DNA from: an uncultured Thermoplasmatales archaeon
GTDB lineage: Archaea > Thermoplasmatota > E2 > DHVEG-1
Length of the DNA stretch: 64,000 bases
Assembly: GCA_964638175.1 (NCBI GenBank)
Contig: CAZWZY010000006.1
Location: 12,386 to 76,385, forward strand
Direction of reading: 5' to 3'
Below, piece after piece: positions 1 through 64,000 of this stretch. How positions within the stretch are numbered: position 1 is the first letter of the stretch; each line of letters opens with the position of its first letter. The notes beneath the pieces were generated by a model, which was not told where the DNA came from, made no database searches, and was given only the letters and a program-made list of their open reading frames with translations. A program made the position numbers and the translations under genes.

Positions 1-1568
1 TGTACAACCACGTAATTAGCATTCCAGGTTCCTGCCACGTTTTGTTGGTTGCTTGCTGCGCTGTTGTTGTAATACATCCATATCTTTGTGTCAGCGCTGC
101 TCTCAAGCCGAGTGATGTTTACCCAACAGACCAGTTTTCCTGTGGTTCCATTAAAATCTTCAATTTCGTGATTGAGTTTCGTGGTGTTGTCACTGAAGAG
201 CACGAAGGCAATGTCATCGCCGTCATCTTGTGCTTTATCTCGTAAATCGGTGTCTGTGGTACTCACGAGGATGGGAAAGTTTACCATATCTGCATCAACT
301 TGTGAAGAGTTGACGGTGATCAGTTTTCGGTAGTTCCAATTGCTGTTCCACCAGGTGCTGCCTTCAAAGTCGTAGGTAGAGACGTTATCTCTATTGAAGA
401 GCAAGTAGGAGATACGGCCTGAGCTGGGAGCAAGACCGTCCTGAATCTCTTCAAAGGATGGGGCCGTAAACCAGGTTCTGACGGTTACGGGCTCTTGTTG
501 AGGTTGTAAGGAGGTGTAGACGCCGCGATTGAGACCGTCTGCCTTTGCTCCAAGGTTGTTAACCAAGGTTGTTGCTTGTGTTTGGATGGTGTTGGCAAAC
601 GAGACGTCTTTGCTGAACAGAGTAGCTGTCGCAACGGAACGCACCGTTTCTTGCGTAGCATTTGCACCGATAATCTCGATCTTTTCTAAGGCGAGACCGT
701 CTGAATATAACGGTGCAAAGATGGTCTCTGCATCCTCTGCCGTACTGATAGTTCGTTCGACGTAGAAGCTGGCTCCTGGAAGGATGTAACGTTGTTCTTG
801 TTGTGGATTGACGATGAGGTCAGTGGGGGCAGTAATAGTATCATCGCTGACGTTGGTTGGTGGTTGGGTATCATTGGTATAACCATCATCGATTGGTGGA
901 GTGGTATCGTTCTGTGTCTGGTTGTTATCTGGTTGTGTGGTATCGTTCTGTGTGACGTTTCCTTCAGGGGTTTCCTCAGATTCGTTACCGCTCACGTTTG
1001 ATGCAATGGTCCACCGGTAGGTGGTCTGGTAGAAGGTTTGGTTGTAATCAACGGCTGAAAGAGTGATCAGGTGATCTCCTGCAGAGAGATTATGGAAGAG
1101 CCAGGTTCCTTGCCAGAGCCGAGTGGCGATATGGTTATCGATGGTGGTGTTTGCTACCACGGTTAGATTGATGGTCTCGATACCTGAGATATTAGCCCAT
1201 GCGTCAGTAATATTGTAGGACGCAGGAATGGTGGCATTGAAGTAGATGATATCTCCTTCAACAGGATCGATAGGCTCAATGGACACGCCGATATCGAAGT
1301 CGCCTCCTCCGTAGAAGACGGGTAGTGTGGTAAGGAGAAGTCCAAAGACCAGTGCAAGCGAAATCAATGGAAGAATGATCTTGCTCCAGGATAGCTTCGG
1401 ACGAGGTTTGGATGGGGTTCTATGTTGTCGTTTGCTGATAAGGTCTTTCTTGGTTTCCAACGTTTTATCGATGAAGAGACGGTCCACCTGTTCATCGATG
1501 TCGTGTGGTGTTTGGTCGAAGTAATCTTGTAGGCGGTCAAGCCAGCGGAGATCGTCTCTACCGATCAT
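1..1568 (-). CDS. Giant surface glycoprotein paralog 1, N-terminal ~522 codons only (the rest lies beyond the left window edge)
   Basis: Absent from the ORF track because it has no stop in the window. Hand translation of the minus strand from ATG 1568-1566 gives MIGRDDLRWLDRLQDYFDQTPHDIDEQVDRLFIDKTLETKKDLISKRQHRTPSKPRPKLSWSKIILPLISLALVFGLLLTTLPVFYGGGDFDIGVSIEPIDPVEGDIIYFNATIPASYNITDAWANISGIETINLTVVANTT. This is the same cytoplasmic tail, TM helix and first ectodomain as in the 3686- and 2458-aa proteins. The frame was spot-checked open at 421-480, at 301-360 (STWWNSNWNYRKLITVNSS, DUF2341-like) and at 1-60 (AASNQQNVAGTWNANYVVV). The ATG overlaps the TGA of the upstream gene (ATGA, 1565-1568). 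Confidence 0.85.
   Translation of the reverse strand, partial: MIGRDDLRWLDRLQDYFDQTPHDIDEQVDRLFIDKTLETKKDLISKRQHRTPSKPRPKLSWSKIILPLISLALVFGLLLTTLPVFYGGGDFDIGVSIEPIDPVEGDIIYFNATIPASYNITDAWANISGIETINLTVVANTTIDNHIATRLWQGTWLFHNLSAGDHLITLSAVDYNQTFYQTTYRWTIASNVSGNESEETPEGNVTQNDTTQPDNNQTQNDTTPPIDDGYTNDTQPPTNVSDDTITAPTDLIVNPQQEQRYILPGASFYVERTISTAEDAETIFAPLYSDGLALEKIEIIGANATQETVRSVATATLFSKDVSFANTIQTQATTLVNNLGAKADGLNRGVYTSLQPQQEPVTVRTWFTAPSFEEIQDGLAPSSGRISYLLFNRDNVSTYDFEGSTWWNSNWNYRKLITVNSSQVDADMVNFPILVSTTDTDLRDKAQDDGDDIAFVLFSDNTTKLNHEIEDFNGTTGKLVCWVNITRLESSADTKIWMYYNNSAASNQQNVAGTWNANYVVV
949..1001 (-). repeat. 53-nt perfect repeat shared by giant paralogs 1 and 2 (copy in paralog 1)
   Basis: 949-1001 is identical to 13901-13953 (tgtgtgacgtttccttcaggggtttcctcagattcgttaccgctcacgtttga). 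It encodes ..SNVSGNESEETPEGNVTQ.. in both proteins. Confidence 0.9.
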
Positions 1569-2020
1569 GGCCGATCACCTCCTTTTTGCTTGTGCGGGAC
1601 GAGGACGGCGGTGCGGCTGATGATAAATGCCAGCTCATGGAAATAGGGGTTTTCCTCGCGGATCCACTGGAGTAGACGGGAGCGGCCTAACTTGTGTTCC
1701 AATACCTTCAAGACTCGTCGATACGGGATGGGAGAAACAGGACGAGTCTGTTTGAGACGGGAGTGAACATACTCCCGTGCTTCTGCAAAGGTGATGACCT
1801 CGCCAAGGAGTGGGTCAAAGTTCTTGGTCCAGTGATGGATGGTTTGCCTTGAAACATCACCTTTGGTGACCTGGAGCCGGGACAACAGGTCGTTGACAAA
1901 GCCTCGGTACTCCCGCATGTTTTGAAAAGACGGGATGGTTCTGCGGAAGTACAGACAGTAGGCGATAATCGGAAAGGGGATGTTGGTCGGTGGGTAGCCT
2001 TTCAGGGCGTCTTCGGTGAA
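1535..2020 (-). repeat. Module-junction repeat, copy 1 (giant-gene start plus the 3' three quarters of the Zn-ribbon/HTH gene)
   Basis: 1535-2020 aligns with 22650-23135 (offset 21115) with a single mismatch (1560 A vs 22675 G), compared line by line. It is visibly more GC-rich than the flanks. Confidence 0.9.
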
Positions 2021-2155
2021 GTATTTGCCACAGGTTTTGCAAAAAAATTGGAGCTTGTCTTGATGCGGTCGACCATTTTGAATAATATGTTTACTCTGAC
2101 AATGAGGGCAACTAAACGGTAAACGTCTACCTTGTGGTTTGAGTGATCGCCCCAT
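1565..2155 (-). CDS. Zinc-ribbon + HTH DNA-binding protein, IS1-InsA / IS6 N-terminal-module-like, no DDE domain (copy 1)
   Basis: 196-aa ORF. It has two CxxC pairs (CPHCQS...CKTCGKYF), then IPFPIIAYCLYFRR...DVSRQTIHHWTKNF (HTH-like). The stop overlaps the giant-gene start. The last codons spell the SD GGAGGTGATCGGCC (1569-1582). The start lies in a conserved GGGATGGG context. Confidence 0.75.
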   Translation of the reverse strand: MGRSLKPQGRRLPFSCPHCQSKHIIQNGRPHQDKLQFFCKTCGKYFTEDALKGYPPTNIPFPIIAYCLYFRRTIPSFQNMREYRGFVNDLLSRLQVTKGDVSRQTIHHWTKNFDPLLGEVITFAEAREYVHSRLKQTRPVSPIPYRRVLKVLEHKLGRSRLLQWIREENPYFHELAFIISRTAVLVPHKQKGGDRP

Positions 2156-2185
2156 CCCGCTCCGAAAACTGTAACAGAAAGTTAG

Positions 2186-2236
2186 TATTTAAATATTACA
2201 TTTTTCTTATCTTTTATACCCGTATTATTTTTGACG
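2186..2236 (-). promoter_or_regulatory. Putative promoter region of Zn-ribbon gene copy 1: TATA-like TATTTAAATAT (2186-2196) plus conserved upstream TTTGACG motif (2230-2236)
   Basis: The same arrangement (TTTGACG about 74-75 nt and an AT-rich TATA about 35-40 nt from the GGGATGGG start context) recurs upstream of all three Zn-ribbon genes. Confidence 0.4.
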
Positions 2237-2356
2237 TTTTTTCTAACTCCATATGAACTGACAATTAACGGAGAGCAAATGGAGATGCATATGCAAGTGA
2301 ATATGCGGATGCACATGTAGATATGAGGCAGGTGAATGTGCACTTGCGAATGTTGC

Positions 2357-2365
2357 TATTTATAC
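2357..2365 (+). promoter_or_regulatory. TATA-box-like TATTTATAC upstream of signal peptidase paralog 1
   Basis: It lies 30-38 nt before ATG 2395. The paralogous element TATTTATAG sits at the same distance from ATG 2976. This suggests leaderless or near-leaderless mRNAs. Confidence 0.4.
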
Positions 2366-2379
2366 ACTTGAGTAATTAG

Positions 2380-2862
2380 TTGTCTGAGGATGGGATGCAA
2401 CAGGTAATCGCACCAGTATTACCTTCAAAAAGAACACTTTACAGCATAGGTGCAGTATTGCTAGGAATCAGTATACTGCTGGTGATGATTGCCTTTCCTT
2501 TTTCGTGGGCAGTTGTTGGCTCTGAGTCAATGAGTCCCACCTTACAAAAAGGAGATATTTTGATATGGAAGCCGGCTCAACAAACCGATCTTGCCATCGG
2601 CGATATTGTTGTGTATGAAAGCTATACGCAATGGCCCAAGAAAACACTCGTCGTACACCGAATATCGGATATTCTCTATGATAGCACTGGCAGCGTACTC
2701 ATTGAAACAAAAGGAGATGCAAATGAATGGATTGACCAAGAACGGCCGCACGTTCCCCAGCCCTATATTTCATATGAGCACATCATCGGAAAGGTGATTT
2801 GTGTTGGTTCTCAACCGCTCAAGATACCAACTGTTGCGCTATTACATAGCTGGTTTGTGTAG
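2380..2862 (+). CDS. Signal peptidase I, archaeal/ER (Sec11/SipW, S26B) type, paralog 1
   Basis: N-terminal TM helix, then VVGSESMSPTLQKGDIL (catalytic Ser box), LVVHRI (His box) and ETKGDAN (GDxN box). The ORF-track start is TTG 2380; ATG 2395 (MQQVIAP...) is more likely. Confidence 0.8.
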   Translation: MSEDGMQQVIAPVLPSKRTLYSIGAVLLGISILLVMIAFPFSWAVVGSESMSPTLQKGDILIWKPAQQTDLAIGDIVVYESYTQWPKKTLVVHRISDILYDSTGSVLIETKGDANEWIDQERPHVPQPYISYEHIIGKVICVGSQPLKIPTVALLHSWFV

Positions 2863-2935
2863 TAGAATTTTTAGGTAATCTACGAGGTACATATGTAGGT
2901 ACTAGTGCACGTACTCATGCACTTACCAATAGTGG

Positions 2936-2944
2936 TATTTATAG
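2936..2944 (+). promoter_or_regulatory. TATA-box-like TATTTATAG upstream of signal peptidase paralog 2
   Basis: Same spacing to ATG 2976 as in paralog 1. The whole ~110-nt upstream region is paralogous to 2279-2365. Confidence 0.4.
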
Positions 2945-2966
2945 AGAAAGTTGGTTGTAAATAGCA

Positions 2967-3437
2967 GTGGATGGGATGCAGAAACGTGGGTATACGTGCC
3001 TAGTGTCGTCTAGATTGTTCTTTGGTGCACTCTTACTGAGTGTTGGGTGTATTGTTAGTACGCTGTTATTCTCTCCCTTTTCGTTTGCAATTGTCGGTTC
3101 TGCATCAATGAGCCCTTCGTTGTCAAAAGGAGATGTATTACTTTGGGAATCTACAGATATTATCAACATCGCAGTTGGTGATATTGTGGTGTATAAAAGT
3201 CCTGGGTGGTCTGGGGAAAAAATTATTGTACATCGAGTCATAGAGAAAACTGTCGATCATGAGGGTGAAGTGGTCTTAGCAACCAAAGGTGATGCTATCA
3301 CTCAAAATGATCAACAAGAGAGTGTGCTTTCTGAACCGTATGTGGAGAGTGACCAGGTACTCGGAAAAGTTGTATGTGTTGGTGAGCAACCTGTAAAGAT
3401 ACCATTTATTGGCATGATTGGTCTCTTGACAAAGTAA
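2967..3437 (+). CDS. Signal peptidase I, archaeal/ER (Sec11/SipW, S26B) type, paralog 2
   Basis: IVGSASMSPSLSKGDVL, IIVHRVI and ATKGDAITQND, with the same architecture as paralog 1. The likely start is ATG 2976 (MQKRGYT...). It converges on the 3' end of the 3686-aa gene with a 13-nt gap. Confidence 0.8.
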   Translation: MDGMQKRGYTCLVSSRLFFGALLLSVGCIVSTLLFSPFSFAIVGSASMSPSLSKGDVLLWESTDIINIAVGDIVVYKSPGWSGEKIIVHRVIEKTVDHEGEVVLATKGDAITQNDQQESVLSEPYVESDQVLGKVVCVGEQPVKIPFIGMIGLLTK

Positions 3438-3450
3438 TGCCCCCTGTTTT

Positions 3451-6400
3451 TTATGACGCAACAGACTTGAAGGTCACCGTCAGCCCAAGTGGATCAGTGG
3501 TTGACGAGGTGGTTGCCATTAAGAGTTTTAAGTCAAAGGTCTTCCAATTATCAGCAGCAAGATTGGTGACAAAGCTGGTGAAGGACGTGGTAATGTTGGT
3601 CCAGGATGCATCACCATTCTTCTTGTACCACAAACTGAAGTTGTCTTTCGCCGGTGGGGTGGTAAGATTCCATTGCGCACCCGTAGTACTGTTGGTGGCA
3701 TGAGTGGCATTAATGGTGATGTCTAAGGCAACATTTCCTTCATTTGTAAGATTGAAATAGAACCCAGTGGTCTCATTGATATCGCCAATATCAACCGAAC
3801 CCATGTCCCACTGAGGAGGAGCAATATCGAAGGATATGTTCTCTTCTTCTGTTGTAAAATGGAATATCCTGCTTGCATTCGAATCTAATCCATCATCTAC
3901 TGTTACCTTCCACCAATAGGTAGTATTGGTGGATGATGCCTGAGTATAACCCCAGGAAACAGTGGAATTTGCCGATACGCTGGTATTGGTTTGATTGACT
4001 ACCCATTCTCCCCATACTTCAAATGCATGATCATCAGTAGCATCAAGAGTGAATCCAGCTGTATCATTTCCATATCCTCTCACACCACCAGAGTATGTTG
4101 GACTGGTAGTATCTGTATGCCATTCTATATCGTTATCAGTATCACCATATTCACACATAGCGACAATGGCATATGTTGTTCCTTGTGAAAGTTCTACTGG
4201 CACATCCCAAGTTACATTCCACGTTCCATCAGGAGGGTAAGTTGAGGGAAGAGATGCTCCTGTTATTGTTTTACTTGCAAGATAACTATTCATGAGAGGA
4301 TGACCAGTTGCATTGGTTTCTCTAAGTTGGAAGGTTGCGTTTGGTGGGTTTCCATATTTACAGACGTACGGTGAAATATCTGTGCATTCAAAGGTTGCAT
4401 TTGTTCCTGTCGTTCCAATGGTAAATGTTTGGAATTCGTACCATCCGGCATGATAGTAATATGGCGAATTTGACTCAGTATATTGTTCGAAGGTTTGTGC
4501 ACCACTAGCATTCTGCCAAAAGTTCACGATAAGTGTATCTCCATCAGAATCGTTTGCCCAGACCTGACAAGTTGGTTGTAATGACACGTCGGTACTACCA
4601 TTCTTCGGAGTTATAGGTGTTATTGTTGGCAGTGTATTGGTTTTGTTATTTGCACTGGCATTCTCATCTGACCATTGATGGACGGTGGGGTTGTATGTCC
4701 ACGTTGTGTAAGACCAAATCTGGTAGTAATACGTCGTTCCCTCTGCAAGTCCAGTGTGTTCATATGAGGTCCCGGTATCATTATAGATCATGGTTCCTTG
4801 TCCTCGAGGCCAACTGGAAGCAGTTGTGTTGTATTCAATATAGGTGTTATTTGCTCCCGTTCCTTTTACCCATGTAAGATTGATTTGTGTAGAGTTATAT
4901 GATGTTGCATTGAAGTTTGTTGGTGCATTTGGTTTTGTTAGAAATGCCATATCTGAGCCATAAGATGCCGCAACTGAGTTGTTTGCAGAAGCGCGGTAAT
5001 GATACAATGTTCCTGGCGCAAGAGAAATCGAATAGTTCACTTCTGCATATATTTGAGTGCATAAACTATTTAATAATCCATCCCAATAGAATAATCCGAT
5101 TCCAATTTCAAGGGAATCTACATCATTTTTTGTCCACGGCTGTCCATCTGAAGGTCTTGTTGTCCATGTTTCTGATTTTAAACCCCAAGATACAGGTAAT
5201 GATTTAATGCCGCTATCTGATTTTACACCATTCTCCTTTATAGATAATTTTACTTCACCAGCCGCGCCTTCTTTTTTGCACATTGCATAAACAGTAACAG
5301 AATTGATAGTTGCTCCGTTGGGAATAGAACTATCAGTCACATTATATAAATCGAATGAATGATCTTGATCGATAGCGCCTTTCACATAAGTATCATCTCC
5401 ATCTGAGGTTACCTCATCAACGCTTTCCCAATTTGTTGGGGCAGGGTCATTTCCATCTATAGCACATTGAGTAAGGCTCCCCGCTGCATTTGGTCGTAAT
5501 ACTTCAGTTTGGTAACCACCTAAACTATCTAAATTATAACTAAACTCATCACCAGTCGATTTTGTTTGATTGCTAGTTGTATTCCCATAACTTATGGTAG
5601 TTCCATATTCGAACCAGACGGTGCAGTTCTCTCCACCATCATTACTGAGATAACCATGCAAGGTAGCGTTGGTTTCTTCGACACCGGTAGAAGCGTTTGT
5701 TGTGACAATAGGAACAACTGAAGGATCACAATGACATATTGCATCAGCAACCGGTGGTGATGTTTCATCAGTACTCCCGGATTTTTTACCGATGCTGTAA
5801 AACTCGTAATAACCAGTGCCGTTTGGGAAGGAAAAGTTCCATTGCCAAGGGCTGCTGGTATCAGGATTACTCGCATCGCTCCATTGCATCCATCCTTCCT
5901 CATCTGCAACAGTCAGAAACGTTGTGGTATTTATGATGGTATTATAGGTGGTATTCATCCATTCATTGCTTCGTACTACTTTGCTAATACGTGCTTCATC
6001 AAATCGTCCATCCCAGCAATTTCCAGCAGCATCATTCCCTATTAATAGATAATTATGGTTCTCTTGTAACGATGCTCCCGTAGTAAATGTATCATCAAAA
6101 CCATCAACGGTTTTATTGTAATGCATAGAGGTGGGATCAATACCAGCGCCACCACCATCTTCATCATACGTACCCCAGAGATACCACCAATAGCCTACAC
6201 CACCAACTCCAGAACCATAATTATCAGGAACATTACCTCCTTGTACAAATTGACTCACTCTCAACCATCTTAGTTCGTAATTATCTTGTGTTCTAAGATA
6301 AACACCCCAATCATTATCAGTCCAGTCTGGCCCTTCCATAAAGATTCTGGGATATGTAACATCATTATTATTAAGATTAAGCCAGATTTCGGCTGTAATC

Positions 6401-9400
6401 TGGTCGTTTAGTGAGTACCAATTGGTGACATTGACGACTCGCTCCTCTGCATCACTATTCTGCATACCTCCTGCTATAATTCCTGTTGCACTTACCATGT
6501 TGGTATTTGTACCATTATAATTGTTTCCAGAAGAATCATTGAAGCTATTATTGAAGTGCCATACAGCCACATAATCGCCATCCCATGTGCCTGCTACATT
6601 CTGTTGGCTTATACACGTTGTGTTTCCAAAGTATAGATAAATTTCAGTATCAACTGAAGCGCTGAGGCTGGTGACATTCACCCATGCGATAAGGGTACCA
6701 CTCGTGCCGTTAAACGACTCTATTTCGTGGTTCAGTTTAGTTCCGGTTATATTAGTAAAGACAACATCGTCTCCATCATCCTGAGCGCTGTTTGCGAGAC
6801 CCATATCAGTGATACTGACAAGTATCGGGAAGTCGGTGAGATCATCATCAACTTGATTATGATCTATGGTTAATTTCTTCCGATATTTCCAGGAGGCATT
6901 CCACCAGTCAGAAGCATTCCCCCAATTCGAATTATCAGAAGAATAGCGGTACCATAGGGTTACATTATCATAGTCATTATGTTGAGCGGTGGCATTAATC
7001 GTTAATGAAGAAGAGAATATCTCGTATGGGCTAATTGCATCAACCGATGTACTAATCGATCCCGTAGTGAAGTGATATGTTTCATTACACCAATACGTAC
7101 CATCAGTGAGGTTTACACTCCAATAGCATATTGTACCATAATTACTAAAGTTAGTATTTATTTGACTGATATTTACACTGCCACTACTAGCATCAATGCT
7201 ATTATTGGTGGCGAACAATGCCCAACCACCACTACTGTTGCTATACCAATACGCAGTTAAAGTATCACCATCAGCGTCATCTACGGTGACATTTAACACA
7301 GGAATAATGCTGATATTCGTCGCTCCATTTGATGGGGATGGGGAACTCTGCGTCGGTTCAGGAGATAATATCTCAAGAGTGCGTGTTTCGGTTGTATTCT
7401 CATTTCCTGCCACATCAATGGCATGAGCATAATACGAATAGTTCCCAACAGATAATCCTGTAAAGTTATGATGTAGCTTGTAGTCTGAGGAGTTATAAGA
7501 AGCGTTTATTTCTTCCCAGCTGAGAACTCGGTTCCATACACGTACTTCATCGATGGATCCATTGAAAAGAAATGCTGTTCCAGGGCTTTCGCCACCAATA
7601 CATAATGGAAGACTATTTGTCCCGATAGGGCCAGTGGTGGCCGGTGTTACAGTGCCTGCATCCGCACCGTTAATGTAATATTGTATGGTGGTACCATTGT
7701 AGGTTGCAACAACGTGTGACCATTCTCCCTGATTAAATCCACTAGATGACCATAAGTCATTTCCTTGTGCTACCCCACCAAACTCCGCTGCCAGTTCTAT
7801 TTTTCCAGTACCCATAATTCTAAGTGCGTACGCTGATATCCGGCTTTTACTGACTAACCGGGGCCAACCTATGAACGTCCCATAGTTCACCCATGCTTCA
7901 ATCGTGATTTCATCAGTAATATCGAAGCTTACATCATTTCCACAGTCAACATAGTCGCCGCTATCAAAACTGAGAGCAGATCCAAACTTTCCCGTTGTCA
8001 GATTTGGTAATCCTGTATTCAACCAGAGAGCATATGAATCTCCCTCGTTAAATCCTGTCAATGTGTCTTGGAAATAGAGTGCCCTGTAAGATTCATTGAC
8101 AACTTCATAATCTGAGATAATGGTAGTATTACCGTTCGCCAATCCAGAAGTGGCCATAAATGTCCATCCATTAAAAACATCGTCTGCAGTCTGTAACGTA
8201 TCATCATCTACACACTGTGTTTCATTGGTGGCAGCCACATCTGCAATACCAGTAATATTAGTATATTCTCGAGTTCCATTGTTACCATAGGTAGAATTAT
8301 CAAAGACATGTGTAGCATTGGTGTGTTCAAAGCTCCAATAACCGACGAGACTATTATCCCAGTTGATAAAGCTTGAGGTGTCGCTAGAATCTGAGACGGT
8401 AACATTAATCTGTGCATAAGTATCGGTTGTTTCAGTATCATTTGCGGGAGTTGGCGGAGTGTCAAAGGAGATGGAAGGAGCAGTATCATCGAATAGACAT
8501 ATTACATCAGCACTCCCTGGCGCAGACTCAATATTGGTAAAGTTATCCGTCGCAATACTGTAGAATTCGTAATAACCAGTACCGTTGGGGAAGGTAAAGG
8601 TCCAATTCCAGTCATAATCAGTATCGGTTGTGTTTTCCACCCAGCCACCCCAGCTACTGTTATCCGATGAATAGCGATACCATAAGGTGACGTTCTTTAC
8701 ACCTGATAACTCATCTGATGCGGTAGCTGTAATCTCTATCAATCCTGTGGAATTTACATACGGAGAAATTGTATCAATTGACGAACTTGGAGGTTGGTTA
8801 TCAGAGCCAGCAACCGCATCTCTTCCTTCAATAATTCTTCCATAATAGATACTATATGGAGAAGAGGTTCCTTGCCTCCAGACGAAATCAATTTTTGTGC
8901 CATATGGCCCCAGCACGCAACTTGGAGAGTCATGCCCTGTATTATCATTTGTTATTGAGATATTACCACTAAGCGAGTTGTTGGTTCTCCAGAACGTTCG
9001 GTAGAAAATATCATAATTTGCATTAATTGTATCTGATCTGAAAAGAATATACACTTCTGTACTATTGTGTCCTCTGGAGATGTGTGCTCCTCCTGAATCG
9101 TTATGAACCGCATAGTCTGAGGACCAGCTTAAGGTGGGGATAGGAGTATATCTGACATATCGAGTGTTATCGTTACTATGCCAATAAGTTAAATAGAGAT
9201 ATCCATCAGAAGTAACAACAATGGATGGGTCCTGTCGGTAGTTTGTCCCCCAAAGCGACCGGGCATTTATGGTCCATGATGTTCCTCCGTTATACTGGAT
9301 ACGTTGAGTATACCCATTACCTCCATTTGCACTCCATTGCCGAGGCGAGACCCAAATATCCTGCGTTGATGGATCGATATCGACAGAGAGATCATAACTT

Positions 9401-12400
9401 CCCGATCCATGATCAACGCCAGCATCTGTTCCCCATGTCGATCCTCCATCAGTCGAGTTTGAATGCAGCAATATGGGATCATCAAATTTTGTCCAGACAA
9501 TGTGAATATAGTCGTTAGAATCAACAAGGATGTGAGGGTGACGTATACGATCGTATCTATCTCCGCTACTACCATAATCTCTTGCATCGGCAACTTCAGC
9601 AGTACTGCCCCAACTCCATGTCCACGGATTGTTTGCTTTGTCCACCGTACCGTTCTTGTACCATAATCGGTGGGCACCTGCATCAGCAATTTCTCGATAA
9701 TCTCCCATGCAAAAGTGGAGATTGTCACTAGAATCTATAGCGACACCAAGCATGGTATAGGGATTATCCTCAAGAACTTCGGTGTCCCAGGTCATCCCAT
9801 CATTGTACGAACGGGCATACATCACTTTGTCATCAGTAGAGTTATAGTAAATAATATGAATTGTTCCATCGGAAGTTCTTACAATTTGACGTCCGTCGCC
9901 GCCCGTTGTCGTACCTGGAGAATCTATCAAAAACGTATCAGCAATACCTGGAGATGATTCTTCATTGCTAGCATTGTCACAAGCGATGCTATAAAACTCA
10001 TAATAGCCACTACCGTTGGGGAAGGTAAAGGTCCAATTCCAGTCATAATCAGTATCGGTTGTGTTTTCCACCCAGCCACCCCAGCTACTGTTATCCGATG
10101 AATAGCGATACCATAAGGTGACGTTCTTTACACCGCTGTAGCCATCAAATGCATACGCTGATAATTCGACACTACCGCTATTGTTCCAATATGGAGAAAT
10201 CGTTTTAACGCTGGATGAAGGTGTTGTGTTATCACGATAACAGAACGCATCGGCACTACCTGGAGTCGATTCATTAACTGACTTGGCTTTTTTCCCGATA
10301 CTGTAGAACTCATAATAGCCAGTACTGTTAGGGAAGTCGAAATTCCAACTCCAAGGACTGCTCGTATCTGGATTGTTTGCGTTATTCCATTTTTGCCAAT
10401 CCCCTTGAAGTTCAAATAAATAGTCGTCATCAGTATCCTGAGTCCACCCACCGATAGCACTGTACGTCCATTCACTACCACCAGAATAGGAAGCTGAAGT
10501 GCTGTCATATCTAAGATAGACGTATTTATCTCCAGTTCCGCTTGCACTCCATGTCATCGCATAGGTAGTACCTGCTTGAAGCTCGTAGCCACCAAAATCA
10601 ACTGCCCACCATTCATAATCAGCAGTTGATGCAGCTGAAACATTTCCTGATCCTTGTATCAGATATCCTCCGCTGGTATTTGGCTGACCACCAGCAATCG
10701 TTGGATACAACTTACAATATAATCTCTCAACACCACTATCTATGTTGATAAGGAATTTAATACTGTTTAAGTTGAATGTTTCGTTGGCACCGACAGCGCC
10801 GATGGTAAACGTTTGATAATAAGTAGTGCTTATCAGCATAGTGCCAGTGTAATATAATCGGTCAGCGTCACCGCCTGTCTTGTAATACTCGTATGTGTTA
10901 TTATTTGTTCGATACCACAAGGTGACATTATCTGGAGGTAAACCGTTATTAGAAGCAGTAATAGTCAATGAGGGGGTGGTGACATTATAGGGAATGATAG
11001 TATCAATCGTTGTGTTTAACGGTGCATAACATATTGCATCAGCAGCATCTGGAGGGGTCTCATTCTCAACGCCTGATTTATTGCCGATACTGTAGAATTC
11101 GTAATATCCTGCGCCGTCCGGGAAGTCAAAACTCCACTGCCAAGGACTACTTGTATCAGGATTGTTTGCGTTATCCCATTTCTGCCAATCTCCATGAAGT
11201 TCAAACAACACATCATCATCAGTCATTTCTTGCCAAGCTCCTACGCTTGGTTTATACCACATACTACCACCAGGATACGTAGCAGAAGTAGTATCGTTAG
11301 CCAGATACAGAGAATTGCCCATCGTTCCACTTATGCCCCATTTCATTGCATAGGTTTCACCCGCTTGCAGTGTATATCCATCGAAATTGACTGATCGCCA
11401 TTCCCACGTTGTGTTTGAGGTTTCTGAAACACCACCGGAGCCAGATGTTAGCGATCCACCACCGGTATCTGGCTGACCATTATCATCAGTCGGATACAAG
11501 GTACACGTTAACGTACTGACACCGCCAGGCGAGCTTTGTTTTATGAGAAAGTCAATATTCGTTAAATTGTATGTTCTTGTGGCGCCCACAGCACCGATGG
11601 TAAATGTTTGATAGTAGGTCCCAGTTGATGCTCCAAGAACTTGATATGTAAGGTAGTCGTCGTTACCTGTGGTATATTCTTCAATATTCCAAGAGTTGTT
11701 ATCAAGAGAATGCCGGTAATAGAGAGTAACATTATCCACAGCACTATAATTGGTAGCGGTAATAGCAAGAGGATCTGAGGTTATCTGATAAGGACTAATG
11801 GCATCAACGGCAGTGCTAATCTGGCTATATTCGACATTAAGTTTTGCACCATACACCTGTGAACTATATTCATACGACCAGATGATGAGATTTCCTACAT
11901 TTTCATTTTTTCCTTTCAGAAGTACGGTTAGGTTATTACCACTACTCCATCCCGAACGATCAATAACTTCTTGAACAGCATCTGTAAAGTCTGGACTCTG
12001 TATCCATGTGCTCGTTCCCACATTGGTATCTGTCCATTCCGTAGAATTCTCAGTGGTTGTCCGGCTGGCAACATCGTAGTTATCCAAAAAATTCTGAGAG
12101 TCGTCAATGGCTTCACAATATATGTCAAGGTTGGGATCATCATGAGATCCACTAGAATACGTGTACACTTCAAGATATGCATCATCTATAAAGGCACCAT
12201 TTGGAATAGAAATATCTGAGAAAAATAAACCACCATTGTATCTACTTGTGTCAGTCGTGCTATCATCAGCCCTTATATATTGTGCTGTACGACTAATGGA
12301 AGATTCGGCATCATTTTCATAGGCGTCATTGACACCAGCATCAATCTGTGTATCAATACTTGGGTCGATCACCACTGGAAACTCCATATGATTGAGATCT

Positions 12401-14511
12401 GATACTTTGATACCAGAGAGAAGATAATATTCGCCATCATGTTGGACAAAACGATATGTCAACTGTTGTCTTATACTCTTGTTATGCAATTCGTATGCAT
12501 TGCCAACGGGCATGAAAAACTTAAGATCATCCAAGACATCCTTAAAATTAATCTGTCCATCTGTTACTGTAAAATCATCTCTCTTTTCCTTCCCATCACT
12601 ATATAACAGGAGGTTTTGATAATCCAATTTAGTAATAAATACCAGATATGAGTCCTGATTGCTAAATCCGTAAGTAGATGGTGGGGCATTCTGTAATACT
12701 GTTTTTGTCGTATTTGTCATTACAATTTCTTCCTTAAGTCCATGTGGGGTGTATCGCCACGTGATATTCATACCACTAAAGACATTGGGAAATACACACG
12801 CACTCCCCTGGATTGATGGTTGTACCGACTGAATGCTTTGCAAGTACTCATATTGCCAATTCTTTGATGGGTCGAGATATCCTACGCCAACCAATTTACT
12901 ACGCAAGACATCCACACTAGGATCGTTTGATTTGCCATACGCGAAAGCAATGGGCCATTCCGCTGAAAGATCAGGTTTGAAATACACATTAAACAATCCT
13001 CGTTCATTCCCTGCTCGATAACCATATTCATAAGCCGGGTGAGATGCATTCAACAAAGACACATTACATAGAATGGGATGCCATTGTCCTTCCTCGTCCT
13101 GATAATTAACAGGGCCAAGATAGCTTACATATCGATAGTGGCCACTGGAAGTGTCATAATATTTATTCCAGTTCATCCCTTGTTCAACAAGAATATGATC
13201 TGGTGAAGTGGCCAATTTGTCGGCTATATCTGGGGGATTAGGATCAGGAACTACTGAAAAGGCAATTTCTTGTGGGGTCGTTGTGTTCTTCTGCGGTTCT
13301 GCGAGTGTACTTGCAGAAGCAAAGGAGGAGATTGTGCTCCAGAAGGAAGTGGTACGATTGTATCCCCAGGCGGCATAATAGCAACTCGTACTTTGGGTAA
13401 GATTGGTGTCATTATATGATGGTGCGGTTCCGTTGTAAAGGACAATACCGTCAGCCGTATGTTCTGGATAGCCTTCGGTGTTTCGTACCACATATGTGGT
13501 ATCTGATCCTCTTCCTTTGCTCCAGGAGAGATGGATGGTGGTTGTATTCAATGCACGAGCAGTGAAGTTACCTGGAGGAGCGACTGGCTGCTCTGTTGCA
13601 TTGCTTGTCACAGTTATCTGCAGTATTTTCTGTATCGTAGTATTGCCTACCGTAGCATTGACCTCGAACACATAGTCTCCAGGCAATGCTGCCCGTATGC
13701 TATAGTTGAAGGTACCGTTACTGGCATTGATGGGATGCGAAGTAGTGAGATTTGGACCGGATATGGAAAAGTTTACACTGGTATTGATAAGGGTTTCGTT
13801 GTAGTAAATAAGACCGTGAAGAGCAATGGTCTCGTTTACTGTGTACTGTTGTTTATCAGTCCAAAGGTCAAGGCTAAGGGTGTCATTTGTGGTCTCGTTT
13901 TGTGTGACGTTTCCTTCAGGGGTTTCCTCAGATTCGTTACCGCTCACGTTTGAGTCTAACCAACGATAGGTAGTCTGGTAGAATGTTTGGTTGCGGCCTA
14001 TTGCTGAAATGGTAATCAAATGGTCCCCCGCAGAAAGATTGTGGAGGAACCAGGTGCCTTGCCAGAGCTGGTCAGTGGTACGATTACCCACAGTAGTATT
14101 TGCGACCATCGTCAGATTGATAGTCTTGATACCTGAGATATTAGCCCATGCGTCAGTAATATTGTAGGATGCAGGAATCGTGGCATTGAGGTAGATCAGG
14201 TCTCCTTCAACAGGATTAAGCGGTTCAATGGAGACACTGATATCGAAATCTCCACCATAAAAGATAGGCAATATCGACAGAATCATGGCAACGATAATCG
14301 CAACTGAGACAAGTGGGAGGATAATTTTGGTAAGTGGTGTCTTTTTGCGTGGTTTTGAGGTAGTTGGTTGTTGATGCTTCTTGATCCGATGGGTGTTTGC
14401 CTCTAAGGTTTTGTCAATGAAGAGACGATCGACACGATCGTCAATGTCATGGCGTGTTGATGAGTTAGTATGGAGGCGGTCAAGCCAGCGGAGATCGTCA
14501 TTGCCTATCAC
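3451..14511 (-). CDS. Giant (3686 aa) N-terminally anchored multidomain surface glycoprotein, paralog 2
   Basis: Uninterrupted ORF. It starts with a conserved cytoplasmic tail and a single TM helix (IILPLVSVAIIVAMILSILPIF). Motifs read from the translation: FN3-like (PNAPTNFNATSYNSTQINLTWVKGTGANNTYIEY); BNR/Asp-box sialidase-like (SYNDGMTWD, STDGGSTWG; nt ~8704-10010); LamG/ConA-like (LPLCIGGESPGTAFLFNGSIDEVRVWNRVLSWEEI; DGRFDEARISKVVRSNEW); DUF2341-like (WWNASWKYRKKLTIDHNQVDDDLTDFPILV...IYLYFGN); five ...GYYEFYSI modules; and a C-terminal ~127-aa domain shared with two other proteins. The GTG start overlaps the upstream TGA (GTGA). Confidence 0.9.
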   Translation of the reverse strand: MIGNDDLRWLDRLHTNSSTRHDIDDRVDRLFIDKTLEANTHRIKKHQQPTTSKPRKKTPLTKIILPLVSVAIIVAMILSILPIFYGGDFDISVSIEPLNPVEGDLIYLNATIPASYNITDAWANISGIKTINLTMVANTTVGNRTTDQLWQGTWFLHNLSAGDHLITISAIGRNQTFYQTTYRWLDSNVSGNESEETPEGNVTQNETTNDTLSLDLWTDKQQYTVNETIALHGLIYYNETLINTSVNFSISGPNLTTSHPINASNGTFNYSIRAALPGDYVFEVNATVGNTTIQKILQITVTSNATEQPVAPPGNFTARALNTTTIHLSWSKGRGSDTTYVVRNTEGYPEHTADGIVLYNGTAPSYNDTNLTQSTSCYYAAWGYNRTTSFWSTISSFASASTLAEPQKNTTTPQEIAFSVVPDPNPPDIADKLATSPDHILVEQGMNWNKYYDTSSGHYRYVSYLGPVNYQDEEGQWHPILCNVSLLNASHPAYEYGYRAGNERGLFNVYFKPDLSAEWPIAFAYGKSNDPSVDVLRSKLVGVGYLDPSKNWQYEYLQSIQSVQPSIQGSACVFPNVFSGMNITWRYTPHGLKEEIVMTNTTKTVLQNAPPSTYGFSNQDSYLVFITKLDYQNLLLYSDGKEKRDDFTVTDGQINFKDVLDDLKFFMPVGNAYELHNKSIRQQLTYRFVQHDGEYYLLSGIKVSDLNHMEFPVVIDPSIDTQIDAGVNDAYENDAESSISRTAQYIRADDSTTDTSRYNGGLFFSDISIPNGAFIDDAYLEVYTYSSGSHDDPNLDIYCEAIDDSQNFLDNYDVASRTTTENSTEWTDTNVGTSTWIQSPDFTDAVQEVIDRSGWSSGNNLTVLLKGKNENVGNLIIWSYEYSSQVYGAKLNVEYSQISTAVDAISPYQITSDPLAITATNYSAVDNVTLYYRHSLDNNSWNIEEYTTGNDDYLTYQVLGASTGTYYQTFTIGAVGATRTYNLTNIDFLIKQSSPGGVSTLTCTLYPTDDNGQPDTGGGSLTSGSGGVSETSNTTWEWRSVNFDGYTLQAGETYAMKWGISGTMGNSLYLANDTTSATYPGGSMWYKPSVGAWQEMTDDDVLFELHGDWQKWDNANNPDTSSPWQWSFDFPDGAGYYEFYSIGNKSGVENETPPDAADAICYAPLNTTIDTIIPYNVTTPSLTITASNNGLPPDNVTLWYRTNNNTYEYYKTGGDADRLYYTGTMLISTTYYQTFTIGAVGANETFNLNSIKFLINIDSGVERLYCKLYPTIAGGQPNTSGGYLIQGSGNVSAASTADYEWWAVDFGGYELQAGTTYAMTWSASGTGDKYVYLRYDSTSASYSGGSEWTYSAIGGWTQDTDDDYLFELQGDWQKWNNANNPDTSSPWSWNFDFPNSTGYYEFYSIGKKAKSVNESTPGSADAFCYRDNTTPSSSVKTISPYWNNSGSVELSAYAFDGYSGVKNVTLWYRYSSDNSSWGGWVENTTDTDYDWNWTFTFPNGSGYYEFYSIACDNASNEESSPGIADTFLIDSPGTTTGGDGRQIVRTSDGTIHIIYYNSTDDKVMYARSYNDGMTWDTEVLEDNPYTMLGVAIDSSDNLHFCMGDYREIADAGAHRLWYKNGTVDKANNPWTWSWGSTAEVADARDYGSSGDRYDRIRHPHILVDSNDYIHIVWTKFDDPILLHSNSTDGGSTWGTDAGVDHGSGSYDLSVDIDPSTQDIWVSPRQWSANGGNGYTQRIQYNGGTSWTINARSLWGTNYRQDPSIVVTSDGYLYLTYWHSNDNTRYVRYTPIPTLSWSSDYAVHNDSGGAHISRGHNSTEVYILFRSDTINANYDIFYRTFWRTNNSLSGNISITNDNTGHDSPSCVLGPYGTKIDFVWRQGTSSPYSIYYGRIIEGRDAVAGSDNQPPSSSIDTISPYVNSTGLIEITATASDELSGVKNVTLWYRYSSDNSSWGGWVENTTDTDYDWNWTFTFPNGTGYYEFYSIATDNFTNIESAPGSADVICLFDDTAPSISFDTPPTPANDTETTDTYAQINVTVSDSSDTSSFINWDNSLVGYWSFEHTNATHVFDNSTYGNNGTREYTNITGIADVAATNETQCVDDDTLQTADDVFNGWTFMATSGLANGNTTIISDYEVVNESYRALYFQDTLTGFNEGDSYALWLNTGLPNLTTGKFGSALSFDSGDYVDCGNDVSFDITDEITIEAWVNYGTFIGWPRLVSKSRISAYALRIMGTGKIELAAEFGGVAQGNDLWSSSGFNQGEWSHVVATYNGTTIQYYINGADAGTVTPATTGPIGTNSLPLCIGGESPGTAFLFNGSIDEVRVWNRVLSWEEINASYNSSDYKLHHNFTGLSVGNYSYYAHAIDVAGNENTTETRTLEILSPEPTQSSPSPSNGATNISIIPVLNVTVDDADGDTLTAYWYSNSSGGWALFATNNSIDASSGSVNISQINTNFSNYGTICYWSVNLTDGTYWCNETYHFTTGSISTSVDAISPYEIFSSSLTINATAQHNDYDNVTLWYRYSSDNSNWGNASDWWNASWKYRKKLTIDHNQVDDDLTDFPILVSITDMGLANSAQDDGDDVVFTNITGTKLNHEIESFNGTSGTLIAWVNVTSLSASVDTEIYLYFGNTTCISQQNVAGTWDGDYVAVWHFNNSFNDSSGNNYNGTNTNMVSATGIIAGGMQNSDAEERVVNVTNWYSLNDQITAEIWLNLNNNDVTYPRIFMEGPDWTDNDWGVYLRTQDNYELRWLRVSQFVQGGNVPDNYGSGVGGVGYWWYLWGTYDEDGGGAGIDPTSMHYNKTVDGFDDTFTTGASLQENHNYLLIGNDAAGNCWDGRFDEARISKVVRSNEWMNTTYNTIINTTTFLTVADEEGWMQWSDASNPDTSSPWQWNFSFPNGTGYYEFYSIGKKSGSTDETSPPVADAICHCDPSVVPIVTTNASTGVEETNATLHGYLSNDGGENCTVWFEYGTTISYGNTTSNQTKSTGDEFSYNLDSLGGYQTEVLRPNAAGSLTQCAIDGNDPAPTNWESVDEVTSDGDDTYVKGAIDQDHSFDLYNVTDSSIPNGATINSVTVYAMCKKEGAAGEVKLSIKENGVKSDSGIKSLPVSWGLKSETWTTRPSDGQPWTKNDVDSLEIGIGLFYWDGLLNSLCTQIYAEVNYSISLAPGTLYHYRASANNSVAASYGSDMAFLTKPNAPTNFNATSYNSTQINLTWVKGTGANNTYIEYNTTASSWPRGQGTMIYNDTGTSYEHTGLAEGTTYYYQIWSYTTWTYNPTVHQWSDENASANNKTNTLPTITPITPKNGSTDVSLQPTCQVWANDSDGDTLIVNFWQNASGAQTFEQYTESNSPYYYHAGWYEFQTFTIGTTGTNATFECTDISPYVCKYGNPPNATFQLRETNATGHPLMNSYLASKTITGASLPSTYPPDGTWNVTWDVPVELSQGTTYAIVAMCEYGDTDNDIEWHTDTTSPTYSGGVRGYGNDTAGFTLDATDDHAFEVWGEWVVNQTNTSVSANSTVSWGYTQASSTNTTYWWKVTVDDGLDSNASRIFHFTTEEENISFDIAPPQWDMGSVDIGDINETTGFYFNLTNEGNVALDITINATHATNSTTGAQWNLTTPPAKDNFSLWYKKNGDASWTNITTSFTSFVTNLAADNWKTFDLKLLMATTSSTTDPLGLTVTFKSVAS
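8580..8703 (-). repeat. 124-nt perfect intragenic direct repeat, copy A
   Basis: 8580-8703 equals 10011-10134 base for base. The offset is 1431 nt (477 codons, in frame). It encodes GVKNVTLWYRYSSDNSSWGGWVENTTDTDYDWNWTFTFPNG. Confidence 0.9.
10011..10134 (-). repeat. 124-nt perfect intragenic direct repeat, copy B
   Basis: See 8580-8703. Confidence 0.9.
13901..13953 (-). repeat. 53-nt perfect repeat shared by giant paralogs 1 and 2 (copy in paralog 2)
   Basis: See 949-1001. Confidence 0.9.
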
Positions 14512-15101
14512 GGCCGATCACCTCCTTTGGGTTTGTGTGGGACGAGAACGGCGGTGCGGCTGATGATAAATGCCAGCTCATGGAAATAGGGGTTTTCCTC
14601 GCGGATCCACTGGAGTAGACGGGAGCGGCCTAACTTGTGTTCCAATACCTTCAAGACTCGTCGATACGGGATGGGAGAAACAGGACGAGTCTGTTTGAGA
14701 CGGGAGTGAACATACTCCCGTGCTTCTGCAAAGGTGATGACCTCGCCAAGGAGTGGGTCAAAGTTCTTGGTCCAGTGATGGATGGTTTGCCTTGAAACAT
14801 CACCTTTGGTGACCTGGAGCCGGGACAACAGGTCGTTGACAAAGCCTCGGTACTCCCGCATGTTGGAGAAGGACGGGATGGTTCTGCGGAAGTACAGACA
14901 GTAGGCAATGATTGGGAATGGGATGTTTGTTGATGGGTAGCCTTTCAAGGCGTCTTCGGTGAAATATTTACCACACGATTTGCAAAAAATTTCTTGTTTT
15001 GCTCCATGAGGATGCCCGTTAAAAACAAGTGCATCTTGTCTGCAATGAGGACAAATTGATAAGGAATCTTTACCCATCCCGTTCCAATGTATGCAACTCA
15101 A
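14508..15101 (-). CDS. Zinc-ribbon + HTH DNA-binding protein, InsA-like (copy 2)
   Basis: 197-aa ORF from TTG 15101. The likely start is ATG 15077 (MGKDSLSICPHC...) in the conserved GGGATGGG context. The C-terminal ~150 aa are almost identical to copies 1 and 3. The stop overlaps the GTG of the 3686-aa gene. Confidence 0.75.
   Translation of the reverse strand: MSCIHWNGMGKDSLSICPHCRQDALVFNGHPHGAKQEIFCKSCGKYFTEDALKGYPSTNIPFPIIAYCLYFRRTIPSFSNMREYRGFVNDLLSRLQVTKGDVSRQTIHHWTKNFDPLLGEVITFAEAREYVHSRLKQTRPVSPIPYRRVLKVLEHKLGRSRLLQWIREENPYFHELAFIISRTAVLVPHKPKGGDRP
14548..14864 (-). repeat. Module-junction repeat, copy 2 core (317 nt identical in all three copies)
   Basis: 14548-14864 = 1605-1921 = 22720-23036. 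Scattered mismatches appear on both sides of this core. Confidence 0.9.
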
Positions 15102-15107
15102 TTAGAG

Positions 15108-15261
15108 TATTTAAATATTTTTTTATTATTGAAGAAAATCAGGATTATATTTGACGTAATCTGGACAAAAAAAAGACAATTATACCCGTAACAAAAGTCA
15201 ATCATAGTTTATTTATAAATACTTTTTTGTTATTTGATATTTATCCGGATTATATTTGACG
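15108..15261 (-). promoter_or_regulatory. Putative promoter/operator region of Zn-ribbon gene copy 2
   Basis: TATTTAAATAT at 15108-15118. The 15-nt perfect repeat GGATTATATTTGACG occurs at 15142-15156 and 15247-15261 and contains the TTTGACG motif. Confidence 0.4.
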
Positions 15262-15306
15262 CTATTTACGATAGATGCAACTATTCATTGTAAAAACAAA
15301 AAAAGA

Positions 15307-18300
15307 TTACGAAACAACTGATTTGAAGGTAAGTGAGAGAGACATAGGGGTAGTGGTTGATGAGGTAGTAGCAGCGATAAATTTCAAATCAAAGGTTTGC
15401 GAATCATCAATAGCAAGATCTGCTAAAAAGGGCTCAAAGGAAGTATTGATAGTCGTCCATGTTCCTTCACTGCTGAGATTATATTGCATGCTAAAGTTAT
15501 CATGCCCTGGTGTGGGGGTTAATTTCCATGTTGTGCCCTCAGTCTCGTTAGTAGCATCTTCTCCTTTTATTTGAATGTCGACATAACAATTACCATTGTT
15601 TGTCAGTGTGAAATAAAAGCCGGTAGTCTCGTTACTACCACCGACATCAATAGTGCCCATAGCCCATTGGTCGGGAGTAACAGTGATGGTAGTATTTTCT
15701 GACTCAGTAGTGAAGTGGAATAGATCCGAAGTATTCGTCAGATTCCCGTCATCGGCACTCACATTCCAATAATAGGTTGCATTAGGTGATGTTGTGTTGA
15801 GATAATCCATATAATAGGTCCCGTTAGCGACAGAATCTGGGGTATACTCAACATATATCTCATACATTTTATTACCGATATACGTGGGAGTAAGTTCAGC
15901 GGGGAAAGACCCATACGCTTGTGACATGGAAATGCTTCTATTGGAATACGGGGTAGAGGCATTATACACTTTGACGTTGTAGGCACTCAGCAGATCGCCA
16001 TGAATGACCACATAGTATTCTTCTCCAGCAGCAAGCACAGGCGGTGAATCAAATGTAAACTCCTTCCATCCATCGTGATTGGGGCCCAACATACTGCCAA
16101 ACGTAACTTCAGTAGTGTTTGCTATCAGACTAAGATTTGATTTGTAATAGAGTGCGCAATTCATTTTTGCACTATCAAATTGACCTCCGGTCACATAGAC
16201 ACGGGCGGTAATACCTGCAGCAGTTCCGTTGGTAGGACAGGTAAACCACGTTCCACGAATCATATCATTTGTATCTTCTTTCGTAGACCCCTGGGCCCAG
16301 GTATACCCAAAGTCACTTGTTCCCTCTTTAACTATGCTGCCAAATGATGACCAGCTACCGCTTTGATTAGTGTGAAAACTAATGTTCAGGGGATCACTTT
16401 CATCATCGTTTATGGTGATATTTACTGTCGGATAGAGAGAGACATTGACGGATCCATTTACAGGATTTTCGTTGGAGAACTCAGGAGCATTGTCTTGAAG
16501 GATGGTGAAATGGAAGATATCTGACATGTTTGTCGTATAGCCATCCGATGCATTGACATACCACCAATACGTAGTGTCATAGGCACTGAAATTGGCATTG
16601 GTCTGATGATAGGTACCGTTTCCAACCGAGTTGTTTCTCCCAAAGGGAAGCCATGCGGGGGCCGTATAATTGACCACGACATAAAGTTGAGTACACCGGC
16701 TTAATCCTTGATTGCCTACAAAGGCAACACCTGCCTCTATGGTATCAATATCATTCCACGTCCAACTACTTCCCGTAAATGGATTAGTAGCCCACGATCG
16801 GTTGTAACTTGTCCAAGGTAGAGGAGACATGCCCTGTGCTATAGTAAACTGGTCACTCTCGTTATAATGGGTGCCATTACAAAGAATGATTTTTGTATAG
16901 CTATCCGTCGGAGGCATTCCGAAATTATTGTCCCTACACGCAACAATATATACATTGACGAAGTTTATTACTCCTTGCTCATCACTTGCCAATCCATGAT
17001 CCGTGATATTGTAGGTATCATTTGCCCAAGAGCCGGCAGATCTGCTTACATGGGTACTTGATCCATCATGAGTTTCCTCGTCAACGCATTTGTAATTGGC
17101 ATTATCTCCATTTTTATTCAAGTTTGTTGTGGTTCCATTTGCATTTGGCCTCAAAATTAAATCTCCTGGCCCTGTTGAATTTGAATACCAGGTGACATTC
17201 ATGGTGTGTCCATTTCCATCATTGACCGTAATATTCATTGACGGACGAAGAGGAATATTGGTAGATTCATTTGGCGGATAGGGGTTACTGATTTCAGGTG
17301 CAATGTTTATTCTCCCCATAGGACCATAAATGCTGAAATTAGTGACATCAGTTGCCCACACATGGTTGGTACTGGTGTCGGCTCCAGTATTGGGAGCTTG
17401 TACCCAGAGGCCTGTTGTTTCGTTATACTCATACATGACAAGCGTGTCTTCCATAATACTGCCAAGATCAGCATCATCGTAACTGATGTTGATATCAACG
17501 GTAGCAGATGCATCAATCGCAGTCACATTCACATACTTACTGATGTTGCCAAGGCCAGAGGGATTGGCAGGAATAATTGGTAGAGTGTGGAGGGAAACGT
17601 TAATGCCATCTGTCAGATCGAAGGTGGTACTATTGAGCGTTACCTCAACAGCACTTCCATTGATAATATCAAAATCACCATTGAGGGTTAGCACGCCGCT
17701 CATCGTCAATGTACTATTTTCTTTGATGTTGAAGGTTGTTCCTTCATCAATATTCATGCCGTTTATAGAAAGATTTGCCGTAACATCAAACGAGCCGGCA
17801 TCTACGGTTACATTATTGGCAATAGTCGCTAGTTCGTCACTGGTAACGGTATTACCTAATGTGTCAATAACAAGATCATAGATGGTACCAGAACTGGGGG
17901 CAATGTCGATAATGGTGGAATCCTCTACACCTCCTCGTTCGATCTCAAGCGTTCCTGAGTTATGAGTATAGGTTCCGTCAAGGTCAATGGCATATCCTGA
18001 ACTTGCTTCGTCTGTAATAGTGATGGTCCCTGAAGTAGCTAAAATAGTGGTGCTTGCTTCTTGAGTGAGAGAGCCGAATGACCATGCTCCTGATGCGCTA
18101 TCCAGCCCCAAAGTAGAACCAGAGCCGGAAAGAGAAGCGTCATTGCTAACCGTCAAGGTATCCCCAGCAATGTTTGGTCTAAATACACCATTAGTTATTG
18201 TCAGATCGTTACTGATTGTTGTGGCACCTCCCCAATCAACAAGATAGTCGTTACCTTGGGTATTAATGACTAAATCATACACTGTCCCTACTGATGGAAT

Positions 18301-21300
18301 TAAGTCGGCCTCGGTGTTTGCGTTGGTTCGAATCTCTAACGTATTAGAATTAGCAGTATATATACCGTCAAGATCAACCGCATAGCCACTAGATTCGCCA
18401 GTAATAATAATGGTACTGCTTGAAGACCCTGTGAATGTTCCTCCACTATCAACATCCAATGCACCAAAGCTATGATCAAATGTATCTCCCGCTCCGTCAA
18501 ACACACCACCACTCAGTACCAAGAGTTCACTAGTGACCGTTAGTGCTTTATTGTTGGTATCGAGTTCGCACTCATCAATTTTACAGGATCCACTAATAGT
18601 ACAACTAGTCGCGAGGTAAATATCGTAGGAAGTATCAGAAAGAGCAATGATGATATCATTAACCGTCCCCGAGCTTGGTTGTAAGTCAAGATAGGCAGCA
18701 GTACTATCCGTATTAATTTCAATGATGCCCGCGTTATGAGCAAAGGTACCATCAAGATCAACGGCATAACTTGGAAGTCCTGATGTTTTACCCCTAATAG
18801 AGATAGTTGACGCAGGTGCCTGGATGGTACCTCCTGTTTGAGAAAGTGATAAGAATTGCCATCCTGCCGTGATTTCGATATCGTTTCTTCCAAAGATGCC
18901 GCCTGTTACTGAAACGTCGCCGTTTACGGTCAAGGAAGACTCGGAAGCATCAGGACTAAAGGTACCAGAATTAACAGTAAGATCATGGTTTATAGTGGTA
19001 GATCCTTCCCATGAGACAACAGTAGTATCGCCGATATCGATAGTAAGGTCATAGACAAACGATTTGAAGGGGATGAGATCTGCCTTGACCTCTACTTTAT
19101 CGCCAAGAGTAAAGCGCAATGTTCCTGAATTATGTGTATAGGTACCATCAAGATCAACAACATACTTGGTTTTTGTATTATAACTAGTAATGGTGGTTGT
19201 TCCGGATGTGGCATCTACCGTTTCAGTCGTGTCTGTTGTGGTAAGTGATCCAAATGACCATGCAGCGCCTCCACGATCTGCGCTCAATGTGCCGCTCTCC
19301 AACAAGGTTACGTCACCTGCTACTGAGAGAGAATATGTATTGGTATCGGGCTGGAAGGTCGAACCGCCTTCGATAGTAAGACTATTGCTGATCGTCGTTG
19401 CACCGACCCATTCAACAACATCTCCCGTATCAATAATAATATCATACACTGTATTTAATGAAAGAGGTGCCATAAAATCGACTTTTGTTGACGACGGAGT
19501 TTGAATTTCTATGGTGTTTGCATTTGCAGTATAGGTTCCCTCAATTTCTACCGCATATCCGGCAACCGTTTCATCAGTAATGGTAATTTTACTGTTTGCT
19601 GCTCCTCTGAAAACACCACCCATTTCAATATCTAATGCGCCAAAAGAATGATCGGCAGTATCCCCCTCACCATCAAATTCTCCACCGCTCTGAATCAATA
19701 CATCCTCATTAATGGTGACGGCATTGTTATTTGTATTAAGTTCACCATCATCGATAGTAAGGAATCCATCAGTGGGAAATGAGGCGGAAAGGAACACGTC
19801 ATCAGTGGTAGAAACAAGATCGATAATGACATTATTAAAATGATCGGGGTTCCCTGCACCAGAGGGATCAATCCAAGTATTATCATCGGTATTGATTTCG
19901 AGAATTCCTGAGTTATGCGTATACGTTCCATCAAGATCAACGGCATAACCGCCACTCGTTTCACTGGTGATAAAGAGTGTGCCGCTTGATCCGGTACAAC
20001 TCCCACCAGCATTGACGGTGAGTGAACCAAGATATTGATTGCTACTTCCAAGGCTGAGGGTACCACCATTTTGCACCAAGACATCGCCATCAATATCAAT
20101 AGTGCCGCTAATCGTCAGGTTCCCTCCATTGGCAATGGTTAAATTCTCCGCCTCATCATATGCCCCGCTATATGTACCAGCAGCCTCACTTAATGGTTTT
20201 ACCTGGAATGCACTGGAATTCACTGGGTCACCGTAAGCGGTTCCGTTCCCTGGCGTGTATTCAAATTTATACCAGGCACTCTCATTTGTGTAGTTAGAAT
20301 CTAGTGTTGTTGAATTTACACCAAGAGCAGCCCATGATCCGGATTCATTTGTCCACCATTCAAATGTTGAATTTTCTTCCTGACCACTATAGATGTCTCC
20401 ACTACCTATCAAATCATCAAGGGTAAAGTTGTGAGTGGCAGTAATGGTAACATTCTCTACAGATAACGATGTGCTTCCATACGCATCAAAAATGGTAAAC
20501 GCAGGATTTCCACCAAAGGATAACGCCCATGTTCCTCCGCCACCAGCTATTTCTGTCGCAGTAATAGAGATATTGATGTATCTTCCATCTTTGTCAGTGG
20601 TATCAACCTCTTGCCAGCTAGAGTTGTCTTGCCATGTATTTATTCCCGTTGCTACTGCCGTTCCCCAACTAGCTTTTGAATCGCTGACATAGATGTCGAC
20701 GTCTGTCGGATCTGCGGTTAAATTAGAACGAGCACGTACTTTTTTGATAGTATACGTCTCTCCCAAGTCAAGGATAAGCCAATGTTGTGTCTTAAAACCA
20801 ACACCCCAATAATCTGTTCCATCGAGTGCTTCTGATGCAGTGTGAGAGCCGTCATCGCCAGAATCAGAATCGTATTCTGAACTATTGATACCAAGCCACG
20901 CATCAGCCAATGATTCATATTCTCCTCCTTCACTGATATTATCTTGTAACCAGTGAGAATAGTTATATGGCTCCATGGTTTTGGTATTGGTCAGTGCATT
21001 GTAAAGGTCTAGTCGACCGATGTCAATGGTAAGACTCTCATTATACGTGTATTTGATAGGTGTACCAGTGCTTCGCAGCCGGTACTTGAGATCGGCGGGA
21101 GGTAAGAATTCGGCTTCTACTACGAGTGCAGAGGCAGCGGCAACATGCGGTGCACTCATGGAGGTGCCGCTGCTAGTTCCTGCTATCGTGGTAATGTCTA
21201 CGCCAGGGGCAAAGAGGTCCAGGGTTGGATTGACATTGGAAAACGAGGCAATGGTGTCGGTGTCATCAGTTGCACCGACAGAAAAGACCTGGGAGCCGCA

Positions 21301-22683
21301 CGCAGGTGAGGTAAGGTTGGTACTGCCATCATTACCTGCAGCGGCAATCACAAAGATGCCTTGTTCTGTGGCGCTGTTAGCTAAATCGGCAACGAAGTCA
21401 GCATCGCAAAAGCCGGTACAGGTAGCCTGGGAGCCGATGCTGAAGCTGATGATGTCTGGATGTTGATCCATACACCATTGTAATCCTTCTAACACATCAG
21501 ATTCATAGCCGGTGCCATTGGCACCGAGTACTTTTGCGACAATTAGTTCTGTCTCAGGCGCCATGGCCTTGATAACAGCTGCAACCTGGGTTCCGTGACC
21601 GTGCTCATCGTCTGGGATGCTGTCATCGTTGACGAAGTCATAGCCATAGCTGTAGTTCACCAGAGAGGAATCGACACCGGTGTCAAGGATGCATATGGTT
21701 GTCCCGTTGCCGGTGAGATTAAAATCTTTTATTGAGTCGTTGAAACGGATGAGTGGAAGACTCTCCAGCAAGAGTACATTAAATGACCGATCAGAATAAA
21801 TGCCTTCTATATCACTATAGTTTTCAAGGATATCAATGAGAGAGGTGTTGATAAATCCGGCAACCAATCCAGCAGATTTAATTTCGGCCGTTGTAATCAA
21901 ACCCAAATCTTCTAACCAATCAGTTTGAACACCTAGGCTTGTTTTGCCAAGAGTTTTCTCAGTAAACTTTACAATCACTCTAGTTTTGTCAGTATAATTG
22001 GAAGGTCCTACTGGTTCGGATGAATCGTTCGTTGGTGGCTTGGTGTCGTTGGTATGGTCGACTGGCGGTGTAGTGTCGTCCTGTGTCTGGTTGTCGTCTG
22101 GTTGTGTGGTTTCATTTTGGGTTTCATTGGAAGTAATGGTCCAGCGGTAGGTGGTCTGATAGACGGTTTGGTTGCGGTCAATGGCTGAGAGGGTGATGAG
22201 ATGGTCTCCCGCCGAGAAGTTTTGGAAGAGCCAGTTGCCTTGCCAGAGCTGATCAGTGGTTACGTTATCGGTTGTATTGAGTAACTTCAAGGTAATTCGT
22301 TCTCGTCCAGAGATGTTTGCCCAGGCCGCAGTGATGTTGTAGGATGTTGGAATGGTTGCATTAAGGTAGATGAGGTCTCCTTCTACTGGATTTGTAGGTT
22401 CAACAGAAACGCTGATATCGAAGTCGCCGCCATAGAAGATTGGTAAGACCGACATGATCATGGCAATGATAAGGGCAAGAGAGGTAAGGGAGAAGGCAAG
22501 TTTGGCAATGGGTAGCTTTTTCTGCGGTTTTGGTGGTCTTCTTTGTTGTCGTTTGCTGATGAGGTGGTTGTGTGTTTCCAGTGTCCTGTCAATGAAGAGA
22601 CGGTCGACACGCTCATCGATGTCTTGGCGTGGTGACTGGATGCGGAGTTGGTCAAGCCAGCGGAGATCGTCTCTGCCGATCAT
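15307..22683 (-). CDS. Giant (2458 aa) N-terminally anchored surface glycoprotein with an embedded subtilisin (S8) protease domain, paralog 3
   Basis: It has the conserved tail, TM helix and first ectodomain. An I9-like propeptide (TRVIVKFTEK...) precedes the S8 catalytic motifs ICILDTGVD (Asp334), DEHGHGTQVA (His), AAAGNDG (Asn) and GTSMSAPHVAAA (Ser), at nt ~21004-21990. A discoidin-like segment follows (ALDGTDYWGVGFKTQHWLILDLGETYTIKKVRARSN). Then come six ~130-aa units, each with Y(A/V)(V/I)(D/E)(L/I)(D/E)G(T/I)(Y/F)(T/A)(H/A)N (nt ~17590-20151, beta-helix-like). The C-terminal domain is shared with the 3686-aa and 291-aa proteins. Confidence 0.9.
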   Translation of the reverse strand: MIGRDDLRWLDQLRIQSPRQDIDERVDRLFIDRTLETHNHLISKRQQRRPPKPQKKLPIAKLAFSLTSLALIIAMIMSVLPIFYGGDFDISVSVEPTNPVEGDLIYLNATIPTSYNITAAWANISGRERITLKLLNTTDNVTTDQLWQGNWLFQNFSAGDHLITLSAIDRNQTVYQTTYRWTITSNETQNETTQPDDNQTQDDTTPPVDHTNDTKPPTNDSSEPVGPSNYTDKTRVIVKFTEKTLGKTSLGVQTDWLEDLGLITTAEIKSAGLVAGFINTSLIDILENYSDIEGIYSDRSFNVLLLESLPLIRFNDSIKDFNLTGNGTTICILDTGVDSSLVNYSYGYDFVNDDSIPDDEHGHGTQVAAVIKAMAPETELIVAKVLGANGTGYESDVLEGLQWCMDQHPDIISFSIGSQATCTGFCDADFVADLANSATEQGIFVIAAAGNDGSTNLTSPACGSQVFSVGATDDTDTIASFSNVNPTLDLFAPGVDITTIAGTSSGTSMSAPHVAAASALVVEAEFLPPADLKYRLRSTGTPIKYTYNESLTIDIGRLDLYNALTNTKTMEPYNYSHWLQDNISEGGEYESLADAWLGINSSEYDSDSGDDGSHTASEALDGTDYWGVGFKTQHWLILDLGETYTIKKVRARSNLTADPTDVDIYVSDSKASWGTAVATGINTWQDNSSWQEVDTTDKDGRYINISITATEIAGGGGTWALSFGGNPAFTIFDAYGSTSLSVENVTITATHNFTLDDLIGSGDIYSGQEENSTFEWWTNESGSWAALGVNSTTLDSNYTNESAWYKFEYTPGNGTAYGDPVNSSAFQVKPLSEAAGTYSGAYDEAENLTIANGGNLTISGTIDIDGDVLVQNGGTLSLGSSNQYLGSLTVNAGGSCTGSSGTLFITSETSGGYAVDLDGTYTHNSGILEINTDDNTWIDPSGAGNPDHFNNVIIDLVSTTDDVFLSASFPTDGFLTIDDGELNTNNNAVTINEDVLIQSGGEFDGEGDTADHSFGALDIEMGGVFRGAANSKITITDETVAGYAVEIEGTYTANANTIEIQTPSSTKVDFMAPLSLNTVYDIIIDTGDVVEWVGATTISNSLTIEGGSTFQPDTNTYSLSVAGDVTLLESGTLSADRGGAAWSFGSLTTTDTTETVDATSGTTTITSYNTKTKYVVDLDGTYTHNSGTLRFTLGDKVEVKADLIPFKSFVYDLTIDIGDTTVVSWEGSTTINHDLTVNSGTFSPDASESSLTVNGDVSVTGGIFGRNDIEITAGWQFLSLSQTGGTIQAPASTISIRGKTSGLPSYAVDLDGTFAHNAGIIEINTDSTAAYLDLQPSSGTVNDIIIALSDTSYDIYLATSCTISGSCKIDECELDTNNKALTVTSELLVLSGGVFDGAGDTFDHSFGALDVDSGGTFTGSSSSTIIITGESSGYAVDLDGIYTANSNTLEIRTNANTEADLIPSVGTVYDLVINTQGNDYLVDWGGATTISNDLTITNGVFRPNIAGDTLTVSNDASLSGSGSTLGLDSASGAWSFGSLTQEASTTILATSGTITITDEASSGYAIDLDGTYTHNSGTLEIERGGVEDSTIIDIAPSSGTIYDLVIDTLGNTVTSDELATIANNVTVDAGSFDVTANLSINGMNIDEGTTFNIKENSTLTMSGVLTLNGDFDIINGSAVEVTLNSTTFDLTDGINVSLHTLPIIPANPSGLGNISKYVNVTAIDASATVDINISYDDADLGSIMEDTLVMYEYNETTGLWVQAPNTGADTSTNHVWATDVTNFSIYGPMGRINIAPEISNPYPPNESTNIPLRPSMNITVNDGNGHTMNVTWYSNSTGPGDLILRPNANGTTTNLNKNGDNANYKCVDEETHDGSSTHVSRSAGSWANDTYNITDHGLASDEQGVINFVNVYIVACRDNNFGMPPTDSYTKIILCNGTHYNESDQFTIAQGMSPLPWTSYNRSWATNPFTGSSWTWNDIDTIEAGVAFVGNQGLSRCTQLYVVVNYTAPAWLPFGRNNSVGNGTYHQTNANFSAYDTTYWWYVNASDGYTTNMSDIFHFTILQDNAPEFSNENPVNGSVNVSLYPTVNITINDDESDPLNISFHTNQSGSWSSFGSIVKEGTSDFGYTWAQGSTKEDTNDMIRGTWFTCPTNGTAAGITARVYVTGGQFDSAKMNCALYYKSNLSLIANTTEVTFGSMLGPNHDGWKEFTFDSPPVLAAGEEYYVVIHGDLLSAYNVKVYNASTPYSNRSISMSQAYGSFPAELTPTYIGNKMYEIYVEYTPDSVANGTYYMDYLNTTSPNATYYWNVSADDGNLTNTSDLFHFTTESENTTITVTPDQWAMGTIDVGGSNETTGFYFTLTNNGNCYVDIQIKGEDATNETEGTTWKLTPTPGHDNFSMQYNLSSEGTWTTINTSFEPFLADLAIDDSQTFDLKFIAATTSSTTTPMSLSLTFKSVVS

Positions 22684-23135
22684 GGCCGATCACCTCCTTT
22701 TTGCTTGTGCGGGACGAGGACGGCGGTGCGGCTGATGATAAATGCCAGCTCATGGAAATAGGGGTTTTCCTCGCGGATCCACTGGAGTAGACGGGAGCGG
22801 CCTAACTTGTGTTCCAATACCTTCAAGACTCGTCGATACGGGATGGGAGAAACAGGACGAGTCTGTTTGAGACGGGAGTGAACATACTCCCGTGCTTCTG
22901 CAAAGGTGATGACCTCGCCAAGGAGTGGGTCAAAGTTCTTGGTCCAGTGATGGATGGTTTGCCTTGAAACATCACCTTTGGTGACCTGGAGCCGGGACAA
23001 CAGGTCGTTGACAAAGCCTCGGTACTCCCGCATGTTTTGAAAAGACGGGATGGTTCTGCGGAAGTACAGACAGTAGGCGATAATCGGAAAGGGGATGTTG
23101 GTCGGTGGGTAGCCTTTCAGGGCGTCTTCGGTGAA
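22650..23135 (-). repeat. Module-junction repeat, copy 3
   Basis: See 1535-2020. Confidence 0.9.
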
Positions 23136-23258
23136 ATATTTACCACAAGATTTGCAAAAAAATTGAATTTTTCCTTCGAGAGGATGGCGACTCTGGACTA
23201 TCTGTCCACTAGAACAATACGGACAAATAAATCGAGTTGGCAATCCCATCCTTTTCAA
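22680..23258 (-). CDS. Zinc-ribbon + HTH DNA-binding protein, InsA-like (copy 3)
   Basis: 192-aa ORF from TTG 23258. The likely start is ATG 23249 (MGLPTRFICPYC...). A second GGGATGGG start context at 23269 opens only ATG GGC ACT ATT TGA. The stop overlaps the ATG of the 2458-aa gene. Confidence 0.75.
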   Translation of the reverse strand: MKRMGLPTRFICPYCSSGQIVQSRHPLEGKIQFFCKSCGKYFTEDALKGYPPTNIPFPIIAYCLYFRRTIPSFQNMREYRGFVNDLLSRLQVTKGDVSRQTIHHWTKNFDPLLGEVITFAEAREYVHSRLKQTRPVSPIPYRRVLKVLEHKLGRSRLLQWIREENPYFHELAFIISRTAVLVPHKQKGGDRP

Positions 23259-23298
23259 ATAGTGCCCATCCCGCTCACATACAGAATGGGAAAGGTAG

Positions 23299-23452
23299 TT
23301 TATAAATGTTTATTTTTTTATAACATATTCATATGTTTTTAATTTGACGTTTTTGGAAAAAAAGAGTATTGTCTGATAATGAACGTAAACTAGGAAATGA
23401 AGTTTTTATATAATAATTTTTTCTATCTTTTATCTATGTTTTATATTTGACG
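23299..23452 (-). promoter_or_regulatory. Putative promoter/operator region of Zn-ribbon gene copy 3
   Basis: TTTATAAAT at 23299-23307 and TTTGACG at 23343-23349 and 23446-23452. The segment ttttttctatcttttat...tatatttgacgtt resembles 2203-2240. Confidence 0.4.
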
Positions 23453-23523
23453 TTATTTGGATATGACATACTGAAAAAGACAAAAAAAACTATGAAAAGG
23501 ACTTACAGCAGAAAAGAGACGCG

Positions 23524-24120
23524 CTAGTATCTTCTTCGGTAGGCTAGATAGACTAAAACAACAATGGCAATGATAACAATGGCAATAAAAAGATTGATGA
23601 GCATAAAGAAAGAAGAGAAACCATCTTCGTCACTTGGGGAGACTGGTGTCAGTGGGGTATCAACATACACCCGAACAAGATACCCCTCTTTTACCATAGC
23701 AGATTGGTTAGTTGAAACAGTATCAATTTGAAAGGCAGCCCGTGTTTCCCAATGTTGATCATAGGTTTGATTTTTACTTTCATTAGGAATGTGCGTAGCG
23801 ATAAAAAACTGGACTTGACTATTTGGCGGAATGACAATGTACGATGGTTCGATAGAAATCCATGAAATATTATTAATTAACGTTTTGTTAGGGCGCATCC
23901 ACTCGATAATATCAGGATGAAGCATCCATGCTTTCACCGAGACGTTGTAGTCATAGGTATTTTTTACCGTGATCGTTTTGCTGGTATTACCGTCAATAAA
24001 GCCATTTTCCATAGAAACCCACATCTCAGCAGGAGAAACAAAAATGGCTGCTGATGCGACTGGAGAAAGAAAGAAGCCAGTAAGCAGGAGGGTGCTCATG
24101 AAAATTAATCGACGGTTCAT
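23524..24120 (-). CDS. Small membrane-anchored secreted protein (signal peptide, beta-rich ~150-aa ectodomain, C-terminal TM anchor); possible Ig-like/chaperone-like fold
   Basis: MNRRLIFMSTLLLTGFFLSPVASA signal peptide. Strand-like patterns such as KTITVKNTYDYNVSV and ISIEPSYIVIPPNSQVQFFI. C-terminal FFMLINLFIAIVIIAIVVLVYLAYRRRY. Confidence 0.7.
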   Translation of the reverse strand: MNRRLIFMSTLLLTGFFLSPVASAAIFVSPAEMWVSMENGFIDGNTSKTITVKNTYDYNVSVKAWMLHPDIIEWMRPNKTLINNISWISIEPSYIVIPPNSQVQFFIATHIPNESKNQTYDQHWETRAAFQIDTVSTNQSAMVKEGYLVRVYVDTPLTPVSPSDEDGFSSFFMLINLFIAIVIIAIVVLVYLAYRRRY

Positions 24121-24159
24121 ACCTTTTTATACTCCTGTATTCGTAATAGGTCTATTTTC

Positions 24160-24990
24160 TTATGCAAGCTCAGACCAGAACCTCACACTCGTGTTTAAAC
24201 TACCGCTGGGCGATGGTACTACCGAGGTGGGCATTGAGAGATTTAATCCAAATTCTTGCCAATAGGTATAGGCAAAGTAATCGGAATTGAATTCAAGATC
24301 GGTAACAAAACTGGCATTGGTTAGTCCAATAGCAGTCCAGGTTCCTGCACCACTTTTTTGATATTTTAACGTATAATTATTGACACCAACAGAAGAAGTA
24401 AGATTCCAGTAATTGCTACCATACGAGATGTTGTACCCATGAATCTTTACATTGATGTTGACGTTTCCTTGATTGGTGAGATTAAAATAGGTATTGCTGG
24501 TAGCATTCCAACTACCATAGTCAATGGTTCCTGCATCCCAGTTCCAGGGAGTAACATTAATGGAGAGAGTTTGGTTTTGCAATCGTGTCCCTCCTGTTAA
24601 ATTACACCACGAAAAGGTACCTCCCGTATCAACCGAGGTGTCGTTCTCACCTACCTGTCCACTATAACTACAGTTGACTACAATTTGATCACCATTGGTA
24701 CAATCAAATCCTGAATCCTTTCCAACATTGATCTGATACGCGCCATTGCTCCCTGTGGTTGTGGTAGTCCCTGAATTATCATTTTCGTTGTTGGTAATCG
24801 TGACCGTAACGCCAGACGGTACCGCGGTACCATTCCATTGTTTAACGTATCCTCTTACATAATACGGGCCACCAAGATCACCTTTCACAAGAAGAGTGTG
24901 AGAAATACTCACTGATAGCCCAATAACCAGAAGAGAAACCAAGATAACGACAAAACGTCTGGTTCTCAAAGATTCAGGGCTTTTCTTCAT
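24160..24990 (-). CDS. Secreted protein: CarboxypepD_reg-like N-domain plus the C-terminal domain shared with the two complete giant proteins
   Basis: The ORF track extends to 25035. ATG 24990 (MKKSPESLRTRRFVVILVSLLVIGLSV) overlaps the TGA of the upstream 510-aa gene (ATGA) and follows AAGGAG. YVRGYVKQWNGTAVPSGVTVTITN... is CarboxypepD_reg-like. The last ~135 aa align with the C-termini of the 3686- and 2458-aa proteins. Confidence 0.8.
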   Translation of the reverse strand: MKKSPESLRTRRFVVILVSLLVIGLSVSISHTLLVKGDLGGPYYVRGYVKQWNGTAVPSGVTVTITNNENDNSGTTTTTGSNGAYQINVGKDSGFDCTNGDQIVVNCSYSGQVGENDTSVDTGGTFSWCNLTGGTRLQNQTLSINVTPWNWDAGTIDYGSWNATSNTYFNLTNQGNVNINVKIHGYNISYGSNYWNLTSSVGVNNYTLKYQKSGAGTWTAIGLTNASFVTDLEFNSDYFAYTYWQEFGLNLSMPTSVVPSPSGSLNTSVRFWSELA

Positions 24991-26519
24991 ATGATCAACG
25001 TCCTCTCCTTTGACAATTGTGAAAGTTTGATACAAACAATATCATAGCGATGGATATCAAACGTATCTTGGAAATCGGTGGAAAGGGAGGGATTGTAAGT
25101 TTTCCAGGAGCTGCTTGTCGTATCATAGATGCTGATTTCGATATTTACGCCTGCTAAGTCGTACGAAGCAATAAAGGTTGTAATCGAGATATCTCCTCCA
25201 GGCCAGCCAAAGAAATTATATCCACTATTGCCTGTCTTACTCTCTCCATCATAAGAATATGATAACGTAAGAGACTGTGGGGCATCATCCTGTGCTGAAA
25301 TGTCCACCGAAATGATTTTCATAGATGTAGTGTAAATGATTATAACATCCCATGGATTAATAACAAACGTCTCTGCTTCACTAGATTTGCCAACGGTATA
25401 CGTTAACCATACCCCTTGAGTGTTATCAAAAATGCTGATAGTATCGCCCACAGCCAACTGTGCTTTTTCTGCAAGAGAGCTTGCGTTGATAGCAGCTCCT
25501 CTCCATGTTAAGTAATTAATGCCATTATTTTGAGAAGAAGTAAGCGTGACGTCTTCAGTTTGTTCCCAACCGGACGTTACTGGTTTCTCAGTGACCGTGA
25601 TAGTTTGTTGTGTCGTATCAGATTCGTTTTCATTGTCGGTGACGGTAAGTACGACAACGTACTGTTCTTCTTCAGTATATGCATGGGTAGGATTCTGCTC
25701 ATATGATCCTGTATCATCACCAAAATCCCACGTCCAATTGACAATGATTCCATCGTCAGTAGACGTATCCGTAAACGTGATGACTTCATCAATCAAAGGA
25801 TTTGCAGGGGTATATGAAAAACCAGCAGTTGGTACCTCGTTTTCTATGGTACCTGGTGGATTACTAATCGTTACCGTGAGTACATCAGACCATCCTATCC
25901 CTCGCTCTGCGCCATGTACATCTTTTGCTTTTACTTTCACAGAATAGATTCCTGCTTGCTGCCACGTGTGTGTTATATTAAAAGTTTCACCAGAATCATG
26001 CCATGTAGTCCATTCATCAGCAATATCGTCATTGTTCCAATCCCATCCATATTTCACCTGATCTGTAGGAGTATCGGGATCAGTTGTTTGGGTAGAAAAC
26101 TCAAGGATAGTGTTTGTATACGCAGTTGTGGTCCCTAATGGTTGGTCTGGAACGAGAGGAGGAAGGTTGCCAGTAATAGTTACATTACATCGTTTTGAGG
26201 GACCTTTGCCTACCGTTACCGAATTATTTCCTTCACATCCACCATAAGAGACATTGACATATACAATATCACCTTCATCAGCATCTATATCGAAAACGTC
26301 TAAATGATACAACCCCGTATGGCCGTTCTCAGCTGTTGTAGTATATCGAGTCATGTTATCTCCAGTGTTTGAGTTGGTTATGAGAACAGCGACACCATTA
26401 GGGATAGGGGATCCATCACTATAGTCAATATACCCATATACCGTTTGGTGTTTCGCCCCAAAAACACACGGCAAAAGAGCAAGTTGAATGATAAGGACAA
26501 AAGCGATGAGTAGTGCCAC
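24987..26519 (-). CDS. Secreted protein with CarboxypepD_reg-like and PKD domains and a duplicated C-terminal domain
   Basis: VYGYIDYSDGSPIPNGVAVLITN (CarboxypepD_reg-like). Two PKD-like segments (YGWDWNNDDIADEW...YSVKVKAKD; FSYTPANPLIDEVITFTDTSTDDGIIVNWTWDFGDDTGSYEQNPTHAY...VVLTVTD). The C-terminal two-domain region resembles that of the 641-aa protein. The start is uncertain (GTG 26519 in the track; see findings). Confidence 0.8.
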   Translation of the reverse strand: MALLIAFVLIIQLALLPCVFGAKHQTVYGYIDYSDGSPIPNGVAVLITNSNTGDNMTRYTTTAENGHTGLYHLDVFDIDADEGDIVYVNVSYGGCEGNNSVTVGKGPSKRCNVTITGNLPPLVPDQPLGTTTAYTNTILEFSTQTTDPDTPTDQVKYGWDWNNDDIADEWTTWHDSGETFNITHTWQQAGIYSVKVKAKDVHGAERGIGWSDVLTVTISNPPGTIENEVPTAGFSYTPANPLIDEVITFTDTSTDDGIIVNWTWDFGDDTGSYEQNPTHAYTEEEQYVVVLTVTDNENESDTTQQTITVTEKPVTSGWEQTEDVTLTSSQNNGINYLTWRGAAINASSLAEKAQLAVGDTISIFDNTQGVWLTYTVGKSSEAETFVINPWDVIIIYTTSMKIISVDISAQDDAPQSLTLSYSYDGESKTGNSGYNFFGWPGGDISITTFIASYDLAGVNIEISIYDTTSSSWKTYNPSLSTDFQDTFDIHRYDIVCIKLSQLSKERTLII

Positions 26520-26650
26520 GTTTCTTGTTGGCGTGAACTTGATTAGGATCCCTCCTCAGTTGTCAAATTTGTTATAATAAATGCTTGTTTTTAAAGTTAT
26601 GGTCGTGTGTTTAGAGAAGACATTATTTAAAAAGCAAGTGTTTATTTTAT

Positions 26651-28561
26651 TTACCAGTCATCAGTGTCATAATCAATATTGGCATGTCCTGGTGCTCTAA
26701 AACAGATGACATCATATGGTGCAATACTGGTAAGTGTTGCAAAATCAGGATATTTTGGGTTATAGTTTAGCCATGTGTTTGTTGCAGGTTTATAGACGTA
26801 AAATTCAACGTTTTCTCCAGCAACCCCGCTACCACCTAAACTTGCTGCAAAATTTTCAGGGGCGATAGCATAATCGTTACTCCAGGTAATATAATAGTAA
26901 TTTTCATTCGTACTATTGAACTCCATAGTTTTTTGTTGGGACGTAGTTACCGCATCATCGGGGGTAAAGGAATGCGTATGATCAGAGTTAGTGTGAATTT
27001 GCACATAATCCCACCTATTAATGGTAAAATCAGCTTCTCCGCCTTCTTCCTCACTCACGCCAGCCACATATTCTACAGTTGACCAGTCACCAGTGCCAGG
27101 ATCAAACTTCCGAATAGCGTCTCCGGTGTCAAGACCCATATCTGTGGCAAGTTCACTTGCTAATATCGACGCAGTAGCACCCCATGTTATATAGTTGATA
27201 CCGTCGTTGTTACTGTTGTTGACAACCGCTATCTTTTGTTTGACGGTAACCATTGATTCACTATACGATACTGTTTTTTCACAGTCAGTAACTGTTAAAT
27301 TGACGGTATACCGCTTAGCAAAGATGAACGAGTTTTCTACAATAGACCCAGAATCATCTGGAGTGCCATCATTATCGAAATCCCAACTATAGCTTAACGC
27401 ACCAGCACCATCTGAATTACTTGCATCAAAGGTAACAGAATCGCCGCTATCAGGATTTGCATCTGAGGGGGAAAAGTGTGCATCTGCAACAGGGACATAC
27501 GTAATCCGTAAGTCAACTTTGGAACAGTATACTCGAAAAGAGGCTTCTGCTTCGGGGTGTGCAGAAACTTTACACTCTAAAGCATAAACATCCTCCCATG
27601 TCCAGGACCCGGGACCATTCGCATCATCGGTGATGTCAAACCACTGAGACCACGCACCTTCATCTGCCGGAGCATCATAGTGATAATTACCATCCCCATC
27701 GGTATCTCCACCAAATACGGGTATGAGCCAGAGATCGGTTGCTACTGTTTTACCACTTGCATAGTATCCTTTACAACGAAGTTCTACCTTCAATATCGAC
27801 CCACTTAATCGAGTGCAATTGTTGGCGGTCAAAAGTTGAACATCAGCATCTGTTGCTGTAAATGCATAAGACTCCTCCTCCCCATCAGCCATCATGGGGT
27901 ACTCTCCTTCCCAAGCAACAGCATTGGTAGCCTCGTCAAAAAAATGGACAGGTTTTCGGTCATACAACAGGTCACCAAAGACATCAAAGATACTGAAAAA
28001 AGACATCGATCCGCCGAATTGCAGTTCACCGTTTATATCCTCTGTGGCTTCTATCTCTACTTTGACATATCGGCCGTTTTTGGGATCAAAATCTGATGAT
28101 GCTATCCACTCGCTGGTATCGCTCAAGTCAAGTCTCTCTATTGAAGCTGCCTCAAAATGGTCTGCTTCAGTACTTATGTATATATTTACAGAAGTTGGAT
28201 CTTTCAAAGAGTTTGAACGGCCACGAATCGATGAAATAGTATACGTATAGCCAAGATCTATGAGAAACCAGTGTGGTGTCTTACTTCTACACTCCCAATA
28301 ATCGGTACCATCAAGTGCATCGGGGAGTAGATGGGTAAAAGAACCTGGTCCCGTGTCATGACACCGTGAATACAAGTGACTGCTATCAATACCAAGCCAA
28401 CTTCCTTCAGGGGAAGCATCAGCAGCACCTTGTTCCGGCATAACCATAATTACTACCGTAAAACTTGCAAAAACGAGCATAAACATTATAAAAAATGGAA
28501 ACAATCGATAGACGTTCTGCTTAGATGTGAATGCATTATCGTTGCGTTTTTTTCCTCTCAT
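26651..28561 (-). CDS. Secreted/anchored protein with a discoidin-like domain, a PKD domain and a duplicated C-terminal domain
   Basis: The ORF track starts at 28576. ATG 28561 (MRGKKRND...) lies 8 nt after AAGGTGGTGA. A TM/signal segment is present (LFPFFIMFMLVFASFTVVIMVM). ALDGTDYWECRSKTPHWFLIDLGYTYTISSIRGRSN is similar to the 2458-aa protein. A PKD-like segment is present (FSPSDANPDSGDSVTFDASNSDGAGALSYSWDFDNDGTPDD...VNLTVTD). Confidence 0.8.
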   Translation of the reverse strand: MRGKKRNDNAFTSKQNVYRLFPFFIMFMLVFASFTVVIMVMPEQGAADASPEGSWLGIDSSHLYSRCHDTGPGSFTHLLPDALDGTDYWECRSKTPHWFLIDLGYTYTISSIRGRSNSLKDPTSVNIYISTEADHFEAASIERLDLSDTSEWIASSDFDPKNGRYVKVEIEATEDINGELQFGGSMSFFSIFDVFGDLLYDRKPVHFFDEATNAVAWEGEYPMMADGEEESYAFTATDADVQLLTANNCTRLSGSILKVELRCKGYYASGKTVATDLWLIPVFGGDTDGDGNYHYDAPADEGAWSQWFDITDDANGPGSWTWEDVYALECKVSAHPEAEASFRVYCSKVDLRITYVPVADAHFSPSDANPDSGDSVTFDASNSDGAGALSYSWDFDNDGTPDDSGSIVENSFIFAKRYTVNLTVTDCEKTVSYSESMVTVKQKIAVVNNSNNDGINYITWGATASILASELATDMGLDTGDAIRKFDPGTGDWSTVEYVAGVSEEEGGEADFTINRWDYVQIHTNSDHTHSFTPDDAVTTSQQKTMEFNSTNENYYYITWSNDYAIAPENFAASLGGSGVAGENVEFYVYKPATNTWLNYNPKYPDFATLTSIAPYDVICFRAPGHANIDYDTDDW

Positions 28562-28737
28562 GAAACCGCTCACCACCTTTTTTAGTAGTATAATACTTTG
28601 TTATATATTACCATGACTTACTTTGTCATTACCTACTTATATACCTATCCTGTAAAACCATCATATACGACAAAATAACAAAACGACATTTTGTCATCTC
28701 CCGTTTTCCCACCTTAACGGCGCTCATCACTTCTTAT

Positions 28738-28975
28738 CCCCGTTCAAAATCCGAGACACACGCGGTGTTCAAAAGTCAGTACCTGTATTGTGCAAAACTA
28801 AGTACCTGCATATCCACCCCGTGTCCAACATCCAAGACCTGCTCAGTGTCCAAAAGTCGGTACCTGCCGTGCCCAAAACGTAGCATCCCCATTGTGCAAA
28901 ACACAGCACCTCCACACCCAACTCTCGTTCAGCATCCAAGACGCTGAATTGTTCACCATCCGAGACCTACACAAT
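28738..28975. repeat. Degenerate tandem repeat array, about 9 units of 23-33 nt (consensus roughly GTGYYCAAAANNNAGNACCTGC / GTTCANCATCCRAGAC)
   Basis: Units by eye: CCCCGTTCAAAATCCGAGACACACGCG / GTGTTCAAAAGTCAGTACCTGTATT / GTGCAAAACTAAGTACCTGCATATCCACCCC / GTGTCCAACATCCAAGACCTGCTCA / GTGTCCAAAAGTCGGTACCTGCC / GTGCCCAAAACGTAGCATCCCCATT / GTGCAAAACACAGCACCTCCACACCCAACTCTC / GTTCAGCATCCAAGACGCTGAATT / GTTCACCATCCGAGACCTACAC... Confidence 0.6.
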
Positions 28976-29087
28976 CACAACATATTCTCGGATACAAAAC
29001 ACTGGCACAGTTTTAATAAACGTCTGTTAATATTGGGAAAACAATCGTTAAACCGGTGGAAACTATCTTTTTTAATATTAAAGTCGT

Positions 29088-29111
29088 ATTCAAATTCCAT
29101 TCCCTGCACTA
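29088..29111 (+). repeat. tRNA-3'-end-like direct repeat, copy 1 (ATTCAAATTCCATTCCCTGCACTA)
   Basis: It matches 30886-30909 (ATTCAAATCCCTTCCCCTGCACTA) apart from about 3 differences. Copy 2 reads as T-loop TTCAAAT + T-stem CCCTT + acceptor CCCCTGC + A. Confidence 0.5.
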
Positions 29112-29311
29112 TTTATTTAAATTTAAGAAAATATAAATTCAAACACCCTATTTGATATTGTTGTGATGGCATGAATAAAAAGATAAAATATCTTGGTGTC
29201 TATCCATTAGTTTTAGCAAGTGTACTTTTTTTAATTTTCTATTTGACTACTGCGCTTAAAGAATAATTAATAGAATTACAAACTTTTATTTTTTTACTCT
29301 TTTATTTCGGT

Positions 29312-29581
29312 ATGTTGATAGGATGGGGATTTATTTACTTAACAAGTGAAGGTTGGGGCAGTAAAGAAACCATAACTGATAACGAATTGCGTAAAAAAAC
29401 AATTATCATTTCAGTTATATTCTCCACAACTATAACAAGTATATTAGTCTTAATAAGTCGTATTTCTTTTTCAGAATTACTTGCAGATTGGTATGTGTTG
29501 TGGTTCTATTGGTTATTATTCCTTGCGATTCCATGGATGATAATTGATATAAGAATTTGGATAAAAAATAGAAAAAAGTAG
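29312..29581 (+). CDS. Small hypothetical membrane protein (89 aa)
   Basis: Two or three hydrophobic helices. It is in the same frame as a 31-codon ORF (29171-29266, MNKKIKYLGVYPLVLASVLFLIFYLTTALKE) and separated from it by one TAA. Confidence 0.45.
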   Translation: MLIGWGFIYLTSEGWGSKETITDNELRKKTIIISVIFSTTITSILVLISRISFSELLADWYVLWFYWLLFLAIPWMIIDIRIWIKNRKK

Positions 29582-29682
29582 CTTTTAGACCAACAGGAGT
29601 ATTGGTTAATTTTTATTGGTAAATATCTGTTCTTTCCAGATGACAAAACAGGTGAGGGATTGTAACTCTGGGGCTATAGTCC

Positions 29683-29717
29683 CTCCATCGGCTTAGTCAA
29701 CCTCTTTTTTCTCCTGT
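29683..29717 (+). repeat. Direct repeat flanking the MNT-HEPN pair, copy 1 (CTCCATCGGCT-N11-TTTTTTCTCCTGT)
   Basis: It matches 30802-30835 (CTCCATCGGCT-N10-TTTTTTCTCCTGT). Confidence 0.6.
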
Positions 29718-29764
29718 TAAACATATTATATATAAAGAGAGAGAAATATTTAAACCTACAACAT

Positions 29765-30334
29765 ATGTATGAAATTATGATACAATTGTATCAAAAAATC
29801 AAACAATTACGTGTTCTTGAACATTTCATTGAAAATCCACATAGTAATTATTACCTACGAGAAACAGCCCGCCTCTTGCAAATGGATCCTATGACGGTAA
29901 AACGTGCGCTAGACATACTTGTTGCAGATAATCTATTAATAAGAACCAAGGAAAAAAATCAAATACTTTACAAAGCACATATTGAAAATCCTGCCTTCAT
30001 ATATCTGAAAATATCTTACAATCTTTCATGGCTACAGAAAAAAAGGGTATCTGAATTTATCACTCATCATATGAATACCGTGACTTCAGTCCTTCTTTTT
30101 GGAAGCTATGCAAAAGGAGAAAACGACAGTGAAAGTGACGTGGATATCTTAACGATATCACTTTCAAAAAATACACCAACCGCTGAATTATCGAAAGTGC
30201 TCAAACGCGATGTAAATCTCATCAATTTTACACCAGCGCAATGGTCACAACAAGCAAAAACCAATAAAGCATTCTATCTTGATGTGATCCTTGACGGAAT
30301 AGTATTATACGGAACAAAACCGGTGGTCGAATGA
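29765..30334 (+). CDS. Minimal nucleotidyltransferase (MNT-type antitoxin-like) with N-terminal wHTH
   Basis: LLFGSYAKGENDSESDVDILTIS is the GSx(n)DxD nucleotidyltransferase motif. The stop overlaps the start of the downstream HEPN reading frame (ATGA, 30331-30334). Confidence 0.75.
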   Translation: MYEIMIQLYQKIKQLRVLEHFIENPHSNYYLRETARLLQMDPMTVKRALDILVADNLLIRTKEKNQILYKAHIENPAFIYLKISYNLSWLQKKRVSEFITHHMNTVTSVLLFGSYAKGENDSESDVDILTISLSKNTPTAELSKVLKRDVNLINFTPAQWSQQAKTNKAFYLDVILDGIVLYGTKPVVE

Positions 30335-30757
30335 GAGCAGATGACTGTTTCAAAAAACGATTGCTAAGGAGAACAAAACCCGATCATCTCAAAGTAACAA
30401 AAGCATTAGAAATGGCAGAATTAAAAAAGGAGAGAGCCTTAGAACTTTTTGAGAACGACTTCTTTGAAGAATCAATAGTTACAATCCTATACTTGTATGT
30501 TTCAAGCATCTCGTGCTCTTCTGTTTCACGACGGCATCATTGAGAAAAGCCACGCTTGCGTTATCGCATACCTAAGAGAACACTATTCATCAAAACTCGG
30601 TCAAAACATGATCAATTGGCTGGATACTTATCGACTTGAACGTCACGAATCCTTCTACGGACTAGAAAAACCAACAATTGACGAAGATGAAGCAAAAGAT
30701 GCACTTGAAAAAACTGAAAAATTCTTAGAAACAGTTCAACTAATTCTGCAAAAATAA
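30331..30757 (+). pseudogene. HEPN-domain gene (toxin-like partner of the MNT) interrupted by a +1 frameshift near 30476-30485
   Basis: Frame 1 (30331-30543) encodes the N-terminal helices ...FENDFFEESIV and then runs into nonsense. Frame 2 is open from 30479 and encodes LQSYTCMFQASRALLFHDGIIEKSHACVIAYLREHY...YRLERHESFYG, typical HEPN helices. Confidence 0.7.
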
Positions 30758-30801
30758 TGAGTGAAATATGCTGTGGGCTTTGAAGTTATACTCCATACTC
30801 A

Positions 30802-30835
30802 CTCCATCGGCTCATTTTATTATTTTTTCTCCTGT
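30802..30835 (+). repeat. Direct repeat flanking the MNT-HEPN pair, copy 2
   Basis: See 29683-29717. Confidence 0.6.
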
Positions 30836-30885
30836 AAAAACACACGTTTACATTGCTTTTTGACGGAGGGATTTTAACCCCATAT

Positions 30886-30909
30886 ATTCAAATCCCTTCC
30901 CCTGCACTA
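30886..30909 (+). repeat. tRNA-3'-end-like direct repeat, copy 2
   Basis: See 29088-29111. Confidence 0.5.
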
Positions 30910-30972
30910 ACTCATTGCACAATAAGAATAGGATTTATAAGGTTAAACCTGAGGCGTTTAGCTTGAAATTAT

Positions 30973-31099
30973 AAGGGCACAAAATTAAACAAAAAAGACA
31001 ATTTTTGTATTTATGTGTGCCCATGCATTGGAACAACCTCATGGATTGTAAGGGCACTCTATTTAACAAAAATAGATAACTTTATATGTCATTGTGCCC
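30973..31099 (+). promoter_or_regulatory. Two tandem 50-nt units, each AAGGGCAC-N36-GTGCCC (inverted-repeat arms), directly upstream of the Fic gene
   Basis: Unit 1 is 30973-31022 and unit 2 is 31050-31099. Each contains an internal TATA-like stretch (TTGTATTTATGT / ACTTTATATGT). The Fic ATG is at 31112. Confidence 0.45.
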
Positions 31100-31111
31100 A
31101 TACAATAAAAT

Positions 31112-32059
31112 ATGGTTTATTTGGAGAGAATTGAAAGAAACGACAGGACATACTATTACATTACAAAGAATTTTAGAGTAAGTAGCAAAAAATGGAAGAA
31201 AATAAGAAAGTATGTTGGTGACAAGCCCCCTTCCAAAAAACAAACCACAAAAGCGATCGCAGAGATCGAAGTAGATGCATTAAAAAGAGGGCTCATGAAG
31301 CCTGTTTCTAAGCATAAGTATCTGAGCGATACTGAAGCAGAGAAGTTACAGGATCTTAAAGAGGTTTTTAACAAGTGGCATGGAAAACTAAATGCTACTG
31401 AGATAAAAAAATATGAAGAAGACTTTATCGTGAGATTTACTTACAACTCAAATGCTATCGAAGGCAGCCGTTTGAGCCTTCGAGAAACGAGCATGATTTT
31501 AACTGAGAACATCATCCCTGCTGGTGTCACCCCCAATGATTACAATGAAGCAATAAACTCAAAAGACTGCTACGAATTCATGAAAAATTATACGGGCGAA
31601 TTTAATCAAAAGTTTTTACTGAAAATTCATGGATTACTCACCAAGAACACAAACTGCAAAATTGTCGGTAGTTACAGAAACCATGATGTGAGAATCTCGG
31701 GTTCTGATTGGATTCCTCCATCTCATAAAAAACTTAAAGAAGAAATGAGGAAAATATTCCAATGGTACTATTTTACTAAGAAACGGCTACGTCCTGTTGA
31801 ATTAGGTGCAATTCTGCATAATAAATTAGTAAGACTTCATCCGTTTTCTGATGGGAATGGAAGAGCGTCACGAGTTGTGATGAATTGGATATTAATGAAA
31901 AACAGATTCCCCATGTTTTATGTAGAACTAAGAGATAAGATCAACTATTACGAAGCAATTGAAGAAGGCGATAATGGCAATGATGAGGCAATGGTGCATT
32001 ATATCGCCAATGTGCTGATGGAGCAGCATACATTTAAGTCACAAAAAGAAAGTAAATAG
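31112..32059 (+). CDS. Fic-domain protein (AMPylase family) with an intramolecular inhibitory motif
   Basis: The canonical Fic motif HPFSDGNGRASR (HxFx[DE]GNGRxxR) is present. The (S/T)xxxE(G/N) inhibitory-helix motif SNAIEG lies upstream in the same chain. Confidence 0.85.
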   Translation: MVYLERIERNDRTYYYITKNFRVSSKKWKKIRKYVGDKPPSKKQTTKAIAEIEVDALKRGLMKPVSKHKYLSDTEAEKLQDLKEVFNKWHGKLNATEIKKYEEDFIVRFTYNSNAIEGSRLSLRETSMILTENIIPAGVTPNDYNEAINSKDCYEFMKNYTGEFNQKFLLKIHGLLTKNTNCKIVGSYRNHDVRISGSDWIPPSHKKLKEEMRKIFQWYYFTKKRLRPVELGAILHNKLVRLHPFSDGNGRASRVVMNWILMKNRFPMFYVELRDKINYYEAIEEGDNGNDEAMVHYIANVLMEQHTFKSQKESK

Positions 32060-32576
32060 TATCATTAACTAGCGAATTCTGATGTTAGTTAGGATATCCT
32101 ACACCCCACTATTTCATCCTTTAGAATTACCGGTATAACCTGAACCTCAAGGTAGAACCCAGCGGACGGCGATCCAGACCCTGTTTTTCTCCCGCCAGAC
32201 AATATTTTTTGTAGAGACGGACTCGTACCTCAGGTGAAATTTAGTGGGCAGTGCTTGGGGAACAGTTTTTTTCATATGTAAAATCTATTTTTTAAAAGCT
32301 GATTTTTTCATTTACAAATTAAAAAAAGTAAGAAAAGAGAAGAAGGTTTAGTTTTTAGTACTTATTTAGTTGTCATAGTAGAACAAGTTGTAGACCGAGT
32401 GGTTGTATCTCTTGGCTTAGTGTTTGGTTGCTGCTGTTATGAGATTAATACCATCGATCGAAACACCGTAACAGATGCGTATTTGGCAAGAAAGCAGCAT
32501 CTTTGAATATAACTAGTAGAAAAGATGAAAACGATAATTTAATCAATACATTCTCATATGTCTGGCTCAGGTTTTT

Positions 32577-32825
32577 ATGTATGAGGCACAAGTAACCATT
32601 GGGCTGAAAAAAGGGGTTTCAGATCCCGAGGGGGCAAACACACTGAAGGCACTCCATTTACTTGGTTTTACCGGCGTCAAAGAAGCAAAAACCGTTAGAA
32701 CTATTGATTTACTGATTGATGCACCAAGCGAGCGGGACGTCAAAAAACAAGTAGAACAGATGTGCCAACGATTACTCACCAATCCCGTTATTCATACCTA
32801 TGACATCAAAATACAAAAAAAGTAG
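32577..32825 (+). CDS. purS: Phosphoribosylformylglycinamidine synthase subunit PurS
   Basis: 82 aa. VTIGLKKGVSDPEGANTLKALHLLGF...VKEAKTVRTIDL is typical PurS, and the gene lies immediately upstream of purL. Confidence 0.85.
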   Translation: MYEAQVTIGLKKGVSDPEGANTLKALHLLGFTGVKEAKTVRTIDLLIDAPSERDVKKQVEQMCQRLLTNPVIHTYDIKIQKK

Positions 32826-32839
32826 GTGGGGAAAGCACG

Positions 32840-35194
32840 ATGGCTGTTGAAACGTTGCTAAAAAGGAAAACATCCGCTCCTGATGTCTATGAGGTTGATC
32901 TTCTCTCAACAACTGATACACAACTGAAAGAAATCAGTACAACTATGGGTCTCGCCCTTGCCCTTGAAGAGATGAAACGTATCAAGGACTATTTCCAGAA
33001 AAAAAATCGCTGTCCCACCGATATAGAGTTGCAAGCATTAGGCCAAGCATGGTCTGAGCATTGCTGCTATAAATCTTCAAGAATTCCCCTCAAACAACAC
33101 GTGTTTGGCATTGAAGAGCAGCGCATTGTTGCTCGAGAAGATGCCGGCGTCATTGAGTTTGACAAAAATCACTATTATTGTGCTGCCCTAGAATCGCATA
33201 ATCATCCCTCTGCCGTTGAGCCATACGGTGGCGCAGCAACAGGAGTAGGTGGCATTGTCCGAGATATTGTATGCATGGGAGCTCAACCAGTTGCCTATAT
33301 TGATCCACTGTTTTTTGGACCACTTGATCTTCCAGTAGACGAGGTACCCAAAGGAACAAAACATCCTCGCTTCTTATTTAAAGGAGTCGTCGACGGCATT
33401 CGAGATTATGGCAATCGTATTGGCATTCCCACTCTTTCTGGACAGGTGTACTTCCATCTAGGATACACAGGCAATTGTCTGGTCAATGTAGGCTGCCTTG
33501 GCATCATGAAAAAAGAAGAGTTGATTCACAGTCGCGCAAAAGCGCCCGGAAACGTCTATGTCTATGTTGGAGGAAAAACAGGAAGAGACGGCATTCATGG
33601 AGTAACCTTTGCATCCGCTGAACTTACTGACGACAGTGAAGAAAGTAGTAGATCAGCAGTACAAGTCGGCGATCCTATCACGAAAGAACCAGTCATCCAT
33701 GTCACCTTAGAATGCAATCGAAAAGGCCTGTTAGAAGGATTGAAAGATTTTGGCGGTGGCGGTTTATCTTGTGTCTGTGGTGAACTTGCCTATGATGCGG
33801 GATTTGGCGCCGAAATTCATTTAGATAATGTGCCCTTGAAAGAAGAAGGGCTTTCACCCTGGGAAATTTGGATATCAGAAAGCCAAGAGCGCATGATGTT
33901 TCTTGTGGATCCAGCAAATGTAGACAACGTGTTACATATCTGTAAACAATGGGATGTCACTGCTGCAGTTGTAGGTAAGGTCATCAAAGAACCGATTACT
34001 CGTGTATTTTTCAAAGGAGAAAAAATCCTTGAACTTGATATGAATTTTTTCACTGCTGGTCCCGTCTACAACACCTGCCAGCGACCATATGTACTCCCCC
34101 AACAAAAGGAAAGAGCCGATCCTGACTTCCCAGTGCCCAACCTCAACAACACACTGCAACAGTTGCTTGCGTCTCATAATATTGCATCAAAGGAGTGGGT
34201 CATCCGTCAGTACGACCATGAAGTGCGAGGAAATACAGTCATTAAACCGCTCCAAGGATCACTAGGCATGCAAACCCATGGTGATGCAACAGTAATCAAA
34301 CCATTAGAAGACTCCTTTCAGGGTCTTGCCGTAACGGCAAATATCAATCCTCGATTCATGGAGCGAGACCCCTATTGGGGTGCCTGTGCTGCCATTGATG
34401 AAACGTGCCGAAATCTGGTGGCTGTTGGTGCTCATCCTGACTCCGTGTGTGACTGTCTGAATTTTGGCAATCCTGAAAAGCCTGAAAAAATGGGAGAATT
34501 CTATGAAGCATGCCGAGGGCTTGGTGATGCCGCACGTGCAGTAAAACTCCCGTTTGTCTCTGGCAACGTCAGTTTCTATAATGAATCGGTAAAAACTGCA
34601 GTCCCCCCGACCCCCCAAATCATGGGGATAGGAATCGTTAAGGACATTAGAAAATGTGTAACCGCTGATCTCAAAGCAGAAGGGGACCCATTATATCTCG
34701 TTGGCAAAGAAACAAAAAAGGAACTTGGTGGATCTGAATACTATGCCCTGATGAAGGTCGACGGGGGAAACGTCCCTAAGACTGATTTTGCTCTGTTGAA
34801 AAACTGCATAAAGGGGCTCCTTGCAGTCATTGAACAGGGGCATCTTGCCTCATGTCATGACGTCAGCGAAGGAGGCATTGCCGTGTGTCTTGCGGAAATG
34901 GTGATGGGTGGCAATATTGGAGTTGCGGTTGATCTTACAGGAGTCGGAGATAATCTACGAACAGATATCAAACTCTTTTCTGAATCAAATACCAGATGGA
35001 TTGTTGAAGTCAAGAAAGAAAAACAAAACGAGTTTGAAGAACTACTCAAGAAAAACAATACGCCTTTCTTGAAATTCGGTGAAACAAAAGCAAAGAATCT
35101 TGTGATCAAAGATAGTGAAAAAACACTAGTTGACCTGAAAGTGAATGTTTTGAGAAATATATGGAAAAACGCCATCTGGAACATCATGGGTTAA
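32840..35194 (+). CDS. purL: Phosphoribosylformylglycinamidine synthase II (PurL)
   Basis: 784 aa. SEHCCYKSS, ESHNHPSAVEPYGGAATGVGGIVRD and WISESQERM are PurL hallmarks. Confidence 0.9.
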   Translation: MAVETLLKRKTSAPDVYEVDLLSTTDTQLKEISTTMGLALALEEMKRIKDYFQKKNRCPTDIELQALGQAWSEHCCYKSSRIPLKQHVFGIEEQRIVAREDAGVIEFDKNHYYCAALESHNHPSAVEPYGGAATGVGGIVRDIVCMGAQPVAYIDPLFFGPLDLPVDEVPKGTKHPRFLFKGVVDGIRDYGNRIGIPTLSGQVYFHLGYTGNCLVNVGCLGIMKKEELIHSRAKAPGNVYVYVGGKTGRDGIHGVTFASAELTDDSEESSRSAVQVGDPITKEPVIHVTLECNRKGLLEGLKDFGGGGLSCVCGELAYDAGFGAEIHLDNVPLKEEGLSPWEIWISESQERMMFLVDPANVDNVLHICKQWDVTAAVVGKVIKEPITRVFFKGEKILELDMNFFTAGPVYNTCQRPYVLPQQKERADPDFPVPNLNNTLQQLLASHNIASKEWVIRQYDHEVRGNTVIKPLQGSLGMQTHGDATVIKPLEDSFQGLAVTANINPRFMERDPYWGACAAIDETCRNLVAVGAHPDSVCDCLNFGNPEKPEKMGEFYEACRGLGDAARAVKLPFVSGNVSFYNESVKTAVPPTPQIMGIGIVKDIRKCVTADLKAEGDPLYLVGKETKKELGGSEYYALMKVDGGNVPKTDFALLKNCIKGLLAVIEQGHLASCHDVSEGGIAVCLAEMVMGGNIGVAVDLTGVGDNLRTDIKLFSESNTRWIVEVKKEKQNEFEELLKKNNTPFLKFGETKAKNLVIKDSEKTLVDLKVNVLRNIWKNAIWNIMG

Positions 35195-35308
35195 ACAGAA
35201 ATCTTAAAATGAGACTTACATGTTTGTATTGTTGTGATGAACGAACCCTTGCTGAACCTGGGAGGGTAATGATGAAGATCTTGAGTGCTGAAGAGTGCTG
35301 TGTTCGTT

Positions 35309-35370
35309 CTTTTTTATTTTTTATGTGTTAGGACAGGACATATGTCCCTACACACTTTTTTATTTTTTAT
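35309..35370 (+). terminator. Imperfect 31-nt palindrome (core GGACATATGTCC) flanked by two identical 16-nt T-rich repeats (CTTTTTTATTTTTTAT); candidate terminator downstream of purL
   Basis: The direct repeats are at 35309-35324 and 35355-35370. The palindrome GTGTTAGGACAGGACATATGTCCCTACACAC is at 35325-35355. T-tracts are the usual archaeal termination signal. Confidence 0.4.
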
Positions 35371-35499
35371 ATAGAGGGAAAGTTTTTAAGCAATGACGAA
35401 ATTAGGTGTAATTAATTTGTAATGCACTCGTAATTTATACAAGAGGATGGGAATAGTATGGTAATCTCCTTACCCACACAAGCATATTTTAAAAAAAAG

Positions 35500-37728
35500 A
35501 TGCGAGTTAGAAAAATCATTGGAACGCTAAGTATACTTTTCTTACTGGCACTAACGTCATTGGCCCCAATAACAATAGCAGCATCACCAACCGTAGAGAC
35601 AAGAGATGCGACAGGTGTACAAACATATAATGCTACCTTCAATGGATATCTCGCAACCAATGGAGGAGTAACTGCTACTTGCGGATTTCGCTATGGGACA
35701 CAGTCAGGGACATATGCAGAAAATATAACCATAGGGGCGCAGGTGAACGACTCCGATTTTGCCATCGGTTCCTGTGAAACGATGATTTCACATGAATCTG
35801 GAGAAGATGAAAACCTAATTAAGGGAAATGTTTGGTCATCTCAATCATTTACTCCAGAATATGGCATAAAAATAACTGGAGTTACTTTGCGATTTTTTGC
35901 TGATGATGTACCAACAGATGATTTCTATGTCAGTATACGTGCTACATCTGGCGGAAAACCGACAGGAAGCGATCTTGCGTTAGTAGTAGTAAATAAAAGT
36001 GTTATACCGTTGGATTCCGCTGCAACAACGTACATTCCATTTGAGACTACTGTTTTTCTAAGTAGCGGAACGAAATATGCTTTTGTGATGCGTTGTCCTG
36101 AATCTGACATTGCAGTTCGAGTGAACTACAATCATGGTTCTGGGACATATGCTGGTGGAAACAGATTGCATTCATCAAATAGTGGTAGCTCATGGGTAGA
36201 ATTTTCTGGCCATGATTATTGGTTTAAACTTGAAGGGACAAGACTCAATCTTAACCCCGGAGAAAGATATTACTACCAAGCATGGGCAAATAATTCAGAA
36301 GGGTTTTCAACAGGCGTTGAAAAGTCGCTATTAACAAAACCAGTAAAACCAACAGATTTTACCATTACTGCTCACAGTCCTACACAACTTGATCTTTCTT
36401 GGACAAAAGGATCAGGAGCAAACACTACCTATATCGTTCGGAAACAAGGTTCATATCCAAGCGACAGAAACGATGGAACTATTGTGTACAATAGCACGGG
36501 TACCAGTTTTAATGACAATGGAGTGAGTCCTGGCATTAGCTACAACTACAAAGCATGGTCCTATACAACATGGAGTAGTTTCGTCCAATGGTCTGAGAAT
36601 ACTGCTCAAGGAAACAAAACAACCGCAAAATCAGTTCCCACTGTCACCACGAATACAACAACAGCAATAACGACATCAGTAGCACAGTTGTGGGGGTATG
36701 TAGTAGAAGATGGTGGTGAAGCGTGTACTGTTCGATTTGAATACGGACTCAATACGAGTTATGGTACAAATACTACAAATCAAACAAAAACAAAAGGAGA
36801 CGCCTGTTCACAGAATCTCACGAATTTGCAACGAGGGCAACGATATCAATATCGGATATACGCAAATAATTCAATCGGGGCGACAGTAGGCAGTAATAAT
36901 GCCTTTGTTACAAGGCCTGCAGAACCAACCAATCTTTCTGTAAGTACCAAAGGAAGAAGAAGTATTACTCTTTCTTGGACAAAAGGATTATCTGCAAATA
37001 AAACGGTTATTGTGAGAAAAACAGATGGATACTCCCCGTCACCTGGCGAAGGGACTATTGTCTACAATGGAACAGGTACAAGTTATGTGGATGGTGGTCT
37101 AAGCCCATCAACAACCTATTACTATCGCGCCTGGGCATATGCAGTTTGGGGATCATTATACCAGCGTTCGATAGCATATGATGGTGTTTCTGAGACAACA
37201 GTTGCCAGTGCTACTGAAGAGCCTCCTAAAGCACATCTTGCTACTGATGCTTACACAAACGGCAGTAGTACCAACGAACAAGAAGAGGACTCTGAAGATT
37301 TTTTATTTGATGTATTGTTAGAAATACCTGACGATATTGTTGTAGAAGGTGATGCTGTCGAAACAATTATTACTCTTATCAATGTAGGCGAATCTGGAAT
37401 CGTAAATGGAACACTAGCACTTGCGGTGTTACAAGGAGAAGAAACACTATGGGAAGACGAGCAAACCGTATCGGTGTCTGGACAAAAGGCACTCAATGCC
37501 TCATTTCCTACAGCAAACCTTGCACCGGGAGTATATACCTACTCCGTGGTATTTACATATGGAGACGAGCAGACTGCAAGCGCACAAGGATCGTTTAGTA
37601 TTGAAGAAGAACCCACTATAACCCCAACAACGTCGTGGTTAATCCCAGGAGCAATTATTGGTGCCATAGTATTGATTGTACTTGTTGGCATTATTATTAG
37701 AGTAAAGAAAATCAACCACGATCGTTAA
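35500..37728 (+). CDS. Surface protein with FN3-like repeats, a CARDB-like domain and a C-terminal TM anchor
   Basis: The ORF track starts at 35458. ATG 35500 gives the signal peptide MRVRKIIGTLSILFLLALTSLAPITIAA. FN3-like segments: PVKPTDFTITAHSPTQLDLSWTKGSGANTTYIVRK and PAEPTNLSVSTKGRRSITLSWTKG. A CARDB-like segment follows (GDAVETIITLINVGESGIV...). The C-terminal anchor is WLIPGAIIGAIVLIVLVGIIIRVKK. Confidence 0.8.
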   Translation: MRVRKIIGTLSILFLLALTSLAPITIAASPTVETRDATGVQTYNATFNGYLATNGGVTATCGFRYGTQSGTYAENITIGAQVNDSDFAIGSCETMISHESGEDENLIKGNVWSSQSFTPEYGIKITGVTLRFFADDVPTDDFYVSIRATSGGKPTGSDLALVVVNKSVIPLDSAATTYIPFETTVFLSSGTKYAFVMRCPESDIAVRVNYNHGSGTYAGGNRLHSSNSGSSWVEFSGHDYWFKLEGTRLNLNPGERYYYQAWANNSEGFSTGVEKSLLTKPVKPTDFTITAHSPTQLDLSWTKGSGANTTYIVRKQGSYPSDRNDGTIVYNSTGTSFNDNGVSPGISYNYKAWSYTTWSSFVQWSENTAQGNKTTAKSVPTVTTNTTTAITTSVAQLWGYVVEDGGEACTVRFEYGLNTSYGTNTTNQTKTKGDACSQNLTNLQRGQRYQYRIYANNSIGATVGSNNAFVTRPAEPTNLSVSTKGRRSITLSWTKGLSANKTVIVRKTDGYSPSPGEGTIVYNGTGTSYVDGGLSPSTTYYYRAWAYAVWGSLYQRSIAYDGVSETTVASATEEPPKAHLATDAYTNGSSTNEQEEDSEDFLFDVLLEIPDDIVVEGDAVETIITLINVGESGIVNGTLALAVLQGEETLWEDEQTVSVSGQKALNASFPTANLAPGVYTYSVVFTYGDEQTASAQGSFSIEEEPTITPTTSWLIPGAIIGAIVLIVLVGIIIRVKKINHDR

Positions 37729-38182
37729 TAAAAGCACTCAATTGCTCTGCAACATGCTCCAAAAAGGCAGCATCGTTTTTGGTAAATGCAGCAGGGATAT
37801 CTGAGTCAATATCAATTTCACCGATAACTTTACCTTGTGAAAAAATAGGAACAACAATTTCTGATCGAGTTGACAAAAAACAAGAGAGGTATCGGGAATC
37901 ATTCTTGACATCGTCGACAATTTCGGTTTTTCCTGTTTTCGCTGCCGAACCACAAATGCCCTTACCAAGAGGGATAGTGCTATGCTCGGTGGCTTGTTTT
38001 CCCCTCCATGGACCAAGGATCAACTCACTACCCTTGACAAGATAAATACCTATCCATGAATATGCGCCAAACGTTTCGTAAAGAAAATCGACAACATCCT
38101 GTAAAACTGAAGAGGGATTGCTTTCCTCAATAATGCGAGAAATCTTTTGTTTTGCTTGTATATAATCCATTCGCCTCACCAC
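37712..38182 (-). CDS. GAF-domain protein (free methionine-R-sulfoxide reductase-like)
   Basis: WIGIYLVKGSELILGPWRGKQATEHSTIPLGKGICGSAAKTGKTEIVDDV...SEIVVPIF..GKVIGEIDIDS is a single-GAF, fRMsr-like pattern. Confidence 0.65.
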   Translation of the reverse strand: MVRRMDYIQAKQKISRIIEESNPSSVLQDVVDFLYETFGAYSWIGIYLVKGSELILGPWRGKQATEHSTIPLGKGICGSAAKTGKTEIVDDVKNDSRYLSCFLSTRSEIVVPIFSQGKVIGEIDIDSDIPAAFTKNDAAFLEHVAEQLSAFINDRG

Positions 38183-38187
38183 CCAGA

Positions 38188-39417
38188 CTAATAATCAACA
38201 AGACTCATTTGTGTATCCTTTGGCCTCATTGGCGTGAATGGAGATTTTCTTTCCTCGGGTAATTCAATGATTCCATATTCTCCCCCTCCGCCTGGACGAA
38301 TAATGACTCTATCTTCCCGGAATGCCTGAATGGCCTCTGTAATGGCAGGTGCTGTTAGCTGTGCAATATCTTCAAGAGGAGAATCAAGTAAAACGGTAAT
38401 TTCATTCCCAAACGCCTCTACCAATTCTGCCCATCGTCTAGTCACCGTTTGGGTGAAAGGAGTTCGTAACCCAAGCGCTTTGGCAATGATTTCTGCCAGG
38501 GGAATCAGATGAATATAAGGGGGGCGGTGATCAGGATGATGAGGCTCTGAAAAGGTTGCACGTTCGTGGATTCTGTCCTTTACTCCCTTTTTAATGCGTT
38601 TTCCACAGCTGCATTTCCATCGCCGTCGTTGTGCTTCGTCTAGCGTATAATGAGTGTAACATTTTATGCATGCGGTTTCATTATATTTTCCTTCCTGTGG
38701 AGGAAGACCTACGTTTAAGATAGGTTTGTTGCCGCCAACACGAAGGATGGCTTTTTTAATGTCATCAAATGTTGTATCCGTTACATCAAAACGGGTAAAT
38801 TCTCTTGCCAGACGAATAGGATGCGGACTATGACAATCGGAATTGGTAAGAAACGTTAATCGGTGGAGCTCCTCAATCGTGTCTGCATAATCAGAGTCGG
38901 CACTGAGTCCTAATTCCACAAACGACACATAATCGGCAAGATCACCATAACAGTCATTCAATGAATCGTAGTATGCATACAAGGCAGTCCACGGAGTGAA
39001 TGCATGACACGGGCCAATAATGGCATCAACATCTTTTGCAAGTGCCGCAAGTTCTTCGCCCGTTGCATCAACATTTGGTCTGCCGTCGTGTTCCAGATTT
39101 TTCGATTTCGGTCGAATGCGTTCCTTAAACTCTTCAGCAGCAGAAATACTAGGAAACAATAAGAGATGGTGAACGCGGCGTTGGTCTTCCACTTCTGTCG
39201 TCAGAACAAATCGAGTACCATGCAGTTCAAAGGTGCCGTCATCAATAGAGGTACATGTCTTGATTTCCTTCATCCATCCGCTGTGCAAGCAGTCACCGGT
39301 ACCCATCACCTGGATTCCTTTTCGTGGTGCCGCAAACGCAATATTTTCTATGGTCATCTTATTACTTGTGGCACCAGCAAATCTCGAGTGAATGTGTAAA
39401 TCAGCATTAACGATCAT
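38188..39417 (-). CDS. Endonuclease Q-like PHP-domain nuclease with zinc finger
   Basis: MIVNADLHIHSRF..., GTGDCLH, VEDQRRVHHLLLFP, IGPCHAFTPWTALY, LGLSADSD, SNSDCHSPHP, a CIKC...WKCSCGKRIKKGVKDRI zinc finger, RPPYIHLIPLAEII and PGGGGEYG match the Pyrococcus EndoQ layout as I remember it. Confidence 0.75.
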   Translation of the reverse strand: MIVNADLHIHSRFAGATSNKMTIENIAFAAPRKGIQVMGTGDCLHSGWMKEIKTCTSIDDGTFELHGTRFVLTTEVEDQRRVHHLLLFPSISAAEEFKERIRPKSKNLEHDGRPNVDATGEELAALAKDVDAIIGPCHAFTPWTALYAYYDSLNDCYGDLADYVSFVELGLSADSDYADTIEELHRLTFLTNSDCHSPHPIRLAREFTRFDVTDTTFDDIKKAILRVGGNKPILNVGLPPQEGKYNETACIKCYTHYTLDEAQRRRWKCSCGKRIKKGVKDRIHERATFSEPHHPDHRPPYIHLIPLAEIIAKALGLRTPFTQTVTRRWAELVEAFGNEITVLLDSPLEDIAQLTAPAITEAIQAFREDRVIIRPGGGGEYGIIELPEERKSPFTPMRPKDTQMSLVDY

Positions 39418-41240
39418 GAGGTATCATCGCTTTTCTTGTTGTTTTCCTCTTTAGCTGGTGTTGGTTCAGGTGCTTGTTCTTTTTGTGATTGTTCCTTAGC
39501 GTCTTTCTTCTGAGAAGATGATTCGCTTTTCTTTTCTTTTGGTGACTCTTTCATTTTTGGTTTAAAAAACGTTGTTTTAGCAGATATCTCTAGAACACCT
39601 GCAACGATAAATACAATACCTGATAGGAGCAGAAGCTGTCCCCCCAGACCAAGACCCCACTGCAGAGTGAGGGTACCATCCACTCCAGAGAGGGGAATAC
39701 TTTGTTGTCCTCCTAATGGGGAACTTGTAAACGCAAAGAGACTGCTTATTCCAGATGCTTCCGCTCCCATATCAGCCATAGTTCCTGAGATGAGGCTTCC
39801 TACGATCATGATAACGATAACGATAATAATTACAGGTATCAATAATTTAATACCGCGCCAGATATACTTTTTACCAAGTTTTTTACTTTCAATCAGCCCA
39901 ACTGATGCAATCACAAGAAACAGTAGACCAACACCCATAATCAACGAAAACGGAAGAGAAAACGAACCCATAGGAACAGGACCAGACGAGCCAGGAACGG
40001 TAAGTTGTATACCATTGATACCGTCAACATTAATCACATCGACCATGCTGGTTGTAGCATATTCTTCTACACCGTTTGTTCCAGTAAGTCCATATGAGAC
40101 TGAATACCATTGATTGAACAAGCCAAATACTGCAATAACGATGCCGATAAAACAAAGAATATTGCCGATACTTTTCAGATTCATCCCATCAATATACAAC
40201 ATCGAGGCGATTCGGGGGCCAAGACCAGTTGTCTTGTGACGTCGATAGATGCGATATACTTTGATTCCTAGAGAGATGAACGCAACTAACAAAAAGATTG
40301 GGACAAAATGATATAACAACCATTCAACGAGCAGCATGTTACTGTCTAATTGTCCTAGACTTGCACCCCATGAAAGGGGATCGTCCCACATCCAGTGCCC
40401 TCCTTCTGATCGGTACACCGGACCCTGCGGGCCAGCTTCACCAAGAAATGATGTTTCAGAGTTAGAACCACCATACCATCCCCAATGCCCAGAAAAATCC
40501 AACCAATTTTGAGACTCGAGGAGTTCAATGGAGTAGTCGCTGGGTTGCAATACTCTTCCATTGTTTCCTACATAATCATTGGCAACTCCTAGTTTACCTG
40601 AGTAATACCGGAAATAATTTGCATGGCTTCCTCGTGCAACATAGACATGAATATGGTCTCCGGTTCGTTCAACCTGATTCCAGGTTGTTTGTTGTCCGCT
40701 GTAGTGCTGACTATACATGACTCGCTCAGGGGTGCTTCCTGAAAGCACAATTTGAACCATTTCCCAGTCGCCTTCATGTTGATTGAGTTCCCCTTTATTA
40801 AAAGCGTAAAACATCCAATATTGAATAACAGTATACCCTCCATCTGAAGTAACACGAGCGTAGACCGTGTACCCTAATGTTGATAATTTACTCTGATAAT
40901 CAGTAATAATGCCTACATCATCAACCGTTCCTCGCTGGTTATCTAGGTAATAGTCATCAGAACTGTAAAAGGATAAATCTGTCTCAGAAGGAGTTTCACT
41001 TATCAGTTGAGCCTCGTCATCAATAATTTGAAACAAGTATGAGTTATCAATATGATAGGAAACATCAACAGGATAACAAGTCTCGTCTGCTTCAAAATAG
41101 AATATTGGTGCATATTGGCTTGCGATATCTTCATCTGCAGCAAGCCCTGTTGTTGACAGCAATGTTATTGTCAATAATCCTAAAACAAACACTATTGCTA
41201 GTTTCAAAAAGCGTCCTCTTCCTTTCCTTAATTTATTCAT
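39414..41240 (-). CDS. Membrane protein with an N-terminal Vps62/DUF946-like ectodomain, several TM helices and a Lys/Glu-rich tail
   Basis: Signal/TM at the N-terminus. YAPIFYFEADETCYPV, HEGDWEMVQIVL and YVARGSHANYF resemble Vps62-family motifs. There are four or more hydrophobic helices. The stop overlaps the EndoQ-like start (ATGA). Confidence 0.5.
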   Translation of the reverse strand: MNKLRKGRGRFLKLAIVFVLGLLTITLLSTTGLAADEDIASQYAPIFYFEADETCYPVDVSYHIDNSYLFQIIDDEAQLISETPSETDLSFYSSDDYYLDNQRGTVDDVGIITDYQSKLSTLGYTVYARVTSDGGYTVIQYWMFYAFNKGELNQHEGDWEMVQIVLSGSTPERVMYSQHYSGQQTTWNQVERTGDHIHVYVARGSHANYFRYYSGKLGVANDYVGNNGRVLQPSDYSIELLESQNWLDFSGHWGWYGGSNSETSFLGEAGPQGPVYRSEGGHWMWDDPLSWGASLGQLDSNMLLVEWLLYHFVPIFLLVAFISLGIKVYRIYRRHKTTGLGPRIASMLYIDGMNLKSIGNILCFIGIVIAVFGLFNQWYSVSYGLTGTNGVEEYATTSMVDVINVDGINGIQLTVPGSSGPVPMGSFSLPFSLIMGVGLLFLVIASVGLIESKKLGKKYIWRGIKLLIPVIIIVIVIMIVGSLISGTMADMGAEASGISSLFAFTSSPLGGQQSIPLSGVDGTLTLQWGLGLGGQLLLLSGIVFIVAGVLEISAKTTFFKPKMKESPKEKKSESSSQKKDAKEQSQKEQAPEPTPAKEENNKKSDDTS

Positions 41241-41433
41241 TATAACCTCCCCAAACGTGATATAGTAATAGCGTGTGTCATTTTTAATAGTTTTTTAAAA
41301 AATAACCCTATAATAGCAACCTTTATTAGGTAATATTCCATATGAAAAACACCCAAAAATGACCTGGGAGATGGGATACTACATTCCTGATAAAAATTAG
41401 CCGAATTAGCGTATGTTTTGAACGAGATGATAG

Positions 41434-43350
<1,917 letters not shown>

Positions 43351-43361
43351 GGTGATTGATC

Positions 43362-46300
43362 ATGACTGATGAGCCTGTGAAAAAAGAGCATGTTCGAGCT
43401 ATCGAATCTGAAATGAAACGTGCATTTATTGATTATTCAATGAGCGTGATTATGAGCAGAGCCCTTCCCGATGTCAGAGATGGATTAAAGCCTGTTCATC
43501 GTCGTATTTTGTACGCCATGAATGATATGGGGCTTACCAGCAGAAGTGCATATAAAAAATCTGCAAGAGTTGTCGGAGAATGTTTTACTAGAGATACTAT
43601 GGTTTTAACCAAAAAAGGATTAGTACCTATTAAGGAGATAAAAAAAGGAGATGAAGTTTATACTCAAGACAGCATTGAAAAAGTTAAAGAACTTTATATA
43701 ATGCCTAAACGTGAGCTATTAAAAATCTCTTTAGAAAATGGAATGGAGAATAAAGCTACAAAATCTCAAAAATTTAAGATTTTAACAAAAGATTGGAAAT
43801 TTCAATGGAAAGAAGCAAAGGATCTAAAAAATGACGATTTTGTTGTTGTTAAATATGATTATCCAAATATAAAAAATTGTGTTAAATTAAACAATAAAAA
43901 AAGGCTGTTATGCAAATTCTTAAATGAAAATATAGGCTATTTATTGGGTATTTTTTTATCGGATGGGTGGGTTTCAGAAGACTATACTACAAAAAGACAT
44001 CCGAGAATATGTTTTTATGGCGGAACAAGTAGAGAAATCGCAGAAAAAGTTGCTCAAATCGTAGAAAAAGAATTCGATTACCGGCCAACGATTCAAGAAA
44101 AAGAATACATGTTGAAATTAAAGGAAAAAAAATGTATTTACTATGTTAGGATTAATAGGAAAGACATCAATGATTTCTTTGTTTCAAACTTTAATCTTAA
44201 AAATGTAAATGCTTTTACTAAACAAATACCTAAACAGATTTTTAATTCACCTCAAAAAGTAATATATTCATTTATCTCGGGAATGGTAGATGGAGATGGA
44301 TCTATACACAAAAATAGAAACACAATTCATTATGGATCAATTTCTGAAAAAATGATTAACCAGTTAATGATTCTTCTTCAACACCAAGGAATTTTTAGTT
44401 CAAAATATTGCTCAAATAAGTTAAAACAGAGGCATATCGATGATAGAACAATAGTTGATAGACATCCACTTTTTAATTTAGAAATTCATGGAAATGATGC
44501 TGTAGAGCTAGCAAAAAATCTAAATCTAAGTTGTGTTAGAAAAAAAGCATTGCTTGAAAGATTAGCAGAGGAAAAAGTAACAAAAAGAGAGTCATGGTCC
44601 AAATATGATATCATACCATATGCAGGAGAGCAAGTTTTTGAAGAATTAAGTAATCATCATTTAGGTGGTGGATGGTATAAAGATATAAACGAAGGAAATT
44701 TTAGAAGCGGAGTTAAATATCCAGATGGTTGTAAGATAATATACTCAACTGATCTCAAAGCAAAATCCTTGCGTCTATCACAAATCAACCAATGGGGCGT
44801 CAAAGATAAACTAGAAAGAATTGGATATGATTTAAATGATTTTATAGAACACATCCTTGAGGATAAAATTACTTTTTTAAGAGTATCTTCAGTAGAAACG
44901 ATTGAAGCAGAAGAAACATATGATATCCAAGTTGAAAATGAGCATGAATTTGTCGCAAACGGAATGCTTTCACATAATTGTCTTGGTAAATATCATCCAC
45001 ACGGCGATCAAGCAGTATACGACTCTATGGTTCGTATGGCACAAGATTTTTCCCTACGATACCCGCTTGTTGATGGGCAAGGAAATTTTGGTAGTGTTGA
45101 TGGAGATTCTGCAGCAGCAATGAGGTACACTGAAGCACGTTTGGCAAAAATTGCAGGTCTCATGCTCCAAGATATTGAAAAAGAAACGGTGGAATGGGCT
45201 GACAATTTTGATGGGTCACTAAAAGAACCAATTGTACTTCCAAGCGTTCTTCCCAATCTATTAATCAACGGTGCCTCAGGGATCGCGGTAGGAATGGCCA
45301 CCAATATGGCACCTCACAACCTTTCCGAAGTCATCGAGGGTACAATCAAGGTAATTGATGAACCTGACATTGAAACGGCTGAATTAATGACCATTATTCA
45401 AGGCCCCGATTTTCCCACTGGCGGTATCATCTATGGTCGTGGAGGTATTCTTGCCGCGTATTCTGAAGGAAAAGGACTGGTCCGAGTTCGTGCGCGGACG
45501 ACTATCGAGGAGAGTAAAGATCGCAAGCGCATTATTGTGACAGAATTACCATATCAGGTCAACAAAGGGAAGTTGCTTCAAACCATTGCAGAATTAGTAA
45601 AAAACAAAAAAATCGAAGGTATCGCCGATTTACGCGATGAAAGCGACCGAGAGGGGATGCGTATTGTCATCGATTTGAAACGAGACGCCATTGAAGATGT
45701 CGTGCTCAATCAGCTCTATGGCCACACGGAACTCCAATCAACATTTGGTGTTTTAAATCTAGCAATTGTGAATGGCGAGCCAAAGATCCTTACCTTAAAA
45801 GAGATTATCCACTATTTTATTGACTATCGGGTTGACGTTATCACGAAACGTACGACCTATGACCTCAATAAAGCAAAAGAAAAAATGCATATTCTCGAAG
45901 GGTTGATGATTGCCCTCAAAAACATTGATGAAGTTATCAAAATTATTCGAGGGAGCAAAGAGGTAGATGAAGCAAAGCAGCGATTAATGAAACGATTTGA
46001 ATTATCGGAGCTACAAGTCAAAGCGATTCTTGATATGCGACTGCAGAAACTCACCGGTATGGAAATCGAGGGTGTGCAACAAGAACATCAAGCAACTGCA
46101 GAAGTGATCAAGAATTTGGAACATCTGCTGAGTGATAAACAACATATTTTGGATGAAATTAAACGAGAACTCATTGAAATTAAAGAAAAATTCGGTGATG
46201 AACGACGAACAGAGATTGTTGAAGGTGAAATCGATATTGATATGGAAGATCTCATTCCAGTGCAAGATGTAGTTATCACCATTACTGACAGTGGCTATAT

Positions 46301-47216
46301 CAAACGGATTCCGTGTGAAGCCTACCGAACGCAGCGACGTGGCGGCAAAGGTCTCATCGGCATGAAAACCAAAGAAGAAGATGTGGTTGTCGACTCTTTT
46401 ATCACTTCAACACACGATTATATCATGTTTTTCACCAACCAGGGAAAATGCTTCTGGTTGAAAGGATATAAGATTCCTGAAGGAGAACGATATGGGAAAG
46501 GGAAAGCTATTGTCAATCTCCTTCCTCGATTAGAAAAAGAGGAATATGTAGAAACTGCCATTCCCATTCATGAGTTTGACGATGAGCATTATCTGGTATT
46601 TGCAACTAAAAAAGGCATCATTAAAAAAACCGTGCTATCGGCCTATAGTAATATACGAGTGAACGGTATCCGAGCGATCAAATTAGACGATGATGATGAG
46701 CTCATCAGTACAAGACTTTCCGATGGAAAACAAACCGTTATGATTGCCTCTGCAGAGGGTCAGGCATGCCGCTTTTATGAAGAAGAAGTTCGTCCAATGG
46801 GCAGAGTAACAAGAGGCGTCATTGGTATTCGATTGAATAAAGGAGATAAAGTGGTCTCCATGGCCATTGTTGGAGAAGAAGGGAATTTGTTAACGATCAC
46901 GGAGAATGGATTTGGCAAACGATCACCCATACAAGAGTACCGCAAAACCCATCGAGGGAGTAAGGGTGTACGAACCATCATTACTAATGAACGGAATGGA
47001 AAAGTCATTTATGTCAGAGAAGTCGATGATGATGATGAAATCATGTTAACAAGTAAGGACGGTATGATGGTAAGAATCCCTGTCAGTGGCATAAGAATCC
47101 AAGGAAGAAGCACGATGGGTGTTACTATTATGAAGCTCAACAAAGGAGATAAAGTCGTCTCCGTTGCCAAAGTGATGGAAAACGGTGATGAAGAAACTTG
47201 CGAGGCTGAAGAATAG
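43362..47216 (+). CDS. gyrA: DNA gyrase subunit A precursor (intein-containing)
   Basis: The exteins read ...[10 protein letters not shown] | [55 protein letters not shown]... The ORF track starts at TTG 43356. ATG 43362 follows GGTGAT by 5 nt. Confidence 0.9.
43581..44978 (+). mobile_element. GyrA intein (466 aa) with a LAGLIDADG homing-endonuclease domain
   Basis: It starts at Cys ([10 protein letters not shown]) and ends ...[11 protein letters not shown], followed by the +1 Cys ([10 protein letters not shown]). LAGLIDADG motifs are [11 protein letters not shown] and [12 protein letters not shown]. The length is 1398 nt, in frame. It is visibly more AT-rich than the exteins. Confidence 0.85.
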
Positions 47217-47299
47217 ATCGTCCCTTCGTTTTTTATTTGCTCTTTTTTAAAAAACATTTATATCTTTCTTTCTTATTAGAATTTGTGGGGGTAGTAAAG

Positions 47300-49759
47300 A
47301 TGGAGAAAATTTTACCAATAGTAGTTGTAAGTCTATTAGTGTTGAGTGCAATAGGAGCATATGGATTTCCTACTGAAGAAGAGGATACTAACAAAGAATA
47401 TGTGATGACAAAGACTATTACGTTTTCATCACCTATAATAAAAAAATCGGACCAATCGTATCTAGAAGCGACGGTCAAAGAGGCGTCATCATATACGACC
47501 ATGCCAAGAAAACCGATGGTTCCTCAGGAGACAATGTCATTTGAACTGCCATTTGGCATAACAAATGTACACGTTACTGTTCTACCAAACAATGTACAAG
47601 AGTATGATCTTGATGGTGAACTGCAACCTTCGCCAGCACACATCCCGCTTATTGCAGATAGAACGGACCTTTCATTTTCATCTGAGAAAGACACTGATAT
47701 CTATGAGAGTACTGAACTCTTTCCATCTTCATGGCATTCAGCTCATGTTGGTTGTGGACTCAATAACGAAAATAAGCGTGTGACTCACGTAACTGTTCAT
47801 ACCTATCCAATGCGATATGCTCCAGGAGTGGATAAAGCATATGCCGCTGAATCACTTGACATTACCATAACGTATGAAGAAGGCGACATGCCTCCACCTA
47901 CACCAAGTAAACAATATGACCTGGTAATTATTGCTCCCTCTCTCTTTTCCCGTGAGTTACAACCATTAGTGGAACATAAAAACAGAGTTGGCGTTGATAC
48001 AATACTGAAAACAACTGAAGAAATTTATGACCAATATCTAGGAGTGGATAAACCAGAACAAATCAAATATTTCATAAAAAATGCTATAGAACTGTGGGAT
48101 GTTACCTACGTTCTCTTGGTTGGTGGATTGAATTCACTACTCCGAGCTCGTCCTCGAGATGATGCCAATCAAGGGTCAAGAGATTGGTATGTGCCGGTAA
48201 GATATACCAATTGTTTTGACAATCCAGAGCATCCACTCAGCAGTTCCATCAACGATCCTGGTGTCATTAGCGATTTGTATTATGCCGATATTTACAAAGA
48301 AGGAGGTGTGTTTGAAGATTGGGATCCCAATGGAGATGGGTTATTTGCTGCATGGGGACATCCTATCGCAGAAAATGATACGGGGATTGATTTTTACCCA
48401 GATGTCTGTCTTGGACGACTTGCCTGTAGAAACAAGCGAGAAGTGAAAGCAGTGGTAGACAAAATCATCACCTACGAAGAAAAACCTGCTGATCCTTCAT
48501 GGTTTAAACGGGTAGTCGTGATATCAGGGGATGGTTTCTTAGATCAAGAAGACCTTGACATTCAATGGGACACTAAGGATGTTTCAGAAGGAAAATATAC
48601 CATCCATGCTCAAAGCATAAATACCGATGATATCGCAGGACCCATCGACACCATTGAGGTTACCGTTGACAGAACGAAGGCGACCTCATTGTCCTTTAAT
48701 CATGATGATCATCTTAAAATTGAGGGGTACCCTGCACCACCAATCGCAGAAATTACCTCTCCTTCAGATGGTGATGTCTTAGGAAAAACTGATTTCTACG
48801 AAGAACCTGAAGAAGGCGTGGCGTATTGCAATGATTTTACTGGATGGGCAAATATCGAATATACTGATGGTGTTATGCATATTAGGGGGAAATCCTATGA
48901 TCCTCGACCGTACGGAAATGTCACTGACATTCATGTCTGGATAGAAGATGAGAATCATAAGATTATCTTTTCAGAATGGAGAAACAGTACCGAGATGTAC
49001 TATGAAGGAGAATGGCTTTGTGGAGAAAAGGTATTAGAAGGGGGCGGTGGGGCTCTCTATTATATGCCTCCTGATTTTGAACGAGAAATCATTTGGACAT
49101 CAAATGGAAAATTAACGGGACAACAAGATGTCCTCGATGCGTTGAATCCAGGATGTGGCTTTGCCTTTTTATCAGGACACGGCAGCCCTAACGTGTGGGC
49201 AGATCATTATCCTGGAGTGCCAGGGAATAGAGGACCAGGGAGTGTTACGGGATTAAAAGTCACCAGCATCGGTATCTATCCGCCCTTTGTTCGGTTTCCT
49301 GTCTTTCCGATGAATAAATTACGAAATACTGACAAACCACCAGTTGTGCTAATTGGAGGATGTCATAATAGTCAATTTAATGTCTCCATGATTCCAGCAT
49401 TTCTGGATGTGAAGAATAAAAAGAGCTTGTGGACTCATGGAAGCGCAGTGCCTGAATGCTTCAGTTGGTATTTGACCAAACTACCAAGAAAAGGGGCGAT
49501 TGCAACAATTGGAAACACCGGACTTGGATATGGGACCATGGGAAAAACATGCACCATTGATGGGCTTGACGGGGGCATTTGTATTGAATTTTTCAAACAA
49601 TACGGTAAAGAAGGACATCACATCCTTGGTGATGCATATACCCAGACATTACGATCTTACGTTTCAACATTTGATATGGAAAACCAAGACCATGCAAAAT
49701 CGCTTCAACAATGGGTATTGCTAGGCGACCCCAGTCTAATGATTGGAGGGTATTCCTAA
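47300..49759 (+). CDS. Secreted C25 (gingipain)-like clan CD cysteine peptidase paralog
   Basis: The ORF track starts at 47237. ATG 47300 gives MEKILPIVVVSLLVLSAIGAYG. YDLVIIAPSLF..., YVLLVGG, DLYYADIY, CLGRLAC, FLSGHGSPN (His) and VVLIGGCHNSQF (Cys) are present. Confidence 0.65.
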   Translation: MEKILPIVVVSLLVLSAIGAYGFPTEEEDTNKEYVMTKTITFSSPIIKKSDQSYLEATVKEASSYTTMPRKPMVPQETMSFELPFGITNVHVTVLPNNVQEYDLDGELQPSPAHIPLIADRTDLSFSSEKDTDIYESTELFPSSWHSAHVGCGLNNENKRVTHVTVHTYPMRYAPGVDKAYAAESLDITITYEEGDMPPPTPSKQYDLVIIAPSLFSRELQPLVEHKNRVGVDTILKTTEEIYDQYLGVDKPEQIKYFIKNAIELWDVTYVLLVGGLNSLLRARPRDDANQGSRDWYVPVRYTNCFDNPEHPLSSSINDPGVISDLYYADIYKEGGVFEDWDPNGDGLFAAWGHPIAENDTGIDFYPDVCLGRLACRNKREVKAVVDKIITYEEKPADPSWFKRVVVISGDGFLDQEDLDIQWDTKDVSEGKYTIHAQSINTDDIAGPIDTIEVTVDRTKATSLSFNHDDHLKIEGYPAPPIAEITSPSDGDVLGKTDFYEEPEEGVAYCNDFTGWANIEYTDGVMHIRGKSYDPRPYGNVTDIHVWIEDENHKIIFSEWRNSTEMYYEGEWLCGEKVLEGGGGALYYMPPDFEREIIWTSNGKLTGQQDVLDALNPGCGFAFLSGHGSPNVWADHYPGVPGNRGPGSVTGLKVTSIGIYPPFVRFPVFPMNKLRNTDKPPVVLIGGCHNSQFNVSMIPAFLDVKNKKSLWTHGSAVPECFSWYLTKLPRKGAIATIGNTGLGYGTMGKTCTIDGLDGGICIEFFKQYGKEGHHILGDAYTQTLRSYVSTFDMENQDHAKSLQQWVLLGDPSLMIGGYS

Positions 49760-49807
49760 CTCTGCGTAATTTAAAAACAGAGAAAAGGGGTTGAAGGGTT
49801 TAACTTA

Positions 49808-52726
49808 TTACCCTTCGTTTACCGGTTCATACAGATTGAGTGCAGGGTCACCGAAGAGCACGTATTCTTGATAGGTCACATATTTAGATTCCATACATTT
49901 ACTGAGGGTGTTGGCTGAAGTGCTCTTTGTTTTCATCAATGACACACTAGCATCTAAAAGTGAGTCTCCCGTAGTAACCAATGGCGGCGTCCACCACACT
50001 TGCCAATCTATTTCCTCAGGAACAAAATAGCTATTTCTGGCATTTCGTAACGCTAGTCCAATGTTGGCATCATCTTCCTTTAAATTTGTGTTTAAGTCAG
50101 TATACAATCTGAAACCAAAGTGTGGAGGAGGAAAATTGTTATTGTTCCATTGTCTCTTAGCTTTCAGATATTTTGGAATGGTAGTAATAGGTAAGTCATA
50201 TTTCGTATTCTTTGGTTCAAGGTAGCCACCTCCAATGTTAGATCCCGTTGATGATGCAATCAGCGACGTTATTCCAGCATGTAGATATGCCTGGCCAATA
50301 TTTGCTTTTGGATACATGCCATCTATCTTTCCACAGATGCAGCTTTCAATCCATAGAAATGATGGGCCAAATTTCATATCTGACACCGATCTGGTATTGT
50401 AATCGCCAATTTTACTTAGATCTGCTCCAGGTCCCATAAAACCTCCAAGTGGTGGTACAATGAGTTTTTGAAGGAGAAAATGAATCACAGGACCGCCCAA
50501 ACCAGCAGCAGTGAGCGAATTACCTGCCATGCCATAGAAATTCTGACATCCATGACCATTTGCAAAAATGAAATTACTTGACTCCATGATTTCACCACCC
50601 TTTACATTGCCTTCTCCAACTAGTCTTCGTACTTGAGGCATTCTGAACAAGAGAAGGTTGAGTAGATTAGACGTCTTCAGTTCTTTAATGGCATCATCAC
50701 TGAGGCCTTCTCTCATCGCTTCCGTATCAAAGGCAGTGAACACATTGAATCCCAGGGGTTCCGCCGCCTGTGCTTTCGTGCTTAAAAGGCTTTGTTCTGC
50801 ATATCCGGTGAATAATTTCATAGGTTCAGCTGCATTGTGAATCCCTAATAGGTTACCAAAAATAATTTGGCGTGCTAACGGTTTTTGAAAATCTTGTCCC
50901 CCGCCAATAAGGAGAGCAAAATTGTCTTTCCATTCGTCCAAGTTTTCGACAATCTCATCGTAAAAGACTGCTCTAGCAATCAATGCACTGGCATCTTGAG
51001 CGTCCCAGCCAGTAATACGGCCGACAATGTTTTCTTGGAAGGGATACTCAGTATACACATCATTGGCAAGATTAGACCAGTCATATTCAACTGGATCGAT
51101 ATTACCATAAATGACATCACTGGGAGTACCGCCACCTACCCAATATGGAGTGTCATCCTTTCCATCGCCGTCAATATCCCCCACAGGTTCAACATGATTC
51201 TGGTAAATGTAGTTGGGGAGAACCGTATTTCCGCCCACCAATGCAATGTATACGGGGTGGGCTCTATAATAGTCTTGTAGATATTTAATGTCTGTATCTC
51301 CTTTCAAAGAGATATCTGCAAGTCTTGATAGGAGAGAATTTAAGGGTTTATGGATATTATCAAAGATATGTTTGTTTAACATAGGTGTTAGTTTTGGATT
51401 TCTCCGGGGAACATAAAATCCTGGGCATGTTTCCCCTTTATCAGTTATGACATCATCATCTGCAGTGAATGCAAATTCTTGGTCACCAAAGACAATACCT
51501 TTGTGATACGCGGTCAGATAGGGAGCCATAGAGGAGAGTTGCTTCATCATGGGGTAAACAGGATGTTCAAGTTTTTCAATTTCCACGCTTGCTGAAACTG
51601 TGCCTTCCTTTCTACCCATCCATGATCCTGTTGAAGTAACAATATATTCTATGCCGCCTCGATCATACACAACGGCTTCCTGATAAAGTTTATCTGTTAC
51701 GATATCTCCATTAGCGTCTCTTTCTGGTACACCACCGCCACCAGTATTCCCTGTAACAACAAGACCTTCGGGAGTCTCGGGTGTATCCGATGCCACATTA
51801 AAATTGGCAGTATCTCCAAATTTATCGACCTCATCTGCATCGTGATTTATTCCTGTAAATTTAATCAATGCATACTTGTAATCGTTTGGTATCGTAAATC
51901 TCCAAGAGACACTATTTGCTCCAGATATAGCACCGGTGAGTGTATTTACTAATTGGCTAATGGAAGAGGATTTAATCGTCTCAGGGCCAAAACTAAATTG
52001 CACACTATCTAACACTTTTGGGGGCCAAGCATCAACAGGATTCGTTACCGTAATATAATCAACATCACCAAATTTTTCCCGGACAACCTCTATAGAAAAA
52101 TCAACAACATCATCAACATCTCTAAATACGTACGAATGTCCGTACCCTTCAATATCGCCGCAAACAAGAGTATACCTTACGCCAATATCGCGAAGAACTT
52201 CTTTAACTTCTTCTCCTAATTCATCAACTACTATCACCGGGATTCTAAGGTATGATGCCAATGGGGTGGCCAACACACCAATTTCATAGCCGGTTTGATT
52301 ATTTTTAATGAGCAGAGCACCTTCACTACTTTCCCAATATGCCCGTGCGACTGCTAAAGATACGTTGTGGGGCGAACCTGATTGAATAATAACCTCATTC
52401 AGGGGTTTTCCTATTACATCTCTTGCCCGAGTTACCGCAGTAGAAGGATCATCAAAATTTTGAACATATAATGGAGCTTTGTATTGTTCACCATTTTTAT
52501 CATAGCTTATAGTTAATGGCGTTGCAATCAACGGATAAAACGGACAGCTATCAGAAACTGTTGCTGTATCTGGTTTATCCTTCATTTCTCCGCATATGGT
52601 GGCAAAATCTTCAACAGTTGCATAACCAACGATTTCAGTTTCAGGAGCCCAATAATAAATGCCAATTGAAGCAAGAATAAGTATCGCTACTCCTAATACA
52701 ACTATTACTTTATCATTCTTTTTCAT
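49808..52726 (-). CDS. Membrane-anchored C25-like clan CD cysteine peptidase paralog (972 aa)
   Basis: N-terminal TM helix (VIVVLGVAILILASIGIYYW). IALVGGNTVLP, FANGHGCQNFYG (His) and LWIESCICGKIDG (Cys) are present, and the C-terminus LFGDPALNLY resembles LLGDPSLMIGGY/LLGDPSLKIGGY of the paralogs. Confidence 0.55.
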   Translation of the reverse strand: MKKNDKVIVVLGVAILILASIGIYYWAPETEIVGYATVEDFATICGEMKDKPDTATVSDSCPFYPLIATPLTISYDKNGEQYKAPLYVQNFDDPSTAVTRARDVIGKPLNEVIIQSGSPHNVSLAVARAYWESSEGALLIKNNQTGYEIGVLATPLASYLRIPVIVVDELGEEVKEVLRDIGVRYTLVCGDIEGYGHSYVFRDVDDVVDFSIEVVREKFGDVDYITVTNPVDAWPPKVLDSVQFSFGPETIKSSSISQLVNTLTGAISGANSVSWRFTIPNDYKYALIKFTGINHDADEVDKFGDTANFNVASDTPETPEGLVVTGNTGGGGVPERDANGDIVTDKLYQEAVVYDRGGIEYIVTSTGSWMGRKEGTVSASVEIEKLEHPVYPMMKQLSSMAPYLTAYHKGIVFGDQEFAFTADDDVITDKGETCPGFYVPRRNPKLTPMLNKHIFDNIHKPLNSLLSRLADISLKGDTDIKYLQDYYRAHPVYIALVGGNTVLPNYIYQNHVEPVGDIDGDGKDDTPYWVGGGTPSDVIYGNIDPVEYDWSNLANDVYTEYPFQENIVGRITGWDAQDASALIARAVFYDEIVENLDEWKDNFALLIGGGQDFQKPLARQIIFGNLLGIHNAAEPMKLFTGYAEQSLLSTKAQAAEPLGFNVFTAFDTEAMREGLSDDAIKELKTSNLLNLLLFRMPQVRRLVGEGNVKGGEIMESSNFIFANGHGCQNFYGMAGNSLTAAGLGGPVIHFLLQKLIVPPLGGFMGPGADLSKIGDYNTRSVSDMKFGPSFLWIESCICGKIDGMYPKANIGQAYLHAGITSLIASSTGSNIGGGYLEPKNTKYDLPITTIPKYLKAKRQWNNNNFPPPHFGFRLYTDLNTNLKEDDANIGLALRNARNSYFVPEEIDWQVWWTPPLVTTGDSLLDASVSLMKTKSTSANTLSKCMESKYVTYQEYVLFGDPALNLYEPVNEG

Positions 52727-52914
52727 GTTATATCCCCCGTTTTATATAATTATAGTATTTTAGTATATTTACATCTTTCTATATAATGTTTTCCATATAA
52801 TAATATTATCCTAAATATAAATGGTGAGGAGAGCGATTGCTATTATTTAATGATTATGAATTCAATACTTTAATAAGGAAAAAGCATATTACGCTGCAAA
52901 AGGAGTAAGAGATT

Positions 52915-53289
52915 ATGACTGGAGAAGAAATGTCTCCACAGTTACGAGACCAAATAACAAGATTACAACAATTACGAATGCAGTTGCAAACCTTGACACA
53001 ACAACGTCAACAAGTTGAAATGAGGTTAAAAGAAGTTGAAGAAGCATCACAAGAATTAGAAAAAACTGATGCGAAAACACCCATCTATAAAAGTGTTGGT
53101 TCACTGTTGATTAAAACAAAAGGAAAAAGTGAAGTGACGAAAGAACTCAAAGAAAACAAAGAATCATTAGATTTGCGAAAGACAACCCTTGAAAAACAAG
53201 AGGGGAGAACAAAAGAAAAGCTGAACGAGTTGCAGAGTAAAGTGCAGAATGCACTGAAAATGCCTAGCAACGAAGAAGAATCTGAGTAA
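52915..53289 (+). CDS. pfdB: Prefoldin beta subunit
   Basis: 124 aa, coiled-coil / beta-hairpin / coiled-coil: LQQLRMQLQTLTQQRQQVEMRLKEVEEA...IYKSVGSLLIKT...KELKENKESLDLRKTTLEKQE. Confidence 0.8.
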   Translation: MTGEEMSPQLRDQITRLQQLRMQLQTLTQQRQQVEMRLKEVEEASQELEKTDAKTPIYKSVGSLLIKTKGKSEVTKELKENKESLDLRKTTLEKQEGRTKEKLNELQSKVQNALKMPSNEEESE

Positions 53290-53299
53290 TCTGATAGGT

Positions 53300-53572
53300 A
53301 TGTTAAAAAAACGTACGTATTCTGCTCAACATGATTTCAAGACAGGGGCTCTCTATAGATTGTTACTGATAGTAGGCGGAATCCTGTTAATTATCTATCT
53401 TATTGAACAAGCAAGTCATCTCATCGGCATAGGGCAAACTGCGTTGGGGAGTATTCTGGCATTTTCTATCCTCTGCATCGGCGGTGGATTGTTGATGTTT
53501 TTTATCTCATCTCAATTTTCTAAATTGGCAAAAATTGCAGATGAAATCGAGGGTGAAGAAGAGACTGAATAG
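53300..53572 (+). CDS. Small hypothetical membrane protein (2 TM helices, acidic tail)
   Basis: 90 aa. LYRLLLIVGGILLIIYLI and LGSILAFSILCIGGGLLMFFI. Confidence 0.5.
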   Translation: MLKKRTYSAQHDFKTGALYRLLLIVGGILLIIYLIEQASHLIGIGQTALGSILAFSILCIGGGLLMFFISSQFSKLAKIADEIEGEEETE

Positions 53573-53589
53573 AACGTAAAGACAAGAGG

Positions 53590-54378
53590 TTACGCGCCAA
53601 ATCGTCGTTTTCGTTGCTGGCACGTCTGTATGGCCTGTAAAAAGTCACGTTTTTGAAATGCAGGCCAATAAACATCAGAAAAGTATAACTCAGAGTACGC
53701 TAGCTGCCATAAGAGAAAATTTGATATTCGCTCTTCGCCAGACGTTCGTAAGATTAAATCAGGATCAGGGATACCGTTTGTGTATAGATATTTTGAAATG
53801 ATCGGTTCTTTAATCTCATCAATGGATAACGCCCCCTGTTGTACATCGTGTGCTATTTTCTGTATTGCTTGTAAGAGTTCTTCCCGCCCACCATAGGCAA
53901 GTGCAATATTGAGAGAGTACTGGTCATAATGTTGTGTTTGTTCCATGATTTCTTGGGCAGACTCTTTGATGTCTTTTGGTAGCGATTCAAGTTTACCAAG
54001 AATACGAATTCTTACTTGATGTTTATGAATACGTGAATCGTGTTTTGCTTTGGCAAGCTCTTCTTTACAAAGATTCATGAGTGCCTCCACTTCATTACTA
54101 TCACGCCGAAAATTTTCTGTCGAAAAGGCATATAACGTGAGATTTTTGATCCCTAACTCAAAACACCATTCCAACATTTCTCGAATTTTATCTCTCCCAA
54201 AGAAATGACCCGCACTAGGGTCTAACCCCAAGCCAGCGGCAAATCGTCGATTGCCATCCATGATGACCGCGACATGTTGTGGAATGGGGTGTTTTTTAAT
54301 TTGTTCTACCAGTTTCATATCGCGGAATTTGTTTATTTTTTTTGAAAAATACGAATAGATATCAGAAGAATACACCAT
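53590..54378 (-). CDS. uppS: Undecaprenyl/tritrans,polycis-polyprenyl diphosphate synthase (cis-prenyltransferase)
   Basis: IPQHVAVIMDGNRRFA, LTLYAFSTENFRR, RTSGEERISNFLLWQLAYSELYF. Confidence 0.9.
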   Translation of the reverse strand: MVYSSDIYSYFSKKINKFRDMKLVEQIKKHPIPQHVAVIMDGNRRFAAGLGLDPSAGHFFGRDKIREMLEWCFELGIKNLTLYAFSTENFRRDSNEVEALMNLCKEELAKAKHDSRIHKHQVRIRILGKLESLPKDIKESAQEIMEQTQHYDQYSLNIALAYGGREELLQAIQKIAHDVQQGALSIDEIKEPIISKYLYTNGIPDPDLILRTSGEERISNFLLWQLAYSELYFSDVYWPAFQKRDFLQAIQTCQQRKRRFGA

Positions 54379-54622
54379 TGCTGCAAGCTTTCTGGCGATA
54401 CTGCTACGTACCGCATATTTTTCTAACGTATCAAGCTTTTTTCCTGCGAGAGTCTTAAATGATGATTGTTTTCTGCCTATAGGCCTCGCCCCATGCAGTT
54501 TGCTACATACTACGAGAGTTTATAATATTTAAGCTTAAGATATGTAAGAGTTATGCTTTCCCATAGATACCCTTTTATAACAAAAAGATATTCCAACTCC
54601 CCGACATTTACAAGGTGATATC

Positions 54623-54844
54623 CTGGGAAACATCAGACCGACCTATATAAAAAACCTTGCCATCGATTTGGTTAAGGCCTATCCGAAACAGTTCAAACAC
54701 GATGATTTTCAACACAACAAAGAAAAGGTTGCGCAATTAAGCACGGTATCGAGTAATTTACTAAGAAATCGTATTGCTGGATATGTGACGCGATATCTTG
54801 CATCTCAGAACAAAGGAAAGACAACTCCACCCAGTTCTGAGTAA
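54623..54844 (+). CDS. rps17e: 30S ribosomal protein S17e (no canonical start codon; CTG at the position of the expected Met)
   Basis: Not in the ORF track. Hand translation from 54623 gives (L)GNIRPTYIKNLAIDLVKAYPKQFKHDDFQHNKEKVAQLSTVSSNLLRNRIAGYVTRYLASQNKGKTTPPSSE*, with the S17e hallmarks MGNIR-like N-terminus and RNRIAGYVTR. The SD AAGGTGAT is at 54612-54619 and a TATA-like TTTATAA at 54574-54580. Confidence 0.8.
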   Translation: MGNIRPTYIKNLAIDLVKAYPKQFKHDDFQHNKEKVAQLSTVSSNLLRNRIAGYVTRYLASQNKGKTTPPSSE

Positions 54845-54881
54845 CAACCCAAAATTTATTTTAAGGGAGGTGAATCTGCCA

Positions 54882-55570
54882 TTGGGTGAAGGTATACCAA
54901 CAATAGAACGAGCCATTGCAGATTTACAAGAAGGAAAGTTTGTGCTAATTTTCGATGATGAAAACAGAGAGGGCGAAACCGATCTCATTATGGCATCAGA
55001 ATTTGTCAAACCTGATTCAATACGTACCATGAGAAAAGATGGTGGTGGCCTCATCTTTTTGATGGCGTCTCATGAAATTGCTGAAAAATTACAATTGCCA
55101 TATCTCGCTGATTTATATACAGATATTGAAGGGAAGTACCCGGTATTAAAAGAACTTACCGCAAACGATATTCCCTACGACACTAAATCATCATTTTCGT
55201 TGTATATCAATCATCGTAATACCTTCACGGGAATTACCGATATCGATCGAAGTTTAACAATGAAACGATTTGCTGAGTTATCAAAAACTATTGGTTCTAT
55301 CGACAATGGACAGGCAACTAAACTATTTGGTAAACACTTTCGGTCTCCCGGTCACATTCCTATTTGCGTGGCTGCAAAACAGTTGCTTAATGAACGAAAG
55401 GGACATACTGAGCTTGCCGTTTCTTTATTGAAAATGGCCAAAGTAACACCGGTGGGAAGTGGCTGTGAAATTATGGGCGACATGGGGAGGGCTCTCCCAA
55501 AGGATCAGGTACAACAATACGCGAAGAAGCATAATCTAATTTTTTTGGAAGGAAAAGAAATTCTTGAGGC

Positions 55571-55592
<22 letters not shown>
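54882..55592 (+). CDS. ribB: 3,4-dihydroxy-2-butanone 4-phosphate synthase
   Basis: IERAIADLQEGKFVLIFDDENREGETDLIMASEFV..., RSPGHIP and GHTELAV. The ORF track starts at 54798, inside rps17e. TTG 54882, a few nt after GGAGGTGA, is more plausible. Confidence 0.85.
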
Positions 55593-56502
<910 letters not shown>

Positions 56503-56514
56503 GAGGAAAAATAA

Positions 56515-56937
56515 ATGATAAAAGAAGGAAAAATGAGAATCGGTGCGGTGGTTTCAGAATTTAACTACGACATTACCATGATGATGCTTGAGCGGGCCAA
56601 AGAACATGCACAGTTTCTTGGCGCTGACATTACGCAAACCGTGAAAGTCCCTGGTGTATTTGATATGGGGCTTGCTATTAAAAAATTACTTCAAAAGAAA
56701 GACATTGATGGTGTTGTTGCGCTCGGTGCTGTAATTGAAGGAGAAACAGAACATGATGATGTTGTTATTTCCCACGCAGCACGAAAAATTGCAGATCTTG
56801 CCATAGAGTATGACAAACCAGTTGGATTAGGAATATCAGGACCTGGCATGACTCGATTACAAGCAGAAGAGCGTATTGAACGGGCAAAATCAGCAGTTGA
56901 AGCAGTCGTAAAACTTCATAGACGGTTACGATTATAA
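56515..56937 (+). CDS. ribH: 6,7-dimethyl-8-ribityllumazine synthase
   Basis: RIGAVVSEFNYDIT..., VKVPGVFDMGLA, DGVVALGAVIEGETEHDDVV. Confidence 0.85.
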   Translation: MIKEGKMRIGAVVSEFNYDITMMMLERAKEHAQFLGADITQTVKVPGVFDMGLAIKKLLQKKDIDGVVALGAVIEGETEHDDVVISHAARKIADLAIEYDKPVGLGISGPGMTRLQAEERIERAKSAVEAVVKLHRRLRL

Positions 56938-56952
56938 AAAGGATTTCTTTTG

Positions 56953-57492
56953 CTATTCCTTTCCTTTATCTATCATTTTAAAAATAGAGGGAAGATGGAT
57001 GGTGTAGGACCCATCTTTTTGAATGATAATGGGTTCCTCTTCCAAGAGTCCTTTTAAATCAATTTTATACCTTCCTGGTTGCACGATATCTATTGTTTCA
57101 GGTTCATTAGATGTGTCTGCTTCTGCTTCAAGTCTTTCAAGTGCTGCTTTACGATATGATTCATCAGTAATGATATCAATGTCTTCTTTATTTTCAGGTG
57201 CAACTGGTTTTTCAGGCAAATGTCGCTCTACCGCCTTGCGAACATCTTTTGGTTTGAGGGTGACCCATTTTCCTGATTTATCAACTACGTCTTTTGCATT
57301 TTCTCCAAGAAGAGAAACAATCTTGTCATTGATATCTTGTCCCACTTCATTGGTAATTGCTTCTCGTTCTTTTTCATCCAAGGGCTCTTTGGTAAAGAAA
57401 AAACGATTACCGCCACATTCAGGACATCCTTTCAGAAGTTGCGAAGACCCTTCTTCAAATACCTGGCCACATTTAAGGCATTGATGAGGCAT
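56953..57492 (-). CDS. Zn-ribbon-containing protein (DUF2072-like), conserved archaeal
   Basis: MPHQCLKCGQVFEEGSSQLLKGCPECGGNRFFF followed by an acidic/coiled region. It is the last gene of the GTPase operon. Confidence 0.6.
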   Translation of the reverse strand: MPHQCLKCGQVFEEGSSQLLKGCPECGGNRFFFTKEPLDEKEREAITNEVGQDINDKIVSLLGENAKDVVDKSGKWVTLKPKDVRKAVERHLPEKPVAPENKEDIDIITDESYRKAALERLEAEADTSNEPETIDIVQPGRYKIDLKGLLEEEPIIIQKDGSYTIHLPSIFKMIDKGKE

Positions 57493-57872
57493 TATTTCGC
57501 TCCTTTCCCTGGAATAATCATAGTTTGAATCATGTTGCTATCTTTTCGTACCGTTTTTAATAAGTTAGCAGGGCCAATTAAGGTCATTCGAGGTTTTTTT
57601 ATGAACCCCAATACCCGCTGAATGAAACTGGGCGTATCCTCTGAATATCCTTCCATTTCGATACCGATAAAGGTGTCTTGCTCGATTTCTTTCATAGTCT
57701 GCTCGATAAGCGATGTTTGTTCCATGGGAGTAAGTCCATGTTCGAGAACCAAAATCTTTCCCTTTTGGACTTCTTTTAAGATAAATGTTAATTTTTCATC
57801 TGAGGTAAACCCCTCTAGTTTTTGTCGAGAGATGAGATTGACCGCAATACCGCTATCTTTCTTCATCATCAT
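57492..57872 (-). CDS. Conserved archaeal protein (DUF2073-like)
   Basis: The ORF track extends to 57941, but ATG 57872 lies directly after the GTPase stop (TAG 57874-57876). There is a 1-nt overlap with the downstream Zn-ribbon gene. Confidence 0.5.
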   Translation of the reverse strand: MMMKKDSGIAVNLISRQKLEGFTSDEKLTFILKEVQKGKILVLEHGLTPMEQTSLIEQTMKEIEQDTFIGIEMEGYSEDTPSFIQRVLGFIKKPRMTLIGPANLLKTVRKDSNMIQTMIIPGKGAK

Positions 57873-57873
57873 T

Positions 57874-58530
57874 CTACCTCTTCTTTTTTCGTCGTTTCTT
57901 ACTAAAGTGAGAGACCATGGTTGAATATAGATTCTCGGCATTATACCCGGTTAATGCACTAATTGGAATGACAGGATGCTGAGGAAACGCAGATTTCAAG
58001 GTCGCTGGACTCGAATCCTCCATATCAATCTTATTTGCAGCGACGAGTACCGGAAGATTTCGAGCTTCTAAATTACCAAGTATCGTGACATTAACTTGGG
58101 TAAATGGATCTTGTGTTGAGTCCATAACAAGAAGTACCCCATCAATACCTTCAAGCCATCGGATAGATTCAATAACCCCTTCAGTTGCCTCTTTTGCCCG
58201 TCGTTTTGATTCTTCTTTTGATAATCCATAGGTATTCATAAACTCCTTAAAATCCACCTTCGTAGAAATACCTGGTGTATCGACAATATCCATAAAGAGT
58301 GAAGAGTTGCCGTTTTCTATCTTGACATCTCTTTTCCATTTTGCACGACGGGTCTCATGAGGGATTTCTGAAACGCTTCCCATGATGTCTCCAGTCCAAT
58401 CGCGAAGGATACGATTGGCTAAGGTTGTTTTACCCACATTGGGTGGCCCATAAATACCGATTTTTGCATGTTTTTTACCAAAAATACGTTGAATAATCGC
58501 ACTAAAGCTACGTTTTCCAAATAATCCCAT
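57874..58530 (-). CDS. Small P-loop GTP-binding protein
   Basis: G1 GPPNVGKTT, G3 DTPG, G4 NKID, G5 SAL. Confidence 0.8.
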   Translation of the reverse strand: MGLFGKRSFSAIIQRIFGKKHAKIGIYGPPNVGKTTLANRILRDWTGDIMGSVSEIPHETRRAKWKRDVKIENGNSSLFMDIVDTPGISTKVDFKEFMNTYGLSKEESKRRAKEATEGVIESIRWLEGIDGVLLVMDSTQDPFTQVNVTILGNLEARNLPVLVAANKIDMEDSSPATLKSAFPQHPVIPISALTGYNAENLYSTMVSHFSKKRRKKKR

Positions 58531-58749
58531 CCAGTCCTTCCTCCTAGCAGTGAGGTTACGTCTACAAAAAGATATGCTAGTCGGTGTTTATTAATCTAAT
58601 GGTTTAATATTTTAACAGGAGAAAAAAAATAAAATTTGTCTTTTATATGAAGTTATCATCCAGGATATATCTATCAATTTAAATGATAACCCTTATATAG
58701 CAACAAGCTTATTCCTTTTCCGTCTACTTAACTGGGGGGCATAATAATT

Positions 58750-59700
58750 ATGACAGAGGAAAGTAATATGGTAAAAGATATAGAACATATTGGTTCTCTT
58801 AAAGAACGATTACAAACTGTTGCTAATGAAATCGATACCATTAAAGATTCGTTTTCGAAAAGTACGGCAGAACTTTCAAAAATAAAAAGCATGCTTGATA
58901 TCGGCAACTTAGAAGAATTGAGTGGCATCATTGAGAGTTTTGAAGGGCGTCTTTCCGAGGTTGAAAAACAAAAGCATGAGGCAGCAGAAGGGGCTAAAAA
59001 ATACAGTGAGGAACTTGAAAAAGAAAAAGAACGCTTAATTAAACTCTGGGATGCCTATAAAAACCAAGAGGAAGAACTTTCAACAACAGAAAAAAAACTT
59101 GCTGAATATGAGGAGCGGGCACGAGTTGCAGAATCAGCAAAAAAACAATTAGAGGACGACTATAATGCTCGGATTAATACACTTCAACAAAAAATCAACG
59201 AAAACCAAGAAAGCGTCGCCCGAGTTGACCAATATAAACAACGATGTGAAGAATTTGACAATGTGCGAAATAATTTAGAATCGGAAATCAACTCCTTAAA
59301 ATGCGAGGTCGACAATAAAGACAATACTATTGAAACCTTGCAGAAACAAGTTGATGAATGGAAAAGCAAAGGCGACTCTGAAGAATACAAAGCAAAGTTA
59401 GAGGATGTTACTCACCAATACGAAAAAGAAAAAGAACGATTGACTAAGTTGTATCAGCTCTATGAGGAGACTGAAAATGAATGCAAGAGACTCCGTGGTG
59501 AAGTAAAAGGTTGGCAAAACTGGTTCGAATCAAACAAGGACGTCTTTGATAGGTTGTTTTCTGCTGCGCCACCGAGCACTACAACAGTAACTTCTCCAAA
59601 AGAAACTGTTGAAGAACCTGAAATAACCGAAGAAAACCCTGAACCGAAAAACGAAACAAAATCAAAACCTAAAAAGAAGAAACTTCGATTTAAAAAATAA
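58750..59700 (+). CDS. Coiled-coil protein with a Lys-rich tail (hypothetical)
   Basis: 316 aa, heptad-like and Glu/Lys/Gln-rich throughout. The C-terminus is KSKPKKKKLRFKK. Confidence 0.55.
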   Translation: MTEESNMVKDIEHIGSLKERLQTVANEIDTIKDSFSKSTAELSKIKSMLDIGNLEELSGIIESFEGRLSEVEKQKHEAAEGAKKYSEELEKEKERLIKLWDAYKNQEEELSTTEKKLAEYEERARVAESAKKQLEDDYNARINTLQQKINENQESVARVDQYKQRCEEFDNVRNNLESEINSLKCEVDNKDNTIETLQKQVDEWKSKGDSEEYKAKLEDVTHQYEKEKERLTKLYQLYEETENECKRLRGEVKGWQNWFESNKDVFDRLFSAAPPSTTTVTSPKETVEEPEITEENPEPKNETKSKPKKKKLRFKK

Positions 59701-59746
59701 TCTTTTTCTTCTTTTTTTCAATTTTTATTGATGCTGGTAGTAGTTA

Positions 59747-61276
59747 TTAGCACATTGATGTTTTTGTCGTTTTGAATAGAGGCTGTATCGTTTGTTTGAG
59801 AGGTGCAGTAACCGTTCCTACAGGACCGTTATTCATCTGATTATTAGCATTACCAGATCCCTCACCCTCATAGCCTCCTATTTTTAAACTGGGATCACCA
59901 AGAAGGATGAACTCTTCAACCGTAAATGCATCTTCTGGTACATCGGTAACATAGGCAGTCTGAGCTTGTCGCATCATCTGACCGACGGTTTCACTACTTG
60001 CATATGCTTCAAAGAACACAAGAGACATCTTACCGGCACCACTCTCGGTACCTCCAAATGCAGTCCGTGTTGCACCGATGGTTGCAATAGCGCCGCCATT
60101 ATCCTTTTTCACCAAACGCCACGCAAAACAAGGAACCAGCGTATCGCCCCATCCTAATTTCTTGGCAAATATAGCAAATGAAGAAAAGCTGGTACTAAAA
60201 GATGATGATTTAAGCACGGTTGGTTCGTAAGGGGATGGAATTTGAGACACTACCTCACCAGTAGAACTACTGAGTTCAGATAGATTGTAATCAAGCTTTG
60301 CAGTTAGACAGGCATCGAAGAAAATAATAGGAAGTTTATCGCCGTTCAGCAGTCCAGGTAGATGAAAGACGTTATACCGAACCCAAGTATCTTCATCATC
60401 TGGAGGATGTGTACCAAGGCCTAGTTCAAATCCATGGCCAGAATAGTCAACAAACCCAACACCAGCATTAAGCTCTCTATTGACTGCCCACGAGGTGAAA
60501 GTACCATCGGAAGTCCACAATTTCGTTGATGTAAAATCTGGCATGAGTTGTTCCACCATATTATTTAGAATCTCGCCCTCATTTCCACCCCATCCTGGAA
60601 AGGTATCACCGCCGATGAGGAGGATATTATCAAACCAGCTTTGGCCAAAGGTAGTGGTTTCATAGGTAATGAGTTTCTGTACAACGGTGGCAACTTCACT
60701 AGTCTTCTCACAGGCAAGTCGACCAATACAGACATCAGGGTAGAGATCTACAATATCGTCGACACCTGGACATCCGCGATAGACTTCCCCATACAGCCCA
60801 TTGCCATTGGAATCCCAGCTGCAAAAGTCACCATATTGGTCATAGATATCTGCATAATAGAGGTCAGTAAGAATACTTTCATTCCAATAACGGCCATGAT
60901 GGCTACTGAAAAACCATGTCGTTCGGATCGGTAGTTTATCGACGCTTCCTACCAAGAGTACATATTCAATATCATAAGTCTCGATGGCATCCTTGATGAA
61001 ATACTTAATTTCCTCGGCTTCATCCCATGCGTCGTATTGGCTGTAAATTTCCTCAGTTGACATAAACGTTGTTTCGACCTCATGATCGTTTTTATGATCA
61101 ATCAAGAGTTGAAGTTCGTCTGAGAATGACGCCGGGGCAATAATAATCATGTCATATAGTTCATCGCCTGCGGTTTGTTCACGTGCCATCAGTATCTGAT
61201 TATCAGCAAGAGCAACTGCACCTATACTGCTTAAAAGCAATATTCCACCTATAATAATTGGAAAAATTCTTCTCAT
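59747..61276 (-). CDS. Secreted C25 (gingipain)-like clan CD cysteine peptidase paralog
   Basis: Signal peptide. YDMIIIAPASF, YVLLVGS, DLYYADIY, CIGRLAC, YSGHGFELG (His), IIFFDACLTAKL (Cys), LLGDPSLKIGGY. Confidence 0.65.
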   Translation of the reverse strand: MRRIFPIIIGGILLLSSIGAVALADNQILMAREQTAGDELYDMIIIAPASFSDELQLLIDHKNDHEVETTFMSTEEIYSQYDAWDEAEEIKYFIKDAIETYDIEYVLLVGSVDKLPIRTTWFFSSHHGRYWNESILTDLYYADIYDQYGDFCSWDSNGNGLYGEVYRGCPGVDDIVDLYPDVCIGRLACEKTSEVATVVQKLITYETTTFGQSWFDNILLIGGDTFPGWGGNEGEILNNMVEQLMPDFTSTKLWTSDGTFTSWAVNRELNAGVGFVDYSGHGFELGLGTHPPDDEDTWVRYNVFHLPGLLNGDKLPIIFFDACLTAKLDYNLSELSSSTGEVVSQIPSPYEPTVLKSSSFSTSFSSFAIFAKKLGWGDTLVPCFAWRLVKKDNGGAIATIGATRTAFGGTESGAGKMSLVFFEAYASSETVGQMMRQAQTAYVTDVPEDAFTVEEFILLGDPSLKIGGYEGEGSGNANNQMNNGPVGTVTAPLKQTIQPLFKTTKTSMC

Positions 61277-61388
61277 TTCATACCCCCATATTAACAGACG
61301 TTAAGCTTACTATCAGTTTTGTTTATTTAAACATTTTGCAAAATAATAACAGCAGCGAGATTAATACAATTCTATAATCTTCCCTGCA

Positions 61389-63494
61389 TTATTCCAGTTT
61401 TATAGAACTGGTTCCATCCTCATTTTCAGTCACAAAAATAATGTGCTCCATATCCTCTTTCACATCGTTTACGTGAGTAATAAGGAAAATTTGTCTGAAT
61501 TTTGATGAGAGTGTATTCAATGCTTTCATGATATTTTGACGCCTGAACATATCTTGAGAACCAAATATTTCATCTAAGATGATGAAGTTGAATACACCGC
61601 CAGCTCGCTCTGTAATGACTTCAGAGATAGCCAAACGTAAACAAAGATTTGCTAGATCTTCCTCACCGCCTGAAAAGCGCTCGATGCCATAGGCATTGCC
61701 GTTGTCATAGACCATGAGATTGTAGTTCTCATCAAGTTCAAGTTCCCTGTATTTTCCATCAGTAAGCCGTTCAAAAAAATCAGAGGAATACGAGGACAAT
61801 GTAGGACGAATTCTTGAGATCAAATGTGTTCTAAACGATGCCATAACCTCGTTCAGCATCCCTAAATAACGAACGGTCTTTTTTTCATCTGTTATTTGCT
61901 TTTTATAGTCACGGAGTTGTGACAATTTTTCTTGAATGTTTTTTATTGTTTGAGAAAGCAGTGTTTGTTTACCTTCCTGTTTCTCAAGCTGCAGTTGTAA
62001 TGCTGCTAACTCATCCTTTTTTTTGCTAAACGTATCAAGAGACGTTTGGTAGTTAGCGTACAACGTTTCAAGTTGCTGTTTCACCTGTTCAAATTCTTTC
62101 AAATCAAATACGACGGTACCAATCTTTTTTCGTTCACTCTCTTTAGCGTCTATCTCCGCTTGCTCTCGTTTTATTTCTTGGGAAAGATTTTCAATAGTAG
62201 TGTCGATCCTTTCTTTTTCTCTCAGCTGATTTTGTAGATAGACATTCTTTTTTTGGAGTGCGTACTGCTCTCGAGATAGCGTATCCTTTTTCTCTTGCTC
62301 CTTGGTGCATTCATGTAAAAGAGTTTTTTGTTCTTTTTCTAATGCTTTTTTCTCTACTTCAAATTTCTGTAACAGGACATTATGTTGATCTGAGAGAATT
62401 CGTTCGCACGTAGGACATTTTGCATTAGGACCAAGTTTTTCAATATTCTTTTTCTTGGATTCAATATCTTGAATATCCTGTGTAATTCGTGCAGAAAGTG
62501 TCTTCTTTTTCTCAATTGTTTTCACACATTGCTCAAGATGAGTGTTTGTTTCATCAAGGCGTTTTTTGGTTGATTCAATATCAGCATCTACGTTCTTAAA
62601 AACATCCCGTTTCTTCTTTTCTTTTTCGATAGTTTTTTGTCGTTCTGTAAGTTTTTGCTGTAGTTTCTTAATTTCTTCTTCAAGGGTTTTTTTCTGTTCA
62701 AAACGTGTTTTCTTTTCAGCTAATTTTTCTTTCTGCTCATTGCTTTTTTCAAACGCTTTCTTATGCCCAAGATATATCTTCTCTAAGGCTTTTAGCTCTT
62801 TAGCGGTGGCAACAATACGTGCTTTGGTTGTTTTAATACCTGCATCAATTTCTTTTTTTTGTCCTTCATATTGTTTGATCCCGGTGTTGTAGGTATCAAT
62901 CTTTTCGTTACCATTTGTATCAAGTAATTCTCGATTTAATCGATCCAGTAGTGTGTCTTTCTCCCGCTTATCTGCTTTTATTTCCTTTATCACCTCGTCA
63001 AGAGAATCAATACCAAGCATTTTGAGAATAAGCGGTCGTCTCTCACTAGCAATCATAGTTGAAAGTGCATTCAGTTCTTTTTGTTTAGCAAAGATTGACG
63101 TGAAAAACGACTTGAAATCCATACCAAGTTTCTTTTGTACAAATTGTGAAACACTTTCTGCACTTGTCGCTGCAATTTTTCCATTAATGGTAGCGGTGGC
63201 AGATGCTGTGAGAGATTTTCCTTTCATTTCACGAACAATTCGATAGTTGTCGTCTTCAAACATAAATTCTAATTCAACCCTACATGGGTCGGTTGTCAAG
63301 GCATCCTGTCGTTTTATTTGATCTGCTGGAGTCCTTGCGGCAACGGATCCATACAGCACCCATGAAAGGGCTTCAAAAATCGTTGATTTCCCCACGCCGT
63401 TCAGACCAACGACTCCAGTAACGCCATCGGGGAATTCTATCGCAGCATCTTTGAATTTTCTAAAGTTTTTGAGTGAGAGTGTTTTCAGTATCAT
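61389..63494 (-). CDS. rad50: DNA double-strand break repair ATPase Rad50 (short form, 701 aa)
   Basis: Walker A GLNGVGKST, long coiled coil with a CPTC zinc hook, signature FSGGEEDL and Walker B FIILDEIF. Confidence 0.85.
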   Translation of the reverse strand: MILKTLSLKNFRKFKDAAIEFPDGVTGVVGLNGVGKSTIFEALSWVLYGSVAARTPADQIKRQDALTTDPCRVELEFMFEDDNYRIVREMKGKSLTASATATINGKIAATSAESVSQFVQKKLGMDFKSFFTSIFAKQKELNALSTMIASERRPLILKMLGIDSLDEVIKEIKADKREKDTLLDRLNRELLDTNGNEKIDTYNTGIKQYEGQKKEIDAGIKTTKARIVATAKELKALEKIYLGHKKAFEKSNEQKEKLAEKKTRFEQKKTLEEEIKKLQQKLTERQKTIEKEKKKRDVFKNVDADIESTKKRLDETNTHLEQCVKTIEKKKTLSARITQDIQDIESKKKNIEKLGPNAKCPTCERILSDQHNVLLQKFEVEKKALEKEQKTLLHECTKEQEKKDTLSREQYALQKKNVYLQNQLREKERIDTTIENLSQEIKREQAEIDAKESERKKIGTVVFDLKEFEQVKQQLETLYANYQTSLDTFSKKKDELAALQLQLEKQEGKQTLLSQTIKNIQEKLSQLRDYKKQITDEKKTVRYLGMLNEVMASFRTHLISRIRPTLSSYSSDFFERLTDGKYRELELDENYNLMVYDNGNAYGIERFSGGEEDLANLCLRLAISEVITERAGGVFNFIILDEIFGSQDMFRRQNIMKALNTLSSKFRQIFLITHVNDVKEDMEHIIFVTENEDGTSSIKLE

Positions 63495-64000
63495 TTGCCC
63501 TCTGTTTTTGCTTCTATTTTTTCGATATACCCAACACCAAGATCCAAAAGTATTTCTTTTTCTTGCAACTGTTGGTTATCGAGAAAATGCTTGAATTCAC
63601 GAGCCAACGCATCTATTCGTGATGCTGTTTCCTGTGTTGCATCTCCTTCTTTAGCGACATTTGCCTTTATTTCATAATGAATGGCATCTTTGCTGAGTTG
63701 TCTAATTTCGTTAAAATCTAATCCCCGATAAATATGGGCAGGTATTCCTTCGAGTGTGATGCGGAATGTTTTTTCTGTGGGGTTTATTTCGTTTACCGTT
63801 TCCTTTATTTTTTTCATCACTTCATCAAGTTTGAGGTTTGAGCATTTAATGGGTTGAATATCGGTCATAGGCCTGTTCTGTAATTCAATAAATTTAGGTT
63901 TCACTGTTCCCTTTGATAAGTCCAGTTCGATAAATCCCTTCCTATCTGGTGCATCAGTAAAGGTAAAACGCTCAGTTGAACCAGCATAAAATGCATTGAC
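63491..64000 (-). CDS. mre11: Mre11/SbcD-type nuclease, C-terminal part (the start lies beyond the right window edge)
   Basis: A 4-nt overlap with the rad50 start, the usual operon partner position. Only the non-catalytic C-terminal region is visible, so the call rests mostly on context. Confidence 0.55.
   Translation of the reverse strand, partial: VNAFYAGSTERFTFTDAPDRKGFIELDLSKGTVKPKFIELQNRPMTDIQPIKCSNLKLDEVMKKIKETVNEINPTEKTFRITLEGIPAHIYRGLDFNEIRQLSKDAIHYEIKANVAKEGDATQETASRIDALAREFKHFLDNQQLQEKEILLDLGVGYIEKIEAKTEGK

Follow-up and report, generated by a model that had tools for sequence, protein, structure and literature searches.

Locus Organisation

Does the surface-protein locus that adjoins purL/purS in an uncultured Thermoplasmatota archaeon encode a single machinery, and what connects its proteins? 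The DNA analysed here is a stretch of 64,000 nucleotides (the window), the first 28 kb of which an earlier note had read as one island dedicated to the export and assembly of surface proteins. Every gene listed in that note was found at the position given for it: three giants with N-terminal anchors (G1, G2 and G3), a Zn-ribbon gene coupled to each of them, two Sec11-type signal peptidases (Sip1 and Sip2), the small protein M198 and three secreted proteins (S291, S510 and S641). The locus is stable and chromosomal, and a conserved, undescribed surface-protein system is indeed present in it. The single 28-kb unit was not supported by comparison with related metagenomic loci (14 non-redundant loci for the survey of peptidases and 11 for the neighbours of M198). 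There, the island breaks up into separable modules, namely a cassette of S641, S510, S291 and M198, tandem bicistrons of a Zn-ribbon gene and a giant, and the signal peptidase pair. The cassette occurs without giants in locus L012, where 10 kb were read on either side, and Zn-ribbon–giant pairs occur without the cassette in L015. Cassette and bicistrons are linked by one C-terminal domain, which ends S291 and both giants whose C-termini lie in the window.

The cassette is operon-like and is encoded on the reverse strand. S641 (26651-28576) has a signal anchor, a discoidin domain (F5/8 type C), a PKD domain and a tandem C-terminal module. S510 (24987-26519) has a signal peptide, a CarboxypepD_reg-like domain, two PKD domains and a tandem C-terminal module of ~85 aa. 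The start of S291 (24160-25035) overlaps the S510 stop (ATGA); its product is 276 aa long if translation begins at the ATG at 24990 and 291 aa long if it begins at a TTG further upstream. In S291, a signal peptide and a CarboxypepD_reg-like domain precede the shared C-terminal domain. S510 orthologues are found upstream of S291/M198 orthologues in L003, L005, L008, L010, L012 and L018, and S641 orthologues in L005 and L012. The cassette is kept beside differing neighbours (purL/purS, TruB, NFACT/Pelota and DUF763).

Pairwise alignments, HMM searches and Pfam matches bore out the mosaic of domains that had been described among the giants and secreted proteins. S510 and S641 share 30% identity over 357 aa, their tandem C-terminal module can be seen by eye, and G3 and S641 share the discoidin domain (41% over 158 aa; Pfam F5_F8_type_C). 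The N-domain common to S291 and S510 matches CarboxypepD_reg weakly in Pfam, and 3e8v and 4v4c_B in Foldseek. This pool of domains reaches past position 28576, as p756 (35458-37728) has fn3-type modules in common with G2.

Giant Proteins and Their Zn-Ribbon Genes

All three giants are encoded on the reverse strand. G1 (3-1568) continues beyond the left edge of the window; in its visible 522 aa, a cytoplasmic tail leads to a single TM segment (aa 64-82), Pfam places a DUF2341 domain at aa 449-514, and the N-terminus is 71% identical to that of G2 and 63% to that of G3. G2 (3451-14511, 3686 aa) has a type II membrane anchor, two Laminin_G_3 domains, DUF2341 and fn3-like repeats (Pfam and alignment). 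G3 (15307-22683, 2458 aa) also has a type II anchor, and further carries a Peptidase_S8 subtilase domain (aa 325-539) in which the D/H/S triad is intact, as well as a discoidin domain (aa 612-705) and repeats of beta-helix-like type. N-glycosylation sequons are two to three times as frequent as in composition-matched shuffles, with 157 in G2 (63.8±7.2 expected), 88 in G3 (39.6±5.6) and 22 in the visible part of G1 (7.2±2.4). Each giant has a single hydrophobic segment at about aa 62-82, behind a cytoplasmic tail of ~60 aa. As the residues after this segment (FYGG|DF) include no small residues at -1/-3, the giants are probably not substrates of signal peptidase I, and their sequences point to uncleaved type II membrane proteins.

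As the earlier note had observed, a Zn-ribbon gene precedes each giant, and these pairs proved to be conserved bicistrons. Zn1 (1565-2155, 196 aa, Zn-ribbon and HTH-like), Zn2 (14508-15101) and Zn3 (22680-23258), the latter two also of the Zn-ribbon/HTH type, lie on the reverse strand, and the stop codon of each overlaps the start of its giant by 4 nt (ATGA for G1 and G3, GTGA for G2). Every giant is translationally coupled to a Zn-ribbon gene in this way. Pairing and overlap are kept at 47-79% identity in L014, L015 and L018, and the bicistron recurs alone in related metagenomic loci.

The N-terminus of the Zn-ribbon proteins matches the Zn-binding domain of IS1/IS1595 transposases (NCBIfam NF050000, 38.2 bits, cut-off 28), and the family alignment shows four conserved Cys and an HTH-like segment (VSRQTIHHW). 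These features recall the N-terminal Zn-ribbon of IS1 InsA and IS1595; unlike those elements, the Zn-ribbon genes have neither a DDE transposase domain nor inverted repeats. As they are always coupled to the gene of a giant membrane protein, they are probably domesticated rather than mobile. The relationship to transposases that had been proposed for them therefore holds at the N-terminus, whereas the proposed regulatory role is more tentative: each may be an IS1-like DNA-binding protein that was domesticated to regulate the giant gene coupled to it.

Three segments of ~450 bp (1589-2039, 14532-14982 and 22704-23154), spanning the C-terminal two thirds of each Zn-ribbon gene, are 96-100% identical. 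As their flanks are only 55-75% identical, these direct repeats appear to have undergone gene conversion.

A Shared C-Terminal Domain and Its Neighbour M198

The C-terminal ~130 aa of G2 (aa 3557-3686; 3454-3843, reverse strand), G3 (aa 2329-2458; 15310-15699, reverse strand) and S291 match one another (alignments A4 and A5), and in a six-frame search of the window the domain HMM found only these three proteins (A4 HMM, E=9e-48 for G2 and 6e-45 for G3). No Pfam or NCBIfam family matched the domain, which is an undescribed Ig-like beta-sandwich of ~130 aa. It is also found in Thermoplasmatota beyond this locus, where it either forms the end of proteins of 150-3811 aa or makes up secreted proteins of ~160 aa by itself. 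The profile recovered 740 cluster representatives at E≤1e-3, of which 151 also passed E≤1e-10, and the match runs to the last residue in nearly all of the representatives.

Downstream of S291 lies M198 (23524-24120, reverse strand), a protein of 198 aa in which a PapD/MSP-like Ig domain lies between a signal peptide and a C-terminal TM anchor. The M198 family has 24 members, and its alignment (A2) shows an invariant, family-specific motif (HPDIIEWMRPN). Ig-like folds match each other promiscuously. The AF2 model of M198, of modest confidence (pLDDT 65), matched Caf1M, FaeE, CfaA, PapD, CsuC and MSP/VAP in Foldseek (E 2e-6 to 4e-5), and its fold matched PapD-like chaperones and MSP/ASH domains with a Foldseek probability of 1.00 (E about 1e-6). 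The predicted fold thus agrees with the anchor or chaperone-like nature that had been suggested for the 198-aa protein.

In 13 of 15 cases, from 11 non-redundant loci, the gene of an M198-family protein directly follows a gene that ends in the shared domain, which substantiates the suggested link between this protein and those carrying the C-terminal module. The order holds across lineages at 25-50% identity and among differing flanking genes, including the distant loci L020, L025 and L026. The remaining two M198 paralogues are preceded by beta-helix membrane proteins of the NosD type, which do not have the domain, and L014 has two domain-bearing giants and no M198 gene in the 20.6 kb read.

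These observations bear on whether there is a dedicated system at all. The locus could be a hotspot where paralogous surface glycoproteins shuffle generic Ig-like modules, with M198 a co-transcribed small surface protein. The modules shared here (PKD, discoidin, fn3, CarboxypepD_reg-like and Ig-like) are without exception folds that are common in extracellular proteins, and three stand-alone members of the domain family gave weak, sub-threshold matches to the generic choice-of-anchor D Ig domain. The direct repeats and the gene conversion show that recombination is active, and giants, cassette and peptidases occur independently of each other. However, modules without any conserved linkage, an outcome that the earlier note had also considered, are not what the gene order shows, and neither the near-constant position of the domain at the extreme C-terminus nor the invariant M198 motif fits free shuffling. 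We therefore consider the hotspot unlikely.

A Candidate Docking System

The explanation that we prefer, and to which we give about an even chance, is a docking or anchoring system in which the Ig-like C-terminal domain is captured by the tail-anchored receptor M198. M198 would be a membrane-embedded receptor or chaperone that captures the domain, probably by beta-strand complementation. Secreted and giant glycoproteins would thereby be docked and arranged at the surface of an archaeon that has no wall polymer to bind. As the giants probably stay uncleaved as type II membrane proteins, the C-terminal domain at their far end could dock either in cis or, on a neighbouring cell, in trans. The pairing of domain and M198 suggests a novel mechanism by which archaea without a wall retain proteins at the cell surface. 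The structural part of this proposal is drawn from AF2 models with a mean pLDDT of only 65. Adjacency of the two genes could also reflect co-regulation rather than physical interaction.

On this best reading, WxL/WxLIP clusters and chaperone-pilin pairs would be analogues of the system. The WxL/WxLIP (DUF916-DUF3324) clusters of Firmicutes (PMC10599100; Csc clusters, PMC1534035) show the same three-part architecture: small secreted proteins that consist of the domain only, large proteins that begin with binding or enzymatic domains and end in the domain, and an adjacent conserved protein that combines one or more Ig-like domains with a C-terminal TM helix. For the WxLIP and WxL partners, strand insertion has been predicted with AF2 (PMC10599100). 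The likeness to WxL, which the earlier note had named among the folds to compare, does not extend to the family level, as there is no sequence similarity and Pfam WxL, WxLIP_PGBD and WxLIP_HBD were unmatched. Moreover, M198 has one Ig domain instead of two, the locus has no LPXTG partner, and the wall-binding role of WxL cannot apply because the host archaeon has no peptidoglycan. In the two-component S-layers of Sulfolobus (SlaA/SlaB, PMC10903991), a small beta-rich protein with a C-terminal TM segment tethers a large, heavily N-glycosylated outer protein, which makes them a possible functional analogue. Unlike SlaA, the giants are anchored by an N-terminal TM segment of their own and bear enzymatic or lectin domains, and nothing at the locus points to a lattice.

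Chaperone-usher pili (PapD/FimC/Caf1M, with the two-domain adhesins FimH and PapG) resemble the locus in the PapD-like fold of the M198 model, in adhesin-like proteins that bear a C-terminal pilin-like Ig domain, and in an N-terminal extension strand of the stand-alone subunits. This resemblance is at the level of predicted folds (models at pLDDT about 65), and the locus system differs in having no usher, no outer membrane and a chaperone-like protein that is single-domain and membrane-tethered. It raises the alternative of a donor-strand fibre, where the domain is a pilin-like subunit and the ~160-aa stand-alone forms polymerise via an extra N-terminal beta-strand. S291 and the giants would then be tip or adaptor subunits with a functional N-terminal part and a C-terminal pilin domain, as in FimH/PapG, and M198 a membrane-tethered PapD-like chaperone or assembly platform that works without an usher. 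Stand-alone members do carry an extra strand of alternating hydrophobic residues (DTATITVTVTP) after the signal peptide, which the C-terminal fusions do not have. The S291 model (AF2, mean pLDDT 65; N-domain confident, C-domain poor) weakly matched chaperone-usher pilins (FimG, FimA, CfaB and the PapG pilin domain) and the TasA fibre, and archaea are known to form donor-strand filaments (ABP, threads, tafi and cannulae; PMC9245690, PMC9715654, PMC11821415). However, the domain HMM found no stand-alone subunit encoded in the window, so that the major subunit would be missing here. For the C-domain, Foldseek gave only weak matches (E>1e-3, TM 0.2-0.3), obtained with a model of low confidence, M198 is not a two-domain chaperone, and the archaeal donor-strand filaments described so far were reported without chaperones. 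A fibre is thus unlikely, and the least unlikely of the alternatives to docking.

That proteins of very different kinds all end in an Ig-like domain would also suit a sorting signal that is cut off, on the model of the T9SS C-terminal domain. A C25 (PorU/gingipain-like) peptidase would recognise and remove it, and M198 would be the acceptor or shuttle. The window contains three C25 peptidase genes, and C25 genes adjoin the related clusters in L025 and L026. They are missing from most related loci, further T9SS-like components were not seen, and domain-only proteins make no sense for a pure sorting tag. Of all the explanations weighed here, this one is the least probable.

Signal Peptidases

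The remaining module is the signal peptidase pair. Sip1 (2380-2862, forward strand, 160 aa) has an N-terminal TM segment and the motifs SMSP...VHR...GDA, and its paralogue Sip2 (2967-3437, forward strand, 156 aa; 42% identity) is convergent with G2, with 13 bp between the two stop codons. Both match the archaeal/ER-type signal peptidase I model TIGR02228 at ~70 bits (Sip1 70.4, cut-off 51.85), and Sip1 also matches Pfam Peptidase_S26. SipW was considered as an identity for Sip1 and Sip2 and rejected, as the equivalog model scored 40 and 37 bits (cut-off 190).

The earlier note had modelled the locus on TasA/TapA/SipW, with the two S26B peptidases as dedicated maturases of the island proteins. 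In support, the peptidases sit inside the locus between two Zn-ribbon–giant modules, both Bacillus TasA and the tafi of haloarchaea have a proven S26 peptidase of their own (TafD in tafi), encoded within the respective cluster (PMC9245690, PMC11821415), and in the distant locus L019 an S26 domain protein directly follows a DUF2341 protein. TasA and the archaeal filaments (ABP, threads, and tafi with TafD) also consist of secreted beta-sandwich subunits, and the archaeal ones are precedents for strand-complemented surface structures in archaea. However, no Sip homologue was found within ~10 kb in the 14 related loci, and the orthologous G2→Zn1→G1 junction in L014 has a 129-bp spacer in place of the pair. 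This absence applies to ~10 kb only, because the related contigs are mostly short, with frequent breaks at the Zn repeats. No protein matched the models for TasA/camelysin or the SipW-cognate signal, nor do the locus proteins carry DUF1102 or DUF5305 signatures, and the archaeal donor-strand systems described so far are reported without a chaperone-like component. The giants probably escape signal peptidase I, and Sip1 and Sip2 are minimal Sec11-type enzymes with no accessory domains. The TasA/SipW analogy is thus largely refuted by the missing conserved linkage, and we regard it as very unlikely.

Sip1 and Sip2 instead look like ordinary Sec11-type signal peptidases, bystanders inserted between two Zn-ribbon–giant bicistrons. 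They may simply process the canonical signal peptides of S291, S510, S641 and M198, like those of any Sec substrate.

Gene content of the surface-protein locus

The earlier note described a surface-protein island at 1-28576, and every gene that it listed was recovered by ORF listing and translation. Three giant, sequon-rich surface proteins are encoded on the minus strand, each behind a gene for a Zn-ribbon/HTH protein with an IS1/IS1595 Zn-binding domain: G1 (3-1568, DUF2341, cut by the window edge) follows Zn1 (1565-2155), G2 (3451-14511, 3686 aa, Laminin_G_3 and DUF2341) follows Zn2 (14508-15101), and G3 (15307-22683, 2458 aa, Peptidase_S8 and a discoidin domain) follows Zn3 (22680-23258). 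In each pair, the Zn stop and the giant start share 4 nt (ATGA or GTGA). The same strand holds a four-gene cassette that encodes the secreted proteins S641 (26651-28576, discoidin and PKD domains by Pfam/NCBIfam), S510 (24987-26519, PKD by Pfam/NCBIfam) and S291 (24160-25035, 276 aa from its own ATG, with a weak CarboxypepD_reg match), followed by M198 (23524-24120). A 4-nt overlap of the type seen in the Zn-giant pairs also joins S510 and S291. The plus strand contributes two tandem signal peptidase I genes, Sip1 (2380-2862) and Sip2 (2967-3437), in the gap that separates Zn1 from the 3' end of G2.

N-X-S/T sequons number 157 in G2, 88 in G3 and 22 in the visible part of G1, versus 63.8±7.2, 39.6±5.6 and 7.2±2.4 in composition-matched shuffles. 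Each giant has a single hydrophobic segment at about residues 62-82, with a cytoplasmic tail of about 60 aa ahead of it. As the conserved FYGG|DF motif after this segment has no small residues at -1/-3, the giants are probably uncleaved type II membrane proteins. Cleavage sites of the canonical A-x-A type are present in all three secreted proteins (S291, S510 and S641) and in M198. The domain mosaic of the locus was borne out by all-against-all BLASTP. The C-terminal ~180 aa of S510 and S641 (24987-25500 and 26651-27200, minus strand) consist of a tandem duplicate of an ~85-aa module that has no Pfam family and follows the pattern N-x-I-N-Y-L/I-T-W ... I-x-I-F/Y-D ... W-x-T-Y ... F-x-I ... D-V-I; this tandem module is kept in orthologues upstream of every S291/M198 pair.

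A shared C-terminal domain and its proposed tail-anchored partner

G2, G3 and S291 end in the same domain of about 130 aa, as the earlier note had described, and this Ig-like domain extends far beyond the locus. A profile built from G2, G3 and the S291 family and searched against 1.84 billion representatives matched 740 proteins at E≤1e-3, 151 of them at E≤1e-10. The match almost always reaches the last residue, in host proteins that range from 150 to 3811 aa. Many members are stand-alone proteins of 160-172 aa, in which the domain is preceded by a signal peptide and then an additional N-terminal strand, a beta-strand whose hydrophobic residues alternate ("DTATITVTVTP"); in fusions, this strand gives way to the end of the preceding domain. 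Pfam and NCBIfam scans returned nothing above cut-off for the shared domain, its stand-alone forms or M198, and three stand-alone members had sub-threshold matches to a generic Ig-like choice-of-anchor D domain. Among PDB sequences, nothing significant turned up for profiles A1, A2 (M198 family) and A5 (shared domain).

Genes that end in this domain tightly adjoin genes for tail-anchored proteins of the M198 family. When all loci are counted, 13 of the 15 M198-family genes directly follow a gene ending in the shared domain, and the other two stand behind genes for NosD-type beta-helix membrane proteins that lack it. In one locus (L020), an M198-like gene (E=6e-14 with the A2 HMM) comes after genes for a giant of 2925 aa, an S8 protease, PKD proteins, three stand-alone subunits and a further subunit split by a 320-aa insertion. 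In four more (L003, L010, L025 and L026), a PKD protein and one or two stand-alone subunits precede an M198 paralogue. This gene order speaks against a rival explanation of the locus, namely the mere clustering of shuffled surface proteins.

M198-family genes preceded by NosD-type genes were seen at L025 6357-9093, L026 18691-21487 and L003 8815-11464. The NosD/beta-helix protein is about 700-800 aa long, with its own TM segment, a cytoplasmic coiled-coil tail and no shared domain. As this second kind of M198-family gene follows a protein without the domain, M198-type proteins may have more than one class of partner.

The AF2 model of the M198 family is modest (mean pLDDT 65). It has a helix for the signal peptide, then a sandwich of seven to eight strands and, predicted with confidence, a TM helix at the C-terminus. 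Foldseek gave 164 matches to this model in the PDB at E≤1e-3, and PapD-like folds dominate the top of the list: the pilus chaperones Caf1M, FaeE, CfaA, PapD, CsuC, DraB and FimC, along with MSP/VAP and ASH/CEP192 domains (E 2e-6 to 4e-5, TM about 0.4-0.6). The predicted PapD-like fold and C-terminal TM helix agree with the anchor or chaperone-like protein suggested in the earlier note. For S291, the transthyretin-like N-domain was modelled well, but the C-domain only at a pLDDT of 50-65. Foldseek matches to this model were weak (E≥3e-4) and repeatedly hit chaperone-usher pilins (FimG, FimA, CfaB and the PapG pilin domain), with the TasA fibre at rank 21 (E=1e-2). Because of the low C-domain pLDDT, we take the apparent resemblance of this domain to pilins and TasA (E 1e-3 to 1e-2) as a hint only.

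Independent modules in related loci

We compared the locus with 14 non-redundant related loci. The cassette core, in which a PKD protein is followed by an S291-like and an M198-like protein, often with a discoidin/PKD protein ahead, recurs in seven of them (L003, L005, L008, L010, L012, L018 and L023). Its flanks vary and include purL/purS, TruB, NFACT/Pelota and DUF763. In L012, the 10 kb on each side of the cassette hold no giant, Zn gene or peptidase. The Zn-giant bicistron recurs in three loci. In L014, the Zn gene stands between an upstream giant of 4781 aa or more and a downstream one of 2798 aa that carries DUF2341 and Laminin_G_3; in L015 the pair adjoins TGT and MarR genes and the cassette is absent; and L018 has the cassette, then Zn, then a giant, which is the order of the window. 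In L005, a relative at 78% identity, M198 is separated from a Zn gene by AbiE toxin-antitoxin genes, and the contig ends within this Zn gene. The cassette and the Zn-giant pairs are thus independent of one another, and the peptidases are conserved with neither.

Among 5.8 billion proteins, homologues formed 24 clusters for M198, 29 for S291 and 24 for the Zn protein, and all named homologues come from Thermoplasmatota or Thermoplasmatales MAGs. An exact-match look-up returned metagenomic contigs alone. With the M198 alignment, a scan of genome contigs yielded no more than three GTDB representatives, each of them a Thermoplasmatota MAG. We also considered a horizontally acquired island and rejected it, as the GC content of the region is unremarkable and the cassette adjoins purL/purS in relatives at 41-78% identity.

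Signal peptidases outside the conserved system

The earlier note likened the locus to the SipW/TasA system, with dedicated SipW-like peptidases and TasA-like fibres in one 28-kb unit. Sip1 and Sip2 are indeed signal peptidases: both pass the cut-off of TIGR02228 (archaeal/ER-type signal peptidase I, S26B; 70.4 and 69.6 bits against 51.85), match Pfam Peptidase_S26 and have an N-terminal TM anchor. The Ser/His catalytic motifs (SMxP ... H-R ... GDA) read GSESMSPTL / VVHRI / KGDAN in Sip1, with equivalents in Sip2. However, the SipW equivalog NF046067 failed at 40.3 bits for Sip1 and 36.6 bits for Sip2 against a cut-off of 190, and no protein of 1-28576 had a Pfam match to the TasA/camelysin subunit (Peptidase_M73), for which the shared domain was scanned at E≤5.

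The peptidase genes are also not linked to the system elsewhere. Neither tblastn nor the Sip HMM found a homologue in the 14 related loci. L014 contains the orthologous G2-Zn1-G1 junction: its upstream giant aligns with the C-terminal part of G2, and its downstream giant is 54% identical to G1 over all 522 visible residues. The spacer at this junction is 129 bp, without the peptidase pair, versus 1295 bp holding Sip1 and Sip2 in the window. The two genes look like an ordinary Sec11-type pair that merely happens to sit here. Keeping them apart from that system helps to avoid a TasA/SipW annotation, which would be attractive but wrong. Of the overall interpretation in the earlier note, the existence of a system, the anchor or chaperone-like protein, the shared C-terminal module and the transposase-derived Zn proteins are supported, whereas the SipW/TasA analogy and the single 28-kb unit are not.

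Patterns derived from the Sip alignment (A3) were too specific and confirmed no relatives in genome contigs. In metagenome contigs, the A3 scan gave one distant match, at 43% identity to Sip1/Sip2, on the unrelated contig L019. There, at 7495-11506, an 805-aa DUF2341 protein is directly followed by an overlapping 534-aa ORF, with an S26 signal-peptidase domain in its N-terminal ~110 aa and then about 400 residues without a family. This ORF may be a TafD-like dedicated peptidase for the DUF2341 surface protein. We set it aside as a single data point that is not orthologous.

Zn-ribbon genes coupled to the giants

The suggestion that the Zn proteins derive from a transposase is supported at their N-terminus, where the IS1/IS1595 Zn-binding domain passes NF050000 (38.2 bits, cut-off 28). 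Four Cys and a GYPPTNIPFPIIAY segment are conserved across the family, which also has VSRQTIHHW as an HTH-like segment. No DDE domain or full-length transposase was found in these proteins of 192-197 aa, which reach 29 bits with the IS1 equivalog against a cut-off of 100 and match no transposase family in Pfam. We rejected the idea that the Zn genes are mobile IS elements, as they lack the DDE domain and their coupling to giant genes is always conserved. Rather, we infer that the Zn protein coupled to each giant is a DNA-binding regulator that has been domesticated, possibly linked to the giants' conserved cytoplasmic N-tail.

The 3' two thirds of the Zn genes are direct copies of about 450 bp (1589-2039, 14532-14982 and 22704-23154). 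As these copies are 96-100% identical, whereas the Zn-ribbon-coding 5' parts and the 5' ends of the giants show only 55-75% identity, they are a signature of gene conversion between direct repeats. They are likely a substrate for deletion or duplication of giant genes. The contigs of four relatives (L005, L006, L001 and L002) end inside a Zn gene, which the near-identical repeats probably explain.

Comparison with known systems and possible function

To our knowledge, the attachment and organisation of large surface glycoproteins in wall-less or S-layer-poor archaea, among them many Thermoplasmatota, is essentially unknown. Here, M198 would capture the shared domain as a receptor or chaperone in the membrane, plausibly by beta-strand complementation, and would thereby dock the secreted proteins and the distal ends of the giants at the cell surface. 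If this docking model is true, WxL/WxLIP and chaperone-pilin systems would have an analogue in archaea, and the display of proteases, lectins and adhesins on these abundant sediment and spring archaea would be accounted for.

The closest published architecture is the WxL/WxLIP cluster of Firmicutes. It encodes a small protein that consists of the domain alone, a large one that ends in it and an Ig-like protein that has a TM helix at its C-terminus, and AF2 predicted strand insertion between WxLIP and WxL (PMC10599100). The same three-part architecture is found in L003, L010, L020, L025 and L026, and the window has it minus the small form. However, the shared domain has no Pfam WxL match at E≤5, and instead of the dual Trp-x-Leu of WxL it has one invariant W-x-[LI] motif, with no conserved second one. 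Neither M198 nor its paralogues match the WxLIP domains (DUF916/PGBD and DUF3324/HBD); a lone match in one unrelated family member is noise (E=0.27).

Among chaperone-usher components, a PapD-like chaperone is hinted at by the M198 model (pLDDT 65), which matches Caf1M, FaeE, CfaA, PapD and CsuC at E about 1e-6 to 1e-5 and TM about 0.4; unlike those chaperones, however, M198 has one Ig domain with a TM helix and no match at the sequence level. No window protein scanned matched a family of the usher, the outer-membrane beta-barrel platform, and we know of no outer membrane in archaea of this phylum. The extra N-terminal strand of the stand-alone relatives, seen outside the window only, may correspond to the donor strand of chaperone-usher pilins. 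A donor-strand fibre is a rival to docking, in which stand-alone subunits would polymerise and the giants and S291 would be FimH-type tip subunits. As the window encodes no stand-alone subunit, we rank the fibre lower for this locus. Broader still, and in our judgement unlikely, is a previously unrecognised, phylum-wide Thermoplasmatota system in which a tail-anchored, single-domain PapD-like protein, by donor-strand complementation of the Ig-like domain, both polymerises small subunits into fibres and attaches giant glycoprotein adhesins and enzymes by their C-terminal copy, as a usher-free archaeal counterpart of chaperone-usher or WxL systems with an independent origin.

The position of the domain at the extreme C-terminus also raises the rival of a T9SS-CTD-like sorting tag, cut by nearby C25 peptidases. 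Three Peptidase_C25 (gingipain/PorU-like) genes are present in the window (47237-49759, plus strand; 49808-52726 and 59747-61276, minus strand), and others lie beside domain/M198 clusters in two further lineages (L025 12639-14453 and L026 21535-23578). These enzymes could process surface proteins, and their association is inconsistent across loci.

The literature describes archaeal donor-strand filaments (ABP, threads, tafi and cannulae) and WxL clusters, and in it we found nothing on this Thermoplasmatota domain/anchor pair. The locus is best filed with non-covalent systems of C-terminal-domain surface docking or strand complementation, on the basis of three unannotated families defined here: the Ig-like domain in its C-terminal and stand-alone forms (at least 740 cluster representatives), its PapD-like tail-anchored partner and the IS1-derived Zn-ribbon coupled to the giants. 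They offer a concrete pairing rule, in which a domain-bearing gene is followed by an anchor gene.

Other features of the window

The locus is chromosomal, as the window also contains purL, gyrB, gyrA and rad50. The gyrA gene (43356-47216, plus strand) holds an intein with a LAGLIDADG homing endonuclease domain (matches to Intein_splicing, LAGLIDADG_3 and Hint_2). Searches of the window found no RNA families or tRNA genes. The protein p756 (35458-37728, plus strand) has fn3-type modules together with a signal peptide and, at its C-terminus, a TM helix. Its modules are common to G2 (39-50% identical in the all-against-all BLASTP), so the domain pool reaches across purL, past the boundary at 28576 set in the earlier note.

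Between the cassette and purL are genes for an MntA-like nucleotidyltransferase and a Fic-domain protein (29765-30334 and 31112-32059, plus strand), and at corresponding positions L005 has several AbiEii-type toxin-antitoxin modules (1224-2574 and 10827-16581). The cassette borders therefore look like an insertion hotspot for toxin-antitoxin or defence genes. Finally, the minus strand at 39414-41240 encodes a 608-aa protein with about six predicted TM segments and a Vps62-like domain (Pfam PF06101, E=8.5e-7), which is unusual in an archaeon.

Follow-up and report, generated by a model that had tools for sequence, protein, structure and literature searches.

Concerted evolution of prokaryotic paralogues is known from tufA/tufB in Salmonella and from rRNA operons, and equalisation of genome copies is known from polyploid haloarchaea and methanogens. 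Segmental conversion also operates in surface-protein families, such as Neisseria pilE/pilS, Borrelia vlsE and Anaplasma msp2, in which one expressed gene is diversified by silent promoterless cassettes. For bacteria, GC-biased gene conversion was reportedly proposed by Lassalle and co-workers in 2015.

The locus analyzed here lies in a 64,000-nucleotide stretch of DNA (the window) from an uncultured archaeon, taken from an 84-kb contig of a metagenome-type public assembly (NCBI/Logan) that is metagenomic or SRA-derived. As in the concerted paralogues, identical tracts are set between diverged flanks, the tract groups by genome while the sequence outside it groups by orthology, and RecA/RadA-type homologous recombination is the presumed mechanism. 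Unlike in the tufA/tufB and rRNA cases, the tract consists of one domain of a small accessory gene and the translation start of a giant gene, it lies in an uncultured archaeon, in tandem modules at distances of 8-21 kb, and a sharp GC3 island coincides with it. As in the pilE/pilS, vlsE and msp2 systems, putative surface-protein genes are clustered, have conserved segments in common and appear to recombine at them, and related genomes show reshuffled combinations of small-gene N-termini (heads) and giant genes. However, conversion here would homogenise a cytoplasmic accessory protein instead of diversifying an exposed one, no switching was seen, and no silent promoterless cassettes of the antigenic- or phase-variation type were found, as a CGTCAAA box, a TATA-like element and intact ORFs are present in each of the three modules. 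The likeness to GC-biased conversion in bacteria is that GC3 is raised specifically where recombination occurs; the differences are that the exchange would be between paralogues within one genome and that the bias is read from composition alone. While the mechanism itself is ordinary and belongs to textbook knowledge, the locus is an unusually clean example of it, from a lineage with very few documented cases. The combination of a domain-sized tract dated by orthologues with a GC3 step inside a single gene is the type of pattern from which GC-biased conversion has been argued in prokaryotes.

Tandem modules and their shared repeat

The window contains three tandem modules (A, B and C), each composed of promoter-like elements, a small gene of ~190 aa and a giant gene whose start overlaps the small-gene stop. 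The modules and all their genes are on the minus strand:

1..1568, minus: giant gene A, incomplete at the window edge (at least 522 aa)
968..2005, minus: GC3 island in module A, running from codon ~50 of the small gene to codon ~200 of the giant gene (approximate boundaries)
1535..2020, minus: repeat copy A
1565..2155, minus: small gene A (196 aa), with an IS1/IS1595-type N-terminal zinc ribbon and an 8-helix domain
2186-2193, minus: TATA-like TTTAAATA of module A, near the CGTCAAA box
2223..2236, minus: CGTCAAA box of module A, ~80 nt upstream of small gene A
2380-2862 and 2967-3437, plus: two S26 signal-peptidase paralogues between modules B and A
3451..14511, minus: giant gene B (3686 aa), with Laminin_G_3 and DUF2341; its GTG start overlaps the small-gene stop
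Roughly 13911-14927, minus: GC3 island equivalent in module B (approximate boundaries)
14478..14963, minus: repeat copy B, 95% identical to copy A over 486 nt
14508..15077, minus: small gene B (189 aa, starting MGKD), identical in sequence to P0001
15143-15156 and 15248-15261, minus: two CGTCAAATATAATC boxes of module B, each followed by a TATA-like element, forming tandem promoter-like units
15307..22683, minus: giant gene C (2458 aa), with subtilase S8 and F5/8 type C domains
Roughly 22083-23099, minus: GC3 island equivalent in module C (approximate boundaries)
22650..23135, minus: repeat copy C
22680..23249, minus: small gene C (189 aa, starting MGLP), with a 4-codon upstream ORF at the usual start position, 20 nt upstream
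23336-23349 and 23439-23452, minus: two CGTCAAAT boxes upstream of small gene C

Repeat copies A and C differ at one position in 486 nt, corresponding to 1560, which leaves an exact run of 460 nt (1561-2020), and a 317-nt core is exact in all three copies (1605-1921 = 14548-14864 = 22720-23036). Copy B differs from copy A at 24 of 486 positions, all 24 outside the core. Both the single A/C mismatch and the three-way core had been described in an earlier note, whose coordinates proved exact, and blastn found three copies in the 64-kb window and no more. The same note's claim of strong divergence on either side held up as well: ungapped identity directly beside the repeat is ~25%, and gapped alignments give 50-67% in the zinc-ribbon part and 47-90% over the first ~600 nt of the giant genes, so the flanks are homologous but diverged. 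The claimed GC enrichment was likewise found (0.52-0.55 over the repeats in 300-nt windows, versus 0.41 for the window), and continues as a GC3 island across the segment shared by the modules. The label "module junction", on the other hand, misleads: what is repeated is in essence the small gene's C-terminal three quarters, not an intergenic sequence. Most of it is coding, spanning codons ~46-196 (the C-terminal ~150 codons of the ~190-aa gene), and the rest comprises a GGAGGTGA ribosome-binding site, the stop/start overlap ATGA (GTGA in copy B) and giant-gene codons 1-11.

Giant gene A encodes a cytoplasmic tail, a membrane helix, a shared domain rich in N-glycosylation sequons, a Thr/Pro/Asn/Gln linker and DUF2341. 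The C-terminal ~190 aa of giant gene C are common to giant gene B, and the giant-gene bodies are unrelated past ~200 codons. The giant proteins are predicted membrane-anchored surface proteins. The pairing of small gene and giant gene is obligate, with a long ORF starting at -46 to +22 nt after the small gene in every family locus that has downstream sequence. No tRNA genes or Rfam families were found in the window. Several features have an archaeal look, namely the TATA-like promoters, the giant proteins rich in sequons and the sediment origin of the samples with relatives; the C25 peptidases and the sample types prompt no more than a guess at Thermoprofundales (MBG-D). A literature search found no published description of the gene pair; the pair and its upstream CGTCAAA box are new and not annotated anywhere.

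Evidence for gene conversion and its rivals

Gene conversion between the modules, i.e., concerted evolution, is the best explanation of the repeat identity, and a probable one. Among the window paralogues, dS is 0-0.01 in core codons 81-186 (S = 78 sites), versus a pS of 0.70-0.88 in zinc-ribbon codons 1-45 (head dN 0.36-0.52) and a dS of about 0.9 to above 2 in giant codons 12-200; in codons 46-80, copy B differs from A and C with a pS of 0.44 and a pN of 0.04. In other words, dS of 0-0.01 in the core contrasts with values from 0.7 to saturation in both flanks. Because the flanking synonymous sites differ at 44-88%, chance is excluded as the source of an unbroken run of 78 synonymous sites that carries one change at most. 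Between the window core and its orthologues in related contigs, dS is 0.29 for L018, 0.44-0.54 for L068, L071 and L008, and 1.15 for L016; synonymous sites in the core can thus vary freely between orthologues.

The heads and the cores give conflicting groupings, both in the identity matrices and at the protein level: heads group by orthology across genomes, and cores group by genome. Zinc-ribbon nucleotide identity pairs A with L018 (88%) and L016 (85%), B with L068 (83%) and C with L071 (73%), while all remaining pairs are at 52-68%. The cores of the window copies are 100% identical to one another and 78-90% identical to those of L018, L016, L068 and L071, and the cores of the sister set (L008 and L068-L071) are 87-95% identical internally. 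As a control, we considered clear orthologue pairs elsewhere in the family, with head/C-domain identities of 0.94/0.90, 0.93/0.87, 0.88/0.84 and 0.90/0.82; since the head is at least as similar as the C-domain in these pairs, it is not intrinsically fast-evolving. The near-zero tract dS between saturated flanks, the synonymous differences between orthologous cores and the head/core conflict are three independent lines that bear out the earlier proposal of gene conversion. Similar patterns are seen in relatives. In L069 and L071, which come from a single sample, identity reaches 98-100% around the small/giant junction and 59-63% in the heads, and L018 and L065, from sister samples and with different heads, have lineage-specific synonymous variants in common in the ~50 nt over which they overlap. 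Homogenisation within genomes of the sister clade is less certain, because several samples, and possibly several strains, contributed its paralogues.

We propose that the modules are old paralogues. Their zinc-ribbon heads, promoters and giant-gene bodies have diverged to saturation, and other genomes contain a separate orthologue for each head. Homologous recombination between modules, recent and non-reciprocal, would then have replaced codons ~46 onwards of the small gene, together with the first giant codons. The nested tracts (460-486 nt for A/C, and the 317-nt core for A/B/C) point to more than one conversion event; conversion may still be ongoing, and the same homology may mediate the exchange of modules. 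If all copies of the small protein need to bind the same site, this would account for a homogenised C-terminal domain being tolerated or favoured.

Given the metagenomic or SRA-derived origin of the contig, consensus collapse may have inflated the perfect identity to some extent. Several related contigs end inside the small gene (L018 at residue 138, L065 at residue 98, and L059, L066 and L024), and assemblers therefore struggle here. We nevertheless consider it improbable that the pattern as a whole is an assembly artefact, either by collapse of similar copies into one consensus that is traversed three times, or by misjoining of heads and giant genes. Copy B retains 24 private differences right beside the core, so variants were not smoothed wholesale. 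L016 corroborates the pairing of head A with giant gene A: an S26 peptidase gene lies upstream there, the head is 85% identical and the giant gene resembles A; together with the linkage of unique segments, this leaves only one consistent contig path. Moreover, the head/core conflict and the GC3 island recur in independent assemblies, at identities below 100%. The repeat does explain the fragmentation of these loci in assemblies, and caution is warranted with head-to-giant-gene pairings in short-read MAGs.

Three further explanations were rejected. The tract includes the giant gene's ribosome-binding site and start codon, and the identity of the tract could in principle reflect extreme purifying selection on the nucleotide sequence, i.e., a functional RNA or DNA element in the coding region, with no conversion at all. 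This is contradicted by the orthologous cores, which differ from the window core by 10-21% of bases, mostly synonymous (dS 0.29-1.15), and Rfam returned no family match; of all the readings, we give it the least credence. Hardly more credible is the idea that whole modules were duplicated recently and that their heads and giant genes then diversified very fast, with the core alone not yet diverged. Fast evolution is frequent in surface proteins and head dN is high, but diversifying selection gives no explanation for saturated synonymous sites in the flanks, and orthologues of every head, at 73-88% identity, exist in other genomes, which places the origin of the paralogues before the genome splits. 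A one-off replacement from outside, whether from a higher-GC relative or through a mobile cassette inserted three times, in place of exchange among residents, is just as implausible. The GC content of the segment exceeds that of its surroundings and the N-terminal domain is transposase-related, but the segment belongs integrally, and in frame, to a conserved two-domain protein, inverted repeats and a transposase domain are absent, the GC3 island is common to the whole close clade and reaches into the giant gene, and the nested tracts imply several events.

The small protein and its upstream boxes

The small protein combines an InsA/IS1-type zinc ribbon with a helical domain that has no Pfam or PDB match, and this architecture is conserved in about 50 sediment metagenome loci. 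NCBIfam NF050000 (IS1/IS1595 N-terminal zinc-binding domain) matched residues 16-49 with 38.2 bits (cut-off 28). Pfam Zn_ribbon_InsA (PF03811) had hits in 21 of the 27 family members with E values of 1 or lower, the best being 5e-8, scoring 16.1 bits for window copy A and 26.7 for family member P0031 against a gathering cut-off of 26.1. The IS1 family transposase model NF033558 reached 29 bits versus a cut-off of 100, in a match confined to residues 16-51 and without the catalytic domain. With hhalign, 36 ribbon columns could be aligned to E. coli InsA, and the C-terminal helical domain gave no alignment. The CxxC...CxxC zinc ribbon is thus the feature in common with IS1 InsA and the IS1/IS1595 group; unlike IS1 InsA, the small gene has no transposase domain, is always coupled to a giant gene and does not lie inside an insertion sequence.

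The earlier description of the C-terminal part as an HTH is not supported as stated: HTH_23 matched 6 of 27 family members weakly (best E 0.053), and a Foldseek search against the PDB (model pLDDT 84) gave no match for the helical domain at E below 0.001. Foldseek matched the zinc ribbon only, to generic ribbons of eIF2-beta, Rpb9 and Elf1 at E above 0.3, and a PDB profile search with the small protein also gave ribbon-only matches. In GTDB representative genomes scanned with the small protein, nothing but zinc-ribbon matches in unrelated IS1-like genes was found, and an exact look-up of P0001 returned no record.

The CGTCAAA box occurs five times in the window, versus 0.05 expected, each time upstream of a small gene; among the 36 distinct loci of the family, 17 have it at -78 to -80. 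The small protein, which is cytoplasmic, may regulate the modules by binding DNA at the conserved CGTCAAA boxes that precede each of them. The analysis exposes a new pairing, in which an InsA-like zinc-ribbon protein is accompanied by a giant, putative surface protein and a conserved box lies upstream.

GC3 island and module rearrangement

GC3 steps at codon ~50 from 0.2-0.4 in the head to 0.64-0.80, remains at 0.5-0.7 as far as giant codon ~200 and then drops to ~0.3. It is therefore raised in the converting segment relative to flanks in the same gene (0.5-0.8 in the C-domain versus 0.2-0.4 in the head). The island is seen in the close clade only and is absent from the distant relatives L009 and L062. 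Long-running, repeated conversion biased towards G/C alleles would also account for the island, and conversion may thus be GC-biased, as far as composition tells. No reports of GC-biased conversion among archaeal paralogues were found in the literature.

The repeats had also been proposed as a substrate for deleting, duplicating or swapping giant genes, and a comparison with relatives had been suggested. This comparison showed that the locus does vary by module: L018 lacks the whole of module B; L071 has an orthologue of head C and of its upstream genes, yet its giant gene resembles A; and L008 and L071 have a giant gene in common with unrelated heads, the switch falling at small-gene codon ~40-60. 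This supports a role of the repeat indirectly. However, both ends could be located to within tens of bases for a single indel, the one affecting module B in L018; its breakpoint lies at the stop codon of the giant gene, and the small-gene repeat was rejected as its mediator. A broader reading, which we regard as doubtful, is that the segment from small-gene codon ~45-50 to giant codon ~200 is a recombination hot spot of a sediment archaeon that would both keep the regulator domain uniform and recombine promoter/zinc-ribbon heads with different giant-gene bodies, with GC-biased conversion and with the small protein as the CGTCAAA regulator. If true, this hot spot would be an archaeal counterpart of surface-variation loci. 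The arrangement of the S26 peptidase pair between modules is kept in both L016 and L018.

Repeat copies and the gene pairs that carry them

The window holds three minus-strand modules (A, B and C), each made up of a small gene and an overlapping giant gene (gA, gB and gC), and an earlier note had described near-identical direct repeats at their junctions. Ungapped comparison reproduced the identities: 1535-2020 and 22650-23135 have their sole mismatch at position 1560, and a 317-nt core (1605-1921 = 14548-14864 = 22720-23036) is identical in three copies. Copy B (14478-14963) differs from A at 24 positions, every one outside the core, and blastn found no fourth copy of the segment anywhere in the 64-kb window. 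The repeat is also GC-rich as described (0.52-0.55 versus 0.41 for the whole window). Its placement had to be revised, as the repeat is not intergenic and lies mostly within the small genes.

Genes of the three modules and contents of the repeat
1565-2155, minus strand: small gene A
14508-15077, minus strand: small gene B
22680-23249, minus strand: small gene C
Codons ~46-196, minus strand: small-gene part of the repeat
Other repeat contents, minus strand: GGAGGTGA ribosome-binding site, ATGA stop/start overlap (GTGA in B) and giant-gene codons 1-11
Before position 1 to 1568, minus strand: giant gene A
3451-14511, minus strand: giant gene B, 3686 aa, with Laminin_G_3 and DUF2341
15307-22683, minus strand: giant gene C, 2458 aa, with subtilase and F5/8 type C

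In small gene C, a 4-codon upstream ORF (ATGGGCACTATTTGA; 23249-23290, minus strand) occupies the usual start position, with the real ATG 20 nt downstream of that position; the arrangement suggests that a short piece of the GGGATGGGC start region was duplicated.

Small gene and giant gene form an obligate pair: every family locus with downstream sequence has a long same-strand ORF at -46 to +22 nt after the small gene. Complete paired ORFs span 1619-2798 aa, except for one truncated ORF of 197 aa, and the remaining ones run off contig ends. Common to the giant proteins are an N-terminal tail of ~60 aa (MIGRDDLRWLD...), a single membrane helix, a domain of ~110 aa with many N-glycosylation sequons, a Thr/Pro/Asn/Gln linker, and a C-terminal domain of ~190 aa with TFKSV(A/V)S at its end (3451-4020 and 15307-15880, minus strand; also in L008, one of the related loci, designated L, from other metagenome contigs). 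The stretches between these parts are unrelated to one another. Internal direct repeats in giant genes B and C (5782-11223 and 17923-19949; for example 8506-8703 and 9937-10134, 87% identical) reflect repeated domains.

Probable gene conversion among the modules

Gene conversion among the window modules, as the earlier note proposed, is strongly supported by synonymous divergence and by comparison with related loci. Core codons 81-186 (78 synonymous sites) show a synonymous divergence of 0-0.01 among the window copies, whereas the flanks are strongly diverged, with a pS of 0.70-0.88 over the codons of the zinc-ribbon head (1-45) and a dS of about 0.9 to above 2 over giant-gene codons 12-200. 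Codons 46-80 of B, compared with A and C (pS 0.44, pN 0.04), show plain purifying selection in the absence of conversion. Constraint on the nucleotide sequence as a cause of copy identity is ruled out, because the same synonymous sites vary between genomes: core dS between the window and its relatives is 0.29 (L018), 0.44-0.54 (L068, L071 and L008) and 1.15 (L016).

Moreover, the groupings given by head and core conflict, the head grouping by orthologue and the core by genome. Zinc-ribbon nucleotide identity is 88% for A and L018, 85% for A and L016, 83% for B and L068, and 73% for C and L071, versus 52-68% for other pairs. The cores of the window copies are 100% identical to one another and 78-90% identical to those of their L018, L016, L068 and L071 orthologues; within the sister set L008/L068-L071, core identity is 87-95%, and lineage-specific substitutions are directly visible in the protein alignment. 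Orthology of context is independently supported by shared upstream genes, since L016 and L018 have an S26 signal peptidase gene upstream, as at copy A, and L071 has orthologues of the 510-, 291- and 198-aa genes found upstream of copy C. The head is not intrinsically fast-evolving, as its identity in control orthologue pairs elsewhere in the family is at least that of the C-terminal domain (head/C-domain 0.94/0.90, 0.93/0.87, 0.88/0.84 and 0.90/0.82).

All these identities rest on assembled sequence, the window being taken from an 84-kb public contig. Several related contigs terminate inside the small gene (L018, L065, L059, L066 and L024), as would be anticipated where a repeat exceeds the k-mer length used in assembly. 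Nevertheless, we consider it improbable that repeat copies were collapsed or chimerically joined severely enough to alter the conclusion: copy B retains private variants immediately beside the core, L016 corroborates the pairing of the A head with gA, which together with the linkage of unique segments leaves the observed path as the only one, and the same pattern occurs in independent assemblies at identities below 100%.

Several conversion events are indicated by nested, mosaic tracts, with 460-486 nt common to A and C, 317 nt common to all three, and sites 2021, 2027 and 2035 at which B equals C and A differs. The phenomenon recurs beyond the window. In L069 and L071, which come from a single sample, identity is 59-63% between the heads and 98-100% around the small/giant junction. 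L018 and L065, from sister samples and with different heads, have derived synonymous variants in common across the ~50 nt readable in both.

GC3 is 0.2-0.4 over small-gene codons 1-50, rises to 0.64-0.80 in the following block, stays at 0.5-0.7 through the remaining small gene and giant-gene codons 1 to ~200, and is about 0.3 in the giant bodies. This pattern is present in the window copies, L008, L071 and L016, and absent from the distant relatives L009 and L062. Since the jump falls within a single gene, it is not attributable to expression level. It coincides with the segment homologous between modules, the only part where conversion can happen, and GC-biased conversion is the simplest reading that its composition suggests. 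The modules are tandem paralogues with a recent conversion tract over the helical domain of the small protein and the giant-gene translation start, and the GC3 enrichment of the shared segment is long-standing. Homologous recombination of the RadA type, acting between modules that lie 8-21 kb from one another, would copy this segment repeatedly, and higher identity would in turn ease further recombination, making the process self-reinforcing.

Module rearrangement among relatives

The earlier note also regarded the repeats as a recombination substrate. We examined rearrangement between genomes, by comparing related loci, and the family does undergo gain, loss and re-pairing at the level of modules. 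Over 5.1 kb of giant gene C, L018 and the window agree at 88%, and L018 lacks module B: its gC-type 3' end is directly joined to the S26 region, followed by an A-type small gene, so that the window has an additional 11.9 kb (3451-15306). The point where gC-like sequence gives way to gB-downstream-like sequence is the giant-gene stop codon, outside the small-gene repeat and at the end of the conserved ~190-aa C-terminal domain. The L018 giant gene (1-6228) is itself a mosaic, with a gA-like segment and DUF2341 joined to gC residues 722-2458 (90% identical), and lacks both the F5/8 type C domain and the subtilase.

Re-pairing of heads and giant genes is seen in L071 and L008. L071 has a C-head orthologue and the C upstream genes, yet its giant gene is gA-like over all 432 visible residues. 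L008 carries the same giant gene (for 1.3 kb or more, nucleotide identity is 72-88%, rising to 98% at the junction), whereas its head and upstream context are unrelated to those of L071 (48-65%). Similarity between the two breaks off around nt ~120-180 of the small gene, which is also where the window tract has its 5' edge. One breakpoint class coincides with the 5' edge of the repeat, whereas the best-mapped indel made use of the conserved 3' ends of the giant genes, and a role for the repeat as rearrangement substrate is plausible but only partly supported. In L065, the C upstream context is followed by an inserted island and then by a small gene whose head is different again. This AT-rich island (3744-9498), lying between the 198-aa-gene orthologue and the small gene with the different zinc-ribbon head, carries two AbiE-like gene pairs, identified by eye from translations.

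The small protein, its upstream box and the surrounding region

Conversion is a mechanism of a known kind and its novelty here is modest; further attention is better directed to the gene pair, the GC3 island and the upstream box. Residues 16-49 of the small protein match the IS1/IS1595 N-terminal zinc-binding domain above cut-off (NCBIfam), and Pfam Zn_ribbon_InsA matches 21 of the 27 family members. An AlphaFold model (27-sequence alignment, pLDDT 84) places eight helices after a three-stranded ribbon. A Foldseek search of the PDB returned nothing below E = 0.3, with alignment limited to the ribbon; a PDB profile search likewise aligned the ribbon alone and left the helical domain unmatched, and hhalign against E. 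coli InsA was confined to the ribbon. HTH_23 matches weakly in 6/27 members (best E 0.053), and the "HTH" identity of the C-terminal part is thus something to follow up rather than an established finding. The family, small and without annotation, comprises 24 clusters at 90% identity among 5.8 billion proteins, and at 50% identity 71 clusters below E = 1e-10, about 40 of them two-domain and ~200 aa long.

A CGTCAAA(W3)AA box occurs five times in the window (0.05 expected), each time upstream of a small gene.

CGTCAAA(W3)AA boxes
2223-2236, 15143-15156, 15248-15261, 23336-23349 and 23439-23452, minus strand

The box lies 78-80 nt before the start codon in 17 of the 36 distinct family loci (other boxes include those of L035, L041, L060 and L061). 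A TATA-like element follows ~40 nt downstream of it, and a second box often occurs at about -210; modules B and C each have two tandem box and TATA-like units. The box is a candidate operator. Our tentative working hypothesis, which we rate somewhat below even chances, makes the InsA-like small protein a regulator of its own module that acts by binding this box. C-terminal homogenization would then be tolerated or favored because all copies must read one site. Alternatively, the small protein would be a cytoplasmic partner of the giant protein's conserved N-terminal tail.

Between modules B and A lie two S26 signal peptidase paralogues (2380-2862 and 2967-3437, plus strand), which may be dedicated processing enzymes of the giant proteins. 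The remainder of the window looks like ordinary chromosome, with gyrB, gyrA, purL, a Rad50-like ATPase and undecaprenyl diphosphate synthase; gyrA (43356-47216, plus strand) is interrupted by an intein bearing LAGLIDADG homing-endonuclease domains. The TATA-like promoters, along with the kinds of sample involved, suggest that the source is an uncultured archaeon of sediments. Three genes for C25 (gingipain-like) peptidases (47237-49759, plus strand; 49808-52726 and 59747-61276, minus strand) and the PKD-domain and F5/8 type C proteins encoded at 24987-28576 give this neighborhood an abundance of secreted proteases and adhesin-like proteins. Finally, at ~28950-30000 and 31112-32059, an AT-rich stretch with small ORFs (27-32% GC) adjoins a Fic/DOC-domain gene and may be an inserted element.

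What the first reader, a model, noticed from the sequence alone, without database searches (positions are those of the whole stretch)
3454..3838. Unassigned ~130-aa C-terminal domain shared by two giants and a small secreted protein
Seen in sequence: the C-termini align over their whole length:
- 3686-aa protein: ISFDIAPPQWDMGSVDIGDINETTGFYFNLTNEGNVALDITINA...GAQWNLTTPPAKDNFSLWYKKNGDASWTNITTSFTSFVTNLA...TFDLKLLMATTSSTTDPLGLTVTFKSVAS
- 2458-aa protein (15310-15693): TITVTPDQWAMGTIDVGGSNETTGFYFTLTNNGNCYVDIQIKG...GTTWKLTPTPGHDNFSMQYNLSSEGTWTTINTSFEPFLADLA...TFDLKFIAATTSSTTTPMSLSLTFKSVVS
- ~276-aa protein (24163-24570): LSINVTPWNWDAGTIDYGSWNATSNTYFNLTNQGNVNINVKIHG...SNYWNLTSSVGVNNYTLKYQKSGAGTWTAIGL...

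There is no C-terminal TM helix and no PGF/PEF-type sorting signal. All three contain a W-x-L-T motif.

Inference: this is a common beta-sandwich module for attachment or co-assembly, for example non-covalent surface binding as with Gram-positive WxL domains, or strand exchange as in TasA-like fibres. I cannot assert homology to either.
Basis: partly seen in the sequence, partly recalled or inferred. Interest (0 to 1): 0.65.

Follow-up and report, generated by a model that had tools for sequence, protein, structure and literature searches.

The report
Unannotated pilin-like C-terminal docking module
Three surface proteins of this archaeon end in the same unannotated ~130-residue beta-sandwich, which in archaea and some bacteria is almost always encoded next to a small membrane-anchored partner protein and probably docks giant glycoproteins and secreted enzymes onto the cell surface.

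Summary
On the minus strand, the 3686-aa giant, the 2458-aa giant and a 276-aa secreted protein end in one homologous ~133-aa module (pairwise E 2e-46 to 1e-20). These are the only three copies in the window.

The module matches no Pfam, NCBIfam or PDB sequence. It is nevertheless a large family: 933 clusters at 50% identity. In 153 of 160 top hits it ends within 6 residues of the C-terminus.

It occurs in three forms:
- at the end of large proteins (proteases, lectins, giants);
- after a small CarboxypepD_reg-like domain;
- alone in ~165-aa secreted proteins, which usually carry an extra N-terminal beta-strand.

In Thermoplasmatota, Chloroflexota and an unidentified bacterial contig, module genes sit beside a ~200-aa protein (signal peptide, Ig-like domain, C-terminal TM helix). 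This is the window's 198-aa family. Linkage to S26B signal peptidases is only occasional.

A confident AF2 model (pLDDT 86) most resembles chaperone-usher pilin subunits, but no match reaches significance.

The small/large/membrane-partner triad mirrors Firmicute WxL clusters, yet membership of WxL, TasA, CARDB and T9SS-CTD fails on sequence. Most likely this is a docking or assembly module that works by beta-strand complementation. That mechanism is inferred, not shown.

The parts
3454..3852 (-). C-terminal module of giant 1 (aa 3554-3686)
   Evidence: HMM match E 7.8e-63 covering profile positions 2-134. Translation. BLASTP against the other two copies.
15310..15708 (-). C-terminal module of giant 2 (aa 2326-2458)
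   Evidence: HMM match E 8.1e-61. Translation.
24163..24582 (-). C-terminal module of the small secreted protein. It has a 7-aa insertion and a C-terminal F-W-S-E-L variant.
   Evidence: HMM match E 1.4e-50. Alignment.
3451..14511 (-). Giant 1, 3686 aa. Conserved ~55-aa cytoplasmic N-terminus, one TM segment, LamG-like and DUF2341 domains, 157 N-glycosylation sequons, module at the end.
15307..22683 (-). Giant 2, 2458 aa. Same N-terminal region, S8 subtilase plus F5/8-type C domain, module at the end.
24160..24990 (-). Small protein, 276 aa counted from the ATG at 24990. Signal peptide, CarboxypepD_reg-like domain, then the module. It belongs to a conserved ~260-285-aa subfamily.
   Evidence: P0087, P0089, P0094, P0098; L024, L028, L029.
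23524..24120 (-). 198-aa partner: signal peptide, one Ig-like domain, C-terminal TM helix, basic tail. It lies immediately downstream of the small module protein.
   Evidence: The family has at least 408 members of ~195-212 aa. Linkage to module genes is shown.
2380..2862 (+). Archaeal-type (S26B) signal peptidase I, copy 1
   Evidence: TIGR02228 E 1.5e-19, above the cutoff. Pfam S26 hit.
2967..3437 (+). Signal peptidase I, copy 2. It is convergent with the 3' end of giant 1.
   Evidence: Pfam Peptidase_S26 E 5.7e-07. The same arrangement occurs in L010 and L013.
22680..23258 (-). Zn-ribbon protein, 192 aa. Its stop overlaps the start of giant 2.
   Evidence: Orthologues lie upstream of giants in L007, L009, L013, L020, L022.
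14508..15101 (-). Zn-ribbon protein, 197 aa. Its stop overlaps the start of giant 1.
1565..2155 (-). Zn-ribbon protein, 196 aa, upstream of a third giant.
1..1568 (-). 5' part of a third giant gene with the same N-terminal region. It runs off the left edge of the window, so its C-terminus is not visible.
24987..26519 (-). PKD-domain secreted protein, 510 aa, upstream of the small module protein. A conserved cluster member.
26651..28576 (-). F5/8-type C plus PKD secreted protein, 641 aa. First gene of the cluster.
   Evidence: Orthologues in L028 and L029.

Best explanation
The ~133-aa module is a previously unannotated, pilin-like beta-sandwich. It acts as the shared docking or assembly domain of a three-part cell-surface system. 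The three parts are:
(1) large cargo proteins that carry the module at their very C-terminus (here two, probably three, giant glycoproteins, one with a subtilase; elsewhere papain-like and S8 proteases with lectin domains);
(2) small secreted proteins that are little more than the module, mostly with an extra N-terminal beta-strand;
(3) a ~200-aa type I membrane protein with one Ig-like ectodomain (the window's 198-aa protein).

Proposed mechanism (inferred, not shown):
- The proteins are exported by Sec and N-glycosylated. For the giants, the neighbouring dedicated signal peptidases may remove the N-terminal signal-anchor.
- The module is the last part of the protein to emerge. It is then held at the membrane by beta-strand complementation with the membrane-anchored partner and/or with the N-terminal strand of the small subunits.
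- This would resemble the pilin domain of a two-domain tip adhesin (FimH, PapG) accepting the strand of the next subunit. It would also resemble a WxL domain accepting a strand from WxLIP.
- The outcome is either a 1:1 anchor complex or a short fibre of small subunits carrying a cargo protein at its end.
For: Shown:
- The three copies are homologous.
- The family is large, at 933 clusters of 50% identity. Its position is fixed at the C-terminus in 153/160 hits.
- There are three architectural classes. One is the module alone after a signal peptide.
- About 21 of 23 complete stand-alone proteins with a signal peptide carry an 8-12-residue N-terminal extension with alternating hydrophobic residues (for example TATITVTVT). 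The extension is missing where the module follows other domains.
- In the AF2 model of a stand-alone member the module has pLDDT >90. The extension is at 52-72 with no assigned strand, so it does not look like part of the core.
- The top Foldseek PDB hits are donor-strand pilins: FimG, PapE, the PapG pilin domain, CsuA/B, CsuE, FimA, CupE.
- In 12 archaeal loci a small module gene directly precedes a partner gene.
- In 8 of 8 bacterial loci, module genes and the partner are adjacent, with both a small and a large module protein present.
- A profile of the archaeal partners finds the bacterial ones at E 1e-9 and 9e-9 in a 25-sequence set.
- Whole domains are inserted in one loop of the module in P0129 and P0133, which suggests an exposed loop on a scaffold.
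- Sequon density of 36-48 per 1000 aa fits an extracellular location.
- Signal peptidase genes sit next to the giants here and in L010 and L013.

[quoted passage not shown] AF2 predicts insertion of a WxLIP strand into WxL (PMC10599100, PMC9772566).
Against: - No physical interaction has been shown or modelled.
- The Foldseek matches are weak: best E 6.3e-3, TM 0.3-0.55, none at E <= 1e-3. The first, low-confidence model gave different top hits, namely PPC, GOLD and CUB sandwiches.
- The giants have an N-terminal TM segment that could anchor them without any help from the module.
- Two archaeal loci with 10 kb of downstream sequence show no partner (L010, L018).
- No module-only (stand-alone) small subunit lies within the window itself.
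- The partner family has no invariant basic residue that would grip a C-terminal carboxylate, as PapD-type chaperones do.
Confidence: 0.5

Rival explanations
1. The module is a glycan- or lipoglycan-binding lectin-like domain. It would stick proteins to the cell's own glycocalyx, or to substrates, without a protein partner. Co-location with the 200-aa protein would then reflect only shared surface biology.
For: Cargo proteins are often hydrolases with lectin domains. WxL domains are reported to bind peptidoglycan (PMC9772566).
Against: A binding domain need not sit within 6 residues of the C-terminus in 153/160 proteins. This reading does not explain the module-only proteins with an N-terminal strand. 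It also does not explain the tight adjacency to the partner in two domains of life. No CBM or lectin Pfam family is matched.
Confidence: 0.15
2. The module is a C-terminal sorting or secretion signal that is recognised and removed by a peptidase, in the manner of the T9SS C-terminal domain cleaved by the C25-family sortase PorU. Candidate peptidases are the C25 proteins or the extra signal peptidases.
For: The module has a strict C-terminal position on very diverse cargo, including giants. C25 peptidases flank the cluster in L007, L008 and L012, and two lie in the window at 47237-52726.
Against: Module-only proteins would have nothing to sort. C25 genes lie within 10 kb in only 3 of 23 loci and in none of the bacterial loci. 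There is no hit to Por_Secre_tail or any NCBIfam sorting-signal model. The host organisms have no outer membrane (established knowledge for Thermoplasmatota and Chloroflexota).
Confidence: 0.08
3. The system is a very distant true homologue of the Firmicute WxL/WxLIP system. The module would correspond to a WxL domain or a DUF916-like domain, and the partner to the DUF3324 + TM part of WxLIP.
For: The three-part gene organisation and the C-terminal rule are identical (PMC10599100, PMC9772566). A W-x-L motif is invariant. PF06030 (WxLIP_PGBD/DUF916) is the most frequent weak Pfam hit, in 12 of 69 members with best E 0.0074. PDB 9i25 (WxLIP bound to long WxL) appears in the Foldseek list at rank 41, E 0.1.
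Against: No member reaches any Pfam threshold for WxL, DUF916 or DUF3324. A W-x-[LIV] near the C-terminus, where a second WxL motif would lie, is found in only 8 of 131 members. Profiles of the module find no PDB sequence, and the PDB includes the 9i25 chains. The partner has one Ig-like domain, not two.
Confidence: 0.15
4. It is an ordinary Ig-like spacer domain that happens to end these paralogous proteins, with no specific role.
For: Giant surface proteins are built from many beta-sandwich domains. The three window proteins are paralogues that also share N-terminal regions.
Against: The module occurs once per protein and never as an internal repeat. It is found on unrelated cargo in archaea and bacteria. 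It also exists alone, and it has a conserved gene partner.
Confidence: 0.05

Closest known systems
WxL gene clusters of Lactobacillales/Bacillales (small WxL, large WxL, WxLIP = DUF916+DUF3324+TM; PMC9772566, PMC10599100; PDB 9i25)
   Same: Both have a small secreted protein that is only the domain, and large multi-domain proteins with the domain always at the C-terminus. Both have a conserved signal-peptide / Ig-like / C-terminal-TM protein in the same cluster. Both have a buried W-x-L motif. In the WxL system a strand is predicted to insert from the membrane protein into the domain.
   Different: There is no Pfam WxL, DUF916 or DUF3324 match. Our module has one W-x-L motif, not two, and is ~133 aa rather than 160-190 aa. 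The partner has one Ig-like domain of ~140 aa rather than two. The hosts are Thermoplasmatota, Chloroflexota and an unidentified bacterial contig, not Firmicutes. The archaeal hosts have no peptidoglycan to bind.
Chaperone-usher pilins and two-domain tip adhesins (FimG, PapE, FimH, PapG, CsuE)
   Same: These are the best structural matches of the confident model. Polymerising subunits carry an N-terminal extension, whereas cargo-bearing proteins have the pilin-like domain at the C-terminus without one. The domain ends at the protein's C-terminus.
   Different: The matches are weak (E >= 6e-3). There is no usher, no periplasm and no free PapD-type chaperone. The candidate strand donor or holder is tethered to the membrane. 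There is no sequence similarity to Fimbrial families.
Archaeal donor-strand filaments: Sulfolobus threads (Saci_0406), bundling pili AbpA/TasA, cannulae (PMC9715654, PMC9245690)
   Same: They are secreted, heavily N-glycosylated beta-rich subunits with an N-terminal donor strand and no chaperone or usher. TasA has a dedicated SipW-type signal peptidase, as the giants have here.
   Different: There is no sequence match to any of these in PDB, and none is among the top 50 fold matches. Peptidase_M73 is not matched. Those systems are not known to append the subunit fold to the C-terminus of giant or enzymatic cargo.
T9SS C-terminal domain (Bacteroidota)
   Same: It is a beta-sandwich at the extreme C-terminus of very diverse and often giant cargo. 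C25-family peptidases are in the wider neighbourhood.
   Different: The T9SS domain needs an outer-membrane translocon and is removed. Here stand-alone module proteins exist, there is a membrane-anchored partner, and no NCBIfam or Pfam match is found.

Membership tests
WxL domain (Pfam PF13731) | Match to the family profile | tested here: not met
   No WxL hit at E <= 1 for the three window modules or ten stand-alone members. WxL is not among the 25 most frequent families at E <= 10 for 69 members.
WxL domain (Pfam PF13731) | Two conserved W-x-L motifs on adjacent strands, the second near the C-terminus (PMC9772566) | tested here: not met
   One W-x-L motif is invariant. A W-x-[LIV] in the last 12 residues occurs in only 8 of 131 members, mainly the subfamily of the small protein.
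WxL domain (Pfam PF13731) | Always the C-terminal domain, with small (domain-only) and large forms | tested here: met
   153/160 members end within 6 aa of the C-terminus. Stand-alone ~160-175-aa forms exist.
WxL cluster | Clustered with WxLIP (DUF916 + DUF3324 + TM helix) | tested here: not met
   The partner has the same topology, but only one Ig-like domain and no PF06030 or PF11797 hit. The analogy holds; membership does not.
WxL cluster | Binds peptidoglycan | not testable with these tools
Thermoplasmatota lack murein (established knowledge; PMC12448462 describes their envelope).
Chaperone-usher pilin | Incomplete Ig fold completed by a donor strand from the next subunit | tested here: inconclusive
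   CU pilins dominate the top Foldseek hits, but with E 6e-3 to 0.1 and TM 0.3-0.55. The N-terminal extension is unplaced in the monomer model. No multimer model was possible.
Chaperone-usher pilin | Periplasmic PapD-type chaperone and outer-membrane usher encoded alongside | tested here: not met
   No such genes appear in the window or in 31 related loci. The partner shows only weak PapD-like/ASH-type hits, Cep192_D5/D6 at E 0.002-0.014.
TasA / camelysin (Peptidase_M73, PF12389) | Match to the family profile or to solved TasA/AbpA sequences | tested here: not met
   No Pfam hit. No PDB sequence hit at E <= 10.
TasA / camelysin (Peptidase_M73, PF12389) | Dedicated SipW-type signal peptidase in the operon | tested here: inconclusive
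   Two S26B peptidases lie next to giant 1 here, and one each in L010 and L013. None is seen in the other 21 archaeal loci or the 8 bacterial loci.
   No CARDB hit for any module sequence. CARDB appears only weakly in unrelated neighbouring genes of L004.
T9SS C-terminal domain | Match to Por_Secre_tail models; outer-membrane T9SS present | tested here: not met
   No NCBIfam hit. The hosts are monoderm (established knowledge).

The most novel reading that the evidence does not exclude
The module and its ~200-aa membrane partner are the core of an undescribed, chaperone/usher-independent, donor-strand-type surface display or fibre system. It would be shared by wall-less or S-layer-less archaea (Thermoplasmatota) and monoderm bacteria (Chloroflexota and other uncultured lineages), and possibly share ancestry with the Firmicute WxL/WxLIP system. 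In Thermoplasmatota it would be the way the giant glycoproteins of the so far unidentified 'exterior protein layer' are tethered to the membrane.
Probability: 0.25. Interest if true: 0.8.

Novelty: new variant of a known kind. Interest (0 to 1): 0.66.

Why it matters
Two unannotated protein families form a conserved gene pair across two domains of life: the module (at least 933 clusters at 50% identity) and its partner (at least 408 proteins).

If the pair is a docking system, it would explain how organisms without a cell wall or a regular S-layer keep giant adhesins and secreted proteases on their surface. The composition and anchoring of the Thermoplasmatales exterior protein layer is an open question (PMC12448462).

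It would also extend the small/large/membrane-partner logic of WxL clusters, and the tip-adhesin logic of donor-strand pili, well beyond Firmicutes and Proteobacteria.

On the practical side, it gives annotators two new domain families and a rule for recognising surface-displayed cargo in metagenomes.

Tried and rejected
- Reading the + strand at the given coordinates gives only stops; the genes are on the minus strand.
- Pfam and NCBIfam scans of the three modules, ten stand-alone members and 69 family members found no family above threshold.
- PDB sequence searches with two profiles found nothing relevant.
- The first AF2 model, built from a shallow alignment, had pLDDT 65. Its Foldseek hits (PPC, GOLD, CUB) were not reproduced with the better model, so I do not rely on them.
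- Foldseek against viral structures gave nothing significant.
- The first word-index search with one module found only 11 fragments, which greatly understates the family.
- The genome-collection scan with the broad alignment failed for lack of conserved stretches and was repeated with the narrow one. As a result, only Thermoplasmatota-type relatives were fetched that way.
- hhalign of module against partner gave probability 4.5%, so the two are not detectably related to each other.
- I looked for real WxL/WxLIP sequences in the paper's supplements to run a profile-profile test. They are held only as images.
- The C25 peptidase link is conserved in only 3 of 23 loci, so it was demoted to a side note.
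- The NCBIfam 'CPR pilus PamR' hit of the 510-aa PKD protein is a 38-residue stretch at 25 bits against a cutoff of 300, and was dismissed.
Full report
**1. The observation**

The coordinates are correct, but the genes are on the minus strand. The + strand translation is full of stops. The minus strand reproduces the quoted peptides exactly.

The ORF list gives a 3686-aa ORF (3451..14511), a 2458-aa ORF (15307..22683) and a 291-aa ORF (24160..25035). The third most plausibly starts at the ATG at 24990, giving 276 aa with a signal peptide.

BLASTP of the last ~135 residues gives:
- giant 1 / giant 2: 54% identity, E 2e-46;
- giant 1 / small protein: 38%, E 1e-24;
- giant 2 / small protein: 36%, E 1e-20.

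An HMM of the module finds these three copies and no other in the six-frame translation of the window. Each copy lies at the very end of its protein. The giants have no C-terminal hydrophobic segment; their only TM-like stretch is at aa 56-75.

**2. Databases**

None of the three modules reaches any Pfam or NCBIfam threshold. The same holds for ten stand-alone relatives and for 69 family members scanned one by one. Profiles of the family find no sequence of any solved structure. In particular there is no CARDB, WxL, Peptidase_M73 (TasA) or Por_Secre_tail match. The domain really is unassigned.

**3. Size and architecture of the family**

The word-indexed search found only 11 metagenomic fragments. 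The exhaustive profile search found 933 representatives of 50%-identity clusters at E <= 1e-3, of which 72 were at E <= 1e-30.

Of the 160 sequences in hand, 153 have the module ending within 6 residues of the C-terminus. Most of the exceptions are partial matches to sequon-rich repeats, which look spurious. Two others (P0129, P0133) are true members in which a whole extra domain is inserted in one loop of the module.

There are three architectural classes:
- Large proteins of 600-3800 aa with the module last.
- A ~260-285-aa class with a signal peptide, a CarboxypepD_reg-like domain and the module. The window's small protein belongs here.
- Stand-alone proteins of ~160-175 aa that consist of a signal peptide and the module.

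About 21 of 23 complete stand-alone proteins have an extra 8-12-residue stretch between the signal-peptide cleavage site and the first core strand. This stretch has alternating hydrophobic residues (TATITVTVT, TVTCTVSA, TIGITAEG). The extension is absent where the module follows another domain.

**4. Genomic context**

A scan of one genome per species returned 23 loci. Nearly all are from Thermoplasmatota MAGs, so the window is most likely from that phylum.

These loci share a recurring gene order:
1. Zn-ribbon protein.
2. Giant with a conserved N-terminal region and the C-terminal module, often two or three such pairs in tandem.
3. PKD protein.
4. Stand-alone module protein(s).
5. A ~210-240-aa relative of the window's 198-aa protein.
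6. A beta-helix membrane protein.
7. A second ~200-aa relative.

The 198-aa family is present in 12 of the 14 loci that have enough non-giant sequence downstream. In all 12, a small module gene directly precedes a partner gene.

The window shows the left part of this arrangement: F5/8C-PKD protein, PKD protein, small module protein, 198-aa protein, then three Zn-ribbon/giant pairs. The third giant runs off the left edge. No stand-alone module gene lies in the window. Such genes may lie beyond the edge, but that is a guess.

The same pairing occurs in bacteria. Three loci were reached through stand-alone module proteins: a Chloroflexota MAG and two metagenomic contigs. Each has an adjacent ~204-213-aa protein with a signal peptide, an Ig-like domain, a TM helix and a basic tail. 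One of these loci also has a 616-aa papain-like protease with a lectin domain and the module at its end.

A profile of the archaeal partners finds the bacterial ones at E 1e-9, 9e-9 and 1e-3 in a 25-sequence set, over their full length in the best case.

The partner family has at least 408 members, almost all 195-212 aa. All are 'hypothetical', and the few that are labelled come from Thermoplasmatota, Chloroflexota or Dehalococcoidia.

As a reciprocal test, five bacterial loci were fetched through the partner. All five carry both a small module protein and a large protein with the module at its C-terminus. The large proteins are C1 protease + lectin (twice), S8 protease (twice) and a 322-aa protein.

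For S26B signal peptidases it is weak. They sit next to a giant in the window (two copies) and in L010 and L013, but nowhere else within the flanks examined.

**5. Structure**

The first AF2 model was built from 12 close sequences and was mediocre (pLDDT 65). Its Foldseek matches were generic sandwiches.

A second model, of a stand-alone member with a 25-sequence alignment spanning archaea and bacteria, is confident: mean pLDDT 86, above 90 across the module. The N-terminal extension stays at pLDDT 52-72 with no assigned strand.

Foldseek of this model against the PDB gives no match at E <= 1e-3. Roughly half of the top 50 are subunits of chaperone-usher pili: FimG, PapE, the pilin domains of PapG and FocH, CsuA/B, CsuE, FimA, CupE and CupB6. 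Their E-values are 6e-3 to 0.1 and their TM-scores 0.3-0.55. The recently solved WxLIP/long-WxL complex 9i25 appears at rank 41. Viral structures give nothing.

I read this as suggestive of a pilin-like Ig fold, not as proof.

**6. Mechanism**

What is shown:
- a strictly C-terminal or stand-alone beta-sandwich on secreted, heavily N-glycosylated proteins (36-48 sequons per 1000 aa);
- a conserved neighbouring membrane-anchored Ig-like protein;
- an N-terminal strand-like extension only on the stand-alone forms.

What I infer is that the module is a docking or assembly domain. Being the last part to leave the translocon, it is captured at the membrane by strand complementation. The strand would come from the partner, as predicted for WxLIP and WxL (PMC10599100), or from the N-terminal strand of small subunits, as in pili where a two-domain adhesin sits at the tip. 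I cannot decide whether the result is a 1:1 anchor or a short fibre.

The giants also have a conserved ~55-aa cytoplasmic N-terminus and a TM segment. If this is not cleaved they are anchored at both ends, or the module is the distal end. The two adjacent signal peptidases suggest cleavage, but this is not shown.

Rivals considered:
- a glycan-binding anchor;
- a cleaved sorting signal, with C25 peptidases adjacent in only 3 of 23 loci;
- true remote homology with WxL/WxLIP;
- a meaningless spacer domain.

**7. Comparison with known systems**

In organisation, the closest is the Firmicute WxL cluster: small WxL, large WxL with the domain always C-terminal, and WxLIP with Ig-like domains and a TM helix (PMC9772566, PMC10599100).

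Membership fails on several tests:
- there is no profile match;
- there is one W-x-L motif instead of two;
- the partner has one domain and no DUF916/DUF3324 match.

The only sequence hint is that PF06030 (DUF916) is the most frequent sub-threshold hit of the module, in 12 of 69 members with best E 0.0074.

In fold, the closest are donor-strand pilins, but there is no usher or free chaperone. Archaeal threads, bundling pili and TasA share the chaperone-free donor-strand logic (PMC9715654, PMC9245690), but show no detectable sequence or top-ranking fold similarity.

**8. Novelty and verdict**

I found no description of either family in the searchable literature.

I rate this as a new variant of a known kind: a WxL-cluster-like or pilin-domain-like surface system outside the lineages where such systems are known. 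It is defined by two unannotated families.

It bears on how S-layer-less Thermoplasmatales hold their unidentified exterior glycoprotein layer (PMC12448462). The mechanism remains inferred. Multimer modelling and a simple complex-formation assay would decide it.

Noticed in passing
window 1565-2155, 14508-15101, 22680-23258 (all minus strand): Each giant gene is preceded by a ~195-aa protein with an IS1/IS1595-type Zn-ribbon at its N-terminus, and the stop of that gene overlaps the giant's start. A 480-nt block is 479/480 identical between copies 1 and 3 (1540-2020 vs 22655-23135). The adjacent giant N-terminal coding regions are only 63-80% identical, which suggests gene conversion. Orthologues precede giants in L007, L009, L013, L020 and L022, so this is a conserved partner rather than an insertion sequence.
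   Followed up: partly
window 14350-14511 and 22520-22683 (aa 1-80 of the giants); window 1330-1568 for the third giant: The giants share a conserved ~55-aa hydrophilic N-terminus (MIGRDDLRWLD...DRLFIDKTLE) followed by one TM segment. This is unlike an ordinary signal peptide. It may be an extended signal or a signal-anchor, possibly read by the Zn-ribbon protein or cut by the neighbouring signal peptidases.
   Followed up: partly
window 47237-49759 (+) and 49808-52726 (-): Two Peptidase_C25 (gingipain/PorU-family) proteins lie here. Orthologues of the 972-aa one lie directly beside the module cluster in L007, L008 and L012, but here ~22 kb of housekeeping genes separate them from the cluster.
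   Followed up: partly
window 43356-47216 (+): gyrA carries an intein with a LAGLIDADG homing-endonuclease domain (Intein_splicing, Hint_2 and LAGLIDADG_3 hits).
   Followed up: no
L027 1038-1316, 2471-2752, 4989-5330 (same contig as L001): Three short ORFs each encode only the C-terminal half of the module. They are interspersed with PIN/RHH toxin-antitoxin genes, upstream of a normal PKD / stand-alone / partner cluster. They could be remnants of giant genes or spare 3' cassettes.
   Followed up: no
proteins P0129 and P0133: These are family members in which a whole extra domain is inserted in the loop between the 'F-x-L-Q-Y' strand and the 'W-T-x-I' strand of the module. The module can therefore serve as a scaffold displaying other domains.
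   Followed up: partly
window 35458-37728 (+): This 756-aa fn3-containing protein shares repeats with the giants of many related loci (E down to 7e-79) but lacks the module.
   Followed up: no
window 28000-32000, including 29765-30334 and 31112-32059 (+): This is a low-GC stretch (0.36 against ~0.42). It holds a nucleotidyltransferase-like ORF and an ORF with an HPFxDGNGR (Fic-type) motif, which may be a small inserted toxin-antitoxin-like pair between the cluster and purL.
   Followed up: no
L007 14571-16742 and L012 14849-17020: A 723-aa right-handed beta-helix (NosD/pectinesterase-like) protein with TSP3 repeats and a C-terminal TM helix sits between the two partner paralogues in the archaeal clusters. 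No counterpart was seen in the window.
   Followed up: no
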